IMG/VR virus record: IMGVR_UViG_3300014204_007089
Coordinates: 32,001 to 96,000 of that record
Strand: one strand, 5' to 3'
From: a virus
Lineage: Duplodnaviria > Caudoviricetes
DNA: 64,000 nt
Part shown: in pieces, positions 1-64,000 of the stretch
Position numbering within the stretch: position 1 is the stretch's first letter
Layout of the letters: the number at the start of each line of letters is the position of its first letter
Notes under the pieces: generated by a model
The model's database searches: none
The model's input: the letters and a program-made list of their open reading frames with translations, nothing else
What the model was told of the DNA's origin: nothing
Position numbers and translations under genes: made by a program

Positions 1-1
1 T

Positions 2-2575
2 TGATTCTTTATATTTTTTATCAAAATATCCTTGAAGATTATTTATTTGTTCATCAATACTATCAAGTCTTCTTTTAGCATCAGTTGCTGCATCTGTTTC
101 TATTGTATTAGTGGAAGAATTTGATAATACAGATTGTCCAGCTTCATTTTTAGTGAAAAGACTATTTAAATCTACATTAAAACCATCAGCTAACATCATT
201 ATTTCATCTTCAACAGAAGCTCTTTCTCTAAGTAATTTTGTTAATTGTTCATTGTTCGAAACAGCATCTAATCTGGTTTGTGTAATTAAAGTGTTAATAG
301 ATGGATTCATAACTAATTTTTTATAAGGTATAAAATTACCCCAAATACAATTAGTTTTTTCAATATCATTTAATAAACCTTGAATATAAGTAGTTGCAGC
401 TGTAATATTACTAATATTATCATTTGACCCTAATGAATTACCATTTGCAATTGCAGCTTTTAAGAAAGTATCATAGTTATATGGTTGACCAGTAACTAAC
501 ATAGATATTACATTCATAACATCTTGACCGGCAAATGGTTGTGGTGTTAATAATACTGCTCTATTTTCTTCTGTAGAGTTTTCTGGTTTTGAAAGCCAAG
601 TTAAAGTTTGAATTCCTTGTTTCCATCTATAAACTAATCCATTTGGTGCATGAAGTACATTTCTAAATTTACCAAAAGTAATTTCACTTGTTTGTTGTTT
701 TAAATTTTCTTCTGTAACAGAATTACCTTTTTCTGGTCCACTTCCATAAGTTAATAATCCTGTTTGAATTAACATTTTATTTTCTGGTAATAATTGAGGT
801 AAGTCTCCTTCAGTCGTATCTGTTAAAGCAGTTCCAGTTGAAGCATCTAAACTAACATCAAATGGAGTTAGTGGATCGTAAATACTAGCATTAAGAACAT
901 CAGCAGATGGTTGAAAATTTATATACCCTTGAGAAAAATAAGCAGAATTATCATTACAAGTTACTGAAACTGTCCACTTACCATCTGACCACGTTCCAAC
1001 CACACCTTGTCCCATTGCTCCAACAAGACCTGTAAAAATACAAGGTCCTGTAGGTTGACATGTAATATCTTGTTTAAATTGTCTCCATAACCATTTTGGA
1101 AAACCAGCACCAACCATACTGGAACGCTCTATATCTTCAAATGACATTATAGTTTCAAGTTTGCCATTTGTTTGCATATCCCCTACAGTATTATTTATAT
1201 TTTTTAATATAGTATCAAATCTATTTATTAAAGAAAATCCACTTTCATTTTGTTGTTTTTGAAATCCGCCAGGTAAACGATCATCTTCACTAGTCCTACT
1301 TGACATGAAAATTGTAATTACATCCATAGGTTGAATTACATATTTCCCATTAAAAAATAATCTCATTCTATTACGTGCATAATTAATTTCTGCAGATGCT
1401 TGATTTAATTCGGCTTTACTTGTTTGATTATATCCTAATAGAGTAAAAATATTACCTATAATTTGTACAAATTTCTTTTGTTCAGATTTTGTTAATTGAT
1501 TATTTATACTTACATTAATTGAATTATATCCTTCTAAAAATTCAGGTTCAATTTCTACATTGCCACCTGAAATTGTATTACCAATAGAAACAAAAACACT
1601 TGATAAAACTTCTCCTACACTTCCATCTTCTCCTGATAAACCAGTAGAATATTGAAATCTTATATCAGTACTTTCATCATCAAGAATCGCTCTTACTCTT
1701 TTAGAAACAACTGTTCCTGGACTAATTTTAAATGTAATATTGCTAGCATTCCTAGACCTTCTTTCAACTGCTAACTCTCCTTGTAAATCTCTTATTGTAT
1801 TTTCTAATTCTGTTTTGGTAAATTTAAAAAATCCACCTTCTCTGTATACATTTGTAACATCAGTTAAAGCCTGATCAATATCTTGTTCAGTAATTGTTAA
1901 TAAATTATAAGGATCTTCAAGTGTTAAATTAGCACTACCTCCTCCCCATTCTACAGATGTTTTAGTACTAATACTAGAAACAATAGTTAATTCCATTGTT
2001 CCTGGACCTTCTCCAACTTCATCAGAAAAAGAAGCATCCCAATTAGTTGTCCAACTAGTAAAATCAGTTGGCATAGAATAAGATAAAACTTTTCTAAGAG
2101 TTTCTATAGCTGATTTTGTACTAGCATCAAGTGAAAATAAACCAGTAGCTCCACCCAATGTATCTAAACTATCTATTAAATTAATAAATGAAGGTCCTAA
2201 AAATGTATTAAAACTACCACTATCAATTGCTAATTTTTCAATTTTAGTAAGTTTTTCATAAGCTGATATTAATTTGCATTTATTTTGAAATAATTTTTTT
2301 GATGCAGCAATTAGTATTCTTTCTTTTTTTTCTAAATAATCTAATCTAGAATTATTTACTAAAGAAGAAAACATCCTTTTTTTTACTACAACATAAATAT
2401 CTGGTTGTTGAAATAATATAGATCTTTTTCTTGGTCTTAAATTTCGTATAAAACCATTTTCTATATAAGACCTTTCAGCAGATTTATCGCCTAAAACTTT
2501 AACAGTACCTTTTGTATTTTCGCCAATTCCAAATTGATCGTTTATAATATTACCAAGTGAAGATAAGAAATTCAT
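2..2575 (-). CDS. Large virion protein, probably baseplate hub-like; truncated at the window edge and not in the ORF track
   Basis: ATG at 2575 (MNFLSSLGNIINDQFGIGEN...). Spot translation of both ends is in one frame (...LQGYFDKKYKES at the edge). It lies downstream of the tape measure and putative tube-initiator genes; function inferred from synteny. Confidence 0.6.
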   Translation of the reverse strand, partial: MNFLSSLGNIINDQFGIGENTKGTVKVLGDKSAERSYIENGFIRNLRPRKRSILFQQPDIYVVVKKRMFSSLVNNSRLDYLEKKERILIAASKKLFQNKCKLISAYEKLTKIEKLAIDSGSFNTFLGPSFINLIDSLDTLGGATGLFSLDASTKSAIETLRKVLSYSMPTDFTSWTTNWDASFSDEVGEGPGTMELTIVSSISTKTSVEWGGGSANLTLEDPYNLLTITEQDIDQALTDVTNVYREGGFFKFTKTELENTIRDLQGELAVERRSRNASNITFKISPGTVVSKRVRAILDDESTDIRFQYSTGLSGEDGSVGEVLSSVFVSIGNTISGGNVEIEPEFLEGYNSINVSINNQLTKSEQKKFVQIIGNIFTLLGYNQTSKAELNQASAEINYARNRMRLFFNGKYVIQPMDVITIFMSSRTSEDDRLPGGFQKQQNESGFSLINRFDTILKNINNTVGDMQTNGKLETIMSFEDIERSSMVGAGFPKWLWRQFKQDITCQPTGPCIFTGLVGAMGQGVVGTWSDGKWTVSVTCNDNSAYFSQGYINFQPSADVLNASIYDPLTPFDVSLDASTGTALTDTTEGDLPQLLPENKMLIQTGLLTYGSGPEKGNSVTEENLKQQTSEITFGKFRNVLHAPNGLVYRWKQGIQTLTWLSKPENSTEENRAVLLTPQPFAGQDVMNVISMLVTGQPYNYDTFLKAAIANGNSLGSNDNISNITAATTYIQGLLNDIEKTNCIWGNFIPYKKLVMNPSINTLITQTRLDAVSNNEQLTKLLRERASVEDEIMMLADGFNVDLNSLFTKNEAGQSVLSNSSTNTIETDAATDAKRRLDSIDEQINNLQGYFDKKYKES

Positions 2576-2604
2576 ACTTTACCATATATCAGGTTTAACC
2601 TAAA

Positions 2605-3543
2605 TTAAATCGGACGATAACTTGTCAAAGCAGCATCAACAGTAGCTACTACTCTTTTTATTATAGGAGATGCTGAATAACTTGTCTTTGATGAAGGATC
2701 TCTCAAAGTTCCAAATGAATATGGTCTACCAAATAATGGATCTGTATATGATGGACCATGAACAGCACTTCTATGCCAAGGCATATAGTTTAATCGTAAA
2801 CCACGCTTTTGTGTAACTGTAAAATTAATTGAATAATCAAATAATCCAATATTATCAGAACTTTCAGTAACTCCAAAACTTATAAAAAACCCTCTAAATA
2901 CCCAACCAGACCAATACATCTCAGTTTGAAATGCTATTGATGCTAATGTAGGTTGTTGTATTGCCGGATCTGCACTTCCAGTATTTATAACAGAATCAAC
3001 TGTATCAAACATATCATCAATACCTTCTGCTATAAAATTTCCAAAACCAAGATCAACATTTGCATAATTACTAGAATTATTTTTTCTAGCAGCTTCAGCA
3101 GCCATTGCTAAAGCATCCATGGAAACTTGTTCGTTTCTATAAATATCTTCAAGAACATTTATACCCTCAACACCAGAAGAACCTGTTGTACCACGAATAA
3201 CAATTTGTCCTAAATCTTCTCCATAATATTGTATTGAATACCCACCACGTGTTCTTACTGGTGAGGTTATATGTTTCTTATATGAATATTCTATATTTTT
3301 AGGATTTATATACATTTCAACAATACCAGTCTCTGGAAGAAACCAACGAACCATATTTCTTTTTGCAATAGCATCACGTTCATTTGCAATTTGAGCTTGG
3401 CGTACAGCACTTCCTGTTGGAGGTGGTATTACAGCTAAATCACTAAAGCCCTGAGCGTTTCCACCACTTCCTCTAACAACACCTCTGGCATTACTGTACG
3501 AACTGTCAATTCTATTATTTATTTGTTCTAGAAAGTCACCCAT
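2605..3543 (-). CDS. Baseplate / tail-tube initiator-like protein
   Basis: 312 aa; MYINP..I....K....RT.GG...QYYG..L..I...GTTG pattern resembles tube-initiator proteins; directly follows the tape measure gene. Confidence 0.5.
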   Translation of the reverse strand: MGDFLEQINNRIDSSYSNARGVVRGSGGNAQGFSDLAVIPPPTGSAVRQAQIANERDAIAKRNMVRWFLPETGIVEMYINPKNIEYSYKKHITSPVRTRGGYSIQYYGEDLGQIVIRGTTGSSGVEGINVLEDIYRNEQVSMDALAMAAEAARKNNSSNYANVDLGFGNFIAEGIDDMFDTVDSVINTGSADPAIQQPTLASIAFQTEMYWSGWVFRGFFISFGVTESSDNIGLFDYSINFTVTQKRGLRLNYMPWHRSAVHGPSYTDPLFGRPYSFGTLRDPSSKTSYSASPIIKRVVATVDAALTSYRPI

Positions 3544-3563
3544 TTAACACCTCAATTAAATCA

Positions 3564-6308
3564 TTAACCATTAGCATTTCCATTATAAGGACCTGAGCTA
3601 GTATTTAAATTCATATTAGTTACAACAGTTTTTATAACTTCCTCAAGACCATTAAGATCTTCAATCTTAAATGAAACTGTAAGATCTAATGGATCAAATT
3701 TAAAAGTAGAAGGTTCTATAGAACTCCTTTTTTCTTCAGTTTCTTTTCTAGTACCCTTAGCTATTTCTTCAGCTACTGATTCTCTATAGGGCATAGGAGG
3801 AACCGATGTTGATTTTATTTCTTCAACTCTATTTTTATTAATAATAGAAGCTAAATGTTGTTGTAATGTTTTATTAGCTTCTATTTGTGTTCCAGTTTCA
3901 GCAGTTTTGCGTTCACTTTCTGTTGAAGTCTTTGTTACTGGTAAAGATTCTTTTCCTTTATCTATTTCACTAATTGGTTTAGCTGATGTTAATTTTTCAA
4001 ATTGATTAACCGCTTTATCATTATAACCTTTTGTTTCAGTTGTTATATTTGGAGTAATACGACTTGTCTTGTCAATTTTTTCAGCAGATATAACTTCTGG
4101 AAGACCAGGAGTTGTAATAGGACTTCCTTTTTCTGCAATAAATCCAGAAGTTCTTGGAGCAGTTTCTTTAACTGTTAATGATGGTAAATTTGCAACCGGA
4201 GGAATTCCAGCACCAGGTATAGTGGATGGTAATGTAATTGGTTGTTCTGTTATAGCAGATGTTTGTGGTAATGTAGTTGGTTGTGTTATATTAACTGATG
4301 GTGATATAACTGGTGTAGTTTCTTTAGTTAAAGATATTTCTTCAGGTTTTGGTGATGTTGGCAATATATTACCACCTGGTTCTGGTGGTGGTAATCCAGG
4401 AACTGTTATACTTGTAGGTGATGACTTTTCACTAGTTGGCATTCCAGGTATCCTAGGTTCTGATAATTTTAAAACCATTTCTTCTGGAACTATTTTTGTA
4501 CTTTCGGTTTTTGAAATTATTTCTTCTTCTTGTTTACCAGTATATCTTCCAAATACTTTTTTTGCCCAATCTATTGCTTCATTAAAATCTTCAGTAAGAG
4601 ATAAATGTTTTTTATCAGTTCTTGACTCTGTGGTATCTATAAATAAACCACCTTTTGCAGCATCTCTAGAAGCTGCATCAGCTGCTATCATTTCAAGATT
4701 TAAAGCCGATCTTAACTCAATATCTGTACTTTTCATCATTTCTTGATATACTAAATCTTGTGTTAAACGTATCTCTTCAGCTTTTTGATATACTTGCATT
4801 ACAGAATTGCGAAGAGGATCTTGTTTTTGAGTACCAAGATCTATCGCCTGTTCAAGAGCATCTGTTGTTTCGTCTTTTTCTCCTCTTTCAAGTTTTCCAA
4901 TTACACCTTCCTTCATTGCATTTAAAACTTGAGATGCTTGTCTTTCATCATTGATACCAGTCATTTGTGATATCATTTGCATCTGCTTCAAATATTCACT
5001 AGATAAACCAGGATTTTCAACAGCTTCTTTTAATGTAACAATTTGTCCACCAAATTGGCTTTCAATACCTCTAAGAGTCTTAGCCATTACCTCTTCAAGA
5101 TTACCAGTTTGAAGTGCATACTCCATCTTCAAACCACCAGCTAATCCACCTGGTCCTCCAGTAGCTCCTGATATAAAAGCCCCACGTGCAAGATCAAATT
5201 TTTGAACACCAGCTGTAAGACCTGTAATTACTTTTTGTATTGCATCAGGTGATAATTTACTATCGTCAAATGCCTGATCAAATGCTTTTACAACTTTAGT
5301 AGCAGCATCAGTATTATCACCAAGAATATTAAAAGATTTTGCAATATCTAATACAGTTGTAACAAATGCTCCACGTAATTTAGAAGAATCTCCTGCAAGT
5401 CTATATATATTAGATAATGATTCAAAAGCTGCTTGTCCACTAACCCCCATATTAGTATATAATTCATTATATTTTACAGCAACTTCTTCTTGAGTTTTAC
5501 CAAAAGCAGCTGCTACTTTTGAAGTAGCAACCATTTGATTCATTTGCACACCACCAACAGTTATATTTTCACTTAATGAACCTGGAATGGCTTTTAATTT
5601 ATCTTGAAGTTCATTCATAGAAGCTACAGTTTGACCAGTAGCTTGAGCAGACTTTAAAGATAACATTACATAATCATTATAATGAGTATTTAAATCTCTA
5701 AAACCTCTGCCAGTAGAATCAAGAGTTTCACTAAAACGACCTTGAGCAGCTGCCGCTTCTAACACTTTACTTTTTATAAGATATGCAGCATCAGCTCCTT
5801 TAACCATTTCTGCAGTTCTTTTAGGAAAAATTTGTCCAACAGCTTCAAATGCCGTGCTTATTTTTGATCCAGCTTCAACTCCTGCTTGCCCAATATTTCC
5901 AATACCATTAACAGTATCTGGTATTATTCCTAAAAATCTCTCCAATGATATAGCTGCCATAACTCCAGCTGTTTCTGAACCATGAGACGCAATACCCATT
6001 TGTGAAGTAAGTTTTTCATATTCTGTAGTAATTATACTAACAGCTTGTTTACCCAATCTTCCAAAAACTCCAAATTTATCAAAAGCTTCTTCACAATTTT
6101 CAGTAACTTTTTTTAAACCTTCGGCCATAGCTGAAAACTGTGTACCAGATTCAGTACCTAAAAGTTTTAATACTTCCGAAGTATTAGTAGTTGTTTGCCC
6201 TAAATTTTTCAAACCTTCAACAAATTTAGTTACAGAATCAAAAGCATCGCCACTTAATGTTTTAGCGAAATCTATTACTTTTTCAAGAGAAATTACGTCA
6301 TCAGCCAT
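3564..6308 (-). CDS. Tape measure protein with Pro/Thr/Ser-rich C-terminal region
   Basis: 914 aa; Ala/Gly/Gln-rich helical character; canonical position after the sheath-tube-chaperone genes. Confidence 0.7.
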   Translation of the reverse strand: MADDVISLEKVIDFAKTLSGDAFDSVTKFVEGLKNLGQTTTNTSEVLKLLGTESGTQFSAMAEGLKKVTENCEEAFDKFGVFGRLGKQAVSIITTEYEKLTSQMGIASHGSETAGVMAAISLERFLGIIPDTVNGIGNIGQAGVEAGSKISTAFEAVGQIFPKRTAEMVKGADAAYLIKSKVLEAAAAQGRFSETLDSTGRGFRDLNTHYNDYVMLSLKSAQATGQTVASMNELQDKLKAIPGSLSENITVGGVQMNQMVATSKVAAAFGKTQEEVAVKYNELYTNMGVSGQAAFESLSNIYRLAGDSSKLRGAFVTTVLDIAKSFNILGDNTDAATKVVKAFDQAFDDSKLSPDAIQKVITGLTAGVQKFDLARGAFISGATGGPGGLAGGLKMEYALQTGNLEEVMAKTLRGIESQFGGQIVTLKEAVENPGLSSEYLKQMQMISQMTGINDERQASQVLNAMKEGVIGKLERGEKDETTDALEQAIDLGTQKQDPLRNSVMQVYQKAEEIRLTQDLVYQEMMKSTDIELRSALNLEMIAADAASRDAAKGGLFIDTTESRTDKKHLSLTEDFNEAIDWAKKVFGRYTGKQEEEIISKTESTKIVPEEMVLKLSEPRIPGMPTSEKSSPTSITVPGLPPPEPGGNILPTSPKPEEISLTKETTPVISPSVNITQPTTLPQTSAITEQPITLPSTIPGAGIPPVANLPSLTVKETAPRTSGFIAEKGSPITTPGLPEVISAEKIDKTSRITPNITTETKGYNDKAVNQFEKLTSAKPISEIDKGKESLPVTKTSTESERKTAETGTQIEANKTLQQHLASIINKNRVEEIKSTSVPPMPYRESVAEEIAKGTRKETEEKRSSIEPSTFKFDPLDLTVSFKIEDLNGLEEVIKTVVTNMNLNTSSGPYNGNANG

Positions 6309-6670
6309 TAATCAACCACCTTATGCTTTTTCTTTTTTTTACGTTTGCTTTGTTGTTCAGTTTTAACAATTTCTTCATGAAGATTCTTTGCAGTTTCTTC
6401 TGAATCAGTTGTTTCAAAATCAGGTTTATCAGATTTAATAATCTTTTGAGCCATTTCAGGATTAGAAAAAGACCCAATAAATATTGCTTGATTCCTTAAT
6501 TTCTCAGCTTCTAATTCCATATCATGAATCCAACTCTCATACAACCATACTCTTAAATATGGGTTAATATTCTCATAAAAAGGATCATCTGGCAATTTAC
6601 CGAAAGTTTTAACTAAAAATCTAATAAATTGATGCTCTGGAGTTCTAACTACTTTTATTGATTGCCTGTA
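6308..6670 (-). CDS. Tail assembly chaperone, second (T-like) ORF, probably reached by frameshift
   Basis: Frame open 6670-6308 with no ATG near its 5' end; overlaps the 3' end of the upstream chaperone in the +1 frame; ORF track uses a TTG at 6595. Confidence 0.55.
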   Translation of the reverse strand, partial: YRQSIKVVRTPEHQFIRFLVKTFGKLPDDPFYENINPYLRVWLYESWIHDMELEAEKLRNQAIFIGSFSNPEMAQKIIKSDKPDFETTDSEETAKNLHEEIVKTEQQSKRKKKKKHKVVD

Positions 6671-7337
6671 CTACCTCCTTAGCTTGCTCTTGGGTTCTTG
6701 GAATATAACCATCATAAGTTTCTGAACTCAACTCATCAAACTTATTAAATAAATGATCTATTAATGCTCCATCCATTTCAGATATCAAATCTTTTTTAGC
6801 TTCAATTTGTTCTTCATAAGATGAATCAAATGTACCTAATACAAGATCTACTAATTGACCATCAACCATATATAATGAATAAGATAATGCTACAAGCTTC
6901 ATATTATATAAACTTGTTGGTTTGAATGTAGTTCTTCCATCTGATAATACAATTCTTTCAGCTTGCTCAACTGCTTGTGCATAACAATTTTGCTCAAATG
7001 ATTTTAACGATCTTAAAGTAAAAACAGTTGTAATATCATCATTACCAACCGATACATCTTTTGTTTTTCTACCAATGCCGGTAATGATATCAATCCTACG
7101 CATTGCTTCTTTGCTAGATTTTTGTTCTTGTTGTTCTGATTGCTCCATAGCCATTTGTCGTCTACGCGCAACTTCTGCAGGATTAATCATTTGTCTAGTA
7201 GGTTGTTGCGGTAACTCATTTGGTATATTTTCATAATTTTCTTGTCCATCTGGAATACTCCAATTACGAACTGATGGTTGTTGACCAGATCCACTACGTT
7301 GTTTATTACTTCCAATAGCACTATGTATATTTGCCAT
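6645..7337 (-). CDS. Tail assembly chaperone (G-like)
   Basis: 230 aa between tail tube and tape measure; 'FTLRSL' motif resembles tail chaperones. Confidence 0.55.
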   Translation of the reverse strand: MANIHSAIGSNKQRSGSGQQPSVRNWSIPDGQENYENIPNELPQQPTRQMINPAEVARRRQMAMEQSEQQEQKSSKEAMRRIDIITGIGRKTKDVSVGNDDITTVFTLRSLKSFEQNCYAQAVEQAERIVLSDGRTTFKPTSLYNMKLVALSYSLYMVDGQLVDLVLGTFDSSYEEQIEAKKDLISEMDGALIDHLFNKFDELSSETYDGYIPRTQEQAKEVVQAINKSS

Positions 7338-7414
7338 ATTTTATTATATCCTTATTTATAAATCTAAAAAATTTAGATCTTCTCTATCTTAATATATCAA
7401 GAAAATTAAACAAG

Positions 7415-7444
7415 AAAACCCACAAATTTATAATGTGGGTTTTA
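7415..7444 (-). terminator. Rho-independent terminator after the tail tube gene
   Basis: AAAACCCACA-loop-TGTGGGTTTT inverted repeat with T-runs on both strands. Confidence 0.65.
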
Positions 7445-7468
7445 TTATTTTAATTAAAATTTTAATTA

Positions 7469-8134
7469 TTATGCTGACTCAACCGCATTAATTAGACCAG
7501 CTGCATCTAGAGCACCTCGTCTCTTACCAGTATCAGCTTGTTGTTCAAAGGGATCTGTAAATATAGAACGAAGTTTACGAGCCGAAGTAGCTGATCCTGC
7601 ATATGCAGAATTTCCATCAGTAAGATAAGAAAATATTTGTTCAGCTTCCCAACCCATATCTTCAACAATAACAAAATCACCAGAGTTATATGTTACATCA
7701 ATTTTATTAATCCACACATTTTTAATCTCAGTTGTAATCATATGACCTGTAATACCACTAAGACTGGCATTGTTAGAATCTTCTTCTGCTGCAAATATAT
7801 CAAATACTAAAATATCAAATGGAACACGTTGTGCACATACATGAACAAATCCACGAGAAAAAGCTGCTGCAATTCTTAGATTATCAAATCTTGTTCTAGT
7901 ACAACTGCCTGAAATACTTGTTGAAGACTTTGGAACTGAATCTACATGACCATCTGTTCCTACCTCATCAATCATTGCAATTTGACGACTTTCAGAGATT
8001 GATAATTTAGTAACGGCACCAACAGGATTACCATCTACACTGATTATAATATTTGTACTAACACCTGTTCTAGTAGCATTACGACCAGTTGAACTTGTTA
8101 ATTGAGATTCTGTGTGTGGACTGTAATTTACCAT
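7469..8134 (-). CDS. Tail tube protein
   Basis: 221 aa immediately downstream of the sheath; beta-rich tube-like pattern (VDGNPVGAV..LSISESR....IDEVGTDG). Confidence 0.7.
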   Translation of the reverse strand: MVNYSPHTESQLTSSTGRNATRTGVSTNIIISVDGNPVGAVTKLSISESRQIAMIDEVGTDGHVDSVPKSSTSISGSCTRTRFDNLRIAAAFSRGFVHVCAQRVPFDILVFDIFAAEEDSNNASLSGITGHMITTEIKNVWINKIDVTYNSGDFVIVEDMGWEAEQIFSYLTDGNSAYAGSATSARKLRSIFTDPFEQQADTGKRRGALDAAGLINAVESA

Positions 8135-8269
8135 TTATTACCCTCTATATTTTATATTGCCTTATGCCTAATTTGTACTATAGTATTACTTGATTTTTTT
8201 TTGTAAATAAAGAATTTTTATTAAGGTCAAATTTATTATAACTTAACCTTAAATCATCTCAACTTCAAA

Positions 8270-10744
8270 TTAATCTAAACGCCCAACATTAATTGCAATG
8301 AAAATCCAATTAGTAGGATATGTAGGTTGTACCGCTACTGATACATTCCACTGTCTTGGCTCAACTGAATCTTTATTTACTACCAAACCATCATATGCAG
8401 TAATTAATCTTTGTTGTATAAATGACTTCATTAATCCTTGAGCTATTGAAAATAATGTAGCTTTCATTGTTATACTTTCGGCTCTTCCAATATAAGGTAA
8501 AAATGCTCTGCGCATAGTTTTGGAAATATTATCTCTAATAAATACAATACTAATTTCTTCTTCTGTAGCTTCAAGACTAATTGTAGTTGTCTTTCCCCAT
8601 ACAACCTTTCCTCCACCAGCTACTGGTGTTAACAATGTAATACCAGATTTAGAAATATTTTCTTGAACTAATGGAGCATACATCTTATCTCTTAAAATAG
8701 AAAATCCAGATAAAGTCTTATTAGTTAATGGTTCTTGAATTGCAGTATTACCAGAAAAATATCCTGCTGCAGCTGCTGCAATAAAGAAACCATCCATAAG
8801 CTCATTATTAGAACCAGCTTGTATAACGATCTGATCTGGATAAAAATATACAACTCTGTAACTATCTCCAAAAGCATTTTGTACATCATAATTTGTTAAA
8901 TCTTCAGTAATTCCATCTAGAATTTCAGAAACATCATCTCCTTGAATTCCTTCTAGAATACCAATATCTTCAACAGCAGCATCTTGTGTACCTAGTACAT
9001 TTGCAGGAGTTAATCCACTTATTGCTCCGGTTAACAATACACGTTCTTTTCTATTTCTGATATTACTCATGGTTTCGACATGAACTTTACCATTTTGTAA
9101 AATAACACTAATTGTTTGACTTGGAAGTGGTACTACTATGTCTACTTCAATCTTTTCTGCTGAATCATAAGCTTCTACCCAACCAGCATCAAAGAAATCT
9201 GCATCATTTGTATCTACTATAGTTACTCTTAAACTATCACCAGCGCTTAATACAATATCATCAGTTATTAATATTCTACAACTTTCTGTTAAAGGATTTA
9301 ATACAAAGAAATCTACACCAGTTTCAGTTATACCAAACATTGGTGATAAACTTTCTAATTGTAATATACCATTTATAACTGATACTATATTACATTGACC
9401 ATCATTTCCACTTGTTGAATTTTCAATTTGCAAATTCTTACCAGAATCCTCACTTCCAAATTGAACATTTGCACTATATAATGTTGCAGTTGTTGTACTA
9501 GTAACAACTAAATAACCATCATATCCAGTTTTTTCAACAGCATCATCTACAATCACAGTATAAGAATAATCATAAGCAGCACTAGTAATAAAAGATTCTG
9601 GATCATCCCTAAAATCTTGATTATAAAAATCAACTTTATTTGGAATAATTTGAGTTTCTACTCCGGATGAAATACTTGTTATAAAGAAGTTAATATTAGA
9701 ATCAACATCTGGTACAATATTTAATGGAAGTTCAAATATAAATTCTTCAGGATCTGTATTTCCAACAGCTGATTCTACTAATGTATAAGATATACGTCTT
9801 GGAATAGATGGTTTTGCTTGTATAGCAAAAACACCTGGACAACCATTTGCAAATGCTAATTGAGAGCCTAGAGATAATCTATTTTCAGCAGTTGGTTGCC
9901 CATGTTTTGCTACTAAAACATTTAGATCTGTAAAGAATTCCGGATCGTTTAAATCTAATACTGAAATATATTTTGCAATTAAGTTATCACCTCTAACCAA
10001 CGGACCACCAGTAGTTTGAATTATAAAACTATCACCTTCTTGGAATGTTGATACACCTTCTAAAATAGAAAATCGTAAAATAGTATTACTAATAATAGAA
10101 CCATTAGATTGCCAGAAAATTTGATTTCCATATCCATCTAATATAATTCCACTTTCAGAACCACGTGCAATAAATTTAGCATATCCATCCATTGGATTTC
10201 CACCACCATCTCTTCTAACACTTGTACAGCGTATAGTCCAAGTTTCAGGTGGAGAATTAATATCTACTAATGTCAGATTAGAAATAGTACCATTCCCAAT
10301 ATTATTAGTAGAAGATTTATAATATTGATCACCTGTTTGTCTTACAAGTGAAGCTGGTTGCAATTCGATTTGCCCAGTTTCAGGATCTAATCTAGCATCA
10401 AATCTAGAATCAAATGATAATAAATCAACCACATCTTCTGACAGGTTAAGTTCAATTCCATTTTTGAACAATCTAGATCTATTTATTACAACAGGAGCTA
10501 CTACATCTTGTCCTATACCTAATAAAAAGTGACGTCCATCAGAGCCTGTTGAAGATGTGTAAGTTGGATTGAAACCATCGTTTCCGTTACCGTTAGCGGA
10601 ACCAACTAAGGTTTCTTCTTTCAAACCTTCACCTATAATTAAAGCAAGGCGAGAACCAGTTGGTACACTAACGCTACGCTGAAGCGTTTTTGTTTCTGAA
10701 TACACGCCTGGAACTACACTTGTTGCACCTGGAATATTGGCCAT
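8270..10744 (-). CDS. Contractile tail sheath protein
   Basis: N-terminal PGVY motif; C-terminal EEISIVFIRD...VQPTYPTNWIFI typical of the sheath C-terminal domain. Confidence 0.85.
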   Translation of the reverse strand: MANIPGATSVVPGVYSETKTLQRSVSVPTGSRLALIIGEGLKEETLVGSANGNGNDGFNPTYTSSTGSDGRHFLLGIGQDVVAPVVINRSRLFKNGIELNLSEDVVDLLSFDSRFDARLDPETGQIELQPASLVRQTGDQYYKSSTNNIGNGTISNLTLVDINSPPETWTIRCTSVRRDGGGNPMDGYAKFIARGSESGIILDGYGNQIFWQSNGSIISNTILRFSILEGVSTFQEGDSFIIQTTGGPLVRGDNLIAKYISVLDLNDPEFFTDLNVLVAKHGQPTAENRLSLGSQLAFANGCPGVFAIQAKPSIPRRISYTLVESAVGNTDPEEFIFELPLNIVPDVDSNINFFITSISSGVETQIIPNKVDFYNQDFRDDPESFITSAAYDYSYTVIVDDAVEKTGYDGYLVVTSTTTATLYSANVQFGSEDSGKNLQIENSTSGNDGQCNIVSVINGILQLESLSPMFGITETGVDFFVLNPLTESCRILITDDIVLSAGDSLRVTIVDTNDADFFDAGWVEAYDSAEKIEVDIVVPLPSQTISVILQNGKVHVETMSNIRNRKERVLLTGAISGLTPANVLGTQDAAVEDIGILEGIQGDDVSEILDGITEDLTNYDVQNAFGDSYRVVYFYPDQIVIQAGSNNELMDGFFIAAAAAGYFSGNTAIQEPLTNKTLSGFSILRDKMYAPLVQENISKSGITLLTPVAGGGKVVWGKTTTISLEATEEEISIVFIRDNISKTMRRAFLPYIGRAESITMKATLFSIAQGLMKSFIQQRLITAYDGLVVNKDSVEPRQWNVSVAVQPTYPTNWIFIAINVGRLD

Positions 10745-10829
10745 TTATAATCCTCTCAAAGCTATTATTGCCTTATTATATGTTAAACTATTACTATTAG
10801 CTTTGCATAAACTAATACGTAGATATGCA

Positions 10830-11645
10830 TTACAAAATTTCAATTTGATCCAAAAGAGATAATTTTTGATTAATTTCTAAATCAGGAACTATTATATTCT
10901 GAAATTCAGTAGTATTGAATGCTCTAAAATCTATACAAAAATTTATTGTTTCAATTATTCCATCTATTGGTATTAATCTTCTCCACTCACTACGAAAATC
11001 AACATTAATAGAAGCTTTATAAAGTTTATCTTGTTGACGATCTTCACCTTCGGAAACTCCGCCAAGACTTGGTTGACCAGATTTTATTAATAAACCAGCC
11101 TTTCTAAAACTTTCAAATCTTATATCAGCAAACATTAACATCAAAATATCTACAAGATTATCTCTAGAATAAATATCTCTTGTTAATATATCTATTGTTA
11201 AAGTTCCTTCCCAAGCTCCTGATAAATCAATATATTTAGGAGTAAAATATGATCTAAAATTTCCATATCCATCATCTATATAATATTTTTCATATTCAAT
11301 TATATCTTTATTTCTATTCATTGAAATTGGAACATATTTAGCAGATGATACTTTTACCAAAATAGCAGGATAGAATATTGCATCAAAATGACATGCTTCT
11401 CCAATATAAATTCTAGTTGTTAGATTATCATTATATCCAGCATCTTGTGGTAAATCTGTAATATCAACTACTTTTGGAAATCCAAATTCATCAGATACAT
11501 ATCTATAATATGTATCTTGAGCAAACTCTTCCCTAAGGATTCCTATAACTAATTCTTTAGGATAAGATGTAAGCGCGTTCTGTACAACATTATGTATATT
11601 GTACAGTTCATGCCTTACAAGATTTCCAGTTCCTGGAGTTGTCAT
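10830..11645 (-). CDS. Tail completion / neck protein
   Basis: 271 aa upstream of the sheath; YPAILV and 'RDNLVD' patterns resemble tail terminators; synteny. Confidence 0.5.
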   Translation of the reverse strand: MTTPGTGNLVRHELYNIHNVVQNALTSYPKELVIGILREEFAQDTYYRYVSDEFGFPKVVDITDLPQDAGYNDNLTTRIYIGEACHFDAIFYPAILVKVSSAKYVPISMNRNKDIIEYEKYYIDDGYGNFRSYFTPKYIDLSGAWEGTLTIDILTRDIYSRDNLVDILMLMFADIRFESFRKAGLLIKSGQPSLGGVSEGEDRQQDKLYKASINVDFRSEWRRLIPIDGIIETINFCIDFRAFNTTEFQNIIVPDLEINQKLSLLDQIEIL

Positions 11646-11651
11646 AAAATA

Positions 11652-11664
11652 ATACTAAAATATT
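11652..11664 (-). promoter_or_regulatory. Candidate late promoter, type example of (A/C)ATA-N5-GTAT
   Basis: AATATTTTAGTAT 6 nt before the ATG; similar motifs at 19745-19757, 23491-23503, 26105-26117, 21388-21400, 10815-10827 and 33539-33551. Confidence 0.5.
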
Positions 11665-11688
11665 GCTTATATATTATTGTTTAATATT

Positions 11689-14600
11689 TTATGGATAATC
11701 AAAAGTACCAAAGTTTTCTGAAGATACAATCCAATTTTCTGGATATGTACCAGATATAATATTATTTCTATCAGAAACATCAAACCAATTTGTAGAAATA
11801 AATCCATGACCATCACCTAATACATATATAGGTCTTGTTAAACCAGTTATATTAATTGATTTTAATGTATTTCCAATTATTAAATTATTATTTGTTTTAA
11901 CTGATGCATAAATACCATGTAAAATATTATTGCATTTATTTCCAGTAATAGATAAACTTCCAATAATATACATTGCATAAAGATATTGTAATGAAGTATT
12001 TGAATTACCATTTATAATATTATTTGCACAAATAATTTGATTATTATATGTTGGATTATTTCCAATAACAACTAATGCATATCTCTTTGTGGTTGAAGTT
12101 GTAACTATTTGATTAAATAATATGCTATCATGTACAACAAATGTATTTTCCGAAATAATACAATTATATTCAACAGAATTTATTTTCATAAATTCAACTG
12201 TATTTCCTCTGATAATATATTCTGCTCCATAAATTTCTTCATAATAATCAATTGAGTCGGCATATTTTCCATAACTATTTATAGTAGCAAATATACCACT
12301 TATAATTACTTTGGATTGATTATCTAATATGTGTATTTGATTATTTAATGAATTATTTATTATATTAAATCCAATTAAACCTAATTGATTATTACGAATA
12401 ACACAATTTTCAATATTACAATATGTAGGATTAATCCAACCATTACCAGAAGTAGTAGCATGTCCTGATATTAATAATCCTTGATAACCATCTATCTTTG
12501 TATCTTCAATTATAATATTAGACATTGTAGGATAATTCAAAGATCCTGCACCATTAATATTTATAAAAGCATATGCTAAACTCTTTTTTGCATAATCTGA
12601 TGAATCTTGTAAAATATTTCCACTAAAAGTTATATTTTTAAAAGTATTCGTAGTTCCAAAACATGAAACAAATGGTGGTCTTGGAGTGCTTTGTAAACTA
12701 TAAAAATGTGAGTTTTCAATTATAAAATTTTCTATATTTGTAGCAGGAGTAATAATACTTTTTGCAACAAATGCTCCATAATTATAATTCAAACCAAAAA
12801 TATTTATTGAACTAAGAGTTGTACTTGGTGTATAAAATACTTTTGCATCTTTAATCTTGCAATTTCCTTTAGTAAAAACCAAACCAATGTTACTATTTAA
12901 TTCATAAGTTCCACCAATTAATTCTACATAATTATCAAAAGATAAATATATTTCTGTATCATTAACTTTAACATATTTTACTTTAACTTGAGTAAGTCCA
13001 TATTCATTAACCCAGTTACATAAAGAATCAACTGTTATAAAGTTTGCATTATATCCATCTGTTTCATCACAATTACACCATGTAAAAGATCCTAAATCTT
13101 GATTTGTTATAAATCTACGAGCATCAGTAACTGATTCTAATATAAAAGTACTAGTTAAATCAGCTATAACTTTAGCTATGATTGTTAAATCTTTTCTAGT
13201 ATCAATAATATCTTTAAAACTTAAAGTTTCAATAAAATATTGAGTGCCAGAAGTTGTAAAGAATTGAACACCTACATCTTTAACTATTGCTTTTAATTGA
13301 CCTGTTTTAGTAATACAAATAAAATATTCTACAGTATCACTAATACTAGATTTAATTTCTGGTAATTTTACACTGTAAGAATCCATTGGTACAAATGAAC
13401 CATTTACTAATGCTAAACCACCTGAGAATGTTAAAAGAGATCTCCCAGTAGATCCTGTACCAACACCCTTATATTCGAATCCACGTACAATACCATTAGC
13501 ATGTAAATAACGTTCACCAGATTGTATAAATTCAATAGCAGAATCTGATAGGTTCGTTTCTGATACCGTTCCAAATTCTCTTAAATCAGTAATAGACATA
13601 ACATGATTACTACTATGACTTACACCTGCAATTAAGAAATATTCATCATTTTTTGAAGCTGTTGGAAAAATTTCAATATCTATAATTCTTGGTTCTGTAG
13701 TACATACAATAGTTCCAGGATTAATGGTATCTTCACGATATTCAATATCAATATAATTTATATATGTATTATCATAGAATCTTAATACATTGTCTTTTGT
13801 ACCTTTAGTAATAGGTCCAATATTTATTAAATTAGAAGTGCCATTTGGTTCACCTATATAACCATCAAACTCACCTGTAGATGAATTATAATTTCTAAGA
13901 CATAATCTAACAAAATATCTATATATAGAAGGATCTGTTTGATATCCTATTATTTTTTTAGATACATTACGTATTCTCCAATTATCTTTTAATGTATCAA
14001 ATAATATAACGGTTTGAGTGCTTTTTAAAATTCTTGCACGTTCTATTCCAAATGTATGACCTTCATTATTAATAAATATTTCATGATATCTATGATAATC
14101 ACCAGGAACATTTACAAGTTGTGTAGTATTAAAACCAACAGAATCGTCTGAGAAATAAATTCTTACAATATCTCCTATTGAAGATGTTGCTCCTAAAGCT
14201 ATATCTATATCATCAGAATGAACACCATTTATAACACTTATAGTTGTAGTTTGTACAATATCACAAGGAGCATTATAAGATACTTTACCAATAATAAATC
14301 TTCCATATCCAATAATACTTGGGTCATTTTGATTTATTGATTGTATAACAATTGTTTTACCAGGTTTTAAACCTTCAGATCTTAAATCTGCATTAATTTC
14401 ATATTGGACAACTTGAGATCCATCAACAATATTTACATCATTAACTACTGCTAATAAATATCCATCACCTTGTACAAAGTTTTTAGAACCAACTAAATCC
14501 CTTCTTGTTCCATTAATAACAGCATAACGATATTTTACTGGTTTAATTATAAACGTTGATAAATTAGAAGCTGATTGTGGTCCTGAATACGAAGTTGTAT

Positions 14601-16305
14601 TTATAGGAGATGCAAAACCAGCTCTTGATAAACCCAATCCTAATGGATCATTGCCATCATACGCATCCCCAATAACATTTTGTGTATAAATAGATGGAAT
14701 TATTGTATCACCACTAACAACACCATTTATAATAGAAAAAGAAGATTCATTATAAAAATCTGCTAACATTATACCAAATTCACCCTTTTGATTAAAAGCA
14801 ATAAATCTGTAATTATAACCAGCGGCTCTAAATGCTTTGTTTGTTTCTTCAACAACTCTATCTATTGTATATTTTCCACAACTAGCTCCTGCATCTCCTG
14901 TAACATCTATAGGTGGCAAATTTGAAAATGATGTTAATGTAGTATCTAAATATAATCTTAAATAAAGATTATAATGAGTAGAATCTAATTGGCCAGGATC
15001 AAACCCTAATCCAACAGCAACAGCTCCTCTTGGATTACCTAAAATAATTCCATCAGGATATGGTGAAATTCCTGGAAGAACAGGAAATATATTTTGATAT
15101 GCCCCAGCAGCTACAAATACACCCCATGTATTTGTATCAAATTTAGACTTATCAATTCTTGCACGTGCATATCCATCTATAACATTTACCAAATTATATG
15201 CATTAATTCTTACTACCCATTTTCTTTCAGGTACAAATTCATGAGAAACTGATTTAATTGGAAAATCTTCAGATACATACGAATATCCATCCTGCCAAAT
15301 ATATCCATCTTCTCCTTCATCCCAAATATAACCATCATATCCAGACCAAACTGGATATGTTATACGTACAATATCACCAACTAAAACACGTCCAAATTTT
15401 TCATCAAAAGAATAACTATCAATATCTTCTTGAGATGGTATAAATTCAACAATATCATCACCATTAGCTATTGTGTCATTTGGATCTGTTTGATCTGGCA
15501 TTGCTAAATAAACATATACTGATGTTAATGGAACAACATTCATTCCATATCCATCACCAGATAAATTATCATTTCTAGCAGTACGACAAATTCCATTTGA
15601 ATGTAATGTAGCTCTATCAAGACCAGCTGATAATGTTTCTCTTTGATCTAAATAATTAAATACAGATTGTACATTTGTTTTATCTACTGGAATTTCTAAA
15701 AATTCTGAAGAATCAACTTCAATAGCGCTAGCTACATGAGCATTTGTTATTTCATTTTCATGACCAATTAATTCGTTATTAATTTCTACTAATGCAGATG
15801 CTACATTAACCGATGGTCTTGGAGTTCCATCTTTTTCATATAAAGTATATAAACCACCATCTAACATAATAGCACTAGCATTATGATTAGATGAAGTTCC
15901 TGCTATATGTCCTATAATATTTAGATTAAGATTTAATAAACTTAATTGAATAGAAGAAATAGAACTTACTAAAGTTTCTATTCTATTATTTAAACTTGAA
16001 GTTCCAAAATCAAGTTTAAGTTTTGATTCTATTATATTTGCATTTGTTGCAATTTGATTATTATCAATTGGAAATGTCGGTAATCCTAAACCAGTTAAAT
16101 TAGGAGTTCCATCAGCATTGATAAAAACAGAAATACGATCATTTAAATTTGTTTTTGAACCTTGCACATTTATACCAATTGTTTTTTCAATAGAAAAAAC
16201 AGCTTGTCTTAATTGGTTTATTGCAGTAGTTCCAAGTTCAGATAAATTATCATCAATCCTAACTACACTTACATCATTATCAATTGCTGAAGGATAAGTT
16301 GTCAT
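11689..16305 (-). CDS. Large tail fibre / baseplate-attached protein with C-terminal parallel beta-helix
   Basis: 1538 aa; N-terminal anchor similar to that of 28596..33503; C-terminal I..N.I beta-helix repeats; 9 DGY motifs. Confidence 0.6.
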   Translation of the reverse strand: MTTYPSAIDNDVSVVRIDDNLSELGTTAINQLRQAVFSIEKTIGINVQGSKTNLNDRISVFINADGTPNLTGLGLPTFPIDNNQIATNANIIESKLKLDFGTSSLNNRIETLVSSISSIQLSLLNLNLNIIGHIAGTSSNHNASAIMLDGGLYTLYEKDGTPRPSVNVASALVEINNELIGHENEITNAHVASAIEVDSSEFLEIPVDKTNVQSVFNYLDQRETLSAGLDRATLHSNGICRTARNDNLSGDGYGMNVVPLTSVYVYLAMPDQTDPNDTIANGDDIVEFIPSQEDIDSYSFDEKFGRVLVGDIVRITYPVWSGYDGYIWDEGEDGYIWQDGYSYVSEDFPIKSVSHEFVPERKWVVRINAYNLVNVIDGYARARIDKSKFDTNTWGVFVAAGAYQNIFPVLPGISPYPDGIILGNPRGAVAVGLGFDPGQLDSTHYNLYLRLYLDTTLTSFSNLPPIDVTGDAGASCGKYTIDRVVEETNKAFRAAGYNYRFIAFNQKGEFGIMLADFYNESSFSIINGVVSGDTIIPSIYTQNVIGDAYDGNDPLGLGLSRAGFASPINTTSYSGPQSASNLSTFIIKPVKYRYAVINGTRRDLVGSKNFVQGDGYLLAVVNDVNIVDGSQVVQYEINADLRSEGLKPGKTIVIQSINQNDPSIIGYGRFIIGKVSYNAPCDIVQTTTISVINGVHSDDIDIALGATSSIGDIVRIYFSDDSVGFNTTQLVNVPGDYHRYHEIFINNEGHTFGIERARILKSTQTVILFDTLKDNWRIRNVSKKIIGYQTDPSIYRYFVRLCLRNYNSSTGEFDGYIGEPNGTSNLINIGPITKGTKDNVLRFYDNTYINYIDIEYREDTINPGTIVCTTEPRIIDIEIFPTASKNDEYFLIAGVSHSSNHVMSITDLREFGTVSETNLSDSAIEFIQSGERYLHANGIVRGFEYKGVGTGSTGRSLLTFSGGLALVNGSFVPMDSYSVKLPEIKSSISDTVEYFICITKTGQLKAIVKDVGVQFFTTSGTQYFIETLSFKDIIDTRKDLTIIAKVIADLTSTFILESVTDARRFITNQDLGSFTWCNCDETDGYNANFITVDSLCNWVNEYGLTQVKVKYVKVNDTEIYLSFDNYVELIGGTYELNSNIGLVFTKGNCKIKDAKVFYTPSTTLSSINIFGLNYNYGAFVAKSIITPATNIENFIIENSHFYSLQSTPRPPFVSCFGTTNTFKNITFSGNILQDSSDYAKKSLAYAFININGAGSLNYPTMSNIIIEDTKIDGYQGLLISGHATTSGNGWINPTYCNIENCVIRNNQLGLIGFNIINNSLNNQIHILDNQSKVIISGIFATINSYGKYADSIDYYEEIYGAEYIIRGNTVEFMKINSVEYNCIISENTFVVHDSILFNQIVTTSTTKRYALVVIGNNPTYNNQIICANNIINGNSNTSLQYLYAMYIIGSLSITGNKCNNILHGIYASVKTNNNLIIGNTLKSINITGLTRPIYVLGDGHGFISTNWFDVSDRNNIISGTYPENWIVSSENFGTFDYP

Positions 16306-16321
16306 TTACGTTCCTTTTTAA

Positions 16322-16750
16322 TTACTCTTTTTCTTCTACATTTTCTGTAATATCATTTTTTAATATGTTTACATTATTAATTTTTTCTTTAATTGAATTT
16401 GGTAAATATTGATCGATAGATTTTTTAGCAAATCCATAAATTTTACTACTAGCTAAACCAGCAATAATACCTACAAATGTACGCGCCGAATCACTAGATA
16501 CAAATTCTTCTGGAAATGGATAATCTTTAAGAAGATATGCTAACAAACCACCAACTAAAAGTGGAAGACCTCTTAATATCCATTCTCTCCAAAAAAATAT
16601 TATATGATTTTCTAATTTATCAGGAATTATAAAAGATATTTTCTTTATTATTGTTTCTACTATTCTTCTTAAAATCAAAACCATAATAGCAATTACAAGT
16701 GAGAAAATAAAAACAGATGTTGTAAAAATATTTAAAAATGTTTGTTCCAT
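16322..16750 (-). CDS. Small membrane protein, holin-like
   Basis: 142 aa; about three hydrophobic segments and a charged C-terminus. Confidence 0.45.
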   Translation of the reverse strand: MEQTFLNIFTTSVFIFSLVIAIMVLILRRIVETIIKKISFIIPDKLENHIIFFWREWILRGLPLLVGGLLAYLLKDYPFPEEFVSSDSARTFVGIIAGLASSKIYGFAKKSIDQYLPNSIKEKINNVNILKNDITENVEEKE

Positions 16751-16765
16751 AAATCACCTACTATA

Positions 16766-19738
16766 TTAAAAATCATAATTACCATAATTCTCTGATGTTA
16801 AAATCCAATCACTAGCTCCTGACCCATCTAAAATTATTGTTTCATCATCAATATCAAACCAATTTGATGAGACTATACCATGTCCACCTACTACAAAAAT
16901 TGGTTCAGTCATAGAAACTTTATAATTAGAATTAAAAGAATTTCCACAAATTAAACTACCATTCATTGTAGCATTAAGTTGAATAAAATTATTTGCTAAA
17001 GTACCAACATTACAATACCATGATAAAATCATATTACTATTTATATTTGCAATACCACTAGTTACTATAGATGTTGCACAATGATATTGTGTAAGTATTC
17101 CAGTGTTTCTATGTTCTATAGTATTATTTATAACTTTTACTATAGAATATATACCCGCATAATAAGTATTTATTCCTAGGGCACTTATTATATTAACAGT
17201 CATAGCAGTGCCATTAGGATATACAAGAGTATAATCATGACATGAATAATTTACATCATTTGAATTAAAATTAACATTCCAACCAGGTGCCATTATATTT
17301 ACCAAACACCCAATTAAAGTTCCATATTCAGACCTTACATCAATTGGTCTTACATTCGTTCCTGTTAAAACTCCAATAAATTTATTATCAGAAATATTAA
17401 TAGATGAAGAAGATATTTGACCTTCTTCATCAGAAAGAACACTGCCAACACACATTGTATGATTAGAATATCCTGCAGTAGATGTTTTTATACATAATAC
17501 ATTACTTATACCATTAGTTGGAATATCATGATGTCTAATTTCATTTCCATGTATATTAATTTTACCACCAATAATTCCAGAACCACTACTAACACTAAAA
17601 TCATAAATATAAACAGGAATTCCACCAATTATTTTGTTGTTATTTAATTCTATTAATTTTTCAGATGATAAATAACAACAAATAATTGAATGTAAAAAAT
17701 CACCTGTTACATATAAACCTTTTTGATCTGGTCCAGAAATATTACTATTATTAATTACTAAAGAATTTGTACCTGTAATATTAGTGTGATATTTATAATA
17801 ATTTACAGAATTTAATAAACTAGCAGATACTAATACTTGTGGACTGTTTATATTTATATTATCTATAAATACGTTATAAGCATTTATAAAAATATAACTT
17901 TTTTGATTTGTAATAGCTGATTTTGTTCTTATTCCACTAGCGGTTAGATTAAATATACAATTTTCTAAAGATACATAAGCATTAACATTGTTAACTCTAA
18001 AACCATAACCATAACCATTAAAATAACAATTTAAAACATAGCAAGAACTTGATAATATATCTAAATTAACAATATCACTAAATACTCCGGTTTGTTCAAA
18101 TCTACAATTTTCTACAATGGCACTTTTTGTATTTTCAATACCTACAGTACAATTAATAAATGAAACATTTTTGAAAATATTATAATCTTGAACATCTTGT
18201 AAATTAGAAATAATTTGTTGAGGATGATTAATTGCTACAAATTCAATATTTTCTGCTTTACCAATATAATTAGTATAAACTCCAGAAGTTAAATTTTGAA
18301 TATCAGAATTTAATTGAATAATAACTTTACGACTTGTTCCATATGTACTACTAGTACTAATATTTCCAATAATTTTTCCAACTTTAAGTTGAGTATTAAC
18401 AGTATATGTTCCAGGATTAACAATAATAATCTGTTCACCCCTACTACTAAGATAATTTTCATCTATACTTGAAATACCAAGCGCGGTTGTATTTATTAAA
18501 GAATTAACTAATTCAAGAGAATCTGTTCCTGTAAAATCACCAGTTGAATGTATACCATCACCTATTGTAATATACCATGGATTACTTTTAACTGATCCCC
18601 AAAAATTTCCTACATCAGATAATATAAAAGCCCATTTAACAACCCTTGAATCAAGAATATAATTAGTACGAGACATTAATTCATTTGAATCAGGATTATC
18701 AGTTATAAAAATACTACCTTTATTTCCAATCAAACTAACAAATGCATTTTCAACTGGTACAGCTTGCGCTATCAGATTTAAAAAATATCCATATTTTGTA
18801 TACCCTGTTAAAGTATATGCAAAATAATAATTATTATGAATAAAAATTTTACCAATACAAGTTGAAATAAAATAACCAGTATTTGTTGTTGTTATAGTCC
18901 TTACCCTGCAATTTTCTACACGTAATTCTGATAAATGAGGTTCATTAGTTGGTGCAAATCTTATAGCTGTACTAACACCATCAATATAACATTTATTTAA
19001 ATGAAGAATTGTTGGAGTACTAACAGGTGCTGGTGAAACAGGTGTAACAACTCTTATACCATAACGAGTTGTTATTCCACCATATACGCGACCAATAATT
19101 GTAACATTTTCTAATAATAATTCGCACCCTTCGTCCATTTGTATTAATTGTCCATTAGTCCAAGAAGGTGCTCCACTATTTACATTTCCGTCTTTATTAT
19201 CAAATATGGTTATATTCCAAAGTCTACTCATTTTTGTAGATATTATTGTTTCAAGACCATGTATACCAAGATTTTCAATATCTTCTGAATATAAAAATTT
19301 AAAAGCTGGACCATTAATAACTTCTGATACTATTCTAGCTCCACCTGGTTCTCCCCAAATAGTAATACCTTTAGGAACCTCAACGGTTTTTCTTAAAATA
19401 TAATCACCAGGTTTAATTACAATAATTCCACCAATACCATTGATTCTAATTCTGGCAAAAGCCCATTGAAATGCATAATATAAATCTTCTTTTGGAAGAG
19501 TATTATAACCATCTCCAATAGTAATAAAACCACCATTAAGACCACTAAAAGCTAATTCTTCTAATGTTCCTTGTAATGTTGTCGATGTAAATTCAGGAAG
19601 TACAGGATTTAAATCTATTTGAGTAGCATCATGTCTAAAATCACCACCATTATAATGTGCAACGAAATTCTGATTATGAGTAGCTGAATACCCACCTTCT
19701 CGTTCACGTCCACTTCCAATAAATCTAGTTCTGACCAT
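16766..19738 (-). CDS. Tailspike-like pectin-lyase-fold (beta-helix) protein
   Basis: GGIIVIKPGDY...VPKGITIWGE motif typical of tailspike beta-helix entry; a second IIVNPGTY copy; Asn/Ile-rich repeats. Confidence 0.65.
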   Translation of the reverse strand: MVRTRFIGSGREREGGYSATHNQNFVAHYNGGDFRHDATQIDLNPVLPEFTSTTLQGTLEELAFSGLNGGFITIGDGYNTLPKEDLYYAFQWAFARIRINGIGGIIVIKPGDYILRKTVEVPKGITIWGEPGGARIVSEVINGPAFKFLYSEDIENLGIHGLETIISTKMSRLWNITIFDNKDGNVNSGAPSWTNGQLIQMDEGCELLLENVTIIGRVYGGITTRYGIRVVTPVSPAPVSTPTILHLNKCYIDGVSTAIRFAPTNEPHLSELRVENCRVRTITTTNTGYFISTCIGKIFIHNNYYFAYTLTGYTKYGYFLNLIAQAVPVENAFVSLIGNKGSIFITDNPDSNELMSRTNYILDSRVVKWAFILSDVGNFWGSVKSNPWYITIGDGIHSTGDFTGTDSLELVNSLINTTALGISSIDENYLSSRGEQIIIVNPGTYTVNTQLKVGKIIGNISTSSTYGTSRKVIIQLNSDIQNLTSGVYTNYIGKAENIEFVAINHPQQIISNLQDVQDYNIFKNVSFINCTVGIENTKSAIVENCRFEQTGVFSDIVNLDILSSSCYVLNCYFNGYGYGFRVNNVNAYVSLENCIFNLTASGIRTKSAITNQKSYIFINAYNVFIDNININSPQVLVSASLLNSVNYYKYHTNITGTNSLVINNSNISGPDQKGLYVTGDFLHSIICCYLSSEKLIELNNNKIIGGIPVYIYDFSVSSGSGIIGGKINIHGNEIRHHDIPTNGISNVLCIKTSTAGYSNHTMCVGSVLSDEEGQISSSSINISDNKFIGVLTGTNVRPIDVRSEYGTLIGCLVNIMAPGWNVNFNSNDVNYSCHDYTLVYPNGTAMTVNIISALGINTYYAGIYSIVKVINNTIEHRNTGILTQYHCATSIVTSGIANINSNMILSWYCNVGTLANNFIQLNATMNGSLICGNSFNSNYKVSMTEPIFVVGGHGIVSSNWFDIDDETIILDGSGASDWILTSENYGNYDF

Positions 19739-19766
19739 ATTCTAATACTCCAATATTACAGGTTTC

Positions 19767-21377
19767 TTAAGGCATAATAATTTGATGACTATGAGAAAAT
19801 AAATCTATTACAATTCCATTTACAACAGCATGTCCATGACCTTGTTCACTACTCGTTATCTGATTTATTTGAGAAATATTAATAATTTTCTCAGAAATTT
19901 TTACACGATGCATATGTGGAATTAAAATACCATTAGGCCCTAACATCATACCAATAGTTGTAAGTATTTCTGATGGCATTGTACTAGTATCTCTAAAAGA
20001 ACGAACTTGATAAATAGGATCTGTCTTACGCACTCTTATAGCTGTAAATTTTTGTAAACCAGAATCTTCTAATAATGTTCTATTTCTCTCAACATCTATA
20101 ATTTCATATCTCCATTCTTCAGAACCATCTTTATTAAATCTAATTATAAAATCACCATCTTGAACTGATGGTGTAACTAATGTCCAACACTTTGGAATAT
20201 AAGTATTTTCAATACCAGGATCTTCTCTCTTAAGATCTTCTGTTGTAGGTCCAAAACGTACAAGAATTTTCCCATCACTTCTTCGTGAATTATAATATTG
20301 ATCATATCCATTTACCATAGACGTACCATAATTATCTAATCCACGGTAAGTTGTATTTTCTCTAGTAGAATCATAATGTTGTGATTGTTTACCTTCCCAT
20401 TTTCTTCTAAACAAAACAACTGGTTCACCAGTATTTTCAAGTAAATATTCTTCTCTCATATTCATATGTTCTTGAACACCAATGCCACGAATAGCATTAC
20501 CAACACCCCATTCTCCATCGGCACAACCAAGCTCCCCTCCGAAATATGTACCAATACATCTTCCTGCAATATAATCTGATACACTGTTACGATCCCAACC
20601 AGTATTATCATATTTTGGAAAATCTGAATTGGCAGCATCTACTACTGCTAAATTACTATTTCCAGTTAAAATATCTACACGTTCTCTATAACCATCTACT
20701 ATTGTTCGTGCATATTGAAATTCAAATTTATTTTCATCCAAACCTATTACATTATTTCCATCTTCAAAACCTTTCCAAAGACGAACAATTCCATCAGAAT
20801 AATGATAACCATCATATCCATCAATTGTATGACTTCTAGGTTCGTATCCATAAACTCCACGTTGATCATAACCATCTAAAATTAAATATCCATTTACATA
20901 ATCAACCGAAGAATAATAAATTGGTTCTGCCCCTATTAAAACAATTCCAGTAGAAGGAAATCCATCAGCATCATTAAGTGGAATTATAAGATCTGTAGCT
21001 GAAATATTATATCTTAAAGCAGCTTCCGGATATATGTAAAACCCATTTATGTTAGGAAGCTCATTAAATCTTAAAGTTTCAGGCTCATGACCAGATGCAC
21101 GAACAGCAAAATAATAAATACTACCAGGTGTAAAACCATCTTGTATCATCATAGATAAAATATTATTTGGTGCTACAAATTTTACACCTTCTGTAAAAAT
21201 ACTTTCTTTTATTGATGAAAAATAAATATTATAAACCAAATCCCAATTTGATGGCGAAATATAAGATCTATACCATTCTAAAGAAATAGAATATCCATCT
21301 CCATGAGCTATAACTGTTTTAACCCCATGAAGTGAACTATCAAATGTCCAAATTTTAATTGGTGATGTACATATCAT
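19767..21377 (-). CDS. Virion neck/head-closure-like protein with FN3-like N-terminus
   Basis: L.W....YNIY...YYFAVRA FN3 pattern; C-terminal 'GEPVVLFRR...DGDFIIR...RYEI' resembles neck proteins; 5 DGY motifs. Confidence 0.5.
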   Translation of the reverse strand: MICTSPIKIWTFDSSLHGVKTVIAHGDGYSISLEWYRSYISPSNWDLVYNIYFSSIKESIFTEGVKFVAPNNILSMMIQDGFTPGSIYYFAVRASGHEPETLRFNELPNINGFYIYPEAALRYNISATDLIIPLNDADGFPSTGIVLIGAEPIYYSSVDYVNGYLILDGYDQRGVYGYEPRSHTIDGYDGYHYSDGIVRLWKGFEDGNNVIGLDENKFEFQYARTIVDGYRERVDILTGNSNLAVVDAANSDFPKYDNTGWDRNSVSDYIAGRCIGTYFGGELGCADGEWGVGNAIRGIGVQEHMNMREEYLLENTGEPVVLFRRKWEGKQSQHYDSTRENTTYRGLDNYGTSMVNGYDQYYNSRRSDGKILVRFGPTTEDLKREDPGIENTYIPKCWTLVTPSVQDGDFIIRFNKDGSEEWRYEIIDVERNRTLLEDSGLQKFTAIRVRKTDPIYQVRSFRDTSTMPSEILTTIGMMLGPNGILIPHMHRVKISEKIINISQINQITSSEQGHGHAVVNGIVIDLFSHSHQIIMP

Positions 21378-21403
21378 ATCACCAGATATACCAAATTATC
21401 CAT

Positions 21404-21955
21404 CTACTTTTTAGAACAAAATTGATAAAATAACTCAGAATTAAATGCTATAGCTAATAAGTTTTCTTTCCTATTATTTCGTTTTTTATCATCAACTGAA
21501 TTATCTCTATGTCGATCTAATACTTTTTCAATATATTCTTCAGCTTCTTCTTCACCTTTTGTATCTGAAATATATTTTGTTTGATTTTGAAATCCTTCTT
21601 GCTCTACAGGATTGTCAAGATAATTATCATCATCAGATCCTGGTGTTGGTTTAGTTCCAGTTGTCTGTTGTGCAAAATGCGTTACTTCATGAGCTAAATA
21701 ATGATCATTATTATTTTCAAAATCATCATCTTTTAATAAATCTATATTAATATATATAATTCCATGATCTGTTCGAGCAGAAACTGGTATTTTAGCAAAA
21801 CAAATTGGAATTAAATTAATTTCTTCCTTATCTAAATTGTATTTATCAAAAATATCTTTAACAACATCATGATTTAAAACCTTTTTACGAATCTTTTCAA
21901 TAATAGGTAATAATTTTTTATGAGGTAATCCTTTTGTAATTATTTCATCAGACAT
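21404..21955 (-). CDS. Zincin-like metallopeptidase
   Basis: LAHEVTHFAQ (HExxH) plus downstream YLDNPVEQE glutamate. Confidence 0.6.
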   Translation of the reverse strand: MSDEIITKGLPHKKLLPIIEKIRKKVLNHDVVKDIFDKYNLDKEEINLIPICFAKIPVSARTDHGIIYINIDLLKDDDFENNNDHYLAHEVTHFAQQTTGTKPTPGSDDDNYLDNPVEQEGFQNQTKYISDTKGEEEAEEYIEKVLDRHRDNSVDDKKRNNRKENLLAIAFNSELFYQFCSKK

Positions 21956-21963
21956 ATAACTCC

Positions 21964-23484
21964 TTACAAAATAATACCAGAAAGTTGTTCAATTGAACTT
22001 GTAGGTCTTGAAACTTGTGTGGTTTTTTGAGCTTCTAATTGTTTTTTAACTAATTCATCTTTTATCTTAGTAATTAAAATTGATAAACTTCCATTTATGG
22101 CCCCTAACGCTGTATTAAATTGATTATAATCACTAAGATCAAATCCTGCACCAAAAAATGGCTGAACTATATTCCCAAGTTTACCCCATATAGATTCTAA
22201 ATTCTTTAAAGCACCAGAAACTTCATTTCCTTTATATAAAATATTTTCTGATGCAGATATAAAACTTTCCATTTTCTCTATTAAAGAAATATCATTTTCA
22301 TTAACTGTTGATTTGATCATTTGATCAATTAATAATATTACAGTTTTTAAACTCTTGTCATAATCTTCAAATGTTTTTGTATAATCACCAAAACCATCTT
22401 TCCTTTGATCAGTAATTAATTCTGACATATCAGATAACCATTCTTTTACCTCATTAATTTCTGCACTGTGATTATGTAAGACAGACAAAATCATACTAGC
22501 AAACATCGCACCACCAACAATAGCTCCAATAGGTAGTATTGCTTTTTTTATAATTGTATTATGATAATATGTTGAATAAGAAAAAATTATATCAATATTA
22601 TTACTACTTGTTTTTTCTAATTCTATTGTGTAATTTCTAATTTCATTAACATTAAGAACAAAACCTGTAAGTAAAGAAATTAAATTATTATATTGTTCTT
22701 TATTAACTATTAAAGATTCAATCTTTATTTGATTTTCAAATAAAACATTAATAGAATCTTCAGCTACCTGTACAGCGGTTGTATAACTTGATAAACTTGA
22801 AGGATTATCTAAATCAACATTTAATTTTAATACATTAATTAAATTATTTTGAACATTAGTAAAAAGAGATATCACTGTATTATCTTGAAGTGTTTGTTTA
22901 ATATCTTCAATTAATTTTATTGCTTCATTTATATTTATTCCAACTTGAGTAGAATTATTAATAGAATCTGCAATCTTTTTTGTATCTTCTAATTTTCCAG
23001 AAACTTTTTTACCAGAAAATAAATTATATAATATTCCAATAGAAACAGCAACAATAATACCTTTTTTATAATTTGTATTAACTAATGGATTTGTAAATAA
23101 AACCTTAAGATTAGCTATTACATTTGATATGGAAATTTTACCTATATTTTTTGTACTAGTTATTGATTTGCTAAATGTTTTATAAACTTCATTAAATCTT
23201 TTTATTCTATCAATTCTGTTTTGCTTATATTGTTTTATTTTAGCATTAGTTAGTAATTTAACTTGTTCTGATATTGGTAATTTTTCAAAACCAACAGGAT
23301 ATGATAATGGCTTCCCTCGTCTATCTACTAAAAGTTCTAAATTAGAAGGTGTAGCATGTGGTACTTTTAATGGTTCTAATATTGGTGGTTTTATTGATGG
23401 TCTTGTTCTAAAAATATTTCTTGACCCTTTACCACCAACCTGTTTGGCAAATCCAATAGCATATTTTTCCAATAACTTATCCAT
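21964..23484 (-). CDS. Hypothetical helical protein with two hydrophobic segments (possible internal virion protein)
   Basis: 506 aa ORF; preceded by the candidate late promoter motif. Confidence 0.45.
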   Translation of the reverse strand: MDKLLEKYAIGFAKQVGGKGSRNIFRTRPSIKPPILEPLKVPHATPSNLELLVDRRGKPLSYPVGFEKLPISEQVKLLTNAKIKQYKQNRIDRIKRFNEVYKTFSKSITSTKNIGKISISNVIANLKVLFTNPLVNTNYKKGIIVAVSIGILYNLFSGKKVSGKLEDTKKIADSINNSTQVGININEAIKLIEDIKQTLQDNTVISLFTNVQNNLINVLKLNVDLDNPSSLSSYTTAVQVAEDSINVLFENQIKIESLIVNKEQYNNLISLLTGFVLNVNEIRNYTIELEKTSSNNIDIIFSYSTYYHNTIIKKAILPIGAIVGGAMFASMILSVLHNHSAEINEVKEWLSDMSELITDQRKDGFGDYTKTFEDYDKSLKTVILLIDQMIKSTVNENDISLIEKMESFISASENILYKGNEVSGALKNLESIWGKLGNIVQPFFGAGFDLSDYNQFNTALGAINGSLSILITKIKDELVKKQLEAQKTTQVSRPTSSIEQLSGIIL

Positions 23485-23561
23485 AGTACCTTACAAAAAT
23501 ATGCACTGAAAACCACTGTTCTTCAGTTACATCATCTTCTTCTTGTTCTTCTTTGTTTTAA

Positions 23562-23611
23562 CCTTTTTCAACAAGAAGCCCTTACCTTTAGGTTAGGGTA
23601 GGGTAGTTCAC
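23562..23611 (+). mobile_element. 50-bp minimal IS200/IS605-derived element (left end fused to right end through one hairpin)
   Basis: TTTAA|CCTTTTTCAACAAGAAGCCCTTACCTTTAGG...GGGTAGTTCAC; same ends and target as the 262-310 bp copies. Confidence 0.8.
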
Positions 23612-24713
23612 CTACTTCTTCTTTGTCTAAAACTCCGATAGCTTTGTTATATTCATTCTTAGAAACTCCCAAATAACTTACCCACCATGAAATAGCAGCA
23701 GGTGTGCAATTATATTTTTTAGCTACAGATTTCCCAGAACCTAATTCTTTCAATTTTTCTAATAAAATTTCTTTGGTAAAACCTAAAGTATTAACTCTAG
23801 ATTTTCTGTTTCTAACACCAATAACCCTATATTCTTTTGCCTTCTTTGCAATTTCTTCTTTTCTTGGTAAAAATATAGTAGCTTCTTTATAAAGAAAATC
23901 ATACATCTTTGATATTATTATATTCCCATTATATCTTAAATTATCAAAAGCTAAATATTTCTTACCATCTTTATATTTTAATTCACTACGCTCTGTATTT
24001 TTATTACAAATATTATTAATCAATAATACTTCATGAAAAACTTCTAAAAACTCTTTCGTTCCTTTCATTGCAAATGAAATATGAGGGTCTTGCCCTTTAT
24101 TTTTACCAATTGAAAAACAACCATCCCCATCAATATAACCTCTCATGTAATGATAAACTAATGGATGATTTTTTAACCATTCTGGAAAACGCATTATATA
24201 GGTTTTATTTTCAACAACACTAAAACGTTCTAAATCTTTGTAACATTTTTCAGAATGAAAAATAAAAGAATAAGCTTCTGTATTTGATATTTTGTAATTA
24301 TTGCATATATAACCACTACGTTTTATATATTGTAAAGGAGAATTACATTTCAATATAGATTTTATATTATTCAAATGATTTATATCTTTAGAAGAAAGTT
24401 GCAAACCAATACCATAACTACTACTCTTTCTAGTTTTCCATCCATCAGCTGCTAAAAATCCAGCTACGTAAAAACTTTTTTCAGTATCACTAGAAAAAAA
24501 CTCATGATCAACTTCATATTTTCTTCCTTTTTGACAACCACATTTTGGACACCAACGACCTTCTATAATATGTCTTGGTTCAGCTATCCAAACATGTCCA
24601 CAAAAACATTGAAATTCTATTTTTGTTTTACCATTTATATATTCTTTAGACAAACATTTACCATTCTTTTTCAATGCCAAATCTTGAAAATATTCTATTG
24701 TATATTTTTTCAT
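23568..24713 (-). CDS. Free-standing LAGLIDADG homing endonuclease with Zn-ribbon N-terminus; C-terminus recoded by the mini-element
   Basis: YVAGFLAADG and YMRGYIDGDG motifs; N-terminal CFCGH...WCPKC. Confidence 0.85.
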   Translation of the reverse strand: MKKYTIEYFQDLALKKNGKCLSKEYINGKTKIEFQCFCGHVWIAEPRHIIEGRWCPKCGCQKGRKYEVDHEFFSSDTEKSFYVAGFLAADGWKTRKSSSYGIGLQLSSKDINHLNNIKSILKCNSPLQYIKRSGYICNNYKISNTEAYSFIFHSEKCYKDLERFSVVENKTYIMRFPEWLKNHPLVYHYMRGYIDGDGCFSIGKNKGQDPHISFAMKGTKEFLEVFHEVLLINNICNKNTERSELKYKDGKKYLAFDNLRYNGNIIISKMYDFLYKEATIFLPRKEEIAKKAKEYRVIGVRNRKSRVNTLGFTKEILLEKLKELGSGKSVAKKYNCTPAAISWWVSYLGVSKNEYNKAIGVLDKEEVGELPYPNLKVRASC

Positions 24714-24744
24714 ATATTCCTTTTAAAAAAAAAATATATCAAGA

Positions 24745-25644
24745 TTAAAATATTTGTCTTTGTCGTAATGTTCTAAGCCTTCTAATTTGAGGTGAAGCAC
24801 CAGCAGTAAAGCTAAGAGAACCCAGTCCTAACGGTGAGCTTCTCATATTAATTTTAATCAATTTTACTTTTTCATACCAATTAGTCATTTCGTTAGTATA
24901 TTGCGTATTTAACAAATCCGATATTGTTGGAGGAGTGAACCCAATGCCATTATCTTGTACGTTAAATTCTCGTCCTCTTTCGATTAAAGCTTGAGCACCT
25001 AGAGCTAGATATAAAGCACCTTGAACCAAAACATCATGGAACTGTTCAATGATTGGAGTATCTTCAAATGTAAAGAATGTAAAATGTGGTATTTCATTAA
25101 ATTCTGAAAGTGATTGACAAATAAAAGCCACAAGTTCATCTACAGTATACACATCACAATCTTTATATACCACATTGCCATATTCATCAGTTTTTCTTGA
25201 TTTACCACTACTTTTTAATCTTGCACGTAATGATTTTAGTACATTATTTATATTAAAAATAGCATTTTGTGAAAAACAAAAACCAGGGTCATCTCCTAGA
25301 TGTGTATTTCCATCAGTATTAACACCTGGCAATTGAGAATTAAAAGTAGTAAATGTAAACTCTCCTATAACTTCATAACCTGCAAGGATACCTCTCCATA
25401 CATCTCTCCAAGTACCAATTGGAGGATAAATTCCTATACTATAATTAAAGCTATATTGACCAGCACCTATTCTAGTAACACCAATACTAGTAGGTCCAAC
25501 AACTACAGCGCCATTAGGTTGAATTACAGTAACACGTGGAAATTGATCTAGATCAGTTTCTTCTCCTTCAGGGCCGGTAAATCTAGCACTAAGAGCAACA
25601 GTATCACCTGGCTGAATAATTTCTGATCTTGGAAGAATGGACAT
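24745..25644 (-). CDS. Head-tail adaptor / neck-like virion protein with Ig-like N-terminus
   Basis: 299 aa; strong RBS (AGGAG); helical C-terminal half resembling adaptor proteins. Confidence 0.45.
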   Translation of the reverse strand: MSILPRSEIIQPGDTVALSARFTGPEGEETDLDQFPRVTVIQPNGAVVVGPTSIGVTRIGAGQYSFNYSIGIYPPIGTWRDVWRGILAGYEVIGEFTFTTFNSQLPGVNTDGNTHLGDDPGFCFSQNAIFNINNVLKSLRARLKSSGKSRKTDEYGNVVYKDCDVYTVDELVAFICQSLSEFNEIPHFTFFTFEDTPIIEQFHDVLVQGALYLALGAQALIERGREFNVQDNGIGFTPPTISDLLNTQYTNEMTNWYEKVKLIKINMRSSPLGLGSLSFTAGASPQIRRLRTLRQRQIF

Positions 25645-25714
25645 ATTAAACTCCTATTAATAATATACAAATTAATTAGCCTTTAAATTTGCATAATAAT
25701 TATTTTACCAAAGA

Positions 25715-26098
25715 TTAAATAGGTGAAACGGATGAATTTCCAAAAGGTCTTGCAACATTAATTGCAAAAGAATCCCATTGTGGTTGGCCATTATTTTCCC
25801 AATACACATTAGCTACATAAGTACCTAAAGCAGTAATACCTGTAGGTATTAATAATCCATGAATATATAAACCTGAAACATATCCATCACCATCTACACC
25901 TGGAACATATCCATCGCCAGTTATGTAAACTTGAGTCATATGTCTTGGATAACCAACAGCCACACTAAAATCTGGAAATATTATATTTTGTACAACTGGA
26001 ATATAGCCATCAATTCTATAACCATCAATATCAAGTGTTTGAATAACCAAACGAACTAATTGTCCAGTATTAGCGAATATATATTTTGTAGATCCCAT
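25715..26098 (-). CDS. Small beta-rich virion-associated protein with 4 DGY motifs
   Basis: 127 aa; Ig-like pattern ending GTYVANVYW; candidate late promoter 6 nt upstream. Confidence 0.5.
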   Translation of the reverse strand: MGSTKYIFANTGQLVRLVIQTLDIDGYRIDGYIPVVQNIIFPDFSVAVGYPRHMTQVYITGDGYVPGVDGDGYVSGLYIHGLLIPTGITALGTYVANVYWENNGQPQWDSFAINVARPFGNSSVSPI

Positions 26099-26112
26099 GT
26101 ACTTATGCTATA

Positions 26113-26571
26113 TTATTCATCATCATGTATTTTAAATTTCGGATCAACTGGCAATACAGGTGCTCTATCTGCAAATTCAAAATCTGCATTTTCAGCTGCA
26201 AATTCTTCTTGAGATGATTCTTCAACATCCAAATCTGGATAATTTGGCACTTCAATTTCAGCGCGTTTTCTAGCAAATCTAGAAGATTGGAGAGATGTAG
26301 TATTAGCTATATCTATTTTAATATTAAAAATAACAGGTGGAACTTTTCTAATTCTAATAATATCTCTTCTTGTATAAATAGATCCTGTGTTTATACTTTT
26401 TTCTATTTGTTCTTTGGTAATATTATATTTTAATCTTCCATGTATAGTTGTACCAAGTAAATTAATGCTTTTACCACTTTTAATAGTAATACAAAGATCG
26501 GATATATTAACATCTTTTATTCTAGAAATATTAGTTATCCATAATTCTTCTGGTTTTTTATATACCACCAA
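26113..26571 (-). CDS. Hypothetical protein
   Basis: 152 aa ORF in the operon. Confidence 0.5.
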   Translation of the reverse strand: MVVYKKPEELWITNISRIKDVNISDLCITIKSGKSINLLGTTIHGRLKYNITKEQIEKSINTGSIYTRRDIIRIRKVPPVIFNIKIDIANTTSLQSSRFARKRAEIEVPNYPDLDVEESSQEEFAAENADFEFADRAPVLPVDPKFKIHDDE

Positions 26572-26794
26572 TACCTTCTGAAATTATAACAACGTCTACA
26601 GCTTTTAATTGTTTATAATTATTTAAACCAATAGAAAAAGCAACTTCTTGATCTTTTTTTAATGTTTTAAAACCTTCACATACTATATCTGACCAATAAA
26701 CAAATAAATCTGTTTCTCCTTCACGAGAAATAAAACCAAATCCAAGTTTAGGATTAAACCATATTACTTTGCCAATATATTTTTCTTCTTCCAT
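26558..26794 (-). CDS. Cold-shock domain protein
   Basis: GKVIWFNPKLGFGFI and DLFVYWSDI...GFKTL (RNP1/RNP2). Confidence 0.9.
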   Translation of the reverse strand: MEEEKYIGKVIWFNPKLGFGFISREGETDLFVYWSDIVCEGFKTLKKDQEVAFSIGLNNYKQLKAVDVVIISEGIGGI

Positions 26795-26828
26795 ATTAAC
26801 TTCCTATAAAATGAATAACTAATTATGC

Positions 26829-27122
26829 CTAATCCAAATTAACTAATGATTTACTAGCGTTAATAGCTTCTTTATAAGAAGTGTTTTCTGGAATAATTTC
26901 AATATGATCTACTACTAAATTTCCAACACATCCAATAGTTTTATGAATTTCTGCAATACCAAGAGCGGCAATACATTTACGTTGCTCTTCGTTTTTTGCA
27001 CCTTTAACAGCATCTTGAAATTTTACAATAATATTTTTAACCTTTTCTTCAACTCCTTGTTCTCTAGCTAATTTAAGAATTGATTCGATAGTTTCTTTTT
27101 CTGTCATTTTTCTTCTTTTCAT
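26829..27122 (-). CDS. Hypothetical protein
   Basis: 97 aa ORF in the operon. Confidence 0.5.
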   Translation of the reverse strand: MKRRKMTEKETIESILKLAREQGVEEKVKNIIVKFQDAVKGAKNEEQRKCIAALGIAEIHKTIGCVGNLVVDHIEIIPENTSYKEAINASKSLVNLD

Positions 27123-27123
27123 A

Positions 27124-27438
27124 TTAAACCTTTTTATAATAAATTTCTTGTATACCCGGAATATTACTTATACCATTTTTTTCATATACAACTATTCTTT
27201 GATATGGTAAATTAGTAGATGGTAATATTCCAAAAATCTTAATTTTTTCTTCATGAACTTTATTGTGACAATTTGCACATATTACACATACATTAGTCCA
27301 ATCATCCTTACATTCATCATCTGTTCTTGGTATTATATGATGATATTGTAATGTAGATTTATCTAATTCATTGCAAATTTCACAAAAGAATTTTTTAGGT
27401 TTTTTAGTACCATTTCCTTTTTTAACATATCTACCCAT
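27124..27438 (-). CDS. Small HNH endonuclease
   Basis: CEIC...HHIIP...N...CANCHNKVH. Confidence 0.85.
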   Translation of the reverse strand: MGRYVKKGNGTKKPKKFFCEICNELDKSTLQYHHIIPRTDDECKDDWTNVCVICANCHNKVHEEKIKIFGILPSTNLPYQRIVVYEKNGISNIPGIQEIYYKKV

Positions 27439-27451
27439 GATTATTAATATA

Positions 27452-28528
27452 TCAATGTTTTGGAATATATTTTTTTAATGCTTTTAAAACATATTTAGCT
27501 TCTTCTTCGCCATAATTTCCCCATTGAGAAATTCTAATATAATCATGTGCTAAACCACCTTCACCTAAAGCAGACATTATAGGACTAGAAGCTGTATGCA
27601 TAGCTCCACAAGCAGATCCAAGACCTATAAAAATACCATCTGATTCTAATTGAGACATTAGATATGGACCTGCTTTTTTACCAATTTTTATAAATGATGT
27701 ATAAGGTATTTTATTATAATTTTTAGCAATAACTTTTAATCCAAATTCCTCAAGTCCATTTTCTAATACTGAACTAAAACATATAGCTTTTTCATAACGA
27801 AATAATATAGTTTTAATAGCTTCTTCTAATGCTACAGCGGATGCTAATATCAATCCAGCATCAGGTGTTCCAGAACGATCTAAATAATACCTACTTCCAG
27901 ATCCAAATTCTTTCCACCAATCAGTATCTTGCACATATAAAATTCCAACTCCAACTGGACCACCAAATTTATGAGCACCAAATGTTGCTAATTTAAGATT
28001 ATTTATATTAGATACTTTAATAGGAATTTTTCCCAATGCCTGACTCATATCACTGAAAAATGGAACTTTTATATCTGATATTTTTTGAATAGTTCCAATT
28101 TCATTATTAACATAAATACAAATCATTGAAGAATTAGGTTCTGGATTAAAAGTACAATTAATTTCACCATTTTTAGATACAATTAATATATTATTACCAA
28201 ATAATTCTGTAGATTTTATTGATACCGCTGGATGTTCAATTGTTGAATAATAGACTTTATTATAATTTCTAGATTTTAGAATTTCCAAAGCCCATTCACA
28301 AGCTTGAGTACATGTAGATGTAAAAATTATTTGATTAGAATTTTTAGCTCCAATAAGTTTTGCTATTTTTTCTCTCGATTCTTCGATTATAGAAGCTGCT
28401 TCTCGTCCAGGACGAGATGAAGCCATAGCGTTTCCATGCCCTGCTATTGATTTATTAAATTGAACAAAAGCATCAATAGCTTTTGGATGAATTGGTAAAT
28501 GAGCATTTGCATCTAAAAATAATTGCAT
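27452..28528 (-). CDS. Cysteine desulfurase (IscS/NifS family, PLP-dependent)
   Basis: FLDANA, IEHPAV, VNNEIGTIQ, D.SQALGK, AHKFGGP (PLP Lys), GSAC (catalytic Cys). Confidence 0.9.
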   Translation of the reverse strand: MQLFLDANAHLPIHPKAIDAFVQFNKSIAGHGNAMASSRPGREAASIIEESREKIAKLIGAKNSNQIIFTSTCTQACEWALEILKSRNYNKVYYSTIEHPAVSIKSTELFGNNILIVSKNGEINCTFNPEPNSSMICIYVNNEIGTIQKISDIKVPFFSDMSQALGKIPIKVSNINNLKLATFGAHKFGGPVGVGILYVQDTDWWKEFGSGSRYYLDRSGTPDAGLILASAVALEEAIKTILFRYEKAICFSSVLENGLEEFGLKVIAKNYNKIPYTSFIKIGKKAGPYLMSQLESDGIFIGLGSACGAMHTASSPIMSALGEGGLAHDYIRISQWGNYGEEEAKYVLKALKKYIPKH

Positions 28529-28595
28529 ACAATCTTATATATCTAAAATATTTAAAATAATGTATAATATTCACTTATAAAATATATTAAACATT

Positions 28596-31500
28596 TTACA
28601 ACCAAGAAGATCCTCTTAATACTATCCAATTTGTACCATCAAATAATAATTCAACTGATCCTTTAGAATCTAACGTATATATTAGTGTAGTATCTGCTCT
28701 TTTTATATAGGCATGATAAGATACGCCAGAATCGTCACGAAGAATTTCAATTAAATCTCCTTTAATAGCATCTATTGCAGAAAGCGTTATTGAATGATGA
28801 TTTGTATATGTTGTAGTTGTACGCGCTCTACGAGTTGCATAACCAATTCCAGCATCTGAATCTGGAAGATTATATATATCTGCACTAGGTGCTGGTTGAG
28901 AAATCCATTCTGGTACGGCATAAGTAGACCAACAAATCCATTCACAAGAACCATCTGTTGTGATAGTTCCGAGAGTTGTATTCCATGTTGGTTCAACAGA
29001 TCCTGATGTTCCTCCAGTTATTATTGCAAAAATATGTGTATTGATAGTATTTCTTATAACGTTAGATGAAGCAGCTCCATAAGCTTGATTATTTGTCCAA
29101 TATCCATCATTAAGAGGTACACAATATCCTCCAGTTGTTTTATTTTTTATAGCCAACCTAGATGGATTAGACCATAATAATAAATCTCCAGCCTGATAGC
29201 AACCAGTTGTTGGTACACCACTTACAACACTAAGTAGTGATTTACCTACTCCTAAATGAAATTTATCAACTTGAAACATATCACCTTGAGCACTTCCTTG
29301 TTCAATTTGATATGCTATTTTATATTGAGAATATTGTCTAGAACCCATACTCCAAATTCTTGTCGTATAATTAAATAAAAATCGTAAATGACCACGTAGT
29401 TGAGATGCTCCATCAGATTGTGTATATGTTTCAAAAGCACAATAATCAGTTCCTGGCCATGACATCACCGAAGTTAATGGATGAGTACATGTTGGATTAT
29501 AATTTACCATACCATAATTAAAACCATTACTACTTGGCAATGGTGACCATTTCATAGTTCCTTTAATTAATGTACCTGCTCCAATTACCCCACCACTACC
29601 ATGAGAAGGTGAATATAAATAATGATCAGGTGCTGCAGATGCAACATCTTCCCAATAGCAACCATCAAAACGAGAACATGATTGTACTCCTGTTAATGAA
29701 TTTTGAGGTCCTCTATAATTAGACTCCCAAAAACAATTCATAAAACGCGAACCATAAAATCCAAGATCTACAAGACCAGCTCCACAAACGCCTACAAAAG
29801 CATTATTAAATGTAGCAATACTAGCATCATAACCTTCTATATAAATACCACCACCACATTCATAAGCTGAAATATTATCAAATATAGCACCATCTGTATT
29901 TGTTCCAGTTCCACTACTTTTACCATTTAAAAACCAAGCCCATCCTGAAGAAAATGTAACACATACATGATTAGCTGACATTTGTGCTGATGTTAAAATA
30001 CCAGCACCCCAAATAACAGGCATCCATTCAGCTGTTAAACTTATTCCATTATCAAGTGTAATCGAATTATGAATTTTACTCCATATTGGTTCTGTTAATC
30101 CTGAAGTTCCACTACTTCCAATCCTATATCTAAAACCAGTTTCATACCCATCAGAAGGTACAACATATCTACCGCTTACTAAATCTCCACCAGGAGTCCA
30201 TAATTTCACTGTTGCATATGTATTATGAACTGAGTTTGCAACAATTTCTGTTCCAGCAACTTCAAAAGCTCCAGGTATTAATGGTGCTTTAACACCATCA
30301 ATATATAATTTATTATAAGCTATTAAACCAAAATGTTCTAATATTGATTGAGCTGCTGTAATTGTTTTATAATTAGCACAAGTCCATACAACACTTCCAT
30401 CTGTAATTGTTGTACCAACTGTATATGTAAAAGTAGGATATGTTGTTCCAGTTATACCAGGCGTAGTACATTCCCAAATATATGTTAAATTATTCCAATA
30501 TCTTGCTGGTCTTAACGAATCCCCAAGTTTTACAGGAACACCAGGTGTCCATTGAGGACAATCTCTATTATGATCTATAGATAATCCATAAAGAGAATCT
30601 ATAGGTCTAATTTGTGATATTGGAATATTCCAGTTACCACCATGTCCACGAATTGAAGATGTTTTCATTACATGTATATCATCCCAAATTAAAAATTCAC
30701 CACGTGGAATTTCAATATCTCCTCCAAGATATATTGGAGAATTTGGCATTTTTGGAAAAGAATCAAGAGCATCTGTAATAGCAGACCAATTATCATTATA
30801 TACATTTAAACTAGAAACTGTAGTTCTAGCAGGTGTATTAATTATAAGATTTGTTGTTCCACCACCTGAAATAATACGTGTTCTTAAATAGTTTGATTGT
30901 GATGATACAGGTTCTGTTAATGGAAACATTGGTAATGTAGAAATGGCTGTTTCAGAATCAATAACTACTACAGGTCTATGTGATCCAGTAGCATTTGAAT
31001 AACTTAATGTTATTTGTCCAGGAATAACTTTTCTAAGTGTAAAACTTCCAACTCCACCTCTTCTTACATAAATTAAATACCATGTTGCACCTGGAATAAT
31101 TTCTGGCCAAACTCCTAACCAATTTGTTTTAGTAAATGCCGCTGCGGCATTTACTATAGTAGTAGCAGATGATGCTACTGTATAGCCTCTATGACGAGTT
31201 GCTGCTACTACTTTAACTTCTACTGTTGATGCTCCTGTAGTGCCTTGTTGAAAAACTTCTGGAGCATTAGGTGTTTTTAATCCATGTGCAGATCCTGCAC
31301 CTTGAATAACTATTCCATAATTATTTAATAATTCAGAACCATCTGCAACAATTAAAGTAGAAGATCCATTATTAATAGATCCTGTAGTAGAAATATAATG
31401 ATCAGAAGCAGAATAAGGATAATCTGTAATAACAACAGTATCATTACGTTTAAAATGTCTTTGACCATCATTTTCAATACTACTAGATAAAGATGATTCA

Positions 31501-33503
31501 ATAATTGAATAATCAATTCCATTACCAGTAGAGCTGGCTTGTACTATTTTATTAGCATCTCCTGCTCCTGGAACTATTCCATTAATTACAATATCATTTC
31601 CATTTTTATCAGTTGATATTAAATAACCATCTGAATTTCTAAACCATAAAGTTGAACTTCCATCAACTGGATTTCCACCAGGAACTGAATTTTGACCAAC
31701 TAATACTAATCCTGTTGGATCTATTAATCCATCAACCGTTAATTTTCCACCAATTGTTACATTATTTGCAAAATAACTATCGTAATAAACTTCTAATGGT
31801 GCAATATCACAATCTTTATCAATTTTAACAACAAGATTAAATTCAGAATCTAAAAACAGAATTCTTCCATCTAAACCATCAGTAGCTGCACCAGGAAGTA
31901 TTAAAACATCTCCTCCATATAAACTACCTTCTCCAGCATAAATATTAACAGATCCTCCATAATAACCATCACCAGCTTCAATCTGTAAACGTCCACCTAG
32001 ATTTTCTCCAGATCCACTATCACCACAAATAAGATGAATATTTCCACCATAACCAATTGAACTAGTTCCTGCAAACAAAGCAATATCACCTGGATATTCA
32101 TAACCATTTCCTGAAGTGATAACTGTATTTCCACCAATAGAATTTGAACTATTTCCTCCACCAATGGTTAATTCACCTCCAATATCATAACCATCTCCTC
32201 CAAGTAAATAAATACTACCACCAGAACTTAATAAACTTGTAGTTCCAATAATACTACAACCATCACTTAATACTATTCCATTTGAATTTATTAAATTATT
32301 AACTGTTAAATTGTTTGTAAAATAACCATCAGCAGCATATAAAGATCCCCAACGATATCCATCTTGATTTGCACCAAGATCTATTCCTGGATTTCCTGGA
32401 TATGTATTATTAGGATCTAATACTGAACACATACTTGTTTCATTAATTCTTATAAAACGATTATGATATTCTTCTTCATTACCTACCCATAATTCAATAG
32501 CACTTCCAGGATTAAAACTAGTTGAACAAATTTGAATTACATTATCATCATTTTCTACTTTAACTACAGTCTTATTTTTTGAAGATAATGTACACACATC
32601 ATCTGATGATAATGTAGCTATACCATATCCGTCTAAAGATAATGATGAGCCACCATCCCTTCCTACAAACATATTTATAGAACCAAATGTATTATTATTA
32701 ATATTTAATGTTTTTATAGCGCCATAATAAGTACTTTCATTTATTTCTATTGTAAAACTACCTGTACTATAAATTTTATCATTTTCTGTAATTACAATAT
32801 CAGTACCATCAGTAATATTTCCAATTGATAATGTTTCTGATAAACTTTCACCACCATTCACTCCAGCAATAAATATAACTTTAGAATAATAAACTTCTAC
32901 AATATCAGTAGTTCTTAATGTTTGTGTTCCTAACCATGTAAGAGTTTTACTAGATATTGAATAGTCTCCAATCTCCTGTTTTATACCATCTATAAATAAT
33001 GCAAGTGAATTTAACCAAGGTTTTGTTAAAAGAGTAAATGTTGTTTGACCTGGAGAAGAAACTATTAAAGCTTCATGAATTGGACAATATCCATCACTGC
33101 TGTAACCATCACTTCCACCACCAGTAATTGTTATTTCTGCTTCATCTGTTCCAACTTTTGCAACTGAAACTCCACTACCAATAAAATTAATAACAGATAC
33201 TGGATTTACAATTGAAACACCGTTATTTCTAATATCAATATAAGCATATCCATCATTATATCCATCACGACTCTCTAAAGCATCAAGTCTGGCACGTACA
33301 GTTCCATATGTTCCACTAGGCTTTATACCCAATTCAGACTCAATAGCTAAAATTGAATCTTTTTGACGATTTACAACCTCTGCTTTTACTGGAGTTTTTA
33401 AATCTATAACTGTAGGTAAACCATGAGTATCTCCTGGTGTAGGGTCATCGAAATCAAATGGATAACGAGTATATATAAATGATGGATTATAAAGCCTTAC
33501 CAT
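28596..33503 (-). CDS. Long tail fibre / adhesin
   Basis: 1635 aa; Gly-rich GG.I.I..G.G repeats, beta-helix segment, three W..G..GT.EP.W...GT..TDG.V.W carbohydrate-binding-like modules; 12 DGY motifs. Confidence 0.7.
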   Translation of the reverse strand: MVRLYNPSFIYTRYPFDFDDPTPGDTHGLPTVIDLKTPVKAEVVNRQKDSILAIESELGIKPSGTYGTVRARLDALESRDGYNDGYAYIDIRNNGVSIVNPVSVINFIGSGVSVAKVGTDEAEITITGGGSDGYSSDGYCPIHEALIVSSPGQTTFTLLTKPWLNSLALFIDGIKQEIGDYSISSKTLTWLGTQTLRTTDIVEVYYSKVIFIAGVNGGESLSETLSIGNITDGTDIVITENDKIYSTGSFTIEINESTYYGAIKTLNINNNTFGSINMFVGRDGGSSLSLDGYGIATLSSDDVCTLSSKNKTVVKVENDDNVIQICSTSFNPGSAIELWVGNEEEYHNRFIRINETSMCSVLDPNNTYPGNPGIDLGANQDGYRWGSLYAADGYFTNNLTVNNLINSNGIVLSDGCSIIGTTSLLSSGGSIYLLGGDGYDIGGELTIGGGNSSNSIGGNTVITSGNGYEYPGDIALFAGTSSIGYGGNIHLICGDSGSGENLGGRLQIEAGDGYYGGSVNIYAGEGSLYGGDVLILPGAATDGLDGRILFLDSEFNLVVKIDKDCDIAPLEVYYDSYFANNVTIGGKLTVDGLIDPTGLVLVGQNSVPGGNPVDGSSTLWFRNSDGYLISTDKNGNDIVINGIVPGAGDANKIVQASSTGNGIDYSIIESSLSSSIENDGQRHFKRNDTVVITDYPYSASDHYISTTGSINNGSSTLIVADGSELLNNYGIVIQGAGSAHGLKTPNAPEVFQQGTTGASTVEVKVVAATRHRGYTVASSATTIVNAAAAFTKTNWLGVWPEIIPGATWYLIYVRRGGVGSFTLRKVIPGQITLSYSNATGSHRPVVVIDSETAISTLPMFPLTEPVSSQSNYLRTRIISGGGTTNLIINTPARTTVSSLNVYNDNWSAITDALDSFPKMPNSPIYLGGDIEIPRGEFLIWDDIHVMKTSSIRGHGGNWNIPISQIRPIDSLYGLSIDHNRDCPQWTPGVPVKLGDSLRPARYWNNLTYIWECTTPGITGTTYPTFTYTVGTTITDGSVVWTCANYKTITAAQSILEHFGLIAYNKLYIDGVKAPLIPGAFEVAGTEIVANSVHNTYATVKLWTPGGDLVSGRYVVPSDGYETGFRYRIGSSGTSGLTEPIWSKIHNSITLDNGISLTAEWMPVIWGAGILTSAQMSANHVCVTFSSGWAWFLNGKSSGTGTNTDGAIFDNISAYECGGGIYIEGYDASIATFNNAFVGVCGAGLVDLGFYGSRFMNCFWESNYRGPQNSLTGVQSCSRFDGCYWEDVASAAPDHYLYSPSHGSGGVIGAGTLIKGTMKWSPLPSSNGFNYGMVNYNPTCTHPLTSVMSWPGTDYCAFETYTQSDGASQLRGHLRFLFNYTTRIWSMGSRQYSQYKIAYQIEQGSAQGDMFQVDKFHLGVGKSLLSVVSGVPTTGCYQAGDLLLWSNPSRLAIKNKTTGGYCVPLNDGYWTNNQAYGAASSNVIRNTINTHIFAIITGGTSGSVEPTWNTTLGTITTDGSCEWICWSTYAVPEWISQPAPSADIYNLPDSDAGIGYATRRARTTTTYTNHHSITLSAIDAIKGDLIEILRDDSGVSYHAYIKRADTTLIYTLDSKGSVELLFDGTNWIVLRGSSWL

Positions 33504-33561
33504 TATTCCTCAAGTAATTTAAAATATTTTTCAAATATATTCCAAATTATGCACTCCAATT

Positions 33562-33597
33562 AAAAAAGCTCGGGAAGTTTTCATTCCCGAGCTTTTT
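33562..33597 (-). terminator. Rho-independent terminator (probably bidirectional)
   Basis: AAAAAGCTCGGGAA-loop-TTCCCGAGCTTTTT. Confidence 0.8.
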
Positions 33598-33618
33598 ACT
33601 ATTTAATTTATATATTAA

Positions 33619-33921
33619 TTATACTAAAAATAATTTTTCAACTTGAGAAAAAGTTACACTATTTGGATTGATTCTATAATAATAAGTTTTCTTACTAGTA
33701 TGTCGATTTAATTCATAAGAACTCTTACATTCAACTTCAAAACCACCATATGTTTCTTTACGCAAATCCCTAACTCTAGCAGTTCCTGATGGAACTCTGG
33801 TTAACTTATGTCTTGGAATCCATTCTCCTCCTACTGAAAGTAAACGAAGAGCAACTCTCTGAGTATTATTTTTAACTTGTGTTCTACTGATATTTTTAAT
33901 AAATGATTGAATATTATTCAT
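33619..33921 (-). CDS. Hypothetical protein, possible winged-helix
   Basis: 100 aa; 'ARVRDLRK...GFEV' resembles wHTH proteins. Confidence 0.45.
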   Translation of the reverse strand: MNNIQSFIKNISRTQVKNNTQRVALRLLSVGGEWIPRHKLTRVPSGTARVRDLRKETYGGFEVECKSSYELNRHTSKKTYYYRINPNSVTFSQVEKLFLV

Positions 33922-34126
33922 TTTCTTCCTTTTTTTCTTCTAATGTTATTGGTCCTGATATGGCTTTTACACCATCAAGTAATTGACTTAATTTAATTTC
34001 TGCAGAATTAACTAATAATTGTAATGGGTTATTAACATTTCTAGATGCAATACTTACAAATACATAATATGGTTTATTTGATCTTTGAAATTCCAAATAT
34101 CCACCATCATTAAATGTAATTCTCAT
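33914..34126 (-). CDS. Hypothetical protein
   Basis: 70 aa ORF overlapping the next gene. Confidence 0.5.
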   Translation of the reverse strand: MRITFNDGGYLEFQRSNKPYYVFVSIASRNVNNPLQLLVNSAEIKLSQLLDGVKAISGPITLEEKKEENE

Positions 34127-34137
34127 GTTTTAACCTT

Positions 34138-34947
34138 CTAAATAAAATCTTTAACAAAAATTTTATGATCTGTAATAATATGTTTATTACCATCTTCATC
34201 TATAGTAACACTGTGTTCAAAATGAACACCTATTTCTTTTGTTATAACTGTCCATTTATCATTAAGTATTTTTGTATTTGTGTTTTTACCAAATACAAAC
34301 ATTGGTTCAATTGCAATTGACATTCCTGGTCTAATTATCACACCGTCACTTGATTTTGATTTATTAGCAATAAATGGAGATGCGTGTAGCATATCACTAT
34401 CTATTCCATGACCACCATACATAGTTATAACACCAAAACCATCATCTTTAGATTTTTTATGTATTACATTTCCAATTTCTCCAATTTTATTTCCTGGTTT
34501 AAATACTTCTATTGCATCATATAAAGCATTTTGACAAGAAAATAATAATTTCATTATTTTATCATCTTTTGGTTTCCCATATATATAAGTCACAGCACAA
34601 TCAGCAATTGCAGATTGAAAAGTAACTCCAACATCTAATGTTAATACATCTCCAGATTGAAGTATAATATCACGATTTGCAAAACCATGTACTAATTCTT
34701 TATTTAAAGAAGCACAAACAGATGTTGGAAAACCACGATAATGTAAAAATGTAGGAGTACATCCAGAATTATCAATAATATTATTAGCAACTTTTTCCAA
34801 AGAAGATAAAGTAAGATTTTTAGACATACCTTTTATCATTTTAAAAAATTCATGATGAATATTTTTAATAACATCACCAGCAATTTTTTGTCTTTTAATC
34901 CATTTTTTATCTTTTAAGACAATTATTTGTCCATTATCTAAAGTCAT
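34138..34947 (-). CDS. map: Methionine aminopeptidase (type I)
   Basis: Metal ligands intact: LDVGV, ADCAVT, GHGI, AIEPM, HFEHSV; also YRGFP..VC.S.N...VHG. Confidence 0.92.
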   Translation of the reverse strand: MTLDNGQIIVLKDKKWIKRQKIAGDVIKNIHHEFFKMIKGMSKNLTLSSLEKVANNIIDNSGCTPTFLHYRGFPTSVCASLNKELVHGFANRDIILQSGDVLTLDVGVTFQSAIADCAVTYIYGKPKDDKIMKLLFSCQNALYDAIEVFKPGNKIGEIGNVIHKKSKDDGFGVITMYGGHGIDSDMLHASPFIANKSKSSDGVIIRPGMSIAIEPMFVFGKNTNTKILNDKWTVITKEIGVHFEHSVTIDEDGNKHIITDHKIFVKDFI

Positions 34948-34969
34948 CTTATTATCTTTCTATTCTTGC

Positions 34970-35206
34970 TTATTTTTGCTTATTTTTATTTATAACTCTA
35001 TCTTTATTTTTTTCCAATGAAAATAAAGAATTAACATCTAAATGTTTAAGATTTTCTACAAATTGTTTATCAAGATCTAATCTTATTTTATTTAGTTCTT
35101 GAAAATCAGATTTCTGACATGCACTCTTATCATTTAAAACTACATATATATGATTTCTAACAGCAACTAATGCTGCTAAATTATTCAGATTAATTTTATT
35201 TGACAT
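34970..35206 (-). CDS. Hypothetical protein
   Basis: 78 aa ORF with RBS. Confidence 0.5.
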   Translation of the reverse strand: MSNKINLNNLAALVAVRNHIYVVLNDKSACQKSDFQELNKIRLDLDKQFVENLKHLDVNSLFSLEKNKDRVINKNKQK

Positions 35207-35253
35207 TATAATTCCTATAATTTTAACAGCATTATTTACTATTCTTATAATTT

Positions 35254-35515
35254 GTGAACTACCCTCACCTAAAAGTAAGGGGTTTTTGGATCCTCATGGT
35301 TCCAACATATTGAGGATCATCCTCAATAGCTTGTCCCAGGCAATAAATGTTTAATAATTAAAATTTTAATTCGTTTTTCTAAGAATCTTTGTGCTAAAAA
35401 ATAGCACCATGTGATCTTCTATTCAGAATATATCAAGAGATTCCTAAAATAAAGAAAAAAGTTTAACAACAATTCATCCTTCTCCTAAAGGAAAGGGATT
35501 TATTGTTGAAAAAGG
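35254..35515 (-). mobile_element. Non-autonomous IS200/IS605-family element (262 bp) retaining an omegaRNA-like right end
   Basis: Target TTTAA (35516-35520, overlapping the upstream stop codon); left-end hairpin; ends GGTAGTTCAC; homologous to 46703-47012 and 48798-49106 with internal deletions. Confidence 0.85.
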
Positions 35516-35773
35516 TTAAACAGATACTTCTTCTTCTGGCCAAGTAATAACACCAGTATTAATATCAACATTACAACGCGGGTCTAAACCACGCTCAAGG
35601 AAAAATTGTTGTAATTGAAGTTTATATTCAAGTTCAGCAATTCTTGCATCCTTTACTGTTTTTTCAGCGGCTGTAGCAGTTTCAATACCCTTAGTACGTG
35701 CTTCAATAATACCCTTTAATTCTTCCACATCTACTTTAGTTGTTTTCATTATATTGCTCCTTATAATTATCAA
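35516..35773 (-). CDS. Hypothetical protein (likely ATG start at 35749 after AGGAG)
   Basis: ORF track; RBS. Confidence 0.5.
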   Translation of the reverse strand: MIIIRSNIMKTTKVDVEELKGIIEARTKGIETATAAEKTVKDARIAELEYKLQLQQFFLERGLDPRCNVDINTGVITWPEEEVSV

Positions 35774-35800
35774 TTTATTTATATATCACACAAATTTTAA

Positions 35801-36196
35801 TTAATCAAAAATACTCCAAGTTTCTATAATCATTTCATAATAAAGTTGTTTTGATAAATTTCTCGTCTGTTTATTTTGTTTGGTAATAAATTTAGGTTTA
35901 AACCATTCTGCAAATAAAATACCTTTATGATATATAATAGATCCTCTATCACCATTGTCAATTATTTCAATCTCTAATTTTAATAATAAATCTCTTAAAG
36001 ATATTTTTTGTTCTATTGTTAAATATATATCAGGCCAGAATTCTTCTACAGGAATTCCAATTTTTTCTAAAATATCTCTTAAAAAAGAATTTCTTTCTTC
36101 TTCTTCAACTGTTTTTGCATCTTCTCTATCTAAATATATAGATCTTTTTTCAACCACAACCCTTACTCCATCCACATGTACAAGATATACACCCAT
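35801..36196 (-). CDS. Hypothetical protein
   Basis: 131 aa ORF; true start probably nearer the RNR stop. Confidence 0.5.
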   Translation of the reverse strand: MGVYLVHVDGVRVVVEKRSIYLDREDAKTVEEEERNSFLRDILEKIGIPVEEFWPDIYLTIEQKISLRDLLLKLEIEIIDNGDRGSIIYHKGILFAEWFKPKFITKQNKQTRNLSKQLYYEMIIETWSIFD

Positions 36197-39100
36197 CCAT
36201 ATATATTAATTCTTTTCTACCACAACTTGGACATTCACCTCCAGCACTTTCACCATCTATAATGTATTTCTTCAATACTCTAGAAGTAGCTGCTGCTAAA
36301 TCAGAAACATCCTCAGCTGCTTTCCCCAATTGATCTACAATATATTTAATAGGAATAGAATGTCTTAATGAAATAGATACCATTCTAAATAACATTTGTT
36401 CAGATGCTGTAAAATATTCTCCAAAATCATTAAATGAAATAGAATCATCTATAGTTAATTTATATTTACTATGACCTTCTTTTGTCATTGTTCCCTTCTT
36501 GGTCTTAAACTTAAATGCCATTGTTTCAGGAATTAATCCACCAAACATTTCATATGGCATATTGTTTTGTAAACCAACTACCATAATATACTGTTTACCA
36601 TGTACCTTTACTTGATAAACATCACATGGTAATTCTTTTTGTCTTGGTGTAGCGTTTAATGATTTTACACTATCTGATACGATTAAATTAAGTTCTTTAG
36701 CTTCTTCTTCGGTAAAATTACTATTATGAATTTTAATTCCATCATTTTTAAGTTCAAAAGCTAATTGCTTAAACGGAATATATGAAATAATTCCATACAT
36801 CTTCTTATCTTTATAAGCAGCAAGACTCTTTACACCTTTTTTATTTGCTTGAACAATAAGATTATAAATATCTTGCCAAGAAGAATTTTCTGATAAAGAA
36901 TATGTTACCGAAATAGATGAATCAACATATTTCATTAATTTTGACATTAAATTTAATTTATCCAAAGGTTTGATATCACTAGATTTCTTAAATTTAATAC
37001 CAATTTTTTCAGCATTTTCATTAATAAATTTTGCAATTGGAATTCCATTAGATCCATCCCAAGTATCTTTAATAGTATCAGAATTAATAGGAATTGAATA
37101 TCCAGCTTTTTCAAAAGTAGTTCTAACAACATTTGGAACACAAAAATAATATTCATAAAACCCAGAAATTTTAGTACGTTTCCAATAATACATACCAATA
37201 GCTGGTTCCACTCCAGTTGAAATAATATAATCTCTAAACATTAAAGATAGAGTATTATGATTTATAACACCATTTGCAGTTACATATGTATGTTCAGGAT
37301 TGTCTACTTCAATATCATATGTTTTTATTATTTCCCTGGTAATATTTTTAATCTTTAAATTAAAATAATTATCAAAATTAAATGGAAATTTAATAAAATC
37401 ATAAATTTTATTTAAAGTAATTCTATTAATATGAGTTAATAACCCTTTATGTCTATTTAATACTAAATTAATATTATTATACAAATTGCATTTTTTATTA
37501 CGCATTTGTTTACGATACTGTTTTAAAATATAAGATAATATATAAATTTTTTCTTGATCTTTTTTAAAAACTTTTAATTTGTTATTTTTTCTATTACTTA
37601 AAAATCCAATTTTTTTCTTAAATAAATTTTTATCAGATGTAAATCTTATATCAAGATTATACCAAGCTATATTGTTTATATTTTTTTTAAAATTTATAAA
37701 TGATTGTATACCAACATATGTTAATAATTCTTGAACCTCTTGCATAATATTTTTATGTTTTGAACTTAATGAAATATGAGAACTATGAGAAGTTCCATCT
37801 GCTTCAAACAAACCTCTTAAATAAGCACAAATTACTGATTTGGGAGATTTGAAAATATATTCTGGAATATGATAAATATAATTATTTTCAACTCCACGTG
37901 ATGGAAAATCTTTTTTACTAAATCCATTTTTAATAAAATAATTACAAACATTTACAGAATAAATACTTACTGTAAATGTTTTTTCATTATTAGTTTTAAC
38001 AATAGAAACATCACAATTAAATAATTTTTTAATTAAAGTTTGTATTTTTTCAACAAGGTCTATATCTTCATCAAAAACTGTAAATCTAATTGCACTTGCT
38101 TTATCATCTGTACATCTAAAATTTAAACTACCATCACCCGTAAATAATCCTATTATTTCTGCTAACTCTTCAGTCAATTCTACTGGATATTTTAAATTTT
38201 TTATTGAACTAGAATGATTACTATATATGTCAGTATTTAATTTTACATATTGTTTTGGTTCATTATCAGATCCTTTACAAAGAATAGCAATATCACCAAT
38301 CTTTAAATTAGGAGCATATTCCCAATCATATTTCCCATCTTTAAGTATGCGAATTCTATGAGTCTCTGAAACTTTAATTTCACGACCATCTTCAAACTCA
38401 ATTACATATCCATTAACTTCTCCATTATTATAAAATGATAATACTTTACTAGTACCATTTTCATGTGAAATAAATGTTTCAGGAACATTATAACTAAATT
38501 GTTTTTCTTCTGGATACTCATTAACAATATCTTTTATTTTAACTAACCCACGATCTGTAATAATTCTAGTATTTTCTTCAATACATCCAGTTGGAGCAAT
38601 GCTAGAACACGTACAATTACGCATAGTTTCAAATACAAGACCTTGCTCAATCATATTTTTAATGAATGGAGATTGTTCATATTGTTCTTTTACAAACAAT
38701 CCAAATGAACCTTTTTCTTTACCAAGAGAAATAGATGATTCATATAAATAAAAATTATATAATCTATTAAAATCAAATAATGCTTCATTAGCTTGTTCTG
38801 AACCATATTCTAAATTTTGCTTAAAGAACCAAGCTGCAATATTTGTAATGCCAGCTCCTGTCCTTCTAAGTTTTTCAATAGCTAATCTCTGATGAGGAGT
38901 TGAATAGGTTTGTCCAATCAATTCCATTTCATTTACATTATCTAAAAATCTATTAACAGAATAAGAAATGGTTTTTAATTCTTGTGTATAAAGATCTTTT
39001 TCCGTACTAAAACGTCCAGCATTAATAGAAGATAATACACAAACACTATCTCTAGATAGATATTGTTCTGAACACGCATTAGAACTAATCACTTTTGGGC

Positions 39101-40073
39101 AATATTCTCCAGTAGGATCTGTTAAATAATCACTATTTGACCAGTATTTAGCCATATCAATTTGCTGGATACCTGGTTCTCCATGTGAGATGGCATTCTT
39201 TGCAATTAATTCTAATAAATATCTAGCTTTTACTACTTTTTTTACAACTTCTTCTGAACGATCTTTTTTAGCTAATCTATAATATCTTCCTTGTTCATCC
39301 TTTTTACAATCCATATCAGTAGAATGTATATCTACATATACACGATCACCTTTTTTTGTACTAGGAATTGTAAAAGACATTTCCCAATCAGCATCTTCAT
39401 CTACTGCTTTATAAAAAGCATCATTTGTTTGTACTGAAATGTTTGCATTTTGAATAATTGTATGGTCACTTTTTACTTTAATAAATTCTTCAACATCAGG
39501 ATGGTTAATAGAAAGAGAGAATAGCATTGCTGGAATTCTTCCCTTTTGTCCAATATAATTACCAATAGAATCAATAAATTTCATCCAATGAATAACTCCT
39601 TGGCTTTCATTTGATGAATTTCTTACTTCACATCCCCTTGGACGTAGCTTGGAAAAATCTACCCCAAGGCCTTGGCGATATGCGGCCATTTTTGCAACAG
39701 TATACGATGTATTCTTTATAATAGATTCTAAGTTATCCCAATTTGTATCTTCTTGTCCGCCTAAACTTACAGTGGAACAATTAGACATAGAAATAGATTT
39801 ACCAGAATAGGCACCCTGCATAATAGAACCTGCAGGATGCCACCAATCATTATAAATTTCATCAAACCATCTATCAGACCAAAACTTTTTTAATTCTTCT
39901 GTTGATTCACAAGAAGCTATATAATCACAAACTCTTTTGAGTGATTGAACATAAGTTTCTTTTTGTCCATTTATAACTTGTGCATATTTTTTATTAAAGG
40001 CATCAATACTAAATTGATTTCCATTAAAATATTCTTCAGTACTTACATTCATAACATCTTCAAAAGTAACCAT
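36150..40073 (-). CDS. nrdJ: Class II (adenosylcobalamin-type) ribonucleotide reductase with intein and C-terminal TSCPD/Zn-finger
   Basis: SNC, NACSEQ (catalytic Cys/Glu), SIAPTG|T motifs; C-terminal CPSC...CISCTC; no beta subunit adjacent. Confidence 0.8.
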   Translation of the reverse strand: MVTFEDVMNVSTEEYFNGNQFSIDAFNKKYAQVINGQKETYVQSLKRVCDYIASCESTEELKKFWSDRWFDEIYNDWWHPAGSIMQGAYSGKSISMSNCSTVSLGGQEDTNWDNLESIIKNTSYTVAKMAAYRQGLGVDFSKLRPRGCEVRNSSNESQGVIHWMKFIDSIGNYIGQKGRIPAMLFSLSINHPDVEEFIKVKSDHTIIQNANISVQTNDAFYKAVDEDADWEMSFTIPSTKKGDRVYVDIHSTDMDCKKDEQGRYYRLAKKDRSEEVVKKVVKARYLLELIAKNAISHGEPGIQQIDMAKYWSNSDYLTDPTGEYCPKVISSNACSEQYLSRDSVCVLSSINAGRFSTEKDLYTQELKTISYSVNRFLDNVNEMELIGQTYSTPHQRLAIEKLRRTGAGITNIAAWFFKQNLEYGSEQANEALFDFNRLYNFYLYESSISLGKEKGSFGLFVKEQYEQSPFIKNMIEQGLVFETMRNCTCSSIAPTGCIEENTRIITDRGLVKIKDIVNEYPEEKQFSYNVPETFISHENGTSKVLSFYNNGEVNGYVIEFEDGREIKVSETHRIRILKDGKYDWEYAPNLKIGDIAILCKGSDNEPKQYVKLNTDIYSNHSSSIKNLKYPVELTEELAEIIGLFTGDGSLNFRCTDDKASAIRFTVFDEDIDLVEKIQTLIKKLFNCDVSIVKTNNEKTFTVSIYSVNVCNYFIKNGFSKKDFPSRGVENNYIYHIPEYIFKSPKSVICAYLRGLFEADGTSHSSHISLSSKHKNIMQEVQELLTYVGIQSFINFKKNINNIAWYNLDIRFTSDKNLFKKKIGFLSNRKNNKLKVFKKDQEKIYILSYILKQYRKQMRNKKCNLYNNINLVLNRHKGLLTHINRITLNKIYDFIKFPFNFDNYFNLKIKNITREIIKTYDIEVDNPEHTYVTANGVINHNTLSLMFRDYIISTGVEPAIGMYYWKRTKISGFYEYYFCVPNVVRTTFEKAGYSIPINSDTIKDTWDGSNGIPIAKFINENAEKIGIKFKKSSDIKPLDKLNLMSKLMKYVDSSISVTYSLSENSSWQDIYNLIVQANKKGVKSLAAYKDKKMYGIISYIPFKQLAFELKNDGIKIHNSNFTEEEAKELNLIVSDSVKSLNATPRQKELPCDVYQVKVHGKQYIMVVGLQNNMPYEMFGGLIPETMAFKFKTKKGTMTKEGHSKYKLTIDDSISFNDFGEYFTASEQMLFRMVSISLRHSIPIKYIVDQLGKAAEDVSDLAAATSRVLKKYIIDGESAGGECPSCGRKELIYMDGCISCTCGWSKGCG
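37254..38585 (-). mobile_element. Intein (444 aa) with LAGLIDADG endonuclease in RNR
   Basis: APTG|CIEENT...VINHN|TLS; IIGLFTGDG and YLRGLFEADG motifs. Confidence 0.9.
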
Positions 40074-40075
40074 AA

Positions 40076-40723
40076 TTAAATCTCCAAACCTATTAACTCT
40101 TGTTTTAATTTTCTTTTAGCTTCATTTAATAATTTTAAGCATATTACCCTAGTAATCTTCAATTGTCCACATATTTTATCAATTGAATTTAGATTACATC
40201 TATCATTCGTCATTTCATAATGCAACTCTATTACCCGTCTTTGTTCTTCTGGTAATTTTAAAACAGCATTCTTAATGATAATAGAATTTTCACAAGTAGA
40301 AAAATTATCTGATGCACTAGGATTATCATCAATCATTATTGGAATTTGAGAAACTTTATAAGGTTGAATATTTCTAGCGTGCTTTAAAGGTATTTTAATA
40401 GTTGAATGTCTATTTGCTTCTCTACTAACCTTTGTTTTCATATATTTATTAGCCCACCAAAAAAAATCACCCTTTTCAGGATTATATGAATGCAAAGCTG
40501 AATATAATGCAATTCTAGCATCTTGACGAAGATCTTCATAATTAGCAAAATTACGATATCTACGAGTTCTAGCATCTACAAGATACTCTAATTTTTCAAT
40601 ACATAATCCTTGAATTTTTTTTAATTCATTTTTTAGTTTTGAACTTTTTATTTTTTCGTATTCTCTACGAATAGTTACTAATTGAAATACTATATCATTA
40701 ATCTCTATATTATTAGATTTCAT
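40076..40723 (-). CDS. Phage RNA polymerase sigma factor (sigma70-like)
   Basis: Region 2 YEDLRQDARIALYSALHSYNPEKGDFFWWA; region 4 LPEEQRRVIELHY...I...LKITR. Confidence 0.85.
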   Translation of the reverse strand: MKSNNIEINDIVFQLVTIRREYEKIKSSKLKNELKKIQGLCIEKLEYLVDARTRRYRNFANYEDLRQDARIALYSALHSYNPEKGDFFWWANKYMKTKVSREANRHSTIKIPLKHARNIQPYKVSQIPIMIDDNPSASDNFSTCENSIIIKNAVLKLPEEQRRVIELHYEMTNDRCNLNSIDKICGQLKITRVICLKLLNEAKRKLKQELIGLEI

Positions 40724-40732
40724 AGTAATTCC

Positions 40733-40993
40733 TTATTTAGTACCATATAAATTTGCAGCTAAATTATCATTTGTTTTAGCTTGTTTTGCAAGATCCTTTC
40801 CTTCTTTCCATAATTTACGTACAAGATCTTTTCCAGTTAATTCTACTTTTCCAGTAGCTGGTGTTGAAATTAATCTCTTAATATTTCCTTCACTTTTGCA
40901 ATTTGGGCATACAGTAGGAACAGAATCATGTATGCTATAAATATCTTCCCATTCATAACCGCATTTAGAACATCCGTGCTCGTAAGTTGGCAT
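40733..40993 (-). CDS. FmdB-family zinc-ribbon protein
   Basis: MPTYEHGCSKCG...CPNC...RLIS. Confidence 0.8.
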   Translation of the reverse strand: MPTYEHGCSKCGYEWEDIYSIHDSVPTVCPNCKSEGNIKRLISTPATGKVELTGKDLVRKLWKEGKDLAKQAKTNDNLAANLYGTK

Positions 40994-41001
40994 TTTAACT
41001 C

Positions 41002-41178
41002 CTATTTTTGTATCAAATCTTTTCCAAGTACTATTAATTCAACATCATCAATCCAATTTTCTCGAACTCTTTGTTTAAATGATTCATCAATTACTTTGAA
41101 TACCAAATATAAATCTCCTGTAATAGGATCTGTTTCCATTCTTATTGCACGAGCAACTGTATCATTTTTATCTAACAT
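41002..41178 (-). CDS. Small hypothetical protein (58 aa, not in the ORF track)
   Basis: MLDKNDTVARAIRMETDPITGDLYLVF...; start overlaps the DnaB stop (TAATG) with AGAGG upstream; fills the gap to the next gene. Confidence 0.6.
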   Translation of the reverse strand: MLDKNDTVARAIRMETDPITGDLYLVFKVIDESFKQRVRENWIDDVELIVLGKDLIQK

Positions 41179-43397
41179 TAATCCTCTTTTTTATTCTTAG
41201 CTTCTTGAATTTGTTTTATTAAATTAGGAATATTAGAAGATACATCTCCTGGAATTTCATTTTTATTAAATGGAACATCAATTAATGATGAATTTGTAAA
41301 GTTTTTAATAAGACTTCCTTTAGCTAATGGTCCATTTCTATTTTTAACTACATGCCATTTTAAATCTGGAAATATTTCTTCATTTGGTCTTGTTTCAATT
41401 TGTATACCAACATTTACATTATGCATAATTAAACTAGATCTTCCCCATCTATGAACACCAACTCTTCTACTTTCTTCTCCACCACCTTGTGAACCTCTTT
41501 TAATATCTGTTAATTGAGCTGCTGTAATAACTACGCAATCATAAGCTCTACCAAACTCATGTAAACTACAAGCTATAGCCCCCATTTTTAACCAATCTTG
41601 TTCTCTAGCCATAGCTGGATTGTGCATTAAACCCATATAATCTACAACTACAATATCAGGTCGATATCTTAACATAGCATCGTTATATCTTAATTCAATC
41701 TCCTCAATTGTTAAATTTCTAGGCGTGTCTACTATATCAAAATAATACCCTGCATCCTGATATTCTTTTATAAATTTATAAGCTTTTTTTACTCTTATTT
41801 CTTCATCAGCTGTTAAACATGCTTTAGCTAAAGATCTTTGAGGAACATTAGCTAAACTAGCTAAAAATCTCATAAAACAACTTCTATATGGCATTTCTAA
41901 TGAAAAATATAAAATATTATGTCCTTTTGTAATATTAGATACATTTTCCACAGTATTGTCTTGTAACCATATTTGTTTACCCATATTATTAAGTAATTGA
42001 GAATTGTGAGTTGGAATCATTTCTTTACCACAAAGAAAACAACTAGAACTTGAATCTACTTGAATACATTGAACTGGTACAGAATCAACTTTTATAATCT
42101 TTTTAATACTTCTATTTGGGAATGAATTAATACCAAAATAATATGTTTTAAACGAAATAGAATATGTTTCATATGAAGTGCATTTATAATAATCTATAAT
42201 CGGAATTAAACCAACAGATCTTAATAATTCTACTAAATCATATATTAATTCTTTTTCTATATTTTTAGATATAAAACCATCAACAATATAAGAAGAAGAG
42301 AAAAATCCACGTATTAATTCTAATCTTTGATCTATTGATGATTTTAAATATATTTTGGGAATATATTTTTTAACAGAAAAATTATATACATCTAATTCAT
42401 TTGAAATATCTTCAAATAATTCAATACCCGCTAACCACTTACCAAAAATATAAGGGTTAATTGAAAAATCTGCATTTGGGTATAATAAAGGTTTACATGC
42501 TTTAATATAAAAATAATTATTACTAATTTTATCAAATAATTCTTTTGTAGAAAGAGGATAGTTATATTCTTCTACACACCATTTATGATTAGAGTCAGTA
42601 ATAATTTTTGCACCATCTGAAAATTCTATTTCATAACAATCATTACCATTCATTATACCTGATGTAGCTATAATATTACATGGTTTTCCATCATTACCAA
42701 AAACTACATCTCCTACTTTTAATTCCCCCATTGTAGTCCAACCAGTAGGAGTTATTATTGGGGTATTTATAGCTAAGGCTTTCCCACTATTAGTTTCCCC
42801 ACCAACCATTACCAAATCTCCTGAAACAAAACCACCACATACAGTATCAAGCATACTATAATGAGTTTGAATTTCTTGAAAAGATTCAGGATTTAATTTA
42901 TATGAATTATATGATTCTGAAAATTCATCTACATAATCACCAACTGGTTTTTGTGTATATGTTCTTTCTAAATCAAGAGATGTAATTTTACTAATTGCTA
43001 AAGACAATTTATTAAAATAATCTTCAGGATCTTGTGGATGATCTGGATCTTCTAAATTAGCTTGATCGCGAATTTTTTCAACAGAATCTATTTGAAATCG
43101 TTTCTTAAATTGTGTTAAATCATAAGAAAATTCTTTAATATCATATTCTAATGATTCAATTTCATCAAAAGAATCATTAATAATATCAACAATACTAGAA
43201 TTATCCTTATGTCTATCTATCAATGTTCTTCGAGTTGGCGAAGCTTTAAAATGTTGTATATAATCTATAACTAATTTCGCAAATCTTTGAGATTTCTCAT
43301 CAAAAATACTATTATCATATTTATAGCAAAAAGATAAACCATTAACTTTATCAGTAATAATGGATTTTAATATTCTTAGATCTAATTCTTCTTGCAT
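41178..43397 (-). CDS. dnaB: Replicative DnaB-like helicase with intein
   Basis: Walker A GETNSGK|S split by the intein; YFSLEM, VVVDYMGLM, TAAQL, VKNRNGP. Confidence 0.88.
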   Translation of the reverse strand: MQEELDLRILKSIITDKVNGLSFCYKYDNSIFDEKSQRFAKLVIDYIQHFKASPTRRTLIDRHKDNSSIVDIINDSFDEIESLEYDIKEFSYDLTQFKKRFQIDSVEKIRDQANLEDPDHPQDPEDYFNKLSLAISKITSLDLERTYTQKPVGDYVDEFSESYNSYKLNPESFQEIQTHYSMLDTVCGGFVSGDLVMVGGETNSGKALAINTPIITPTGWTTMGELKVGDVVFGNDGKPCNIIATSGIMNGNDCYEIEFSDGAKIITDSNHKWCVEEYNYPLSTKELFDKISNNYFYIKACKPLLYPNADFSINPYIFGKWLAGIELFEDISNELDVYNFSVKKYIPKIYLKSSIDQRLELIRGFFSSSYIVDGFISKNIEKELIYDLVELLRSVGLIPIIDYYKCTSYETYSISFKTYYFGINSFPNRSIKKIIKVDSVPVQCIQVDSSSSCFLCGKEMIPTHNSQLLNNMGKQIWLQDNTVENVSNITKGHNILYFSLEMPYRSCFMRFLASLANVPQRSLAKACLTADEEIRVKKAYKFIKEYQDAGYYFDIVDTPRNLTIEEIELRYNDAMLRYRPDIVVVDYMGLMHNPAMAREQDWLKMGAIACSLHEFGRAYDCVVITAAQLTDIKRGSQGGGEESRRVGVHRWGRSSLIMHNVNVGIQIETRPNEEIFPDLKWHVVKNRNGPLAKGSLIKNFTNSSLIDVPFNKNEIPGDVSSNIPNLIKQIQEAKNKKED
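42003..42779 (-). mobile_element. Class-3 intein (259 aa) in the DnaB P-loop
   Basis: Starts with Ala (ALAINTP); NHKW, VQCIQV and IPTHN|S provide the W-C-T triplet; degenerate LAGLIDADG motifs. Confidence 0.85.
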
Positions 43398-44119
43398 TAA
43401 AGTTCACCTTTGCGAATATTTTCACGAACATCTTTTCCACCAATCACAGGAATGAATCTAACAAGATTAAATAAACTTTCAATACTTGCCTGTAATGGAC
43501 CTGAAAAACTTCCTTCTATTTTTATACTATTTGTACAAAAAAATAAAGGCATTCTATTTTGAATTCTAGTTCTCATAATTGGTTCTAAAATTCTACCAAA
43601 TAAATCTGCAGCATTTTCAGAACCCATAAATCTAGTATCTAATTCATCAATTACAACAAAATCTTCTGATAATAACATTGATCGTGCAGTATTTTTTGTT
43701 TCAGAATCAGTATTTAACATAATATGAATTATATCTGTTAAATTAACATAAAGTGCACTATATTTATTACTCTCTACAACACGCTTTAAAATTGAAGAAA
43801 CCGTGATCGTTTTCCCAGTACCATGGGAACCTGCAAATCTTGCGCTTTGACCTTCTTTGAAAGATTTTTTAATATCTAAAGTAATACTATTGTAATAATT
43901 TTTAAGAATTTTTGGACCAATAAAATCATGCATATCACGCCACCAATAATCAACTGGAATATTGGCATTGTAATAACGTTGAAACATTTCAACAAGCATA
44001 GCCCCATCAGAAGTTAGAATTCCATTATTAGAATGAACTGAAATTATATCATCAATAGCATCATCTAGTTTTTTTCTTGGGATGTTGAGAAAAGGATTTT
44101 GTAAAGTTTGGTGTTCCAA
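43397..44119 (-). CDS. DnaC/IstB-like AAA+ ATPase (helicase loader)
   Basis: GSHGTGKT Walker A; VVIDELD Walker B; adjacent to dnaB. Confidence 0.8.
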   Translation of the reverse strand: MEHQTLQNPFLNIPRKKLDDAIDDIISVHSNNGILTSDGAMLVEMFQRYYNANIPVDYWWRDMHDFIGPKILKNYYNSITLDIKKSFKEGQSARFAGSHGTGKTITVSSILKRVVESNKYSALYVNLTDIIHIMLNTDSETKNTARSMLLSEDFVVIDELDTRFMGSENAADLFGRILEPIMRTRIQNRMPLFFCTNSIKIEGSFSGPLQASIESLFNLVRFIPVIGGKDVRENIRKGEL

Positions 44120-44495
44120 ATATAACCTCTGGAGCTATGGAAAGTTTATTTGAACGTAATAATTTTTCTGCTCGCTTACGTTCCTCATTTGCTTTCAGTT
44201 TATGTAATTCTGATAATTTTTTTGCTCGTAAATCTTCTCTTTGAAATGGTATATGTTCTATTTCTGGTATATCTAAATTTTCTACATATATAGGCTTTTC
44301 AATTTCTTGTAAAATTTTATCACTTGCAACCTTTATATTAACAATATTTTCTTTTGGTTGTAATATAATTGAAATTGATTTATCAGATAATTCAAGAACT
44401 AATTGATTATCAGATAACTCAAGAACTTTACCAGCATCTACAAAACCATTTTTACATATAATTTTTACAAAAGAACCAATTTTAATAAATTCCAT
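44061..44495 (-). CDS. Hypothetical protein (Sm-like N-terminus possible)
   Basis: 144 aa ORF. Confidence 0.5.
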   Translation of the reverse strand: MEFIKIGSFVKIICKNGFVDAGKVLELSDNQLVLELSDKSISIILQPKENIVNIKVASDKILQEIEKPIYVENLDIPEIEHIPFQREDLRAKKLSELHKLKANEERKRAEKLLRSNKLSIAPEVIFGTPNFTKSFSQHPKKKTR

Positions 44496-44505
44496 TGACC
44501 TTCCT

Positions 44506-45114
44506 TTAAATAATATTTAATACAGATTCATCAAAACCAATAGTTTTTAATTCTGTAAATAATTTACCATAAACATCATAAACATTATTATTTGGATCAT
44601 CTTGAATTGCAACTTTTGCAAAAGCTAAATCACCATATGTATTTACATCCAATTCTAAATTAGAAACAATAACTTTATATTTTTCTGGTAAAATTGTTGC
44701 TCTTGTAATTCTATTATTTTTTCTACTCTCTTTCTTAAATTTAAGAATAAAAGCAGTTGTGAAAAAATAAGCAATGCTTGAAATTGTAACTTTTTGTGGA
44801 ATTATTATACAATCAAACATCCAATCAATATAATTTTTAATACTAGTAGAATCTTCAGTTCCTAATGCTAATATCATTCTTCGAAGACAATAAATTTCTT
44901 TACATTTTGTTGGAGGCCCACTAAACGAAAGAGAAAAATCAATTCCCATTTGATCTTTATATCTTTTTAATATATGTCCAAGAAATTGATCTTCTTTCCA
45001 ATTTACTACCGGAATATCAGAATACGAATCAAGCCGTTCCTTGAATTTTCTCCAATAGGCATTTGGTCTGCCATCATGTTTTAATCCGCTTAATTTTCCT
45101 GCTTGTTTAACCAT
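44506..45114 (-). CDS. Hypothetical protein in the replication module
   Basis: 202 aa; RBS GGGAG. Confidence 0.55.
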   Translation of the reverse strand: MVKQAGKLSGLKHDGRPNAYWRKFKERLDSYSDIPVVNWKEDQFLGHILKRYKDQMGIDFSLSFSGPPTKCKEIYCLRRMILALGTEDSTSIKNYIDWMFDCIIIPQKVTISSIAYFFTTAFILKFKKESRKNNRITRATILPEKYKVIVSNLELDVNTYGDLAFAKVAIQDDPNNNVYDVYGKLFTELKTIGFDESVLNII

Positions 45115-45170
45115 AATAAACTCCCGAATATTTAAGTATGCAGTATGCTTAAAAAATTATCAAGAACAAT

Positions 45171-46643
45171 TTAATCTTTCAATGGCCACTGTACTTCAAA
45201 TTCAGTTTCATATATTTCTTTTCTTTTTTTTGCATGTTCACAAAGATACGGCGCTTGATCTGCAAAGTCAATGATTGCTGCAAATTTCTTTCCAGGATAA
45301 GGACGAATTACTCGACCGATTCTTTGTAGTGCTCTTACAGAAGATTTTCCAGCACTACCTATTATTAAACCAGACAAAATTGGTAAATCTAAACCCCAAT
45401 CAAAAATCTTACTTGCTATTATACACTTTATTTTTCCATTTTCAATATCTTTTTTTATTTTTTCACGAACTTTTGAAGGATGCTTTCCACTTAATAGTGC
45501 GGTTGGAACTTTATCTTTTAATTGTTTATATAAAATATCACCATGTTTAATACTATTAAATAATACTAATGGAACTAATCCTTGTTCAATCATTTTTATA
45601 GCACCAGTAACAATCATTCCATTGCGTTGTTCATTTTCAGTAATATATTTAGCATATATTTTTTGATACACACCACTTTTGTATGGATAATATTTTGGTA
45701 CAAGAAAACGAATAATTGGCTTAACTAAATATCCTTGTTTAATTAAATCTTTTGCAGATAAATCAATAATTCTTTTACCAAGAAAAGCTTCTATTAACAT
45801 ATCTTGATTATCATCTCTCCAAGGTGAAGCAGACATTCCATAAACATGTTCAGCTTTAATATTTTGAGAAATTCCTACTAATGTAGGGGCTGCACAAACA
45901 TGTGCTTCATCAATAATAACTACCCTTGCAGAAAGAAGCATTTTCTTTATATCTTGAAATTTTTCTGACGAAACTTCTTTTTCTTTTTCATCAGAATCAT
46001 CCAATGAACATTTTTCCATAATACCCAATGCGCTAGAAATTGTCCAAACACTTGCTATATTAATATTTTTAATGTTACAATGTCCATCACCTATAATACC
46101 AATTTCTTCATCGAAAATTTTAGAAAACACATTATGTGTTTGATATAATAAATCAGTTCCAATTACCATAATTAATGTAGGTTTACCAAATTTAGCTGTA
46201 ATTAATGTTGTACATAAAGTTTTGCCACATCCTGTAGCTGCTTTAATAATACCACGATCATGTTTAACAGCTTCATTAGCAATATTTATTTGATATGGTC
46301 GTGGAACCATATTAATATCCTTTAGCTTTTTTGAAATATCTATTTCTTTTATTGGTGTCTTTGAATTTTTATTATCAACAATTTCAACTTCTATTTTTTT
46401 TTCTTCAAAGAATTTTAATACTCTTTGTAATAAACCAATTGGAAATTTTCCAGTAGAAGACATTAAATATCTTCTACCATCCCATGATACAAAATCACCA
46501 AATTCATTAATATGCCCTTTATATGCTTGTGAAAATTCTGCACCTTGAATAGTAAATGATAATAATTTATTTAATTGTTGATATAATTCAGCATCATTAG
46601 AAAATAATTTACAAGAATTATCGAATACTATTATTTTATTCAT
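45171..46643 (-). CDS. Superfamily 2 (UvsW/XPB-like) DNA helicase
   Basis: PRPYQ, ATGCGKT, IDEAH, GMSASP, QRIGRVIR. Confidence 0.9.
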   Translation of the reverse strand: MNKIIVFDNSCKLFSNDAELYQQLNKLLSFTIQGAEFSQAYKGHINEFGDFVSWDGRRYLMSSTGKFPIGLLQRVLKFFEEKKIEVEIVDNKNSKTPIKEIDISKKLKDINMVPRPYQINIANEAVKHDRGIIKAATGCGKTLCTTLITAKFGKPTLIMVIGTDLLYQTHNVFSKIFDEEIGIIGDGHCNIKNINIASVWTISSALGIMEKCSLDDSDEKEKEVSSEKFQDIKKMLLSARVVIIDEAHVCAAPTLVGISQNIKAEHVYGMSASPWRDDNQDMLIEAFLGKRIIDLSAKDLIKQGYLVKPIIRFLVPKYYPYKSGVYQKIYAKYITENEQRNGMIVTGAIKMIEQGLVPLVLFNSIKHGDILYKQLKDKVPTALLSGKHPSKVREKIKKDIENGKIKCIIASKIFDWGLDLPILSGLIIGSAGKSSVRALQRIGRVIRPYPGKKFAAIIDFADQAPYLCEHAKKRKEIYETEFEVQWPLKD

Positions 46644-46702
46644 ATATTTGATTCTATATCTGCTAGTGAATTATATTTAATATTATTATTTAAAATATTT
46701 AA

Positions 46703-47012
46703 CCTTTTCAACAAGAAGTCCCTTTCCTTTAGGAGAGGGATGAATTGTTGTTAAACTTTTTTCTTTAGAAATTTTCTTTATTTCTAGGAATTTCTTGATA
46801 TATTCTAAATAGGAGATCACATGGTGCTATTTTTTAGCACAAAGCCTCTTTGAGGCTTGATTCAAATATATGATGTGATCTTTTTAGAAAAATGAATCAA
46901 AATTTTAGTTACTAAACATTTATTGCCTGGGACAGGCTATTGAGGATAATTCTCAATATGTTGGAACCATGGCGATCCAAGAAGCCCTTACCTTTAGGTG
47001 AGGGTAGTTCAC
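46703..47012 (+). mobile_element. Non-autonomous IS200/IS605-family element (310 bp)
   Basis: TTTAA target at 46698-46702; left-end hairpin TCCCTTTCCTTTAGGAGAGGGA; right end CCCTTACCTTTAGGTGAGGGTAGTTCAC. Confidence 0.88.
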
Positions 47013-47068
47013 CTATAAATTTAGTAGTTGACATATACTACATATTACTTTATGTAGTTTTATAAAAT

Positions 47069-47104
47069 AAAAAATCAGCTGATATTATTCAATATCAGCT
47101 GATT
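47069..47104 (-). terminator. Terminator hairpin after the tubulin gene
   Basis: AATCAGCTGATATT-loop-AATATCAGCTGATT followed by a T-run on the minus strand. Confidence 0.7.
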
Positions 47105-47120
47105 CACATTATTATTTTAA

Positions 47121-48494
47121 TTATTTTTTTCTACGATCTATAATAGCTCCACTATGTAATTTATTGAAAGAAGATGTTTTTTGTTCAATTTTTCTTTTAA
47201 TCTCATCAACTTTATTTACAGTTTCTTCTCCTACATCTACTTTCATTGTCATTTGACGTTGTTCATCTTTTTTATGTGCAACACCCATTTTTAATTGAGC
47301 TTCTTCTTTTAATTGATCAATACGTTCTGTTGGTAATCCTAATCCTGAAAACATGCTATAAACTTTAATAAAATCTTCAGAAGATTCTTCTTTATAAATA
47401 CCATAAAAGATTGCCAATGGACTATCACACACATCATTAATCATTTGTTGTGCATAATCCAAACTAGAACTTGGAATTTTATTCCAAATACGTTCTGGGG
47501 CTACAAGCATAAAACCTGCATAACGAGCTTGTTTAATATTAAAACCAGATGCTAATAAATTACCCTTTAATGATTCTACAATAGCTGTAGCAATTGCTAA
47601 TTCATTTTCATAATCACTAACTGCCATTTGACCATATACTGTAAAACCTTTACCATCAACAAATAATTTTCCAAATTCAGTAGAATCTAGAACTTTAATA
47701 CCCTCATCCTTTCTACGACTCATTACATTAAATGCATGTAAAGGTTCTACAATTGCTTTATTTGATACTGGAAAGAAATTAAAAGGACCTACATCACTAT
47801 ATAGTGATTCAATTTTAGCATTATCTACCGTGATAATATTATCAATTTTATGTTCATTAAACATCTTAGTAAACTTACTTAAAGTCTGCCAAGCATTATG
47901 TTTTAATTGAGCATCTTCACTAGCCTTTGGAAGAATCGTAAGAACAACAACAGGCTTTCCAAGTTGAGCTAAAATATCAACAACAACTTCTACAGAACCA
48001 GCACCAGAACCACCACCAAGAGATGTACAAAAAATAAACACTTGAACATCTGATAATTTACGTTGAATTAGTTCACTAATAGAATTTCTATAAGCATCAG
48101 CAGCATCTTTACCTAAGGAAAGATCTTTCGCACATCCACCAAGACCAAAATCTAATAAAAGTTTATTTTCTTCTGGTACTTTAATATCTTCAAGATCTTG
48201 TGGAGCTGTATTAAAAACAACAGCCGGATAACCTAATGAACTAAATTGTTCTGCTAAACGGCTACCAGCCTGTCCAGAACCAACAATACCAAAACGAAGA
48301 CTAACTTTTCTTTCTTCAACTATACGTGGTGGCATAGATTCCTCTTCTTGTATTACTTGTGATTCTTCTAATTTTTTTTGAGCAGCTCTCGCTTTAAGAG
48401 CTGCTAGCTTATCAGGATCTACCTTTGGTTTATCCTCTAAATTATTCATAATTTCTTCCTTTTTAATATCTTCAATTTTTGATTCTGTACTCAT
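47121..48494 (-). CDS. Tubulin/FtsZ-family GTPase (PhuZ/TubZ-like)
   Basis: GSGQAGSRLA, NTA..DL, GLGGCAKD...G, signature LGGGSGAG, VDN, LDSTEF. Confidence 0.88.
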   Translation of the reverse strand: MSTESKIEDIKKEEIMNNLEDKPKVDPDKLAALKARAAQKKLEESQVIQEEESMPPRIVEERKVSLRFGIVGSGQAGSRLAEQFSSLGYPAVVFNTAPQDLEDIKVPEENKLLLDFGLGGCAKDLSLGKDAADAYRNSISELIQRKLSDVQVFIFCTSLGGGSGAGSVEVVVDILAQLGKPVVVLTILPKASEDAQLKHNAWQTLSKFTKMFNEHKIDNIITVDNAKIESLYSDVGPFNFFPVSNKAIVEPLHAFNVMSRRKDEGIKVLDSTEFGKLFVDGKGFTVYGQMAVSDYENELAIATAIVESLKGNLLASGFNIKQARYAGFMLVAPERIWNKIPSSSLDYAQQMINDVCDSPLAIFYGIYKEESSEDFIKVYSMFSGLGLPTERIDQLKEEAQLKMGVAHKKDEQRQMTMKVDVGEETVNKVDEIKRKIEQKTSSFNKLHSGAIIDRRKK

Positions 48495-48503
48495 ATTAAT
48501 CTC

Positions 48504-48510
48504 TATATCA
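48504..48510 (-). promoter_or_regulatory. Candidate early/middle promoter, type example of TGATATA
   Basis: 9 nt upstream of the tubulin ATG; the same motif at 2585, 7393, 24735, 27448, 35782, 52927 and 54890, and inside the non-autonomous elements. Confidence 0.5.
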
Positions 48511-48797
48511 CTCTTTTATTTTTTTTTAAATAGTGGAAATCTTTTAATAAGTAATAATATTTTATAGAAAATAGATACTGCTTTTTTAAGATTTTTAATT
48601 TTAGTGAGCTTTCTTTTATATTTGTTTTATCTGATGTTTTTATCATTTCATCTAATTGCTTTAATATTATTAAACGTTGTTCATAACTTATATTTTTTTT
48701 TCTTCCTTTGTAACATCTTTTATTGTTTCTTCCTTATAATATATAATAATATATGACCATATATTTTAATTTTCTAGTAAAAATACATCATTTTTAA

Positions 48798-49106
48798 CCT
48801 TTTCAACAAGAAATCCCTTTCCTTTAGGGGAGGGATGAATTGTTGTTAAACTTTTTTCTTTAGAAATTTTCTTTATTTTAGGAATATCTTGATATATTCT
48901 AAATAGGAGATCGCATGGTGCTATTTTTTAGCACAAAGCCTCTTTGAGGCTTGATTCAAATATATGATGTGATCTTTTTAGAAAAATGAATCAAAATTTT
49001 AGTTATTAAACATTTATTGCCTGGGACAGGCTATTGAGGATAATCCTCAATATGTTGGAACCATGGGGATCCAAGAAACCCTTACCTTTAGGTGAGGGTA
49101 GTTCAC
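48798..49106 (+). mobile_element. Non-autonomous IS200/IS605-family element (309 bp)
   Basis: TTTAA target at 48793-48797; about 9 differences from 46703-47012; inserted in the 3' end of ORF 49047..49334. Confidence 0.88.
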
Positions 49107-49334
49107 TACATCATCTATATATTCACTAATTTTACAATCAATTCCTTGATTTTTTAATTCTAATAAATTTTCTATTAAAATATTACCAAAATATATATTA
49201 GCCAATATACTTTGAACTTCACCTTTTTGTATTCGTGATAATTGTTTATCTGACCATCTATTGTCAGAAATTGCTTTACTTATGCATTTTATAACACGAG
49301 CATAATCTGTAATTGTAGGTAATAATTCTTTCAT
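49047..49334 (-). CDS. Hypothetical protein with C-terminus recoded by the element
   Basis: The last ~19 codons (VNYPHLKV...) derive from the element; removing it gives ...EYIDDVLKMMYFY*. Confidence 0.5.
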   Translation of the reverse strand: MKELLPTITDYARVIKCISKAISDNRWSDKQLSRIQKGEVQSILANIYFGNILIENLLELKNQGIDCKISEYIDDVVNYPHLKVRVSWIPMVPTY

Positions 49335-49337
49335 ATT

Positions 49338-50306
49338 TCACATCTTAAGAACATATCTATTAGTTACATACCATTGACAAACTTGTGTAATTCCATCTCT
49401 AAATTTGTATTGAGGAATCCAATCAATTGATTTTATTTTATCATTATTCATAGAAAATCTAAAATCATTTCCAGTTATATCTGAAATATGTTTTATAAGA
49501 TTGTGACCTCGTCCAATTGCATTACAAACAATTTGAGCAACTTCAAGATTTGTAAATTCTTGTTTTGCTGTTATATTATATAAAGCACCATCTATTCCAT
49601 TATCAATAATATTAAATAAAGCTGAACAAGTATCATATACATGTATCCAATCTCTTACCTGATTACCCTGCCCATAAATTGAAATTTCATTTTCATCGAA
49701 AATACTTTTAATAATTTTTGGAATAAATTTTTCACTAGTTTGCCAAGGTCCATAATTATTACATAATCTAATAATATTATATTTTAAATCATTTGTTATT
49801 CCAGCTGTTTTCGTCAATAATTCTGCAGAAACTTTGGAAGCGGCATATATATTTTTTGGATTTATAAAAGATTCTTCTGTCCATGAAGAATCCTTTTCAT
49901 TATCAAGTGATCCATATACTTTATCAGTGCTAAATAATATAAGTTTAGCCCCTATTTTTATACATTCATTTATTATGTTTTGTGTACCAATTATATTATT
50001 TGTAATAAATGGTATATTATTTTCACTTACACATGATTCATCTGCACCATGAATAATAATATCTGGTTTTTCTTTTTCACAAATAATATGAAGAATATGA
50101 GAATCAAGAACATCAGCAATATAAAAAGAATGATCTGAATTAACGTAGATATTTTGTGTGAGATGAGTTTCTCTAACCCTATCTAAACTAGAAATAATAT
50201 ATGGTTTCTTGTGATAAAATACTTGGCGAATAAAATTACCAAGAATAAATCCACCACTACCTGTTATTAATAATCTACGTTTTTTTATACTCATTTTATT
50301 TGCCAT
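49338..50306 (-). CDS. NDP-sugar dehydratase/epimerase, dTDP-glucose 4,6-dehydratase (RfbB/RmlB)-like
   Basis: LITGSGGFI, STDKVYG, YAASK, NNYGP.Q..EKFIP, GQGNQVRDWIHV. Confidence 0.8.
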   Translation of the reverse strand: MANKMSIKKRRLLITGSGGFILGNFIRQVFYHKKPYIISSLDRVRETHLTQNIYVNSDHSFYIADVLDSHILHIICEKEKPDIIIHGADESCVSENNIPFITNNIIGTQNIINECIKIGAKLILFSTDKVYGSLDNEKDSSWTEESFINPKNIYAASKVSAELLTKTAGITNDLKYNIIRLCNNYGPWQTSEKFIPKIIKSIFDENEISIYGQGNQVRDWIHVYDTCSALFNIIDNGIDGALYNITAKQEFTNLEVAQIVCNAIGRGHNLIKHISDITGNDFRFSMNNDKIKSIDWIPQYKFRDGITQVCQWYVTNRYVLKM

Positions 50307-50330
50307 TTTTTTTTATTTTATATAATATAT

Positions 50331-51872
50331 TTATAACAAATCTAATAAAAATTTTGTATATTTTCTAAATTTTTTATTACAAAAATTATATATATCTGTT
50401 ATTTTAACTGAAGATTCAAAATTTATATCTTTTAATATATAAACAAACATTATTTCTGTTTCTGAAATGTTATTATCTTTTGGATTAATACCAAATTCTT
50501 TTTCATAATATTCACAAGCGTTCTTAAAATCTTCAACAGGATTTTTTTTATATTCTTGAATTTTAATATTTTTAATATTTTTTAAATTTATAACTTCTTG
50601 ATTGATTTTAAAATCTTCTTTAAGAACCTCTGGAATATATCCCAATTGTCTTTGTATAGAATTTATAAATTTTTGTATATTATCTTTTCCCTTTGTTATA
50701 ATTTCTTTATTACTATTTTTAAGATTATTAACTTTATTTATCAGATTTTTATTATCTGTTTTAATATTAATATCAGTATTAAAACAGATTGGGGGATTTA
50801 ACATATTATACAATGGTAAAATAGTTACATTATTCTTTTTATAATTAAAAATATCATTATCAATTACCCATTCAATAGTTTTAATTAAACCATCTCTTAA
50901 TGATGTATTTGCTTTAAATCCTAAAACTTCCTGTGCACGTGATACATCAAGACGTCTAATAGGTTGTCCATTCATATCAATTTTACCATTAAAAACTATT
51001 TTACCAGAATAATTTACAAGTTCTGCTATTAATTCAGCCAAATCTTTTATTGAAATATCAACGCCAGTTCCAAGATTAACCGGATCATTATAATCTACTT
51101 CTTCAACTACAGCTTTACAAATAGCTTCTGCACAATCTTTTGCATAAAAAAATTCTCTGGTAGGAGTTCCATCTCCCCATATTTCTACTTCTGATAAGTT
51201 ATTATTCTTTGAATCAAGAAATTTACGAATTAACGCTGGAATTACATGACCATTTCTATAATCAAAATTATCATAATTACCATACATATTTACTGGTAAA
51301 AAATGCATTCCTTTAAGACCAAATTGATCTCTAAAACATTGTTGCATTAATAGCATTACTCTCTTACTTTCACCATATCCGGCATTTGTAGGTTCTTCAA
51401 ATCCATTCCACAAATCAGTTTCTTTAAATGGAACTGGACAAATTTCCGGATATTCACAAATAGAACCAACTCCATATAAATGAGTAATTGGACGTTCACA
51501 ATTTATTTGTTTAATAGTATTATTTTGCCAAGTATTAATAGTTCTAATACCCTCAAATAAATTAATAGTCATCTTTAAATTTTCATGAATAAAAATAGCT
51601 GGATTATCTTTATTAGCTCCAATACCACCACAAAGAGCAGCCATATGTAAAATAATATTTGGACGATGTTGTTGTAAATATTTTAAAACACTTTCATAAC
51701 TTAATAAGTTTAATTCTTTAGATGATGGTGTTAATAATTTAAATCTTGGTTCTTTTAAATATGCAATATGCTTTGATAAAGGATTAACCTCTCTTGCATA
51801 TTTTTTTAATAAAGGAACAACATGATGACCTAAAAATGATGAACCACCAGTTACTAATATTATCTTTGACAT
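50331..51872 (-). CDS. fcl: GDP-L-fucose synthase with ~175-aa C-terminal extension
   Basis: HMAALCGGIGAN, GSICEYP, EPTNAGYG.SK, HVIPALIRKF, IWGDGTPTREF. Confidence 0.85.
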   Translation of the reverse strand: MSKIILVTGGSSFLGHHVVPLLKKYAREVNPLSKHIAYLKEPRFKLLTPSSKELNLLSYESVLKYLQQHRPNIILHMAALCGGIGANKDNPAIFIHENLKMTINLFEGIRTINTWQNNTIKQINCERPITHLYGVGSICEYPEICPVPFKETDLWNGFEEPTNAGYGESKRVMLLMQQCFRDQFGLKGMHFLPVNMYGNYDNFDYRNGHVIPALIRKFLDSKNNNLSEVEIWGDGTPTREFFYAKDCAEAICKAVVEEVDYNDPVNLGTGVDISIKDLAELIAELVNYSGKIVFNGKIDMNGQPIRRLDVSRAQEVLGFKANTSLRDGLIKTIEWVIDNDIFNYKKNNVTILPLYNMLNPPICFNTDINIKTDNKNLINKVNNLKNSNKEIITKGKDNIQKFINSIQRQLGYIPEVLKEDFKINQEVINLKNIKNIKIQEYKKNPVEDFKNACEYYEKEFGINPKDNNISETEIMFVYILKDINFESSVKITDIYNFCNKKFRKYTKFLLDLL

Positions 51873-51903
51873 ATTTTACCTTTTTATTTATTAAATTTAA
51901 TAT

Positions 51904-52893
51904 TTATAAATTATTTAATAATAGTTTTTCTTTATAAGCTAATTTTAAATCATTATCAACCATTTCTTCAACTAATTGTTTAAATGTATATTTTGGTTTC
52001 CATCCAAGAATTGTACGAATTTTTGTAGAGTCTCCACATAAAGCATCTACTTCAGTTGGTCTAATATATCTAGAATCAAATTCAATATATTTATTATAAT
52101 CTAAATTTAATATATCAAAAACAATCTCTAAAAACTCTTTAACAGAATGCATTTCTCCAGAAGCTACTACCCAATCATCTGCCTTAGGAGAATTAACCAT
52201 CATCCACAATGCGTTAGACACATCCTTAGCATGATTCCAATCTCGTTTAGAATCTAGATTACCAAGAATTAATTTATCTTGTAATCCTATTTTTATTCTA
52301 GCTGCTGCTCTGGTAATTTTTCTTGTAACAAAAGTTTCTCCCCTACGCATACTTTCGTGGTTAAAACTGATTGAATTTGCTGCAAAAAGTTTTTCTGATT
52401 CTCTATAATTAATAACTGACCAATAACCAGCTATTTTTGCAGCTCCATATGGAGATCTTGGATGAAATGGTGTTGTTTCGCTTTGTGGAGGTGGAGAATT
52501 CCCAAACAATTCAGAAGTTGATGCTTGTACAAATTTTGTATGAGAACTAAAATTACATAAAGCTTCTAAACATCTAACAACACCAGTTGCACCAATATCC
52601 ATTGTATATTCTGGAATATCAAAACTTACACGCACATGTGACATTGCAGCCATATTATAAAATTCATCTGGTTGAACTAAACGAACCCAATTGGCTATAG
52701 ATCCGTAATCAGATAAATCACCAAAAGATAAATGCAAGTCATTATAGATATGATTTATTCTCTCAGTATTAAAAGAACTACTACGTCTAATTAAACCATG
52801 TACTTCATAACCCTTCTCTAATAAAATATCAGCTAAATATGAACCAGTTTGTCCAGTAATTCCTGTTATACACGCTCTCTTCATTAAAACCAC
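51904..52893 (-). CDS. gmd: GDP-mannose 4,6-dehydratase
   Basis: ITGITGQTGSYLA, SHVRVSF, QASTSELFG, PRSPYGAAK, FNHES.RRGETFVTRKI. Confidence 0.95.
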   Translation of the reverse strand: MVLMKRACITGITGQTGSYLADILLEKGYEVHGLIRRSSSFNTERINHIYNDLHLSFGDLSDYGSIANWVRLVQPDEFYNMAAMSHVRVSFDIPEYTMDIGATGVVRCLEALCNFSSHTKFVQASTSELFGNSPPPQSETTPFHPRSPYGAAKIAGYWSVINYRESEKLFAANSISFNHESMRRGETFVTRKITRAAARIKIGLQDKLILGNLDSKRDWNHAKDVSNALWMMVNSPKADDWVVASGEMHSVKEFLEIVFDILNLDYNKYIEFDSRYIRPTEVDALCGDSTKIRTILGWKPKYTFKQLVEEMVDNDLKLAYKEKLLLNNL

Positions 52894-52971
52894 ACTTTCA
52901 TTATTTAATAAATCCTAATCAAATAATATATCACCCTTGAAAATGATTTTGTGAAATTTTAATAAAATATA

Positions 52972-53605
52972 TTATTTCGTAAATATATAATTATATTGTA
53001 ATTTTTGATTTAGTTTATAACCAATAGATTTCATATATTCAGTGTAAGTTGGAGTGTGAATCCAATTTTCAAGTAAAATAACTTTTGGAGTATATTTGCT
53101 TACATCAAATCCTTTCATCACTTCTAATTCCCAACCTTCTGTATCCACACTAAGAAAATCTACATGATCAATATTTAATTCAGATAATATTGTATTTAAT
53201 GTTCTTACTTTAACTTTAATATTTTTAATAGGTAATAAATTTATAGAAACTTGACCATGTTTAAGATAAGTGTCTTTTATAGTTAAAGATGAATAACTAT
53301 GATCTGTAATTGTATTATTATTATAATCATCAGAAAAATGTACAACTTGAAAATCAACATCATCTTTATTTTCAAATGAACAAGCATATTGATGAATTTC
53401 ATTTCCACAATCCAAATGCATTTGGACATATTTCGGATTAGGATCAATACAGATACAACGCCACCCAGATTCTCTAAAGTGTACTAATGAAATCTGGAGT
53501 TGCTGCACCAACCTCTACCATAACACCTTTAAAAGAAAAGTCAGAAAAATAATTTTCTCTAATTACTTTATCAGTTTCAAATTCAGCATAATATTTATTT
53601 ACCAT
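52972..53605 (-). pseudogene. FkbM-family methyltransferase, frameshifted near 53482
   Basis: 5' part MVNKYYAEFETDKVIRENYF...MVEVGAATPDFIS (ATG 53605) joins HFRESGWRCICIDPNP...LSVDTEGWELEVM in another frame. Confidence 0.75.
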
Positions 53606-53614
53606 AAAATCCTT

Positions 53615-54865
53615 TTATATAATTTCAATTTCTGGGAAAGGAAAAATAAACTTTCCACCATTTTCAATAAATTCTTTTTCTCGTTTTAATATTCCATCCT
53701 TAAAATGCCAAGGAAGTACAAGAAAAAAATCTGGTTTCATATCACGAGCTTCTTGTTCAGATATAATTGGAATATTGCTACCTGGAGTAAATCTGCCAAA
53801 TTTATAATTATTTACATCTGCAATAAAAGGAATTTCTGCACTTGTAAAACCACAAAATTGTAATAACACATTTCCTTTTGTAGATGCTCCATATCCAAAT
53901 ACTTTTTTACCAGAATTTACTAAAGATGTAATTAATTGTTTTAAATCATACTTATGTTTAAATACCCTTTCTTCAAAATCACGATATGGTCTAGGAGTAT
54001 TTAAACCCATTTTATTTTCCTGGAATAAAAGCCAATTAATAATTGGTGAATTTGGAATAAAATTTGATTTAGTTTTTGCTGCTGTAACTGCAAAACTACC
54101 ACCATTTATACCATTCATATTAACATCTATAATTTTCATATCAGCACATTCTAATATATATTTAATTACAGATAATGAATAATATTCAACATGTTCATGA
54201 CAAATAGTGTCATAAGATGTTGTTCTCAACATAGATGGCATATAACTTTGTTCAAAATGCCATATTCCATCATCATCTAATATAGAATAAATATCACGAA
54301 CAAATTTTATTGGATCTTCTAAATCATAAAACATAGCAATAGATGTAATTATTTTAATTTTTTTATTAGTTATATTTTCAATAATTTCTTTTGAAAAGAA
54401 ATTACTTATTAATATGATATCATCAGGATAATATTCTTTGAATTTAATTGCTGTAGGATCTACTCCAATTCTTTCAATTCCTTTTACATTATATGATTTT
54501 AATAATGTTCCATCATTAGACCCAATATCTAAAACTACATCACCACTATTTAAACCTATATTCTTTTGTAAAAATAAAACTTTATTTTTTAAATGATTTA
54601 CCATTGAATAATTTAATCCAGATCGATATCCGTAATTATCACCATACATTTCATCTGGATTAAAAGAATGTTTCATTTGAACAAGTCCACTATCAGGGCA
54701 CCATACTAATTCTAAAGGAACTGATGATATGTTTTCATCTTTACTCTTAGGAAATACACCAGTTAAACATTGATGTCCTAAATTAAGTATACTTATTAAA
54801 TTATTACTATTATTTAACCTACATTTATTAATTTCTTTATAATTATTTTTATACATAAACACCAA
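53615..54865 (-). CDS. NDP-hexose C-methyltransferase
   Basis: N-terminal Zn-binding-like region, VLDIGSNDG, YDTICHEH..YY, GYGASTKGNVLL, LVLPWHF. Confidence 0.88.
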   Translation of the reverse strand: MVFMYKNNYKEINKCRLNNSNNLISILNLGHQCLTGVFPKSKDENISSVPLELVWCPDSGLVQMKHSFNPDEMYGDNYGYRSGLNYSMVNHLKNKVLFLQKNIGLNSGDVVLDIGSNDGTLLKSYNVKGIERIGVDPTAIKFKEYYPDDIILISNFFSKEIIENITNKKIKIITSIAMFYDLEDPIKFVRDIYSILDDDGIWHFEQSYMPSMLRTTSYDTICHEHVEYYSLSVIKYILECADMKIIDVNMNGINGGSFAVTAAKTKSNFIPNSPIINWLLFQENKMGLNTPRPYRDFEERVFKHKYDLKQLITSLVNSGKKVFGYGASTKGNVLLQFCGFTSAEIPFIADVNNYKFGRFTPGSNIPIISEQEARDMKPDFFLVLPWHFKDGILKREKEFIENGGKFIFPFPEIEII

Positions 54866-54909
54866 TATTGTATAATATTCAACTTAGTATATATCAAAGA
54901 ATTCCTAGA

Positions 54910-56205
54910 GTGAACTACCCCTACCTAAAGGAAGGGGCTTCCTATCGGTTGACTTACGTCAACCAGCAAGGCTTTGAATTCGGGCTGTTCCATCCCGAAT
55001 TTTAATATATTAATCGCAGCATTGATATCTCTATCATGACATGCTCCGCAGGAGCATGTCCATTCTCTATCATTTAATTGTAATTCTTTATTAACTTTTC
55101 CACATATTGAACAGGTCTTAGAACTGGGTTCAAATCTTCCGATTTGAACCAATTTCTTTCCATAGAATTCTGCTTTATATTTGATATAATTTACAAAAGT
55201 TGACCATGAACAATCTGCAATATATCTAGATAATATGGTAGGAGATTTTTCAAGTAGATCTTTTACACTAAGATTTTCCATAATTATAACGTGGTTTTTG
55301 TTTATAATTTTTAGACTTTCCTTATGTAAGAAATCAGATCTAACATTACTAATCTTTTCATGTTCTCTAGATAATAGTAACTTTATCTTCTTATAATTAT
55401 TTGATCCTTTAGTTTTCAAAGACAATTGTCTTTGAAGTTTTTGTATCTTCCTTAAATGTTTATTATATGTTTTAGGATTAGCAATTTTTTCTTTATCAGA
55501 AAAAACTGCAAAATCTTTAATTCCCAAATCTATTCCTATAATATTAGGTCCAAATATAAATTCAGGATTGGGTATATTGTTTTCTACTAAAATAGAAATA
55601 TAATATTTTTCAGTTGTTGTTTTAGTTAAAGTGCAAGTTTTAATTGTACCTTCAAAACTTCTATGAAGTTTTGCTTTAGTCCACTTAAGATAAGGAAGAA
55701 ATATTTTTCCTTTGGAAAAATCAATTCTTACTCCTTGTGGAAAAGAGCATGTTTGTTTATTATATCTAGATTTGAATTTAGGAAAACCTGCTCCATGTTT
55801 GAAGAAATTAATATAAGCAGTATCTTGATGTCTCAAACTTTGTTGCAAAGTTTGAGATGGAACTTCTTTTAGGAAAGGATTTTCTTCTTTCAAAGAGAGA
55901 AGAAAATCAGAAGCCAAATCATTATAATATATAGATTTCTTTTCAGAATTGTATAGATTTTTACGATATTCTAGGGCATGATTATACACAAATCTGCAAG
56001 AACCGAAAGTTCTTGCAAGAATATCTTCTTGTATTTTTGAAGGGTATAATCTATATTTATAAGTTTTTTGCATAACTAAAATCTTAATTAAGTATATATC
56101 GAATAATCATCTAGTTTAAAGGAAAAGCAATGGATATAGAAAAATAAAAGTGCAATGGTCCAATTCATCCCCTGCCTAAAGGCAGGGGTCTTCTTGTCCA
56201 TAATG
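54910..56205 (-). mobile_element. IS200/IS605-family element carrying tnpB only (element 1)
   Basis: Target/TAM TTTAT (56206-56210); left-end hairpin CCCCTGCCTTTAGGCAGGGG; right end CCCCTTCCTTTAGGTAGGGGTAGTTCAC; no tnpA. Confidence 0.88.
54925..56073 (-). CDS. tnpB: TnpB RNA-guided endonuclease
   Basis: YKYRLYP HTH; RuvC GIDLG, IMENL and DRDINAA all intact; CSICG/CSCG zinc finger. Confidence 0.95.
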   Translation of the reverse strand: MQKTYKYRLYPSKIQEDILARTFGSCRFVYNHALEYRKNLYNSEKKSIYYNDLASDFLLSLKEENPFLKEVPSQTLQQSLRHQDTAYINFFKHGAGFPKFKSRYNKQTCSFPQGVRIDFSKGKIFLPYLKWTKAKLHRSFEGTIKTCTLTKTTTEKYYISILVENNIPNPEFIFGPNIIGIDLGIKDFAVFSDKEKIANPKTYNKHLRKIQKLQRQLSLKTKGSNNYKKIKLLLSREHEKISNVRSDFLHKESLKIINKNHVIIMENLSVKDLLEKSPTILSRYIADCSWSTFVNYIKYKAEFYGKKLVQIGRFEPSSKTCSICGKVNKELQLNDREWTCSCGACHDRDINAAINILKFGMEQPEFKALLVDVSQPIGSPFL

Positions 56206-56236
56206 ATAAAAATACTTACATTTAAGTTAAATCTTT

Positions 56237-56923
56237 TTATTTTTCATAAAATAATGCATTATATAATTTATAATCTTCAATATTTGTTAAATAAATAAAT
56301 TCCTTTAATTCATCACTATATTCATATTCATTTTCTTTATAAGAAACATTACACATTGGGATAAGATTAATATCAACATTTAAAAAATCACTTAATTTAT
56401 AATAAAAATTATAAATATTTTCTATACACCCTACTAAAAAATAATTTTTCTTTATATTTTCAAAAGCATCTTCCCAAAGAATTTTATCACAATTAAAACT
56501 TAACATTTTTGTTTGTAAATTTGATATTTCATAATTATTTATATGATATAAATATTTAGCAAATTCAAGATATGTTAATTTATAGTGATTAATATAATTA
56601 TACAAATAATGATTTTTATCTCTTTTTACATAATTATAAAAGGAAATAAATCTATTAAACGGATGCCTCATTATTGAAATATGTACTATATTTTTATCAT
56701 GATTAAAAAATGGATTTAAACCATAATTAAAATGTCCCCCTGAAGCCACATAATTAGATATATCTTTATCTTCAAATGATTCTTTATATACATGTAAATA
56801 TTTTTCATTTAATGCATTTGTAATCCATGTATTAAAAGATGTTCCGCCACATTTGGGAATATGTGTAAATATTAAAAATTGTTCTTCAAAATTAAATTTA
56901 TACATTTTTTTTAAAAAAATCAT
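56237..56923 (-). CDS. Sulfotransferase family protein
   Basis: PAPS-binding motifs FTHIPKCGGTS and MRHPFNRFISFY; C-terminal N..DY.LY. Confidence 0.8.
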   Translation of the reverse strand: MIFLKKMYKFNFEEQFLIFTHIPKCGGTSFNTWITNALNEKYLHVYKESFEDKDISNYVASGGHFNYGLNPFFNHDKNIVHISIMRHPFNRFISFYNYVKRDKNHYLYNYINHYKLTYLEFAKYLYHINNYEISNLQTKMLSFNCDKILWEDAFENIKKNYFLVGCIENIYNFYYKLSDFLNVDINLIPMCNVSYKENEYEYSDELKEFIYLTNIEDYKLYNALFYEK

Positions 56924-57617
56924 AAGTTGTATTAGATTGTTTTATTTTATTTTTTATATTTTTACTAACAGTATATTTAGATAAAGCAGATGGCAAATAT
57001 TGAATAATATCTGATGGATCTATACCCAAAAATTCACCACATAATATATCTTTCATATCCCATGTTCGTAAATTAGATATGTGTAAATGATAACATTTAA
57101 TTAAAAATGAAGGATTAATTGGTAAATAACCGCTTTTAAAAAATTGATAAGATATTCTAGAATCACATCCTGCAACACCCATACAAAAATCTACATCTTC
57201 AACTATAATAGGTGTTTTTAATATCCATGTATCATAACACGCTGAAATTTTTTCATGAAACCAGTTGTCATTATTTGATAATGTATGCCATCTAGATAAA
57301 CAATATGCATAATCTTTTTCAAAAGTTACACACTCTAAAGTATCATCAAAATAAATATCTGCATTTGAAATAATAACAATTTCATTATACATAATATGTT
57401 CATTTGCATAATCTATTAAATTTCTAAAAGTTGGTTTAGTATTAATATTTACAAAATTAACCTTATCATATTCTGTTATATTTTTAATACCAATATCTTC
57501 AGATAAAATATTAATTGATTTTATAAATTTATTATTACTATTATTTTTTAAACAAGAATAATATTCTTCATTTCGGTTTTCGGAATTAGATTTAAAAAAA
57601 GTTGTTATTAAATGCAT
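56898..57617 (-). CDS. Glycosyltransferase-like protein (GT-A, DxD-like)
   Basis: ISNADIYFD, CLSRW, DTW, G..GCD, HLH motifs seen in phage/giant-virus glycan-cluster proteins. Confidence 0.55.
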   Translation of the reverse strand: MHLITTFFKSNSENRNEEYYSCLKNNSNNKFIKSINILSEDIGIKNITEYDKVNFVNINTKPTFRNLIDYANEHIMYNEIVIISNADIYFDDTLECVTFEKDYAYCLSRWHTLSNNDNWFHEKISACYDTWILKTPIIVEDVDFCMGVAGCDSRISYQFFKSGYLPINPSFLIKCYHLHISNLRTWDMKDILCGEFLGIDPSDIIQYLPSALSKYTVSKNIKNKIKQSNTTYDFFKKNV

Positions 57618-57625
57618 TTAAATCC

Positions 57626-59341
57626 TTATATTTTATTTAATTCTTTATCTATAATTTCATAAACATCTTTTATATAAATAGTGTCAGACCCAATAATTTT
57701 AGCATTATATTTCATAGGAATTTTTTTTATCCAACTATATGTCATAATTTCATTCTTTAAAAAAATTATAAATTTACAATTTCTTTGATAATTATCAATA
57801 GTTATTGAAAAAGAATAAGGACCAGAACCTCTTCCAATTATAACTTCAGAATTTAATGATAAATAACTGTTTTCATTTAAATCTGAACCTTTAATATTTA
57901 TAATATCTTCTGTAAAAAACAAATTATCTCGCCTGATAATATCATTTTTTTTACTAGAAATTAAAAATATAAAATCTTTATATTTATTAGTAATACAATT
58001 AATTATAGGACTGAAATTAAATTCAAAAGCTTGTTCAGAATGAACATCACCATTTGATATAAATATTTTTTTCTTACCATGATAATTATTTAATAATAGA
58101 TTAACATTATCTATATCACATTTTTTATAATCTATTTTGGGAAAAAAATCCCAAATATTATAATTAGTTATATCTATATTAAAATATTTTAATATAATCT
58201 CTTTAAAATATTCATATAAACAATCAAAATTAGCTTTATATATATTAAAAATATTTAAATTTGTAGAAAACCATGTATTTATATATAATACATTATTTCT
58301 AATATGTGTTGGACTATTTGGTTTAAGATAATTTACATTTATTTTATTACATTTGATATTAATATCTTTTAATAAAGACAGATCATTGTTATGTAAATAT
58401 TCACATTCATAACCTAATCCCATAATAAATTTTACAAAAGATCTGCTAACATGAATATCTCCATTATGCCAAAAATTAAAGAAAACTATTTTATTAAATT
58501 TGTAAATAAAATTATCCTCTTCATTTACATCAATAATTTCTTGTTCTATTGGAAATATAATATTTTTTTTATCTTCACATGTTATTAAAATTTTCTTTAG
58601 AAAAATCTTTCCTTTTGTAGATATTGGTCTTTTAATAATAATGCTATAAGATTCCTGATCTGATGTTATTGAAATATCAGTTGTATATGATTTTAATACA
58701 GCTGATGCTATATTTGTTTTATATTGTTTGTCATTTAATAATCCAAATATAAACTTCCCATTTCCATCAATTCTATATAAATCAACCGTAATAAAATATA
58801 TCTTATCTTTATCTAATTTTGGTATCTCTATTGTATAATTACTAGTATTACCAATAATTACACCATTATCACAAATCTTAGCTCCATTTTTACAATCGAA
58901 TTCACTAAATCCAAATATTTCAGAATTATAAATAACATTTGTATTTTGTAAATTATCAATTATTGATTTTTTTAATTCAATATCATTGTATAATAAAATT
59001 TCATCAACAAGATATATTTTACCCTTATTTTTTGCTAATGGTTTAATAGTAATTAAACCATCTACACCAATAGATAATGATATACTTTGATTTTCTAAAT
59101 TAATTTTAAAATCTTTACATATACCATTAGATGAAATATTTACAATATCATTAATATAATCTTGTTTAAATTTTAAAACACACCTGTTAGCTTTTATATT
59201 TTTAAAATTTAAACACAAATTACTAACATTAGAATTCAATACCAAACCATCTCTTGTAAAAGAAATATTTTGTATAGAAAATACATAATCTTTAAATTCT
59301 AATGGTAATATCTTTTTTAATAAAAAATTTGCCATACACAC
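57626..59341 (-). CDS. Putative glycosyltransferase (GT-B-like C-terminal domain) with beta-rich N-terminal domains
   Basis: HNGDIHVSR and SEVIIGRGSGP resemble GT9/GT-B motifs; cluster context. Confidence 0.45.
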   Translation of the reverse strand: MCMANFLLKKILPLEFKDYVFSIQNISFTRDGLVLNSNVSNLCLNFKNIKANRCVLKFKQDYINDIVNISSNGICKDFKINLENQSISLSIGVDGLITIKPLAKNKGKIYLVDEILLYNDIELKKSIIDNLQNTNVIYNSEIFGFSEFDCKNGAKICDNGVIIGNTSNYTIEIPKLDKDKIYFITVDLYRIDGNGKFIFGLLNDKQYKTNIASAVLKSYTTDISITSDQESYSIIIKRPISTKGKIFLKKILITCEDKKNIIFPIEQEIIDVNEEDNFIYKFNKIVFFNFWHNGDIHVSRSFVKFIMGLGYECEYLHNNDLSLLKDINIKCNKINVNYLKPNSPTHIRNNVLYINTWFSTNLNIFNIYKANFDCLYEYFKEIILKYFNIDITNYNIWDFFPKIDYKKCDIDNVNLLLNNYHGKKKIFISNGDVHSEQAFEFNFSPIINCITNKYKDFIFLISSKKNDIIRRDNLFFTEDIINIKGSDLNENSYLSLNSEVIIGRGSGPYSFSITIDNYQRNCKFIIFLKNEIMTYSWIKKIPMKYNAKIIGSDTIYIKDVYEIIDKELNKI

Positions 59342-60039
59342 CTATAAAATAAATGAAATAATATTATTAATTCTCTCATCAAACCCACTTTTAATATTTA
59401 AATGAAACCCATTTTTCTTTACCATTCTCAACTGAAAATTCTTCATGAGTTTCCCCAAACCATTTTTCTTTCTTTGGAATATCATTAGTAGAAAAATAAG
59501 CATTGTTAAAACTAATAAAATCAAATTTATATCCAATATTAAGCCCTAGTACATAATCTATAATAGTTTTCAAACCAAGGTGGTTATATTCTATACATAG
59601 AACAGTTGGAAGCATGTTAGATTTAGACATTCCATCTAATACTTTAATTTCAAAACCTTCAACATCTAAACAAAAAAGATCAACTTTATTAATATTATAT
59701 TTATTAAATATGAAGTTTAAATCAGTATAACTAATTGTTTTAACTTCATATTCTTTAAATGATATAATTGGATGATAATTTAATTCATCTAAATGTTCTG
59801 CTGTATGTTTAAAAGATCCATTACCAGAACACTCACCTGTAGGTGTGATAACATCTTTAAACATTAAAGTCTCTGTTTTATCAGATAATCCCATGTTTAA
59901 ATTTATACTCTTTGGTCTATTTCTTATTAATCCTTGATAATATTTACTAGATGGCTCAAAATTAATACCTTTCCATCCCATAAATTCTTCAAAGAATTTA
60001 CAACAGCTAATACTAACTCCATCAACAGCTCCTGCTTCT

Positions 60040-61435
60040 GTCAACCACCCCCACCAAGCAAAGCTTGGTAGGGGCTTGTATCTACCAGACAATTGGTTAG
60101 TATCCCTTCAATTGCCCCGGAATTCAATCCAGGCGATAATTTAATAGTCGGATAATGTCTTTCAACATTATCAATCTTTTTCAGACTATTGTTTGGCTCA
60201 TTGACTGGAGCCTGCTCTTTCGAGATTTTTTCACTTATCCATAAGTCTCTAATATTCTTTGAAGCATTGAAATCTGCTCCATCTTTATGCCCACACTTTA
60301 TACAATGAAATTCACTTCCCTTGCGATTCTTGCGAGATATGTATCCGCAAGAATTGCATCTCTGACTTGTATATTGTGGATTTACATAATCTACTACCTT
60401 CCCAATTGCTTCAGCTTTGTATTTAGTATACATTTCCAATTGGTAGAAACTCCAATTAGAAATTCTCCTATTCATTCTTTTGCCCTTGGATTTCTTATTC
60501 ATCTTTGAAAGTTTTTCAAAGATGAAATATTGGAAAGGTAATTGCACTAGAGATTTAGAAATAATATGATTTTCATTTTGGCTGAACCGCTTTTCTCGTC
60601 CTGACAAAATACGTAAACGTGTTTTGGCAGCGCGAGTGCCTTTTGCCTGAAGCTTTTTCCTATTATAACTATTCTTTCTTTTTATTTTATTACGATGTTT
60701 TCCTGACACTTCCATACCATTAGAACAACTAATAGTATTAATTATTCCCCGATCAATACCCAGAACATCGCCTTCTGCATTTGCAGAAGGCTGGTCTGAA
60801 GTAAAGATTAGAGAAACAAAGAACTGTTGTTTTTGTTTCTCAAAGGTTAATTGCAGTCCTTTATATTTCCATTTATCTTTTCCATTAACTTTTTCAGTTA
60901 TTAAGTATTGGAAATATTTTGGAATTTCTATTATAGTTTTATAACGATAATTTTTAGTTAAAGTAGAAATTGTTAATAAATTTCCTCTTAAAGAAGAAGT
61001 TCTTAAATCAAATTGAACTCCTGAGGAATTCGATTTTGATGACTTAAATTTCCATGGTTTTTTCTTATTATTAGTTTTAATATTTCCAATAGCAGAATCT
61101 CTAATGGATTGAATAAGAGCAGAAGGAAGATCTGGGAATTGATTAGTAAGATCGGAATAAAGATCTACATGTACTTTTTTAGTATTAATTGATTTGTGCT
61201 CAAAGCACCAATCCACATGAGTATTATATACTTTAGAAGCCATATCCATAAGAGGTAAAAATTGATCTTTAGGAAGATCAATTTTTATCTTCATAGTTCT
61301 GGAAATAGTTTTCTTTTTAGATTTAGGATTTGGCATATAAAGTATTTTGACTCATGTTTGGAAAATGTAAAGGGCATTAATGCAATTCATCCCCCACCAA
61401 GACAAGCTTGGTAGGGGTTTTCTTGCATTGCTTTG
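60040..61435 (-). mobile_element. IS200/IS605-family element carrying tnpB only (element 2)
   Basis: Target TTTAT (61436-61440); CCCCTACCAAGC..TTGGTGGGG hairpin at both ends; right end GGTTGAC; no target duplication. Confidence 0.9.
60041..61336 (-). CDS. tnpB: TnpB RNA-guided endonuclease
   Basis: RuvC GIDRG, IFEKL and ADFNAS; YTSQRCNSCG...CIKCG zinc finger; ORF runs to the element right end. Confidence 0.9.
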   Translation of the reverse strand: MPNPKSKKKTISRTMKIKIDLPKDQFLPLMDMASKVYNTHVDWCFEHKSINTKKVHVDLYSDLTNQFPDLPSALIQSIRDSAIGNIKTNNKKKPWKFKSSKSNSSGVQFDLRTSSLRGNLLTISTLTKNYRYKTIIEIPKYFQYLITEKVNGKDKWKYKGLQLTFEKQKQQFFVSLIFTSDQPSANAEGDVLGIDRGIINTISCSNGMEVSGKHRNKIKRKNSYNRKKLQAKGTRAAKTRLRILSGREKRFSQNENHIISKSLVQLPFQYFIFEKLSKMNKKSKGKRMNRRISNWSFYQLEMYTKYKAEAIGKVVDYVNPQYTSQRCNSCGYISRKNRKGSEFHCIKCGHKDGADFNASKNIRDLWISEKISKEQAPVNEPNNSLKKIDNVERHYPTIKLSPGLNSGAIEGILTNCLVDTSPYQALLGGGG

Positions 61436-61541
61436 ATAAAGAAACCATTCCTTTTATCTTTAAAATAATTTTCAAATAATACCTGATCAACAGGTGGAGA
61501 CCATTGTCCATAAAATTTCCTATTAAAATCTAAACCAACTT

Positions 61542-61802
61542 TCATTTTACTGCTCCTTTTATTATTTCTATAATTTTTTCATCAATTGCATCTATAAGTT
61601 TATTGCGTTCCAAATTCAAATCACATAAATTATTTAATATATTTAACATATATTTTTTACTATCTATTGTTGTACAATATTTATTATCAAATTCTTCAAA
61701 AGTCATTCTCTTTATTTCATATAGAAATTCTTGATTTTCCCAAAGTTCATGATCTATTGTAGAAAGTTTATATATTAAATTACCAAAATTATTTTTATCC
61801 AT
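61542..61802 (-). CDS. Small helical protein, DUF4254-like; paralogue of the neighbouring gene
   Basis: GNLIYKLSTIDHELWENQE..YEI.RMTFEE...CDLNLERN.LID. Confidence 0.55.
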   Translation of the reverse strand: MDKNNFGNLIYKLSTIDHELWENQEFLYEIKRMTFEEFDNKYCTTIDSKKYMLNILNNLCDLNLERNKLIDAIDEKIIEIIKGAVK

Positions 61803-61804
61803 AA

Positions 61805-62113
61805 TTAATATGTCTTATGTTTTCTTTGAATAAATTTTCCATTGTCTAAATTTTCACCAGAAACTGCAGAATTTATTATTTCTACAATTTTTTCATCAAC
61901 CTCATCTATAAGTTGATTACGTTGATTATTCAAATCACATGCTTTTTTTAAAATATCCCAAAGTTTTTTTGCACCATCTTCTGTTTGCCAATACTTATTT
62001 TTATATTCTTCAAATGTCATTCTACGAATTTCATAAAGAATATCTTGATTATTCCACATTTTCAAATCTACTGTACATAATTTATCAATAATTCCGCCGA
62101 TCGTATCGCTCAT
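61805..62113 (-). CDS. Small helical protein, DUF4254-like
   Basis: DTIGGIIDKLCTVDLKMWNNQD...CDLNNQRNQLIDEVD. Confidence 0.6.
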   Translation of the reverse strand: MSDTIGGIIDKLCTVDLKMWNNQDILYEIRRMTFEEYKNKYWQTEDGAKKLWDILKKACDLNNQRNQLIDEVDEKIVEIINSAVSGENLDNGKFIQRKHKTY

Positions 62114-62119
62114 ATTTCC

Positions 62120-62593
62120 TCACAAAGTTTTAATTCCTAAATATTGTTTATTATCATAATAACTAAATTCATATCCAAAAGACTTATATAACCTAACTGC
62201 AGTAACATTATCTTTATAAACCTTTAATCTAATTTTTTCTGCTCCATTATTTTTTGCTGCTAAATGTAAAAAATTCATTAATAATTTAGAAAATCCTTTT
62301 CCACGGTAATTTTTACTTACATAAATACCCAAACAAGGAATTTTATATCCATTATCCCATCCTCTTAATAAACCATATGCAATAATTTGATCGTCTTTAT
62401 CAATATCACTATCTAACATAATATAATAAAGATCTTTTCCAACATAATCAGTACAAAGGTCATATGCAAATTCATATGTAAATTCATGAGGGTGAAATTT
62501 TTTATCTTCTTTTAACTCTATAATTTCATTAAATAATTTAATTAAAAGATTACAATGTTCAATGTTTGGATATAATATTTGTAATATTTTCAT
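62120..62593 (-). CDS. GNAT-family acetyltransferase
   Basis: LGIYVSKNYRGKGF and L.VYKDN..AV.LYKSFGY. Confidence 0.88.
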   Translation of the reverse strand: MKILQILYPNIEHCNLLIKLFNEIIELKEDKKFHPHEFTYEFAYDLCTDYVGKDLYYIMLDSDIDKDDQIIAYGLLRGWDNGYKIPCLGIYVSKNYRGKGFSKLLMNFLHLAAKNNGAEKIRLKVYKDNVTAVRLYKSFGYEFSYYDNKQYLGIKTL

Positions 62594-62623
62594 ATGTTTC
62601 CTGTATTATTATTGTTTTTTATA

Positions 62624-63274
62624 TTATTTAAATTCAATTTTATTTTTCTTTTTAATATTTTTAAAAGCCTCTAAAGGACGTAGATTTTCTAATGCCCAAC
62701 ATTTTTGAAAATTTTCTTCTTCCATTGAATTGTATGGAAGAAAAAATTGTGGAATTATATGATCAATATGCCATGTTTTTTTATTCTTATTAATTCTACC
62801 ATGATTATCCCAATTCATCCAAGGTTCCCATTGTTTTTCTAAATGTTGTTTAAATTCATTTATAGTATATGGAAGATATTGTAATATAGACTTGTCAGTT
62901 TTCGAAGAGTTTTGTTTTTTAAGTGCTTCGTTAATTAAGTGAGAAATATTATGACGCAAATTAAATGTTGGATCTTTTAATCTTCGTTTTTTTTGATAAT
63001 CTTTATTATATTCTAAAATTTTATTTTTATTTTTTAATTGATATTCTTTAATTTGTTCTTTATTATTAATATAATATTCTTTAGATTTTTCTTTAATTTT
63101 TTCTTTATTATTAATACTATATTGTTTCTTTTGTTTTAAAAACTGTTCTTTATTATTAATATAATATTCTTTTGTACATTGTTTACACTGATATTGCAAT
63201 CCATCTTTAGTAGATTTTTTTGTATGAAAATCAGATTTATTTTTTTCTATTTTACATTTATTACACATTTTCAT
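62624..63274 (-). CDS. HNH-type homing endonuclease-like protein with Zn-finger and KEYYINNKE repeats
   Basis: CNKC...CKQC; WHIDHIIP...NLRPL...N. Confidence 0.75.
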   Translation of the reverse strand: MKMCNKCKIEKNKSDFHTKKSTKDGLQYQCKQCTKEYYINNKEQFLKQKKQYSINNKEKIKEKSKEYYINNKEQIKEYQLKNKNKILEYNKDYQKKRRLKDPTFNLRHNISHLINEALKKQNSSKTDKSILQYLPYTINEFKQHLEKQWEPWMNWDNHGRINKNKKTWHIDHIIPQFFLPYNSMEEENFQKCWALENLRPLEAFKNIKKKNKIEFK

Positions 63275-63963
63275 ATATTTTTTGTATCATTGTTTTCAAA
63301 AATAGCTTTATATAAAGCATAATCTTGATTATTAATTTCTAAAATATAATCATTTAATTCTTTCAAATATGAATTAGAATATTCTATATTATTTTTATTA
63401 GAAATATTTAAATAATTAACTTTTATTAATGGTGATACTTTAAGAAAATTACTTAATTTATTATAAAATTCATTCATATTCTCAAAACATCCAACAATTA
63501 TATAATTTTTTTTAATATTATTTAATGCATCAATCCAATTTTCATTTTCACGATTATTGTTTAACATTTTTACTTGTAAATTTGAAATTTCTCCATTATT
63601 AATATTATATAATGAATGTGCAAATGTTAAAGGGTCACTATTAATAATATATTTATGTGAATAATGATTTTTATTATTTAATACATGATTATAATATGAT
63701 ATAAATCTAGAAATAGGATTTCTCATTACTGAAATATAAACTGGAACTTTTCCATTAAAATCTTTAGGATTATCACCATAATACTGATGACCACCAAAAC
63801 CTTTATATAAAGAAAAATTTTGATTATCAATAATATTTGGAGATATAATTGTTAAATAATTATCATTAAATGCTCGCAAAAGCCAATCATGAAGTGATGT
63901 CCCGCCACATTTTGGAATGTGTGTATATATTAATATTTCATTATTTTGGTCAAAAGTTTTCAT
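63271..63963 (-). CDS. Sulfotransferase family protein (paralogue of 56237..56923)
   Basis: YTHIPKCGGTS and MRNPISRFISYY. Confidence 0.8.
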   Translation of the reverse strand: MKTFDQNNEILIYTHIPKCGGTSLHDWLLRAFNDNYLTIISPNIIDNQNFSLYKGFGGHQYYGDNPKDFNGKVPVYISVMRNPISRFISYYNHVLNNKNHYSHKYIINSDPLTFAHSLYNINNGEISNLQVKMLNNNRENENWIDALNNIKKNYIIVGCFENMNEFYNKLSNFLKVSPLIKVNYLNISNKNNIEYSNSYLKELNDYILEINNQDYALYKAIFENNDTKNI

Positions 63964-64000
63964 ATATTATTTTCTATTATTTTAAATATAAGCATTGGAT

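Follow-up and report, generated by a model that had tools for sequence, protein, structure and literature searches.

A strict Asp-Gly-Tyr tripeptide in a subset of virion proteins across a clade of huge phages, and its possible role as a tag for tyrosine modification

Structural genes of the locus

We analysed 64,000 nt of IMG/VR record IMGVR_UViG_3300014204_007089 (positions 32,001 to 96,000, hereafter the window), which belongs to an uncultured huge phage represented by a 106-kb contig, a fragment that is ∼25% complete. An earlier note on this DNA had drawn attention to recurrence of the tripeptide Asp-Gly-Tyr (DGY) in its virion genes (Table 1). Protein labels are putative other than that of the sheath, for which an AF2 model (pLDDT 83) was compared with known folds. 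VIA-align superposed the model on the phage 812 sheath (Z 33.1, rmsd 2.7 over 321 residues) and on the pyocin R2, AFP and PVC sheaths (Z ∼25–30), and a PHROG tail sheath match covers residues 630–819. By its modelled fold this gene is a contractile tail sheath with the conserved two-domain core, as the earlier note had labelled it.

Table 1. Features of the locus and their DGY content. Coordinates are those of the window except where stated; expected numbers are from each protein's own composition.
Feature	Position	Strand	DGY and remarks
914-aa tape-measure-like protein	3564..6308	-	0; inner component
230-aa protein between tube and tape-measure genes	6645..7337	-	1
221-aa protein in tail-tube position	7469..8134	-	0; inner component, negative control
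Contractile tail sheath, 824 aa	8270..10744	-	3, at residues 186, 203 and 409
271-aa putative tail protein, upstream of sheath gene	10830..11645	-	1
1538-aa fibre-like protein	11689..16305	-	9 (0.43 expected)
990-aa putative virion protein	16766..19738	-	1; orthologue in relative G001 has 13
536-aa putative virion protein	19767..21377	-	5 (0.23 expected)
127-aa small beta-sandwich-like protein	25715..26098	-	4 (0.08 expected)
1635-aa fibre-like protein	28596..33503	-	12 (0.59 expected)
Part of soluble glycan-synthesis cluster	49338..63963	-	0
Conserved GT4	103003-104121 of the contig, beyond the window		Directly after the DGY-richest fibres

PHROG, Pfam and Atlas searches yielded no identification for the capsid, the portal or most DGY-bearing proteins; since the major capsid protein was not found by family or structure searches, the capsid is absent from the tally of carriers. 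The 1635-aa protein matched no Pfam or PHROG family and gave only short local BLASTP matches (64–277 aligned residues) to fibre-type proteins of relatives. Family searches with the 536-aa protein were likewise without a match, and its orthologues carry 5 and 7 DGY. The Atlas model of the 127-aa protein resembles Ig-like, MG2 and head-completion-type domains, which we take as a lead only. Taken alone, the 230-aa protein is not DGY-enriched, and its orthologues have none. The 221-aa protein, whose place after the sheath gene is conserved, is free of DGY in all genomes compared.

DGY enrichment in a subset of virion proteins

The interval 6645–33503 encodes 36 DGY in 6,151 residues, where composition predicts 2.06; 2000 shuffles of this region gave 2.08 on average and never more than 10. 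Among all tripeptides of the interval DGY ranks first with a z of 23.7, the next reaching 7.6. No DGY is encoded in 1–6.6 kb or among the 9,406 residues encoded at 33.6–64 kb, and the whole contig holds 68 against 6.15 expected. The tandem forms DGYDGY, DGYNDGY, DGYSSDGY and DGYRIDGY are present, and close pairs (≤10 aa apart) number 12 genome-wide against 4.3 expected (P=0.0004). The earlier counts by protein, the estimate of about 36 DGY in some 6,100 residues against 1–2 expected, the absence of the motif at 33.6–64 kb and the list of tandem forms were thus all accurate, and the comparison with shuffled sequences that had been proposed upholds the enrichment. The claim that DGY is confined to virion proteins stands for the window insofar as all of its enzymes lack the motif, but only a subset of virion proteins carries it: no DGY occurs in the protein of the tube, the tape measure, the tube initiator or the hub, nor in the 682-aa protein. 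Within the carriers the sites are distributed along the length of the proteins, at internal turns rather than C-termini. In the S74 fibre all 4 DGY precede the cleaved chaperone domain, a placement that is not significant.

Selection on the peptide

All 36 matches to GAYGGNTAY in the window fall in frame 0 of the coding strand; the remaining frames and the opposite strand have no match. The earlier note had argued from variation among the codons that the peptide is selected. In this genome that argument is weak, since 32 of the 36 sites read GATGG(A/T)TAT, which is simply the ordinary codon usage of the genome (GAT 0.96, GGA 0.43, GGT 0.48, TAT 0.95). Relatives supply what this genome does not: those at 38–46% GC use every DGY codon, with GAC, GGC, GGG and TAC occurring freely, and across relatives at a GC content of 0.31–0.48 the coding strand specifies 38–106 DGY as against 1–26 on the reverse strand and 1–44 for controls. 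The 5–20-fold excess is therefore common to relatives whose codons vary freely, demonstrating that selection acts at the peptide level. The predominance of GATGG(A/T)TAT here might have pointed to a signal in the DNA, be it a small insertion, a 9-bp element or a site connected with methylation or restriction. Frame exclusivity, codons that follow genome usage, the freedom of codons in relatives and the origin of DGY both through substitutions in aligned columns and within loops rich in indels, with no uniform 9-bp insertions, rule out such an element and leave a DNA signal with practically no probability.

Strictness of the motif

In the DGY-bearing proteins, DG is followed by Tyr in 68 of 148 instances, while the near relatives NGY, DGF and EGY number 4, 5 and 1, respectively. 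Clade-wide there are 423 DGY against 46 expected; DAY, DSY, SGY and DGW are at background, as are NGY, DGF and EGY. A relaxed version of the motif, D-(G/A/S)-Y, was not found in core, deep or sister loci. At the three main sheath columns, none of the single-nucleotide neighbours (DGF, NGY, EGY) was found in 56 sequences. Strictness of this kind suggests a specific reader. Sequence information flanking the motif is ≤0.11 bit per position over 367 non-redundant sites, showing that DGY is not part of a wider domain. In these respects DGY resembles a sequon, being short, strict, free of flanking context and enriched only in its presumed targets.

Two other properties of the sites were considered. 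EF-hand or dockerin-type calcium loops (DxDxDG), defined by Asp at −2 and −4 before DG and a hydrophobic residue two after Gly, were rejected, as the 367 sites show no notable enrichment of Asp at −2 or −4; the calcium-loop context was found solely in the dockerin domain of a 1015-aa protein. Lysine poverty, a candidate property of the tag, was rejected since it is common to the DGY-free tube and tube-initiator proteins.

Constant number and changing positions in the sheath

A 61-sequence alignment was used to follow turnover in the sheath. All 12 sheath DGY columns lie at positions 67–417, outside the ∼325-residue core that aligns with minimal sheaths, and the three sites of the present sheath all fall within inserted domains. 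In the model they are Gly turns in loops beside strands, and domain mapping and DSSP together suggest that the inserted domains face outward; the other carriers presumably do so too. As to the earlier question of whether DGY sits in exposed loops of predicted structures, the sheath sites lie in loops of the inserted domains that are probably exposed; the model of the 1015-aa fibre (mean pLDDT 40) was unusable for mapping its sites.

Each sheath subunit carries ∼3 DGY, with a variance of 0.53 against 1.31 expected (none of 5000 permutations was as low), and this number is reached via two mutually exclusive sets of positions. Some gains are multi-nucleotide changes (NGT to DGY, RGQ to DGY). In orthologue trios, 58 of 88 aligned DGY sites (66%) are unique to one genome. 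As read from these alignments, DGY function is independent of position while its number is kept, and this combination suggests that something probably reads DGY. A fixed docking site, one of the earlier suggestions, is unlikely given that positions turn over. The broader proposal of a short linear motif recognised by one factor fits the pattern well: the motif is strict and context-free, is gained repeatedly at new positions and is held at a constant number.

We also weighed whether DGY needs a reader at all, or is simply a beta-hairpin turn favoured in the beta-rich proteins of this clade through folding, stability or lineage bias. The residues aligned with DGY are ordinary turns (DGV, NGT, DGI, TGI), the sheath sites adjoin strands in the model, and Gly, Asp and Tyr are abundant in the carriers. 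However, composition is already accounted for in the expected numbers, the equally beta-rich tube, hub and 682-aa proteins have no DGY, and in a homologous sister clade, whose folds are the same, the excess is only 1.6–2-fold. Turn propensity also leaves unexplained why NGY and DGF are excluded, why the sheath count stays constant and why DGY was installed independently at different columns. We regard this explanation as very improbable.

DGY in relatives and a sister clade

The 5–20-fold excess was found in ∼100 metagenomic relatives (GC 31–48%, contigs up to 480 kb). In the homologous sister clade, the motif is enriched only in two fibres encoded just before a GT4 gene (8 against 1.16 and 7 against 1.38 expected), the rest of the genome being near background. 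The sister clade keeps this GT4 and is without the GT2 set.

These distributions bear on the possibility that DGY is a motif for non-covalent recognition, in which Tyr-tipped hairpins and a carboxylate bind an external ligand (host capsule, exopolysaccharide, or mineral or organic surfaces of sediment or landfill) or a decoration or chaperone protein of the phage. Distal fibres have the highest density of DGY and are the only place where the sister clade shows enrichment; Asp and Tyr are a common sugar-contact pair; and distribution over a virion subset, tandem clustering and position independence suit multivalent binding as well as they suit a sequon. It also counts in favour of such recognition that no writing enzyme was identified. 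Against this, generic binding should allow NGY, SGY, DGF and DGW, all of which are at background. Docking of a partner should preserve positions, whereas 66% of sites belong to single lineages and all three sites of the sheath are exchanged. No candidate reader protein was found. On balance, non-covalent recognition appears to us unlikely, if deserving of serious consideration.

Candidate enzymes

The contig encodes several glycosyltransferases by Pfam (GT4, four GT2, GT10 and GT11). The glycan-synthesis cluster combines these with sugar-nucleotide and tailoring enzymes and is free of multi-pass membrane proteins, so that no flippase or polymerase is evident. Its part inside the window comprises SDR/GDP-mannose-dehydratase-type enzymes, a C-methyltransferase, FkbM, GNAT, two Sulfotransfer_2 proteins and two TnpB. 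This cluster may act on DNA or another acceptor instead of the virion; genes resembling those of nucleoside and DNA modification are close by.

The GT4 gene is present in 20 of 21 large related records and is always the next gene after the fibres. In 72 loci centred on the GT4 gene, 848 DGY were counted within 10 kb upstream, where 50 are expected. The 10 kb downstream, which encode enzymes, have 23 against 32, such that avoidance of DGY in non-virion proteins is not evident. In one relative (G002), single DGY are scattered in ORFs beyond the structural regions. Compared with PDB sequences and NCBIfam, the GT4 shows generic GT-B similarity only, far under curated cut-offs. The GT4 link is conserved gene order within one broad clade and hence amounts to about one evolutionary event rather than independent co-occurrence. 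Glycosylation of Tyr by this universally conserved GT4 is plausible from synteny and logic.

The earlier note had asked whether the motif co-occurs with the glycan and sulfotransferase genes of the window. The GT4, which lies outside the window, accompanies the motif through conserved gene order, but the sulfotransferases do not, nor do the GT2 and 323-aa genes. The latter are eliminated as an obligatory writer, being absent from G016, a complete genome rich in DGY, and from its subclade. PF03567 and PF13469 had no match in G001, G002, G014, G016 or G018, four of which are complete, while PF03567 detected both sulfotransferase copies in the present genome as a positive control; BLASTP with the window sulfotransferases gave no homologue in relatives. 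Tyr sulfation (of TPST or RaxST type) by these enzymes, as suggested earlier, is consequently rejected, since the enzyme does not accompany the motif.

Other genes were assessed as readers or writers. A NifS/IscS-type cysteine desulfurase is the best tracker of the DGY-rich state (13 of 14 DGY-rich records against none of 7 others). This class-V PLP enzyme of the structural module is an intact desulfurase with no plausible link to the motif; we rejected it as the reader and treat it as a clade marker, its superior tracking showing that such co-occurrence profiles are weak. The 269-aa neighbour of the 1635-aa fibre was discarded as an M24 methionine aminopeptidase.

Covalent chemistry other than glycosylation was weighed in the same light, namely succinimide or isoaspartate formation at Asp-Gly, Tyr cross-linking that hardens the particle, or sulfation, phosphorylation or nucleotidylation of Tyr by an unrecognised enzyme. 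The carboxylate and the phenol are both strictly required, and among Asp sequences it is Asp-Gly that forms a succinimide most readily. The DGY-rich core and deep genomes share a 413-aa FAD oxidoreductase that the search did not detect in sister genomes; a radical SAM enzyme is also encoded nearby, but it has BLASTP matches in the sister genomes. However, sulfotransferases are confined to this genome in the comparison above, cross-links need a partner at fixed geometry, at odds with turnover, and the neighbouring enzymes look like those of nucleoside or DNA modification (2-deoxyribosyltransferase, DUF4326, exonuclease). Chemistry of this kind is in our judgement improbable.

Discussion

DGY is probably a tag read by a specific macromolecule. 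The reading we prefer, to which we assign a probability of about 0.4, is that DGY is a sequon for cytoplasmic glycosylation of the virion on Tyr. The tag would be placed, independently of position, where certain virion proteins expose a Gly turn (sheath inserts, baseplate-region proteins, fibres and the small Ig-like protein) and be read as an acceptor by a phage-encoded glycosylation system in the cytoplasm. The GT4 encoded directly after the fibre genes would add the first sugar to the Tyr hydroxyl, with Asp and Gly supplying recognition and turn geometry, and variable soluble glycosyltransferases and tailoring enzymes encoded downstream would build on it a glycan that differs between lineages and coats the particle in sugar. 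We infer from the pattern each of its elements, namely the existence of a reader, its enzymatic nature, its identity as the GT4 and the role of Tyr in supplying the modified atom. More tentatively still, a three-residue code may mark virion surfaces for phage-made Tyr modification across the whole clade (hundreds of metagenomic members, genomes of 200–480 kb), having arisen on distal fibres beside the transferase gene and later spread to the sheath, the baseplate region and other virion proteins.

Should DGY prove to be a sequon, a three-residue tag and a set of soluble enzymes would constitute a programmable surface coating that could glycosylate any exposed loop. No sequon used throughout a virion, and no Tyr-directed system of protein glycosylation, would have been described in a bacterial virus before. 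Such a coating would bear on how very large virions evade adsorption traps, proteases and host surface defences in sediments, groundwater and landfill, and its Tyr-directed cytoplasmic chemistry could be useful as a tagging tool. Even with another reader, a strict tripeptide whose dosage stays constant on some of the virion proteins in hundreds of genomes is a clear and testable signal.

Comparison with known systems

We found no published account of a DGY tag and know of no described glycosyltransferase that uses D-G-Y. Three-residue sequons are familiar from N-X-S/T and from the D-(S/T)-(A/I/L/V/M/T) motif of Bacteroidota O-glycosylation, whose readers are membrane oligosaccharyltransferases that act outside the cytoplasm on Asn, Ser or Thr. 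DGY resembles them in being minimal and context-free, in its probable place in surface loops and in its quick gain and loss at a maintained number, and the Bacteroidota motif also starts with Asp. It differs in having Gly in the middle, which leaves only Tyr or Asp as acceptor, and in that virions assemble in the cytoplasm. GtfA and SdgA/SdgB are cytoplasmic O-glycosyltransferases of the GT4 family that act on Ser in the Ser-rich or Ser-Asp repeats of Gram-positive adhesins; much as proposed here, these GT-B/GT4 enzymes start glycosylation of repetitive surface proteins in the cytoplasm, their genes lying beside those of their substrates. Models of these enzymes did not match the GT4 of this genome, and matched only the fused GT4 of G016, at 39–52 bits against cut-offs of 575–800, a score reflecting the generic fold.

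The Tyr hydroxyl is an established glycosyl acceptor in glycogenin and in Tyr-linked S-layer glycans, as it is for the Tyr-GlcNAc toxins of Photorhabdus and Yersinia (PMC4518317, PMC11152714). These systems are GT-A toxins or self-glucosylating enzymes with single targets and no DGY motif, and none concerns a virion. A further parallel is virion glycosylation by phage-encoded glycosyltransferases in mycobacteriophages (Freeman et al. 2023, as summarised in PMC12619734), where, according to that summary, the proposal is that soluble enzymes attach glycans to structural proteins within the cytoplasm and so coat the particle, much as we envisage here. The mycobacteriophage glycans it describes are at the C-termini of capsid and tail-tube subunits, whereas in the present clade, known from metagenomes, the tube-position protein lacks DGY in all genomes, the sites are internal turns spread over many proteins and the presumed acceptor is a Tyr within a strict tripeptide.

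Asp-Gly-Tyr is concentrated in a subset of virion proteins

The earlier note had counted the tripeptide Asp-Gly-Tyr (DGY) by eye, and translation of the open reading frames reproduced each of its counts: eight proteins encoded at 6645-33503 together carry 36 occurrences, and the rest of the window carries none. The composition of each protein predicts 2.06 in total for this region, and the excess survived 2000 within-protein shuffles (mean 2.08, maximum 10). DGY ranked first among tripeptides with a z of 23.7, the runner-up reaching 7.6, and across the whole contig 68 sites were observed versus 6.15 expected. No DGY was found in the tube-position, tape-measure-like, tube initiator, 1714-aa hub and 682-aa proteins, nor in any enzyme, either here or in the orthologues. 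PHROG, Pfam and Atlas searches recognised no major capsid protein.

Features discussed in the text, with their positions and DGY counts
Feature	Position	Strand	DGY
Contractile tail sheath, 824 aa	window 8270-10744	-	3 (residues 186, 203, 409)
LAGLIDADG homing endonuclease, 381 aa	window 23568-24713	-	
HNH endonuclease, 104 aa	window 27124-27438	-	
Cysteine desulfurase	window 27452-28528	-	
M24 methionine aminopeptidase	window 34138-34947	-	
IS605 OrfB/TnpB-type gene	window 54925-56073	-	
IS605 OrfB/TnpB-type gene	window 60041-61336	-	
Paralogue of 102-aa protein	window 61542-61802		
102-aa protein, family unassigned	window 61805-62113	-	
Conserved glycosyltransferase GT4	contig 103003-104121, outside window		
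775-aa baseplate-region protein	L002:5979-8306 (contig 24979-27306), outside window		4
Dockerin-bearing fibre, 1015 aa	L001:9491-12538 (contig), outside window		9
LamG-type protein, 2246 aa	outside window		13
Baseplate_J protein	outside window		2
Fibre with S74 chaperone domain	outside window		4
Gene set downstream of structural operon	L001:889-9395 (contig), outside window		
Fused GT4, 745-764 aa	G016 (L226:10902-13166)		
Low-complexity small ORF	G002 55719-56099 (L027 ~15719-16099)		

It had also been proposed, from variation in the codons, that selection acts on the peptide. The conclusion stands, albeit on other grounds: the codon argument is weak in this AT-rich genome because almost every site reads GATGG(A/T)TAT, which merely mirrors its codon usage. 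All 36 matches to GAYGGNTAY lie in frame 0 of the coding strand, with 0 in other frames or on the opposite strand, and relatives at a GC content of 0.38-0.46 draw on all DGY codons, their excess likewise being limited to the coding strand. Across 20 clade records (18 records together with the related records G001 and G002) the pattern occurred 38-106 times on the coding strand versus 1-26 times on the reverse strand and 1-44 times for a reversed-pattern control. Frame exclusivity and the codons of the relatives thus settle that the signal is in the peptide and not in the DNA.

The motif is strict, bare and found in loops

In DGY-bearing proteins, Tyr follows 68 of 148 Asp-Gly dipeptides and near-variants are at background (NGY 4, DGF 5, DGW 0, EGY 1). 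Pooling 57 loci of the core subclade gave 423 DGY versus 46 expected, with no enrichment of DAY, DSY, NGY or EGY, and a deeper subclade followed the same pattern (124 versus 16). Within eight residues on each side of 367 non-redundant sites the flanks carry at most 0.11 bit per position, and these sites revealed no hidden repeat, wider domain or calcium-loop context. A different chemistry at Asp-Gly or Tyr is a rival reading of the motif that we consider improbable. Sites also cluster in tandem, 12 pairs lying at most 10 residues apart versus 4.3 expected (P = 0.0004). Multivalent non-covalent binding through DGY, which such clusters would suit, seems to us somewhat unlikely.

The predicted structure of the sheath (mean pLDDT 83) matches solved sheaths with Z up to 33. 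Minimal sheaths align over about 300-330 residues, the length of a core at residues ~28-60 and ~520-824, with inserted domains at ~60-520. In solved sheaths (T4 gp18 and its relatives) such inserts point outward, and by analogy those of this phage would do the same. Residues 186 and 203 are modelled in loops adjoining strands, and an alignment of 56 sheaths has 12 columns in which DGY ever occurs, all of them between positions 67 and 417. As only a lead, the model of the 127-aa protein (4 DGY) may resemble a small Ig-like β-sandwich.

Sites turn over while their number is maintained

The window genes are all on the minus strand (GC 21-33%), and the 106,130-bp viral contig holding them, of which the window is bases 32001-96000, is 25% complete by CheckV. 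IMG/VR contigs with relatives of the sheath reach 459 kb and those of relatives that carry GT4 reach 481 kb; the contig is therefore a piece of an uncultured huge phage. Sheath DNA near-identical to that of this phage occurs in landfill and groundwater metagenomes. Loci around sheath homologues (40-71% identity) carried 3-24 times the expected DGY in 80 of 80 cases, and whole records gave 78 versus 11 (G001), 84 versus 23 (G002, complete) and 75 versus 18 (G016, complete, of the deep subclade). In a sister clade whose sheath is ~40% identical the excess is merely 1.6-2.0-fold genome-wide and lies mostly in two large fibres directly before GT4 (8 versus 1.16, P = 3e-5; 7 versus 1.38, P = 6e-4), the remainder of the genome being near background.

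Orthologue trios from three genomes contained 88 columns with DGY in at least one genome, of which 19 were common to three, 11 to two and 58 unique. Counts vary widely among orthologues (1 in the 990-aa protein, 13 in its relative), and the residues opposite DGY are gaps or ordinary turn sequences (DGV, NGT, DGI, TGI). The sheath number is steady near 3, with a variance of 0.53 versus 1.31 expected under independent columns and none of 5000 permutations as low; kinship among sheaths would raise this variance, not lower it. Two subclades use mutually exclusive position sets (179/186/203 versus 67/151/409; columns 151 and 186 correlate at r = -0.92), and several changes required two or three nucleotide substitutions to arrive at exactly DGY. 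This turnover is that of a motif apparently selected for its presence and dosage; neither a determinant of the fold nor an interface of set position would behave so. A turn preference without any reader, with which the turn sequences at orthologous positions might agree, is on this pattern very unlikely. Tandem DGY-coding repeats occur in the sister-clade records G008 and G009, of a kind similar to those in a small G002 ORF of Gly/Tyr/Asp low complexity, (GDGY/GSGY)n, with a basic tail.

A conserved glycosyltransferase adjoins the densest carriers

The glycan cluster of the window and its continuation encodes GT4, four GT2, GT10 and GT11 glycosyltransferases, SDR/GDP-mannose-dehydratase-type enzymes, C- and FkbM-methyltransferases, a GNAT protein and two Sulfotransfer_2 proteins. 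It contains no multi-pass membrane protein, as would suit a glycan assembled on a soluble acceptor. Of 21 large records spanning all three lineages, 20 carry GT4, always immediately after the fibre genes, and across 72 GT4-centred loci the upstream 10 kb held 848 DGY versus 50 expected and the downstream 10 kb 23 versus 32.

The sulfotransferases were rejected as reader, being private to this genome. So, as obligatory writers, were one GT2 and a 323-aa protein, the two GT2-region genes that were profiled widely across records; both are restricted to the core subclade and missing from the DGY-rich G016, where a different glycan cluster occupies the same position. A systematic contrast found 23 genes that both the core and the deep subclade have and the sister clade lacks, most unrelated to glycans and including a cysteine desulfurase, an HNH endonuclease, a sigma-like factor, a methionine aminopeptidase, an FAD oxidoreductase and an exonuclease. 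Presence/absence profiles are unable to single out a writer because they record essentially one evolutionary transition.

In the deep subclade GT4 forms part of a fusion protein that has two GT4 modules; after it comes a 1129-aa protein joining GT-B-like and GT2 domains. The most conserved protein of the glycan region here is the 102-aa protein (75-78% identity to G001 and G002), which has a diverged tandem paralogue and no match in sister genomes. The cluster also holds two TnpB-type genes with OrfB_IS605 and Cas12f1-like TNB domains; this part looks recently shuffled, since the surrounding genes, both sulfotransferases included, are without homologues in relatives. Genes downstream of the structural operon encode a radical SAM enzyme, a fusion of GP88 with nucleoside 2-deoxyribosyltransferase, DUF4326, a GT-B-like protein, a DEDDh exonuclease and an FAD oxidoreductase, a set that resembles a module for hypermodifying nucleosides or DNA and would offer an alternative target for some sugar genes.

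Genes among and beside the virion genes

An intact NifS/IscS-type cysteine desulfurase lies within the structural module, retains the PLP lysine (AHKF) and active-site cysteine (SAC) and occurs in 13 of 14 DGY-rich records but in none of the 7 sister records. The sulfur might serve Fe-S enzymes or DNA/RNA thiolation. The LAGLIDADG and HNH genes among the virion genes suggest mobile insertions, because the position of the LAGLIDADG ORF differs among relatives. The M24 methionine aminopeptidase, near the 1635-aa fibre gene, is conserved in the core and deep subclades, with no match in sister genomes. A type I dockerin domain (Pfam E = 1e-6) is present in the 1015-aa fibre, and the homologue consensus keeps the DGY sites in and around it, a hint of docking of the cohesin type, either to the host or inside the virion. 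The 775-aa protein has five hydrophobic stretches at residues 85-215, unusual in virion proteins, and this part may be membrane-active.

A candidate sequon

These data point to DGY as a sequon for an enzyme acting at many sites, because the motif needs a specific reader, is position-independent and is limited to a subset of virion proteins. Glycosylation of Tyr is the leading candidate, at a probability of roughly 0.4, since a soluble glycosyltransferase set anchored by the universal GT4 adjoins the densest carriers; this set would glycosylate the DGY Tyr. Full-text literature searches combining the tripeptide, in either notation, with phage terms returned nothing relevant. Among published systems mycobacteriophage virion glycosylation comes closest; going by the summary in PMC12619734, it differs from the DGY case in sites and targets and has no sequon.

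Follow-up and report, generated by a model that had tools for sequence, protein, structure and literature searches.

The window, the whole 64,000-nucleotide stretch of DNA that was analyzed, belongs to an uncultured huge phage and contains three repeats of 260–310 bp that are 79–97% identical. Copy 3 (48798–49106, plus strand; 309 bp) is the most intact and is used as the reference, copy 2 (46703–47012, plus strand; 310 bp) is 97% identical to copy 3, and copy 1 (35254–35515, minus strand; 262 bp) is older, with deletions of 14 nt and 35 nt relative to copies 2 and 3. An initial annotation had placed the three copies at exactly these positions. When the genome of the window was searched with the element, the three copies were recovered with identities of 100, 97, and 79% (E values of 3.5e-161, 1.5e-148, and 2.6e-82). 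All three share the right terminus GGGTAGTTCAC, and their protein-coding content consists only of a stub of about 10 codons. Copy 2 is flanked by a tubulin-like gene and a UvsW-like helicase gene and is antisense to both; copies 2 and 3 are oriented against their flanking genes and read into the tubulin-like gene and the epimerase gene from their 3′ ends. Copy 1 has the same orientation as the phage genes and lies just ahead of the next start codon; its TTTAA target contains the TAA stop of an upstream 77-aa ORF.

The ends of the element are subterminal imperfect palindromes without terminal inverted repeats. In copy 3, the left-end subterminal hairpin (CCCTTTCC TTTA GGGGAGGG), followed by ATGAATTG, is located at 48813–48836 (plus strand). 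The left-end hairpin with ATGAATTG and a right-end hairpin with TAGTTCAC are present in all copies and in full-length relatives. An extended −10-like promoter element, TTGATATATT (48889–48898, plus strand; kept in 9 of 11 known copies), precedes a Shine–Dalgarno (SD) sequence, AGGAG (48905–48909), and an ATG codon (48915–48917) on the same strand of copy 3. The left-end hairpin, TTGATATATT, ATGGTGCTATTT, and the 3′ hairpins are found in 3/3 copies, as had been claimed for the hairpin, the motif, and the multi-hairpin 3′ region. Positions 48925–48968 (plus strand) of copy 3 read IYDVIFLEK, include a small hairpin (GCCTC-TTT-GAGGC), and align with the KYDTIYAEDL-coding region of a near-full-length relative over 34/44 nt with a score of 36 (300 shuffles, 20.6 ± 2.7, maximum 34). 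The segment described earlier as a RuvC-II-like remnant is thus a true remnant of the RuvC-II region of tnpB; it is missing from copy 1.

The 3′ region of copy 3 (49003–49106, plus strand) consists of four hairpins, H1–H4, ends in ...GGGTAGTTCAC, and is presumed to be an omegaRNA scaffold, being colinear with the tnpB 3′ end plus the right end. Each copy retains the last approximately 108 nt of tnpB and the right end; the right 98–108 nt are homologous to the tnpB 3′ ends of full-length (about 374 aa) and truncated relatives, and conservation of the scaffold stops at ...TAGTTCAC, which is the transposon boundary. In an alignment of the scaffold across the family, including the full-length relatives (variation is low among the mini-element copies alone), 31 pairs were scored, 96.8% of cells were paired, and eight pairs had compensatory changes, a number reached by 1/500 shuffles and compared with 0–2 in slid controls. 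Four of these eight pairs are located in H2, which is also protein-coding and is not a TnpA hairpin. A covariance model of the right end (R1), which had been suggested as a check, matches all three copies over its full length at 111–126 bits (126.5 bits for copy 3, on 49003–49106; 122.8 for copy 2; 111.5 for copy 1). For the RNA predicted from the promoter through the guide, the folding energy is −70.7 kcal/mol (z = −5.2). Two G·U-compatible changes in the 5′ stem AGATCACAT/ATGTGATCT were considered as structural evidence and dismissed as too few. A search of Rfam with the element at gathering and permissive thresholds gave no family match, group I introns included, and in the absence of a 5′ group I intron from this search an IStron identity (a group I intron fused to IS605/IS607) was rejected. 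The putative guide of copy 3 is its flank TACATCATCTATATATTCAC at 49107–49126 (plus strand), with equivalents at 47013–47032 (plus strand) and 35234–35253 (minus strand); the three 20-nt flanks quoted initially agree with the sequence. For none of the three guides is there a second target or near-match elsewhere in the contig.

At least 11 mini-element copies with the same junctions occur at distinct sites. Three are in the window and eight or more are in other contigs, from phages and metagenomes, and their sequences show that they share one origin. Full-length and half-decayed relatives are found in other huge-phage contigs. In two phage contigs, L024 (positions 1932–2309; Y1_Tnp, 132 bits) and L035, a Y1 TnpA gene is located between the left end and tnpB of an element of the lineage, and a near-full-length tnpB of this lineage (family P), whose right end is 96% identical to that of copy 3, shares a phage contig with mini-element copies. 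The relatives form a decay series that runs from full length through a 180-aa ORF (L014) and a pseudogene (L029) to the mini-element of about 300 bp and to solos of about 50 nt. One such 50-nt solo is located after TTTAA in the window (23562–23611, plus strand) and is a left-end/right-end hybrid, to which the left end contributes its 5′ part and the right end its tail, together with one hairpin. Other, independent deletion derivatives keep less of the scaffold (H2–H4 in L015 and L017, H3–H4 in L039 and L042, and H4 only in solos), and each of them was seen at one or two sites. INPHARED phages gave no DNA match to the element. When species genomes of bacteria and archaea were scanned with the H3 pattern, the only three hits fell in an unrelated conserved gene and are attributed to chance, and the scan revealed no host or chromosomal source.

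The insertion target had been given as TTTAA, which does precede 3/3 window copies as their transposon-adjacent motif (48793–48797 for copy 3 and 46698–46702 for copy 2, plus strand; 35516–35520 for copy 1, minus strand). Overall, 10/11 mini-element copies are located directly 3′ of TTTAA, and the remaining one (L049) follows ATTAA. An empty TTTAA site at 53260–53264 (plus strand), continuing GATAAG..., is occupied in a metagenome contig (L053) that is 97.6% identical: the empty allele reads TTTAA|G (53260–53265) and the occupied one TTTAA|CCTTTTCAAC. The right junction of the L053 insertion is off that contig, and the absence of a target duplication is visible from the left side only. TTAAC was favored as the target at first, since it preceded every family-P-type left end then examined, and was rejected because the empty site has a G after TTTAA, which assigns the C of TTAAC to the element. 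The comparison of the empty and occupied alleles therefore identifies TTTAA as the target and indicates recent mobility, and it bears out the earlier supposition that element-free alleles occur in the phage population. Insertion sites differ between related phages, and this presence/absence polymorphism implies, as far as sequence comparison can tell, that the mini-elements are mobile. A search of IMG/VR with the tubulin-like protein found no relatives and so yielded no syntenic loci from which copies 2 and 3 are absent.

The three repeats are almost certainly non-autonomous, gene-less deletion derivatives (of the PATE/MITE type) of the single IS605-family tnpA/tnpB lineage termed family P. 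They have the end palindromes, the insertion 3′ of a defined target, the descent from a tnpA/tnpB element, the lack of a gene, and the dispersed copies of non-autonomous IS200/IS605 elements, and they have two features of an omegaRNA gene, namely a scaffold derived from the tnpB 3′ end plus the right end and covariation across the family. The original description of the repeats as IS200/IS605 derivatives without tnpB, in which the ends are retained along with a promoter-like element and a complete 3′ scaffold, is supported by the homology to tnpB 3′ ends and by this covariation.

The window contains two full tnpB elements, both with a TTTAT target. Element A (54910–56205, minus strand; TnpB of 382 aa) belongs to another lineage with similar ends, and its right end matches R1 at 31 bits; element B (60040–61435, minus strand; TnpB of 431 aa; right end ...GGTGGTTGAC) represents a more distant lineage. 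TnpB A shares 31% identity with family P, and TnpB B shares 24%. Because both belong to other lineages and use TTTAT, a protein cognate to the mini-elements would lie elsewhere, as the initial annotation had expected. The genome search proposed at that time yielded part of what was sought: the 5′ end of a candidate family-P tnpB follows ATTAA where the contig begins, beyond the window, and is cut off after 20 codons, and the 106-kb contig (about 25% of the genome) contains neither a Y1 TnpA nor a complete family-P TnpB. Like the copies in L014 and L029, this candidate may be a truncated pseudogene.

The explanation as a whole, in which the repeats are family-P derivatives that are used as guide RNAs in trans, is assigned a probability of about 0.6. 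Family-P Y1 TnpA would move the copies in trans by single-strand "peel and paste" transposition. Transcripts from the retained promoter would have the omegaRNA scaffold at their 3′ end, with the local flank behind it as the guide. A TnpB of family P supplied from elsewhere in the phage or the cell might load this RNA and cut alleles that carry TTTAA plus the flank and no copy, which would arise by excision or be brought in by co-infecting relatives, and recombinational repair after the cut would restore or spread the copy. Taken by itself, a guide-RNA role that works in trans is a tentative prediction with somewhat less than an even chance. It is further conceivable, though improbable, that one family-P TnpB encoded elsewhere in the approximately 400-kb phage is programmed by several dispersed, promoter-bearing mini-elements, each with a different site-specific guide, and cuts every element-free allele of relatives at many loci simultaneously in mixed infections; such a system would prefigure a guide array in dispersed, transposon-borne form and would serve inter-phage competition and gene conversion.

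The most serious competitor, which is rather unlikely in our estimate, is that the copies are inert selfish relics, namely decaying elements whose promoter and hairpins were spared by the founding deletions and by youth and whose RNA has no function. Nucleotide diversity among the copies is flat along the element (π of 0.06–0.08 in every segment); a comparison of the copies gave no reduced diversity for the scaffold relative to other parts of the mini-element, so there is no sign of selection on the scaffold after the loss of tnpB, as expected of relics. Several copies have damaged scaffolds or left ends or are truncated (L029d, L047, L045, and L048), the other derivatives have right ends of arbitrary length down to solo hairpins, and the contig is without a complete cognate TnpB. 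The empty site at 53260–53264 is located within an FkbM methyltransferase ORF (52972–53511, minus strand), so that the L053 insertion disrupts this ORF in the relative, which likewise suits a purely selfish element. Against this, it is the derivative with the promoter and the full scaffold that has spread, in several phages, to 11 sites or more, and the stem substitutions in copies 2 and 1 are mostly G·U-compatible, although too few to serve as a test.

A much less probable alternative is that the copies are mobile promoter or structure cassettes, which place a −10 promoter or terminator/stabilizer hairpins beside phage genes, with copy 1, for example, driving the downstream gene. Of all 8-mers, TGATATAT shows the highest enrichment in the intergenic regions upstream of phage genes (6/36 regions), the orientation of copy 1 with its operon and its position just before the next start codon fit such a role, and the left-end hairpin with a T-rich stretch scores as terminator-like. 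Copies 2 and 3 nevertheless face against their neighbors, and the variation of insertion sites between related phages argues against a fixed regulatory role. The genome-wide enrichment of the motif is also unclear (T[TC]GATATAT[AT] is found 12 times, with 7.6 expected and a shuffle maximum of 12), and TGATATAT reads as an ordinary extended −10 (TGnTATAAT-like) rather than a phage-specific signal, which corrects the "phage promoter motif" of the initial annotation. That the copies encode a TnpB-independent structured small RNA of about 200 nt, for example one that acts in antisense on the tubulin-like and epimerase genes at their 3′ ends, is highly improbable, since the strong predicted fold and the antisense placement of copies 2 and 3 are set against the opposite arrangement of copy 1, the lack of an Rfam match, and a 3′ structure fully accounted for by descent from the tnpB/omegaRNA region.

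If the trans-guide reading is true, the mini-elements would be a natural case of an OMEGA system in which guide and nuclease are physically separated and the guide is multiplied, a step often imagined between transposon guide RNAs and CRISPR arrays, and the host of this step would be a virus, a setting in which one can measure homing from one co-infecting genome to another. Regardless of that reading, the family offers a clean decay series from an autonomous tnpA+tnpB element through a truncated gene and the mini-element to a solo hairpin, with a defined TTTAA target, a compact scaffold of about 100 nt with covariation, and an occupied/empty polymorphism. The locus is therefore a practical starting point for tests of TnpB trans-loading.

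Transposons of the ISDra2/IS608 type have subterminal hairpins and insert 3′ of a pentanucleotide, and their omegaRNA combines a scaffold formed by the tnpB 3′ end plus the right end with a guide taken from the flank. The omegaRNAs of these TnpB proteins were reportedly the subject of work by Karvelis and by Altae-Tran in 2021. The mini-elements have the end hairpins, the insertion 3′ of a pentanucleotide, the scaffold origin, and the flank as the would-be guide in common with them, and differ in that tnpB is deleted and in that the scaffold matches no curated RNA family. Viruses also carry cas-less mini-CRISPR arrays, guide-only loci whose effector is encoded elsewhere and which have a possible role in virus–virus conflict. 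The mini-elements are proposed to be likewise guide-only viral loci that depend on an effector elsewhere, whereas their guide is set by the insertion site rather than acquired, and they have no repeats or spacers.

Closer parallels are found among PATEs. In Geobacillus stearothermophilus, minimal IS200/IS605 elements that resemble PATEs frequently encode an omegaRNA whose TnpB has to come from another element (Meers et al., 2023; PMC10055086). Like these, the mini-elements are gene-less, have left and right ends of the IS605 type, and are predicted to be mobilized by TnpA in trans; they are located in huge-phage genomes instead of a bacterial chromosome, and add a full decay series, the promoter/SD stub of tnpB, and a site that is occupied in one and empty in the other of two near-identical phages. 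A Clostridioides difficile PATE with IStron ends (Zedaveinyte et al., 2023; bioRxiv 10.1101/2023.11.20.567912) is similarly derived from an IS605-family tnpB element, of which it retains the ends and no coding sequence, but its target is TTGAT rather than TTTAA, and the mini-elements contain no group I intron detectable with Rfam. Marker exclusion by T-even homing endonucleases and "transposon non-restorative homing" into co-infecting phages and plasmids (2026 review, PMC13565253, Table 1) resemble the proposed cutting and conversion of the element-free allele of a co-infecting relative, except that the proposed nuclease is RNA-guided and encoded apart from the guide-bearing element. Since omegaRNA-encoding PATEs (PMC10055086) and homing into co-infecting phages (PMC13565253) have already been published, the dispersed guide set is an extension of published ideas.

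Three gene-less mini-elements lie at 35254–35515 (minus strand; copy 1), 46703–47012 (plus; copy 2) and 48798–49106 (plus; copy 3). When all three stretches were read and aligned, the boundaries proposed in the initial annotation proved base-exact and the 20-nt flanks that it quoted were correct; TTTAA directly precedes each copy, and the right terminus of each is ...GGGTAGTTCAC. A search of the whole contig with copy 3 returned identities of 100%, 97% and 79% (E values 3.5e-161, 1.5e-148 and 2.6e-82). The alignment indicates that copy 1 is without 14-nt and 35-nt stretches found in copies 2 and 3; because the 14 nt are also missing from two relatives (L016, L029), they look like a small duplication in copies 2 and 3. 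In copy 3, the TTTAA target (48793–48797) is followed on the plus strand by a left-end hairpin (48813–48836), TTGATATATT (48889–48898), AGGAG (48905–48909), the ATG (48915–48917) of a stub of about 10 codons, a RuvC-II scrap (48925–48968) and four hairpins, H1–H4, reaching the right-end boundary (49003–49106), with the would-be guide flank starting at 49107.

These mini-elements are very probably (about 0.95) derivatives of family P, an IS605-family tnpA/tnpB lineage of huge phages. The existence of a parental TTTAA-type lineage, predicted at the outset, was borne out by scanning IMG/VR with an internal element pattern and then with a protein-based scan, which recovered family P in phage contigs. 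Full-length family-P tnpB genes (about 374 aa; loci L019–L025) have the right end of the mini-elements and a left end after TTTAA; a half-deleted copy retaining a 180-aa ORF (L014:6729–7349) and a pseudogene (L029:4695–5348) were also found. A near-full-length tnpB (L014:11621–12568), whose last 98 nt are 96% identical to copy 3, shares its phage contig with mini-element copies. Colinearity with the tnpB 3′ end covers the final ~108 nt of the mini-element, beginning immediately after the RuvC-III motif (...NAARNIYCLGQAIEDNPQYVG...) and running through the right end. The peptide IYDVIFLEK was rightly recognized as a RuvC-II remnant: 48925–48968 aligns at 34 of 44 positions to the KYDTIYAEDL-coding region, 402–359 nt from the right end (score 36; shuffles 20.6 ± 2.7). 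In two family-P elements, both on huge-phage contigs, a Y1 transposase is encoded between the left end and tnpB (L024:1932–2309, Pfam Y1_Tnp 132 bits; the L035 homolog is 72% identical to it), and the family therefore has autonomous IS605-type members residing in phages.

In full-length family-P tnpB genes, nucleotide conservation peaks in a RuvC-II block 457–292 nt upstream of the right end (e.g., L020:3065–3230), with 83–96% identity vs. about 70–75% elsewhere in the gene. This block includes the extended −10-like word TGATACAAT and, within the HKVSK(R/T/K)LG codons, a small hairpin in which two pairs show compensatory changes, some at the price of an amino-acid substitution, and it may be an internal promoter or RNA element; the mini-element remnant retains the hairpin with a compensated stem of its own.

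The end motifs GGGATGAATTG (left) and GGGTAGTTCAC (right) also delimit the complete tnpB element A (54910–56205, minus) and recur in the contig in three ~50-nt relics (solos), isolated left ends and the 5′ end of a third tnpB. This third tnpB, of the parental family, starts within contig bases 1–160 (minus), 32 kb upstream of the window start; it begins MLTFQYKLCPSKEQQTKFWLH... after ATTAA and continues off the contig start, and truncated copies on another phage contig match its left end and 5′ UTR at 93–95% identity. The solos follow TTTAA at window 23562–23611 (plus) and, outside the window, at contig 22691–22745 and 7496–7550 (both minus). In each, a 5′ portion of the left end and a single hairpin are joined to the tail of the right end, as would be left behind if the left-end and right-end hairpins, which resemble each other, had recombined or promoted slippage during replication; the window solo overlaps the final codons of an ORF (23568–24713, minus). 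Just beyond the left end of element B (the other complete tnpB element, 60040–61435, minus), a weak Y1_Tnp-like match (61467–61607, minus; 15.5 bits, E 0.0012, two internal stops) may be the remains of a tnpA or may have arisen by chance.

Pattern scans of IMG/VR and JGI metagenomes recovered at least 11 mini-element copies at distinct sites, about 90–97% identical, and the identical deletion junctions in all of them indicate a single origin. TTTAA precedes 10 of 11 copies, and ATTAA precedes the other (L049). Contig L053, 97.6% identical to window 48876–53264, has an extra copy after ...CCATATTTAA/CCTTTTCAAC, and the empty counterpart lies at window 53260–53265 (...CCATGTTTAA/GATAAG; slashes mark the junction). 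The target is therefore TTTAA and the first base of the element is C; TTAAC, favoured at first, was ruled out by this comparison, as the C is the element's own. The element-free alleles presupposed by the initial annotation thus exist, as a presence/absence polymorphism between near-identical phages. Both ends of L053 break within mini-element copies. Because the empty site lies within an FkbM-type methyltransferase ORF, the insertion is probably disruptive in that relative. In the window, this gene (52972–53605, minus) looks split into a 43-aa, N-terminal-like ORF (53474–53605) and a 179-aa ORF with a TTG start (52972–53511) that overlap in different frames, which could reflect a frameshift, a pseudogene or an assembly error. 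Among the left ends compared (contig ~160, 7550 and 23272; L049:2312), two have CCTAACGTG after ATTAA, and those after TTTAA have CCTAATGTG or other variants; the left-end DNA guide may be linked to the first base of the target, in a sample too small to judge.

The right ends of 13–15 full-length, truncated and mini elements were aligned, and RNAalifold predicted four hairpins, with 96.8% of cells paired. Both-sided changes occur in eight pairs, a count reached by 1 of 500 shuffles (slid controls, 0–2). Four compensatory pairs are in H2, which overlaps coding sequence and is not the TnpA-required hairpin, so the structure being preserved extends past the transposition signal; this would be expected for an omegaRNA. 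The covariance model derived from these right ends matches all three window copies at full length (111–126 bits) and scores 31 bits on the right end of element A and 17–37 bits on solos. The predicted RNA, from the promoter region through the guide, has a folding energy of −70.7 kcal/mol (z = −5.2).

The claim of a phage promoter motif stood in part. Of all 8-mers in the contig's 36 upstream intergenic regions, TGATATAT is the most strongly enriched (present in 6); it stands ahead of tnpB A and several phage genes, but the wider motif around it has no clear genome-wide over-representation (12 found vs. 7.6 expected). The mini-element motif reads as an ordinary extended −10 element, and its promoter status is a reasonable inference rather than a result. 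The flank directly after the right end of element A (54888–54909, minus; TCTAGGAATTCTTTGATATATACTAAG) is close to the mini-element promoter region (TTTAGGAATATCTTGATATATTCTAAATAG), so a common phage promoter context may extend beyond the 10-mer.

The window covers bases 32001–96000 of a 106,130-bp phage contig with 27.5% G+C, whose minus strand carries nearly all long ORFs; at a CheckV completeness of about 25%, the genome would be roughly 400 kb. Copy 2 is directly upstream of a UvsW-like helicase gene (45171–46643). A tubulin/FtsZ-like gene (47121–48494) is enclosed by copies 2 and 3, which form direct repeats of 97% identity; recombination between the copies would delete this gene, and TnpA could in principle take the left end of copy 2 and the right end of copy 3 as the ends of a single 2.4-kb composite element with the gene as cargo.

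Derivation from family P upholds one half of the guide-RNA-only description; whether the mini-elements work as trans guide-RNA genes, as predicted, is more tentative, and with the points on both sides weighed together we put it at somewhat below even odds. Scaffold and promoter are both intact in copies 2 and 3, and the full-scaffold derivative multiplied, whereas derivatives with less scaffold occur at one or two sites each (L015 and L017 retain H2–H4; L039 and L042 retain H3–H4). However, diversity is flat along the element (π 0.06–0.08), and hairpins or the left-end arm are gone from several copies. As to a partner protein, mini-elements in the L014 contig are co-resident with a near-full-length family-P tnpB (right end 96% identical), and a family-P tnpB 5′ end is in the same contig as copies 1–3, but the contig (25% of the phage genome) contains neither TnpA nor a complete family-P TnpB. 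The resident TnpB A and TnpB B share 31% and 24% identity, respectively, with family P, and their target, as noted initially, is TTTAT, unlike the TTTAA of the copies. A dispersed multi-guide set for competition between phages, of high interest if true, is unlikely.

That dispersed-guide model combines ideas already published: PATEs (gene-less IS605 derivatives) of Geobacillus stearothermophilus are described as frequent carriers of omegaRNAs that depend on a TnpB supplied in trans (PMC10055086), a PATE with IStron ends has been shown for C. difficile (bioRxiv 10.1101/2023.11.20.567912), and "transposon non-restorative homing" is among the entries of a 2026 review, which gives co-infected phages or plasmids as its targets (PMC13565253). 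New in this case are the location in a phage, a decay series that can be seen, a defined target, a defined scaffold and the polymorphism between occupied and empty sites.

What the first reader, a model, noticed from the sequence alone, without database searches (positions are those of the whole stretch)
49338..63963. Phage-encoded glycan biosynthesis and tailoring cluster of at least 15 kb
SEEN: RfbB-like dehydratase, fcl, gmd, NDP-hexose C-methyltransferase, two FkbM methyltransferases, two sulfotransferases, two GT-like proteins and a GNAT, all co-oriented and reaching the window end. ESTABLISHED: Gmd plus Fcl make GDP-L-fucose, and C-methyltransferases make branched deoxysugars; giant viruses use such sets to glycosylate their own virions. 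INFERENCE: the phage builds a methylated, sulfated and possibly acetylated fucose-containing glycan for its virion (perhaps at DGY sites), for its DNA, or to remodel the host surface.
Basis: partly seen in the sequence, partly recalled or inferred. Interest (0 to 1): 0.7.

Follow-up and report, generated by a model that had tools for sequence, protein, structure and literature searches.

The report
Soluble sugar-chain gene island in megaphage
An uncultured very large phage carries about 25 neighbouring genes for making fucose-type sugars, joining them into a chain and sulfating it with soluble enzymes only; such islands are already known in large aquatic phages, and sequence alone cannot say what the chain is attached to.

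Summary
It runs from 49338 to about 72121 (window-equivalent coordinates), 22.8 kb, 8 kb past the window end. It lies between a PhuZ-like tubulin gene and a tail-fibre gene.

Intact genes:
- Gmd, a GMER/Fcl-type synthase, a TylC3/TcaB9-type 3-C-methyltransferase and an RmlB-like enzyme
- two paralogous Sulfotransfer_2 genes and a GNAT
- 10 glycosyltransferase-like genes, including GT10, GT11 and two members of a nearly virus-only GT9-like family

- Both FkbM methyltransferase genes are broken. One is frameshifted and one is split by a TnpB insertion element.
- Two TnpB elements and an EndoVII/HNH-like gene sit inside the island.

I found no flippase, polymerase, exporter or initiating transferase on the 106-kb contig. 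Gene order is conserved in five related viral contigs (six loci). The sulfotransferases, GNAT and TnpBs belong to a variable middle.

The acceptor is undecided: virion proteins about 0.45, host envelope about 0.35.

The DGY enrichment is real in this lineage. It is absent from two other phages with similar islands.

This is a new member of a known kind. This scan has noted comparable islands on other DNA (e1-5365513, e1-5667339, e1-6074523, e1-6074531).

The parts
49047..49334 (-). 95-aa ORF of unknown function at the downstream edge of the island
   Evidence: No Pfam, NCBIfam or PHROG match. No tblastn match in the 79 related loci.
49338..50306 (-). RmlB-like NDP-hexose dehydratase-type SDR, with a T-D-K motif in place of T-D-E
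   Evidence: TIGR01181 scores 261.6 bits, below its cutoff of 365. PDB 6bi4 matches at E 3.7e-54, and the alignment shows Lys at the Glu position; YxxxK is present. The two closest relatives, L072 and L073, also have T-D-K; five more distant ones have T-D-E.
50331..51872 (-). GDP-L-fucose synthase (GMER/Fcl)-like SDR, residues 1-343, plus a C-terminal extension of about 170 aa with no known relative
   Evidence: NF047922 scores 219 bits, below its cutoff of 500. PDB 1bws matches at E 3.5e-46 over residues 46-340, with the catalytic positions kept. The extension has no tblastn match in the related loci.
51904..52893 (-). GDP-mannose 4,6-dehydratase (Gmd)
   Evidence: TIGR01472 scores 433.4 bits, above its cutoff of 415. 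PF16363 matches at E 3.3e-117.
52972..53605 (-). FkbM-family methyltransferase gene, frameshifted near 53480
   Evidence: PF05050 matches at E 7.5e-15. The N-terminal part, which holds the glycine-rich SAM motif, is in another frame and ends at a stop at 53474-53476. Homologues in L027, L015 and L011 are uninterrupted.
53615..54865 (-). NDP-hexose 3-C-methyltransferase of the TylC3/TcaB9 type
   Evidence: Methyltransf_13, _23 and _14 domains all match. PDB 4rv9 matches at E 4.3e-53 and TcaB9 at about 1e-37. In Synechococcus phage DSL-LC02 the homologue lies between Gmd and Fcl.
54900..56204 (-). IS200/IS605-type element carrying TnpB (ORF 54925-56073), inserted in the intergenic space; the 3' (low-coordinate, RE) boundary near 54900 is approximate
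   Evidence: NF038281 scores 382 bits and NF040570 323 bits. Subterminal hairpins are present and TTATC lies just 5' of the left end. Absent from all 79 related loci.
56237..56923 (-). Sulfotransfer_2 sulfotransferase, paralogue a
   Evidence: PF03567 scores 31.7 bits, above its cutoff of 22. 46% identical to paralogue b. Weak match to phrog_3347.
56898..57617 (-). 239-aa GT-A-like putative glycosyltransferase of a virus-dominated family
   Evidence: Atlas clusters are named 'putative glycosyltransferase', 91-100% viral, with TM 0.82 to part of an exostosin-domain protein. In 11 of 79 loci it lies directly upstream of the GT9-like gene.
57626..59341 (-). 571-aa protein: two N-terminal beta-sandwich domains (CBM-like) plus a C-terminal GT9-like GT-B domain (residues 284-571)
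   Evidence: AF2 model has pLDDT 83.5. Foldseek matches for the N-terminal half include tandem CBM51 (2ygm), E 3.6e-8, at low TM. The C-terminal half is 47% identical to the modelled paralogue. 668 representative homologues, of which only two (P0001, P0003) align over the whole two-part protein and a few others (such as P0052) extend partly into the N-terminal half.
59391..60038 (-). 3' piece of a second FkbM methyltransferase gene, split by the TnpB2 element
   Evidence: PF05050 matches at E 5.8e-15. The junction was mapped against homologues L020, L019 and L014.
60039..61434 (-). IS200/IS605-type element carrying a TnpB-like gene (ORF 60041-61336), inserted inside the FkbM gene
   Evidence: NF040570 scores 155 bits, above its cutoff of 100. 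Hairpins are present and TTATC lies 5' of the left end. Absent from all 79 related loci.
61435..61545 (-). 5' piece (37 codons) of the split FkbM gene
   Evidence: Translation of the stretch upstream of TnpB2 matches the N-termini of the homologues.
61542..62113 (-). Two paralogous small genes (86 aa and 102 aa) of a very conserved family of unknown function
   Evidence: 55% identical to each other. The 102-aa protein has 1212 homologue clusters; the top 120 are 73-81% identical. Found in 23 of 79 related loci. Weak DUF4254 match.
62120..62593 (-). GNAT acetyltransferase
   Evidence: PF00583 matches at E 2.9e-15. GNAT domains are fused to the GT9-like family in P0092 and P0111.
62624..63274 (-). 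EndoVII/HNH-like endonuclease; probably a selfish insert, not a glycan enzyme
   Evidence: phrog_1035 matches at E 9.6e-13. Found in 1 of 79 related loci.
63271..63963 (-). Sulfotransfer_2 sulfotransferase, paralogue b
   Evidence: PF03567 scores 35.4 bits. Only 7 homologue clusters at E<=1e-5, the best non-self ones 41-42% identical. No tblastn match in 50,697 phage records.
63960..64000 (-). 3' end of a 290-aa GT9-like GT-B glycosyltransferase gene (whole gene 63960-64832 in window-equivalent coordinates; contig coordinate = this + 32000). The island continues past the window end to about 72121.
   Evidence: The 290-aa protein:
- AF2 model has pLDDT 95.9.
- VIA-align gives 3tov (GT9) Z 15.3, an NDH-PSI supercomplex chain (7wff_a) Z 14.6, WaaF 14.4, WaaC 13.7 and TibC 13.2; the next GT-B folds score 10.2 or less.
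- Foldseek gives 3tov at E 9.3e-7.

Genes beyond the window, in window-equivalent coordinates:
- GT11, 64863-65600 (-), PF01531 E 3.8e-27
- GT2, 65600-66358 (-)
- GT10, 66361-67305 (+), PF00852 E 1.2e-8
- GT2, 67300-68055 (-)
- conserved 323-aa unknown, 68037-69008 (-): 73 homologues, none with a Pfam match
- GT2, 69066-69854 (-)
- GT2, 69851-70564 (-)
- GT4/GT1 type, 71003-72121 (-), phrog_2170 E 4.3e-31
- 93-aa ORF, 72211-72492 (-)
- tail fibre/spike with Peptidase_S74, 72509-74128 (-), which runs off the contig end

Best explanation
This is a 22.8-kb glycan-assembly island made only of soluble enzymes. It sits at a fixed place, between the tail-fibre gene and the tubulin gene, in a lineage of very large uncultured phages.

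Shown by homology:
- Gmd and a GMER-type enzyme should convert host GDP-mannose into GDP-L-fucose.
- A TylC3/TcaB9-type enzyme next to them should add a C-3 methyl branch to the 4-keto-6-deoxy intermediate, giving a virenose-like sugar.
- Ten glycosyltransferase-like enzymes are present. They include GT10 and GT11 of the fucosyltransferase families and two GT9-like enzymes of a family found almost only in viruses. One of these carries two carbohydrate-binding-module-like domains.
- Two paralogous Sulfotransfer_2 enzymes should sulfate the chain and a GNAT may acetylate it.
- The two FkbM methyltransferases are inactivated in this genome.

Inferred:
- The chain is built in the cytoplasm of the infected cell and attached to the phage's own outward-facing virion proteins (fibres, baseplate, decoration), as in chloroviruses and mycobacteriophages. 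It would act as a coat or recognition surface.

My confidence in the enzymology is about 0.9. The confidence figure given here is for the virion acceptor.
For: Enzyme calls.

Phage origin and conserved position:
- The order GT4, GT2, GT2, unknown, GT2, (GT-A-like), GT10, GT2, GT11, GT9-like, then Gmd, Fcl, RmlB-like, tubulin, UvsW recurs wholly or in large part in L008, L072/L073, L006, L024 and L010.

No membrane machinery:
- None of the 28 genes scanned in and beside the island has a transmembrane-like profile, except one hydrophobic stretch in the 323-aa unknown.
- The only multi-segment hydrophobic protein on the 106-kb contig is a 775-aa protein in the structural region.
- No Wzx, Wzy, ABC-exporter or initiating-transferase family appeared in the Pfam scans.

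Virus-specific enzyme families suggest a long-standing phage function:
- The GT9-like family gave 160 relatives in viral contigs but only 1 in 185,579 species genomes. The search patterns differed between the two scans.
- Atlas neighbours are 91-100% viral.
- Within the 79 viral loci holding the family, Gmd is present in 44, Fcl in 36 and GT11 in 28.

Other points:
- TibC, a protein O-heptosyltransferase, is among the closest folds, Z 13.2.
- The island abuts a tail-fibre gene.

Precedents:
- Chlorovirus GMD and GMER with cytoplasmic capsid glycosylation (PMC5408694, passages).
- Jumbo phage XacN1 with 2 GTs and at least 2 virion glycoproteins (PMC5852040, passages).
- Mycobacteriophage virion glycans, as described in PMC12619734 (passages).
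Against: - No result shows a glycan on any virion protein.
- O-antigen and capsule glycosyltransferases are also soluble or peripheral enzymes (my own knowledge). Missing transmembrane segments in the GTs therefore do not discriminate.
- A flippase, polymerase or initiating transferase could be supplied by the host, or could lie on the unsequenced part of the genome. Related contigs of 131-209 kb are rated only 25-49% complete.
- Papers on the closest described islands favour host-surface change (PMC7029224; PMC9602691; PMC12801897).
- The fold matches do not separate TibC from the LPS heptosyltransferases.
- DGY enrichment does not go with comparable islands in DSL-LC02 or LR756501.
- Two broken methyltransferase genes and three selfish inserts show that part of the island is dispensable or decaying.
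Confidence: 0.45

Rival explanations
1. Host-envelope remodelling. The enzymes act at the inner face of the host membrane on the host's own lipid-linked intermediates. The host's flippase and ligase then export a fucosylated, sulfated O-antigen, capsule or glycoprotein glycan. This would block superinfection, stop progeny from sticking to debris, or change grazing and recognition.
For: - This is the usual reading of the nearest described islands. [quoted passage not shown]
- GT2, GT4, GT9-like, GT10 and GT11 are typical LPS and O-antigen families (family roles from my own knowledge).
- One GT2 weakly matches a PHROG described as 'GtrB-like O-antigen conversion'.
- The middle of the island varies between relatives, as expected under arms-race selection.
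Against: - No initiating transferase, flippase, polymerase, ligase or exporter is on the 106-kb contig.
- The key GT families are almost confined to viruses rather than recently taken from hosts.
- A conserved core kept at one locus across relatives, with protein identities as low as about 27-47% in the most distant ones, fits a constant, phage-owned acceptor better than host glycans, which vary.
Confidence: 0.35
2. Another acceptor. The chain is built on a soluble or lipid molecule, such as a secreted glycolipid or a free oligosaccharide, or on non-virion phage or host proteins.
For: - Nothing in the sequence fixes the acceptor.
- The tandem CBM-like domains on the 571-aa enzyme suggest that it binds a carbohydrate, not necessarily a protein.
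Against: - I know of no precedent in phages.
- The position next to the fibre genes and the conserved core would be left unexplained.
Confidence: 0.1
3. DNA hypermodification. The glycosyltransferases decorate modified bases of the phage DNA to evade restriction.
For: - Phage GTs that put diverse glycans on DNA are known. I saw this only as described and cited in PMC12619734.
- PMC12801897 raises the idea for cyanophage GTs.
- The contig has a separate candidate DNA-modification group far from the island: a nucleoside 2-deoxyribosyltransferase/GP88 protein, a GT1-like gene and a radical SAM gene.
Against: - Ten GTs, fucosyltransferase families, a C-branched sugar and sulfation are far more than the short DNA glycans I know of.
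- No hydroxymethylase-type gene lies in or beside the island.
- The candidate DNA-modification genes are about 75 kb away.
Confidence: 0.04
4. Decaying cargo. The island is a hitch-hiking block with little present function in this phage.
For: Two of the tailoring genes are broken, and two TnpB elements plus an EndoVII/HNH-like gene have inserted.
Against: - Twenty of the 25 genes are intact. The exceptions are the two broken FkbM genes and the three selfish inserts.
- The core order is conserved across relatives at about 40-68% protein identity.
- The damage is confined to the variable middle.
Confidence: 0.05

Closest known systems
'LPS' / cell-wall-modification / 'host recognition cluster' gene islands of T4-like cyanomyophages and pelagimyophages (for example the Gmd-C-methyltransferase-Fcl-GT block of Synechococcus phage DSL-LC02; S-SCSM1; S-SCSM2R)
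   Same: - Same enzyme classes, and partly the same families. DSL-LC02 has Gmd, a 39%-identical C-methyltransferase, Fcl, FkbM and eight annotated GTs in one block.
- GT11 homologues occur in 103 phage records, of which 84 are named Synechococcus, 6 Prochlorococcus and 1 Cyanophage.
- These islands lie beside tail-fibre genes and vary between relatives (PMC7029224).
- None has an experimentally known acceptor.
   Different: - Unrelated phage lineage. The sheath's only match among deposited phages is 27% identity over 18% of its length, to Bacillus phage G.
- The genome is probably above 400 kb, judging from the completeness ratings of relatives.
- Two Sulfotransfer_2 genes with no tblastn match in 50,697 phage records.
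- IS and TnpB insertions.
Glycan island of the 735-kb huge phage LR756501 / LR756503
   Same: Within 45 kb it holds Gmd, two C-methyltransferases (one 40% identical), three FkbM genes, a homologue of the GT9-like family (37% identical), GT10, several GT2 and many methyltransferases.
   Different: - That island is larger. It adds formyltransferase, DegT aminotransferase and radical-SAM enzymes for amino-sugar chemistry, and no sulfotransferase was found there.
- No DGY enrichment: 86 matches against 55 in the control.
- The main text of the paper on huge phages (PMC7162821), which reports five genomes above 634 kb (the link of these records to that paper is my recollection), does not contain 'glycosyl', 'polysaccharide' or 'fucose'.
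Chlorovirus (PBCV-1) virus-encoded capsid glycosylation
   Same: - Virus-encoded GMD and GMER make GDP-L-fucose.
- Soluble virus-encoded GTs and a methyltransferase domain build the capsid glycan in the cytoplasm, independent of ER and Golgi (PMC5408694, passages).
   Different: - Eukaryotic host.
- The acceptor, Vp54, is proven there and unknown here.
- No sulfation was mentioned in the passages I read.
- Kinship between the GT sets was not tested.
Mycobacteriophage virion O-glycosylation (Che8 type, Freeman et al. 2023)
   Same: Phage-encoded GTs modify capsid and tail-tube subunits. I know this only from the description in PMC12619734; the paper itself is not held.
   Different: - Only a few GT genes, and no sugar-nucleotide synthesis or sulfation that I know of.
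- No sequence comparison was made here.
Predicted virenose (6-deoxy-3-C-methylhexose) pathway of Coxiella LPS
   Same: That paper's GDP-mannose alternative is a five-step route, similar early on to those of other C-3'-methylated deoxysugars, that ends in reduction and epimerisation (PMC3539893, abstract and section list only). That it goes through a 4,6-dehydratase and a C-3 methyltransferase, like the Gmd, C-methyltransferase and Fcl trio here, is my own reading of that route.
   Different: - That pathway is itself an in-silico proposal.
- The product here is not determined.
GT9 heptosyltransferases (WaaC, WaaF) and the protein heptosyltransferase TibC
   Same: They are among the best structural matches to the 290-aa model: 3tov Z 15.3, WaaF 14.4, WaaC 13.7, TibC 13.2. 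An NDH-PSI supercomplex chain (7wff_a, Z 14.6) ranks second. Other GT-B folds score 10.2 or less.
   Different: - No sequence-level match to PF01075 or to any PDB sequence by profile.
- Sequence identity is 8-12%.
- The family goes with GDP-sugar genes, not ADP-heptose genes.

Membership tests
GDP-L-fucose de novo pathway (Gmd + GMER/Fcl) | Gmd reaches the curated equivalog score | tested here: met
   TIGR01472 scores 433.4 bits against a cutoff of 415.
GDP-L-fucose de novo pathway (Gmd + GMER/Fcl) | GMER/Fcl reaches the curated equivalog score | tested here: not met
   NF047922 scores 219.4 bits against a cutoff of 500. The protein has an insertion and a 170-aa extension.
GDP-L-fucose de novo pathway (Gmd + GMER/Fcl) | Catalytic Ser, Cys, Tyr, Lys and His of GMER are kept | tested here: met
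   In the alignment to 1bws, the G-S-x-C, Y-x-x-x-K and H-V-I-P-A-L positions are conserved. Which residues are catalytic is recalled, not from a call.
NDP-hexose 3-C-methyltransferase (TylC3/TcaB9 type) | Three-part architecture: N-terminal zinc-binding domain, SAM methyltransferase domain, C-terminal domain | tested here: met
   PF08421 matches at E 1.2e-14, PF13489 at 2.1e-12 and PF08484 at 2.3e-53. Full-length match to 4rv9 at E 4.3e-53.
dTDP-glucose 4,6-dehydratase (RmlB) | Curated equivalog score, and the Asp-Glu catalytic pair | tested here: not met
   TIGR01181 scores 261.6 bits, below 365. Lys replaces Glu in the T-D-E motif. A T-D-K arrangement is used by UDP-GlcNAc 4,6-dehydratases (recalled), so dehydratase activity is not excluded.
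FkbM methyltransferases | Intact reading frame that includes the N-terminal SAM-binding motif | tested here: not met
   One gene is frameshifted near 53480. The other is split by the element at 60039-61434. A read-level check was not possible.
PAPS-dependent sulfotransferases (Sulfotransfer_2) | Pfam gathering score, and a P-K-x-G-x-T/S-type 5'-phosphosulfate loop | tested here: met
   The two genes score 31.7 and 35.4 bits against a cutoff of 22. Both have H-I-P-K-C-G-G-T-S near the N-terminus. That this loop is the PAPS motif is recalled.
GT9 glycosyltransferases | GT-B fold closest to the GT9 structures | tested here: met
   Four of the five best matches are GT9-type structures at Z 13.2-15.3 (the fifth, 7wff_a at Z 14.6, is an NDH-PSI supercomplex chain); all other GT-B folds score 10.2 or less.
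GT9 glycosyltransferases | Sequence membership (PF01075) | tested here: inconclusive
   No PF01075 match for either paralogue or for the 16 relatives tested. One atlas cluster of look-alikes carries PF01075.
Wzx/Wzy- or ABC-dependent O-antigen/capsule gene cluster | Initiating phosphoglycosyl transferase, flippase or ABC exporter, and polymerase or ligase | tested here: not met
   None in the Pfam scans of the contig's ORFs and no multi-pass membrane protein of that kind. Only 106 kb of a probably much larger genome was available.
Virus-autonomous virion glycosylation (chlorovirus or mycobacteriophage type) | Glycan demonstrated on virion proteins | not testable with these tools
   This needs virions or heterologous expression. 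Only the context is met: the island lies beside a tail-fibre gene.
DNA glycosyl hypermodification systems | Base hydroxymethylase or similar enzyme together with a DNA glycosyltransferase | tested here: inconclusive
   None in or next to the island. A separate candidate group lies at the other end of the contig. The genome is incomplete.

The most novel reading that the evidence does not exclude
The island is a phage-autonomous virion glycosylation system with its own short sequon. Lineage-specific members, for example the conserved 323-aa unknown or the CBM-bearing GT9-like enzyme, would recognise the Asp-Gly-Tyr tags that crowd the outward-facing tail, baseplate and fibre proteins. They would build on them a sulfated fucose-type glycan with a C-methyl branch. 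That would be the first sequon-directed and the first sulfated virion glycan in a bacteriophage.
Probability: 0.12. Interest if true: 0.85.

Novelty: new member of a known kind. Interest (0 to 1): 0.42.

Why it matters
Large aquatic and subsurface phages repeatedly carry 10-45 kb of sugar-chain genes, and nobody has shown what the chains are attached to. If they coat the virion, they would shape host range, particle stability and recognition, as in giant viruses of algae. If they rebuild the host surface, they are a superinfection-exclusion tool.

This example adds four things:
- It shows the island is a fixed part of one megaphage lineage, with a conserved core and a swappable middle.
- It defines an abundant GT9-like glycosyltransferase family found almost only in viruses, and a very conserved 102-aa companion protein, both of which mark such islands.
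- It brings sulfation into the picture.
- It offers a compact enzyme set (Gmd, C-methyltransferase, Fcl) for a rare branched deoxysugar that can be tested in vitro.

Tried and rejected
Searches that found nothing:
- Megablast of 49000-64000 against 50,697 phage records: no match.
- Single-protein scans of viral contigs with the 571-aa and 513-aa proteins: no relatives. The alignment-based scan worked.
- Rfam scan of 49000-64000 at E<=0.1: no match, so no known omega-RNA family or intron was detected.
- The 323-aa conserved unknown: no Pfam, NCBIfam or PHROG match, no PDB profile match better than E 0.22, and no profile relation to the GT9-like family.
- C-terminal 170 aa of the Fcl-like protein: no relative in the related loci.
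- Word search of this scan's earlier notes found nothing.

Ideas dropped:
- The atlas hinted at a TPR-type N-terminal half for the 571-aa protein. The AF2 model shows an all-beta half instead.
- I considered an IStron (self-splicing intron plus IS) to rescue the split FkbM gene. I dropped it because only about 100 nt lie between the insertion point and the TnpB start and Rfam found no intron.

Analyses that could not be done or were uninformative:
So neither expression, nor whether the frameshift is real at read level, nor whether the IS sites vary in the population could be examined.
- Promoter analysis: a TGATATATT-like element lies upstream of GT4, Gmd and the C-methyltransferase, and also upstream of some structural genes. 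The generic sigma-70 scan was near background, 174 sites against 150 +/- 11.5. Neither gives expression timing.
A smaller alignment, A4, gave 1 relative.
- The Freeman et al. 2023 paper is not held.
Those genes are now listed inside the last part.

Full report
**Setting**

The window is bases 32001-96000 of a single 106,130-bp contig. The contig is 27.5% G+C and nearly all its genes are on the minus strand. It is a contractile-tailed phage. Its genes include:
- sheath- and tube-initiator-like genes
- a PhuZ-like tubulin
- a ribonucleotide reductase with a LAGLIDADG insert
- DnaB, UvsW and a sigma-70-like factor

No deposited phage is close. Megablast found nothing. The sheath's only match is 27% identity over 18% of its length, to Bacillus phage G. 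Three syntenic relatives of 131-209 kb are rated 25-49% complete, so the lineage probably has genomes above 400 kb.

**The observation**

- Gmd passes its curated equivalog threshold: 433 bits against 415.
- The Fcl-like protein is divergent: 219 bits against a cutoff of 500, with an internal insertion and a 170-aa C-terminal extension that has no relative. It still aligns to E. coli GMER at E 3.5e-46 and keeps the Ser, Cys, Tyr, Lys and His positions. Which residues are catalytic is recalled.
- The C-methyltransferase has all three domains of the TylC3/TcaB9 type. It matches D-mycarose 3-C-methyltransferase over its full length at E 4.3e-53.
- The RmlB-like protein matches solved RmlB enzymes at E 3.7e-54. 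It has Lys where the catalytic Glu sits, and so do the two closest relatives. Five more distant relatives keep Glu. I recall that a T-D-K arrangement is used by UDP-GlcNAc 4,6-dehydratases. The enzyme may therefore still be a dehydratase, but it should not be filed as RmlB.
- The two sulfotransferases are paralogues, 46% identical. Both pass the Pfam threshold and both carry an H-I-P-K-C-G-G-T-S loop.

**The two 'GT-like' proteins**

Pfam recognises neither.

The 239-aa protein:
- It belongs to virus-dominated atlas clusters labelled putative glycosyltransferase.
- It has an N-A-D-I-Y-F-D-D stretch that looks like a GT-A acidic motif.

The 571-aa protein:
- It has 668 homologues among 1.84 billion representatives. 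Nearly all are stand-alone proteins of about 290 aa that match only its C-terminal half. Only two (P0001, P0003) align over the whole two-part protein, and a few others, such as P0052, extend partly into the N-terminal half.
- A 290-aa paralogue, 47% identical, begins at 63960, just as the window ends.
- The paralogue's AF2 model has pLDDT 95.9. It is a GT-B fold whose best matches are almost all GT9 structures: 3tov Z 15.3, WaaF 14.4, WaaC 13.7 and the protein heptosyltransferase TibC 13.2. An NDH-PSI supercomplex chain (7wff_a, Z 14.6) ranks second. Other GT-B enzymes score 10.2 or less.
- The N-terminal half of the 571-aa protein models as two beta-sandwich domains. Their Foldseek neighbours are tandem carbohydrate-binding modules such as CBM51 (2ygm, E 3.6e-8), though at low whole-chain TM.
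- In other proteins this GT9-like domain is fused to GNAT, formyltransferase, methyltransferase or GT25 domains. That ties the family to glycan tailoring and gives the neighbouring GNAT a plausible role.

**True extent**

Reading on in the contig, the genes beyond the window are, in order:
- the 290-aa GT9-like gene
- GT11 and a GT2
- GT10, on the opposite strand
- a GT2, a conserved 323-aa unknown, and two more GT2
- a GT4-type enzyme
- a 93-aa ORF
- a tail-fibre/spike gene with a Peptidase_S74 chaperone domain, which runs off the contig end

The island thus spans 49338 to about 72121, which is 22.8 kb and 25 genes. Ten of the genes are GT-like.

1. Two TnpB genes of IS200/IS605-type elements lie in the island, at 54925-56073 and 60041-61336. 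Both elements have subterminal hairpins and the pentamer TTATC just outside the left end.
2. The second element, 60039-61434, splits an FkbM gene. The first 37 codons lie upstream of it at 61435-61545, and the rest resumes at 60038. The junction matches uninterrupted homologues.
3. The other FkbM gene is frameshifted near 53480. Its N-terminal part, which holds the SAM-binding motif, is in another frame and runs into a stop at 53474-53476. Homologues are uninterrupted.
4. 62624-63274 is EndoVII/HNH-like.

Both FkbM methyltransferases therefore look inactive in this assembly. I could not check this at read level.

**Relatives**

An alignment-based scan found 160 relatives of the GT9-like family in viral contigs, and 79 loci were kept. 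I compared the window's island proteins with those 79 loci by tblastn and assigned each region to its best query.

| Island gene | Loci with a match (of 79) |
|---|---|
| Gmd | 44 |
| Fcl | 36 |
| GT11 | 28 |
| 102-aa protein | 23 |
| 239-aa GT | 17 (11 directly upstream of the GT9-like gene) |
| C-methyltransferase | 11 |
| GT4 | 7 |
| 323-aa unknown | 7 |
| tubulin | 5 |
| sulfotransferase a | 1 (weak) |
| sulfotransferase b | 0 |
| GNAT | 1 |
| either TnpB | 0 |

- The SDR enzymes cross-match one another, so their counts rest on the best-query rule.
- L008, L072/L073, L006, L024 and L010 share, wholly or in large part, the order GT4, GT2, GT2, unknown, GT2, (239-aa GT), GT10, GT2, GT11, GT9-like, then Gmd, Fcl, RmlB-like, tubulin, UvsW. 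L006 ends before the tubulin, and L024 and L010 keep only part of the order.
- The island is therefore a fixed feature of the lineage, with a conserved core and a variable middle. The middle holds the C-methyltransferase, the FkbM genes, the sulfotransferases, the GNAT and the selfish elements.
- A scan of one genome for each of 185,579 prokaryote species with two patterns from the family found a single relative, on a 3-kb contig. The patterns differ from those of the viral scan and both scans are pattern-limited. Even so, the family looks nearly virus-restricted, in line with the atlas taxa.

**Comparable islands elsewhere**

- Synechococcus phage DSL-LC02 has Gmd, a 39%-identical C-methyltransferase, Fcl, FkbM and eight annotated GTs in one block.
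- The 735-kb phage LR756501 has an island of at least 45 kb. It holds Gmd, two C-methyltransferases, FkbM genes, a GT9-like-family homologue, GT10 and amino-sugar enzymes.
- GT11 homologues are in 103 phage records, most of them named Synechococcus or Prochlorococcus phages.

What the papers say:
- Passages in cyanophage and pelagiphage papers read such genes as host-surface modification or DNA glucosylation (PMC9602691; PMC7029224; PMC12801897). The last of these GTs possibly the highest number in a marine phage.
- The main text of PMC7162821 on huge phages does not contain 'glycosyl', 'polysaccharide' or 'fucose'.
- Phage sulfotransferases have been noted, with unknown function (PMC10580990, passages).
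- The window's sulfotransferases match a PHROG only weakly. They have no tblastn match in 50,697 phage records and only 7 homologue clusters at E<=1e-5.
- My searches turned up no paper describing this lineage's island. The library is incomplete.

**Mechanism**

Shown by homology:
- Host GDP-mannose is converted to GDP-4-keto-6-deoxymannose by Gmd, and to GDP-L-fucose by the GMER-type enzyme.

Inferred from gene adjacency:
- In the window the C-methyltransferase lies one (frameshifted FkbM) gene away from Gmd; in DSL-LC02 it lies directly next to Gmd, and in L011 and L017 close to it.
- I therefore infer that it methylates C-3 of the keto intermediate, giving a virenose-like 6-deoxy-3-C-methylhexose. 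A five-step GDP-mannose route to virenose, ending in reduction and epimerisation, has been proposed in silico (PMC3539893, abstract and section list only).

Further inference:
- GT10 and GT11 would transfer fucose, and the other eight GT-like enzymes would extend the chain.
- The two sulfotransferases would add sulfate from host PAPS.
- The GNAT may acetylate the chain.
- ManC, RmlA and PAPS synthesis are not encoded on the contig.

**Acceptor**

No island protein has a membrane-spanning profile. The 106-kb contig encodes no flippase, polymerase, exporter or initiating transferase.

I favour the phage's own virion proteins at about 0.45, for these reasons:
- the GT families are virus-specific
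- the island has a fixed position beside the fibre gene
- TibC is among the closest folds
- there are precedents in chloroviruses (PMC5408694), in jumbo phage XacN1 (PMC5852040) and in mycobacteriophages (via PMC12619734)

Host-envelope remodelling stays a strong rival at about 0.35:
- O-antigen GTs are also soluble (my own knowledge)
- the host could supply the export steps
- most of the genome is unseen

DNA modification is unlikely, about 0.04.

**DGY**

- I recounted Asp-Gly-Tyr on the contig: 67 observed against 6.3 expected. All of them are in large structural-region proteins, including the fibre beside the island, and none is in island enzymes.
- The sequence around the motif varies, and the motif often occurs in tandem.
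- At DNA level, the coding strands of three syntenic relatives have 50, 51 and 47 matches, against 7, 4 and 7 for the reversed control.
- DSL-LC02 has 22 against 13 and LR756501 has 86 against 55.
- The tag therefore belongs to this lineage and not to glycan islands in general. A link between the tag and the island stays an untested idea.

**Verdict**

This is a new member of a known kind of phage glycan island. Its notable points are the sulfation genes, the branched-sugar trio, a well-defined virus-restricted GT9-like family and recent damage by selfish elements. This scan has noted comparable islands on other DNA, sharing the 102-aa marker protein.

Noticed in passing
window 61805-62113 (and paralogue 61542-61802): A 102-aa helical-looking protein of unknown function is very strongly conserved. 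It has 1212 homologue clusters at E<=1e-5. The top 120 are 73-81% identical and 101-105 aa long, and some lie on contigs up to 458 kb. It occurs in 23 of 79 loci that hold the GT9-like family and in other glycan islands noted by this scan. The only family hint is a weak DUF4254 match.
   Followed up: partly
window 54900-56204 and 60039-61434: Two TnpB-bearing IS200/IS605-type elements without TnpA. Both have TTATC just outside the left end, and similar subterminal hairpins. One has split a methyltransferase gene cleanly. Neither is present in any of the 79 related loci.
   Followed up: partly
window 48813-48836, within the 550-bp gap 48495-49046: A hairpin that resembles the subterminal hairpin of the TnpB1 element lies in the gap between the island and the tubulin gene.
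   Followed up: no
contig 889-5743 (L002 889-5743; upstream of the window): A separate group of genes: a radical SAM enzyme, a 377-aa protein combining GP88 and nucleoside 2-deoxyribosyltransferase domains, and a GT1-like protein. It is a candidate DNA-base modification module, unrelated to the island.
   Followed up: no
contig-wide; for example window 28596-33503, 11689-16305, 25715-26098: Asp-Gly-Tyr occurs 67 times against 6.3 expected, only in large structural-region proteins. The flanking sequence varies and the motif is often in tandem. The same excess is found in three syntenic relatives but not in DSL-LC02 or LR756501.
   Followed up: partly
window 36150-40073 and 23568-24713: The ribonucleotide reductase large subunit carries a LAGLIDADG-type insert, probably an intein. 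A free-standing LAGLIDADG endonuclease gene lies among the structural genes. This adds to the load of selfish elements in this phage.
   Followed up: no
L020 (5.4-kb contig labelled as a giant-virus bin): Homologues of the GT9-like gene, the 102-aa protein and FkbM lie together on a short contig binned with giant viruses. One atlas cluster of the 239-aa GT family is mostly Nucleocytoviricota. This is either mis-binning or families shared between phages and giant viruses.
   Followed up: no
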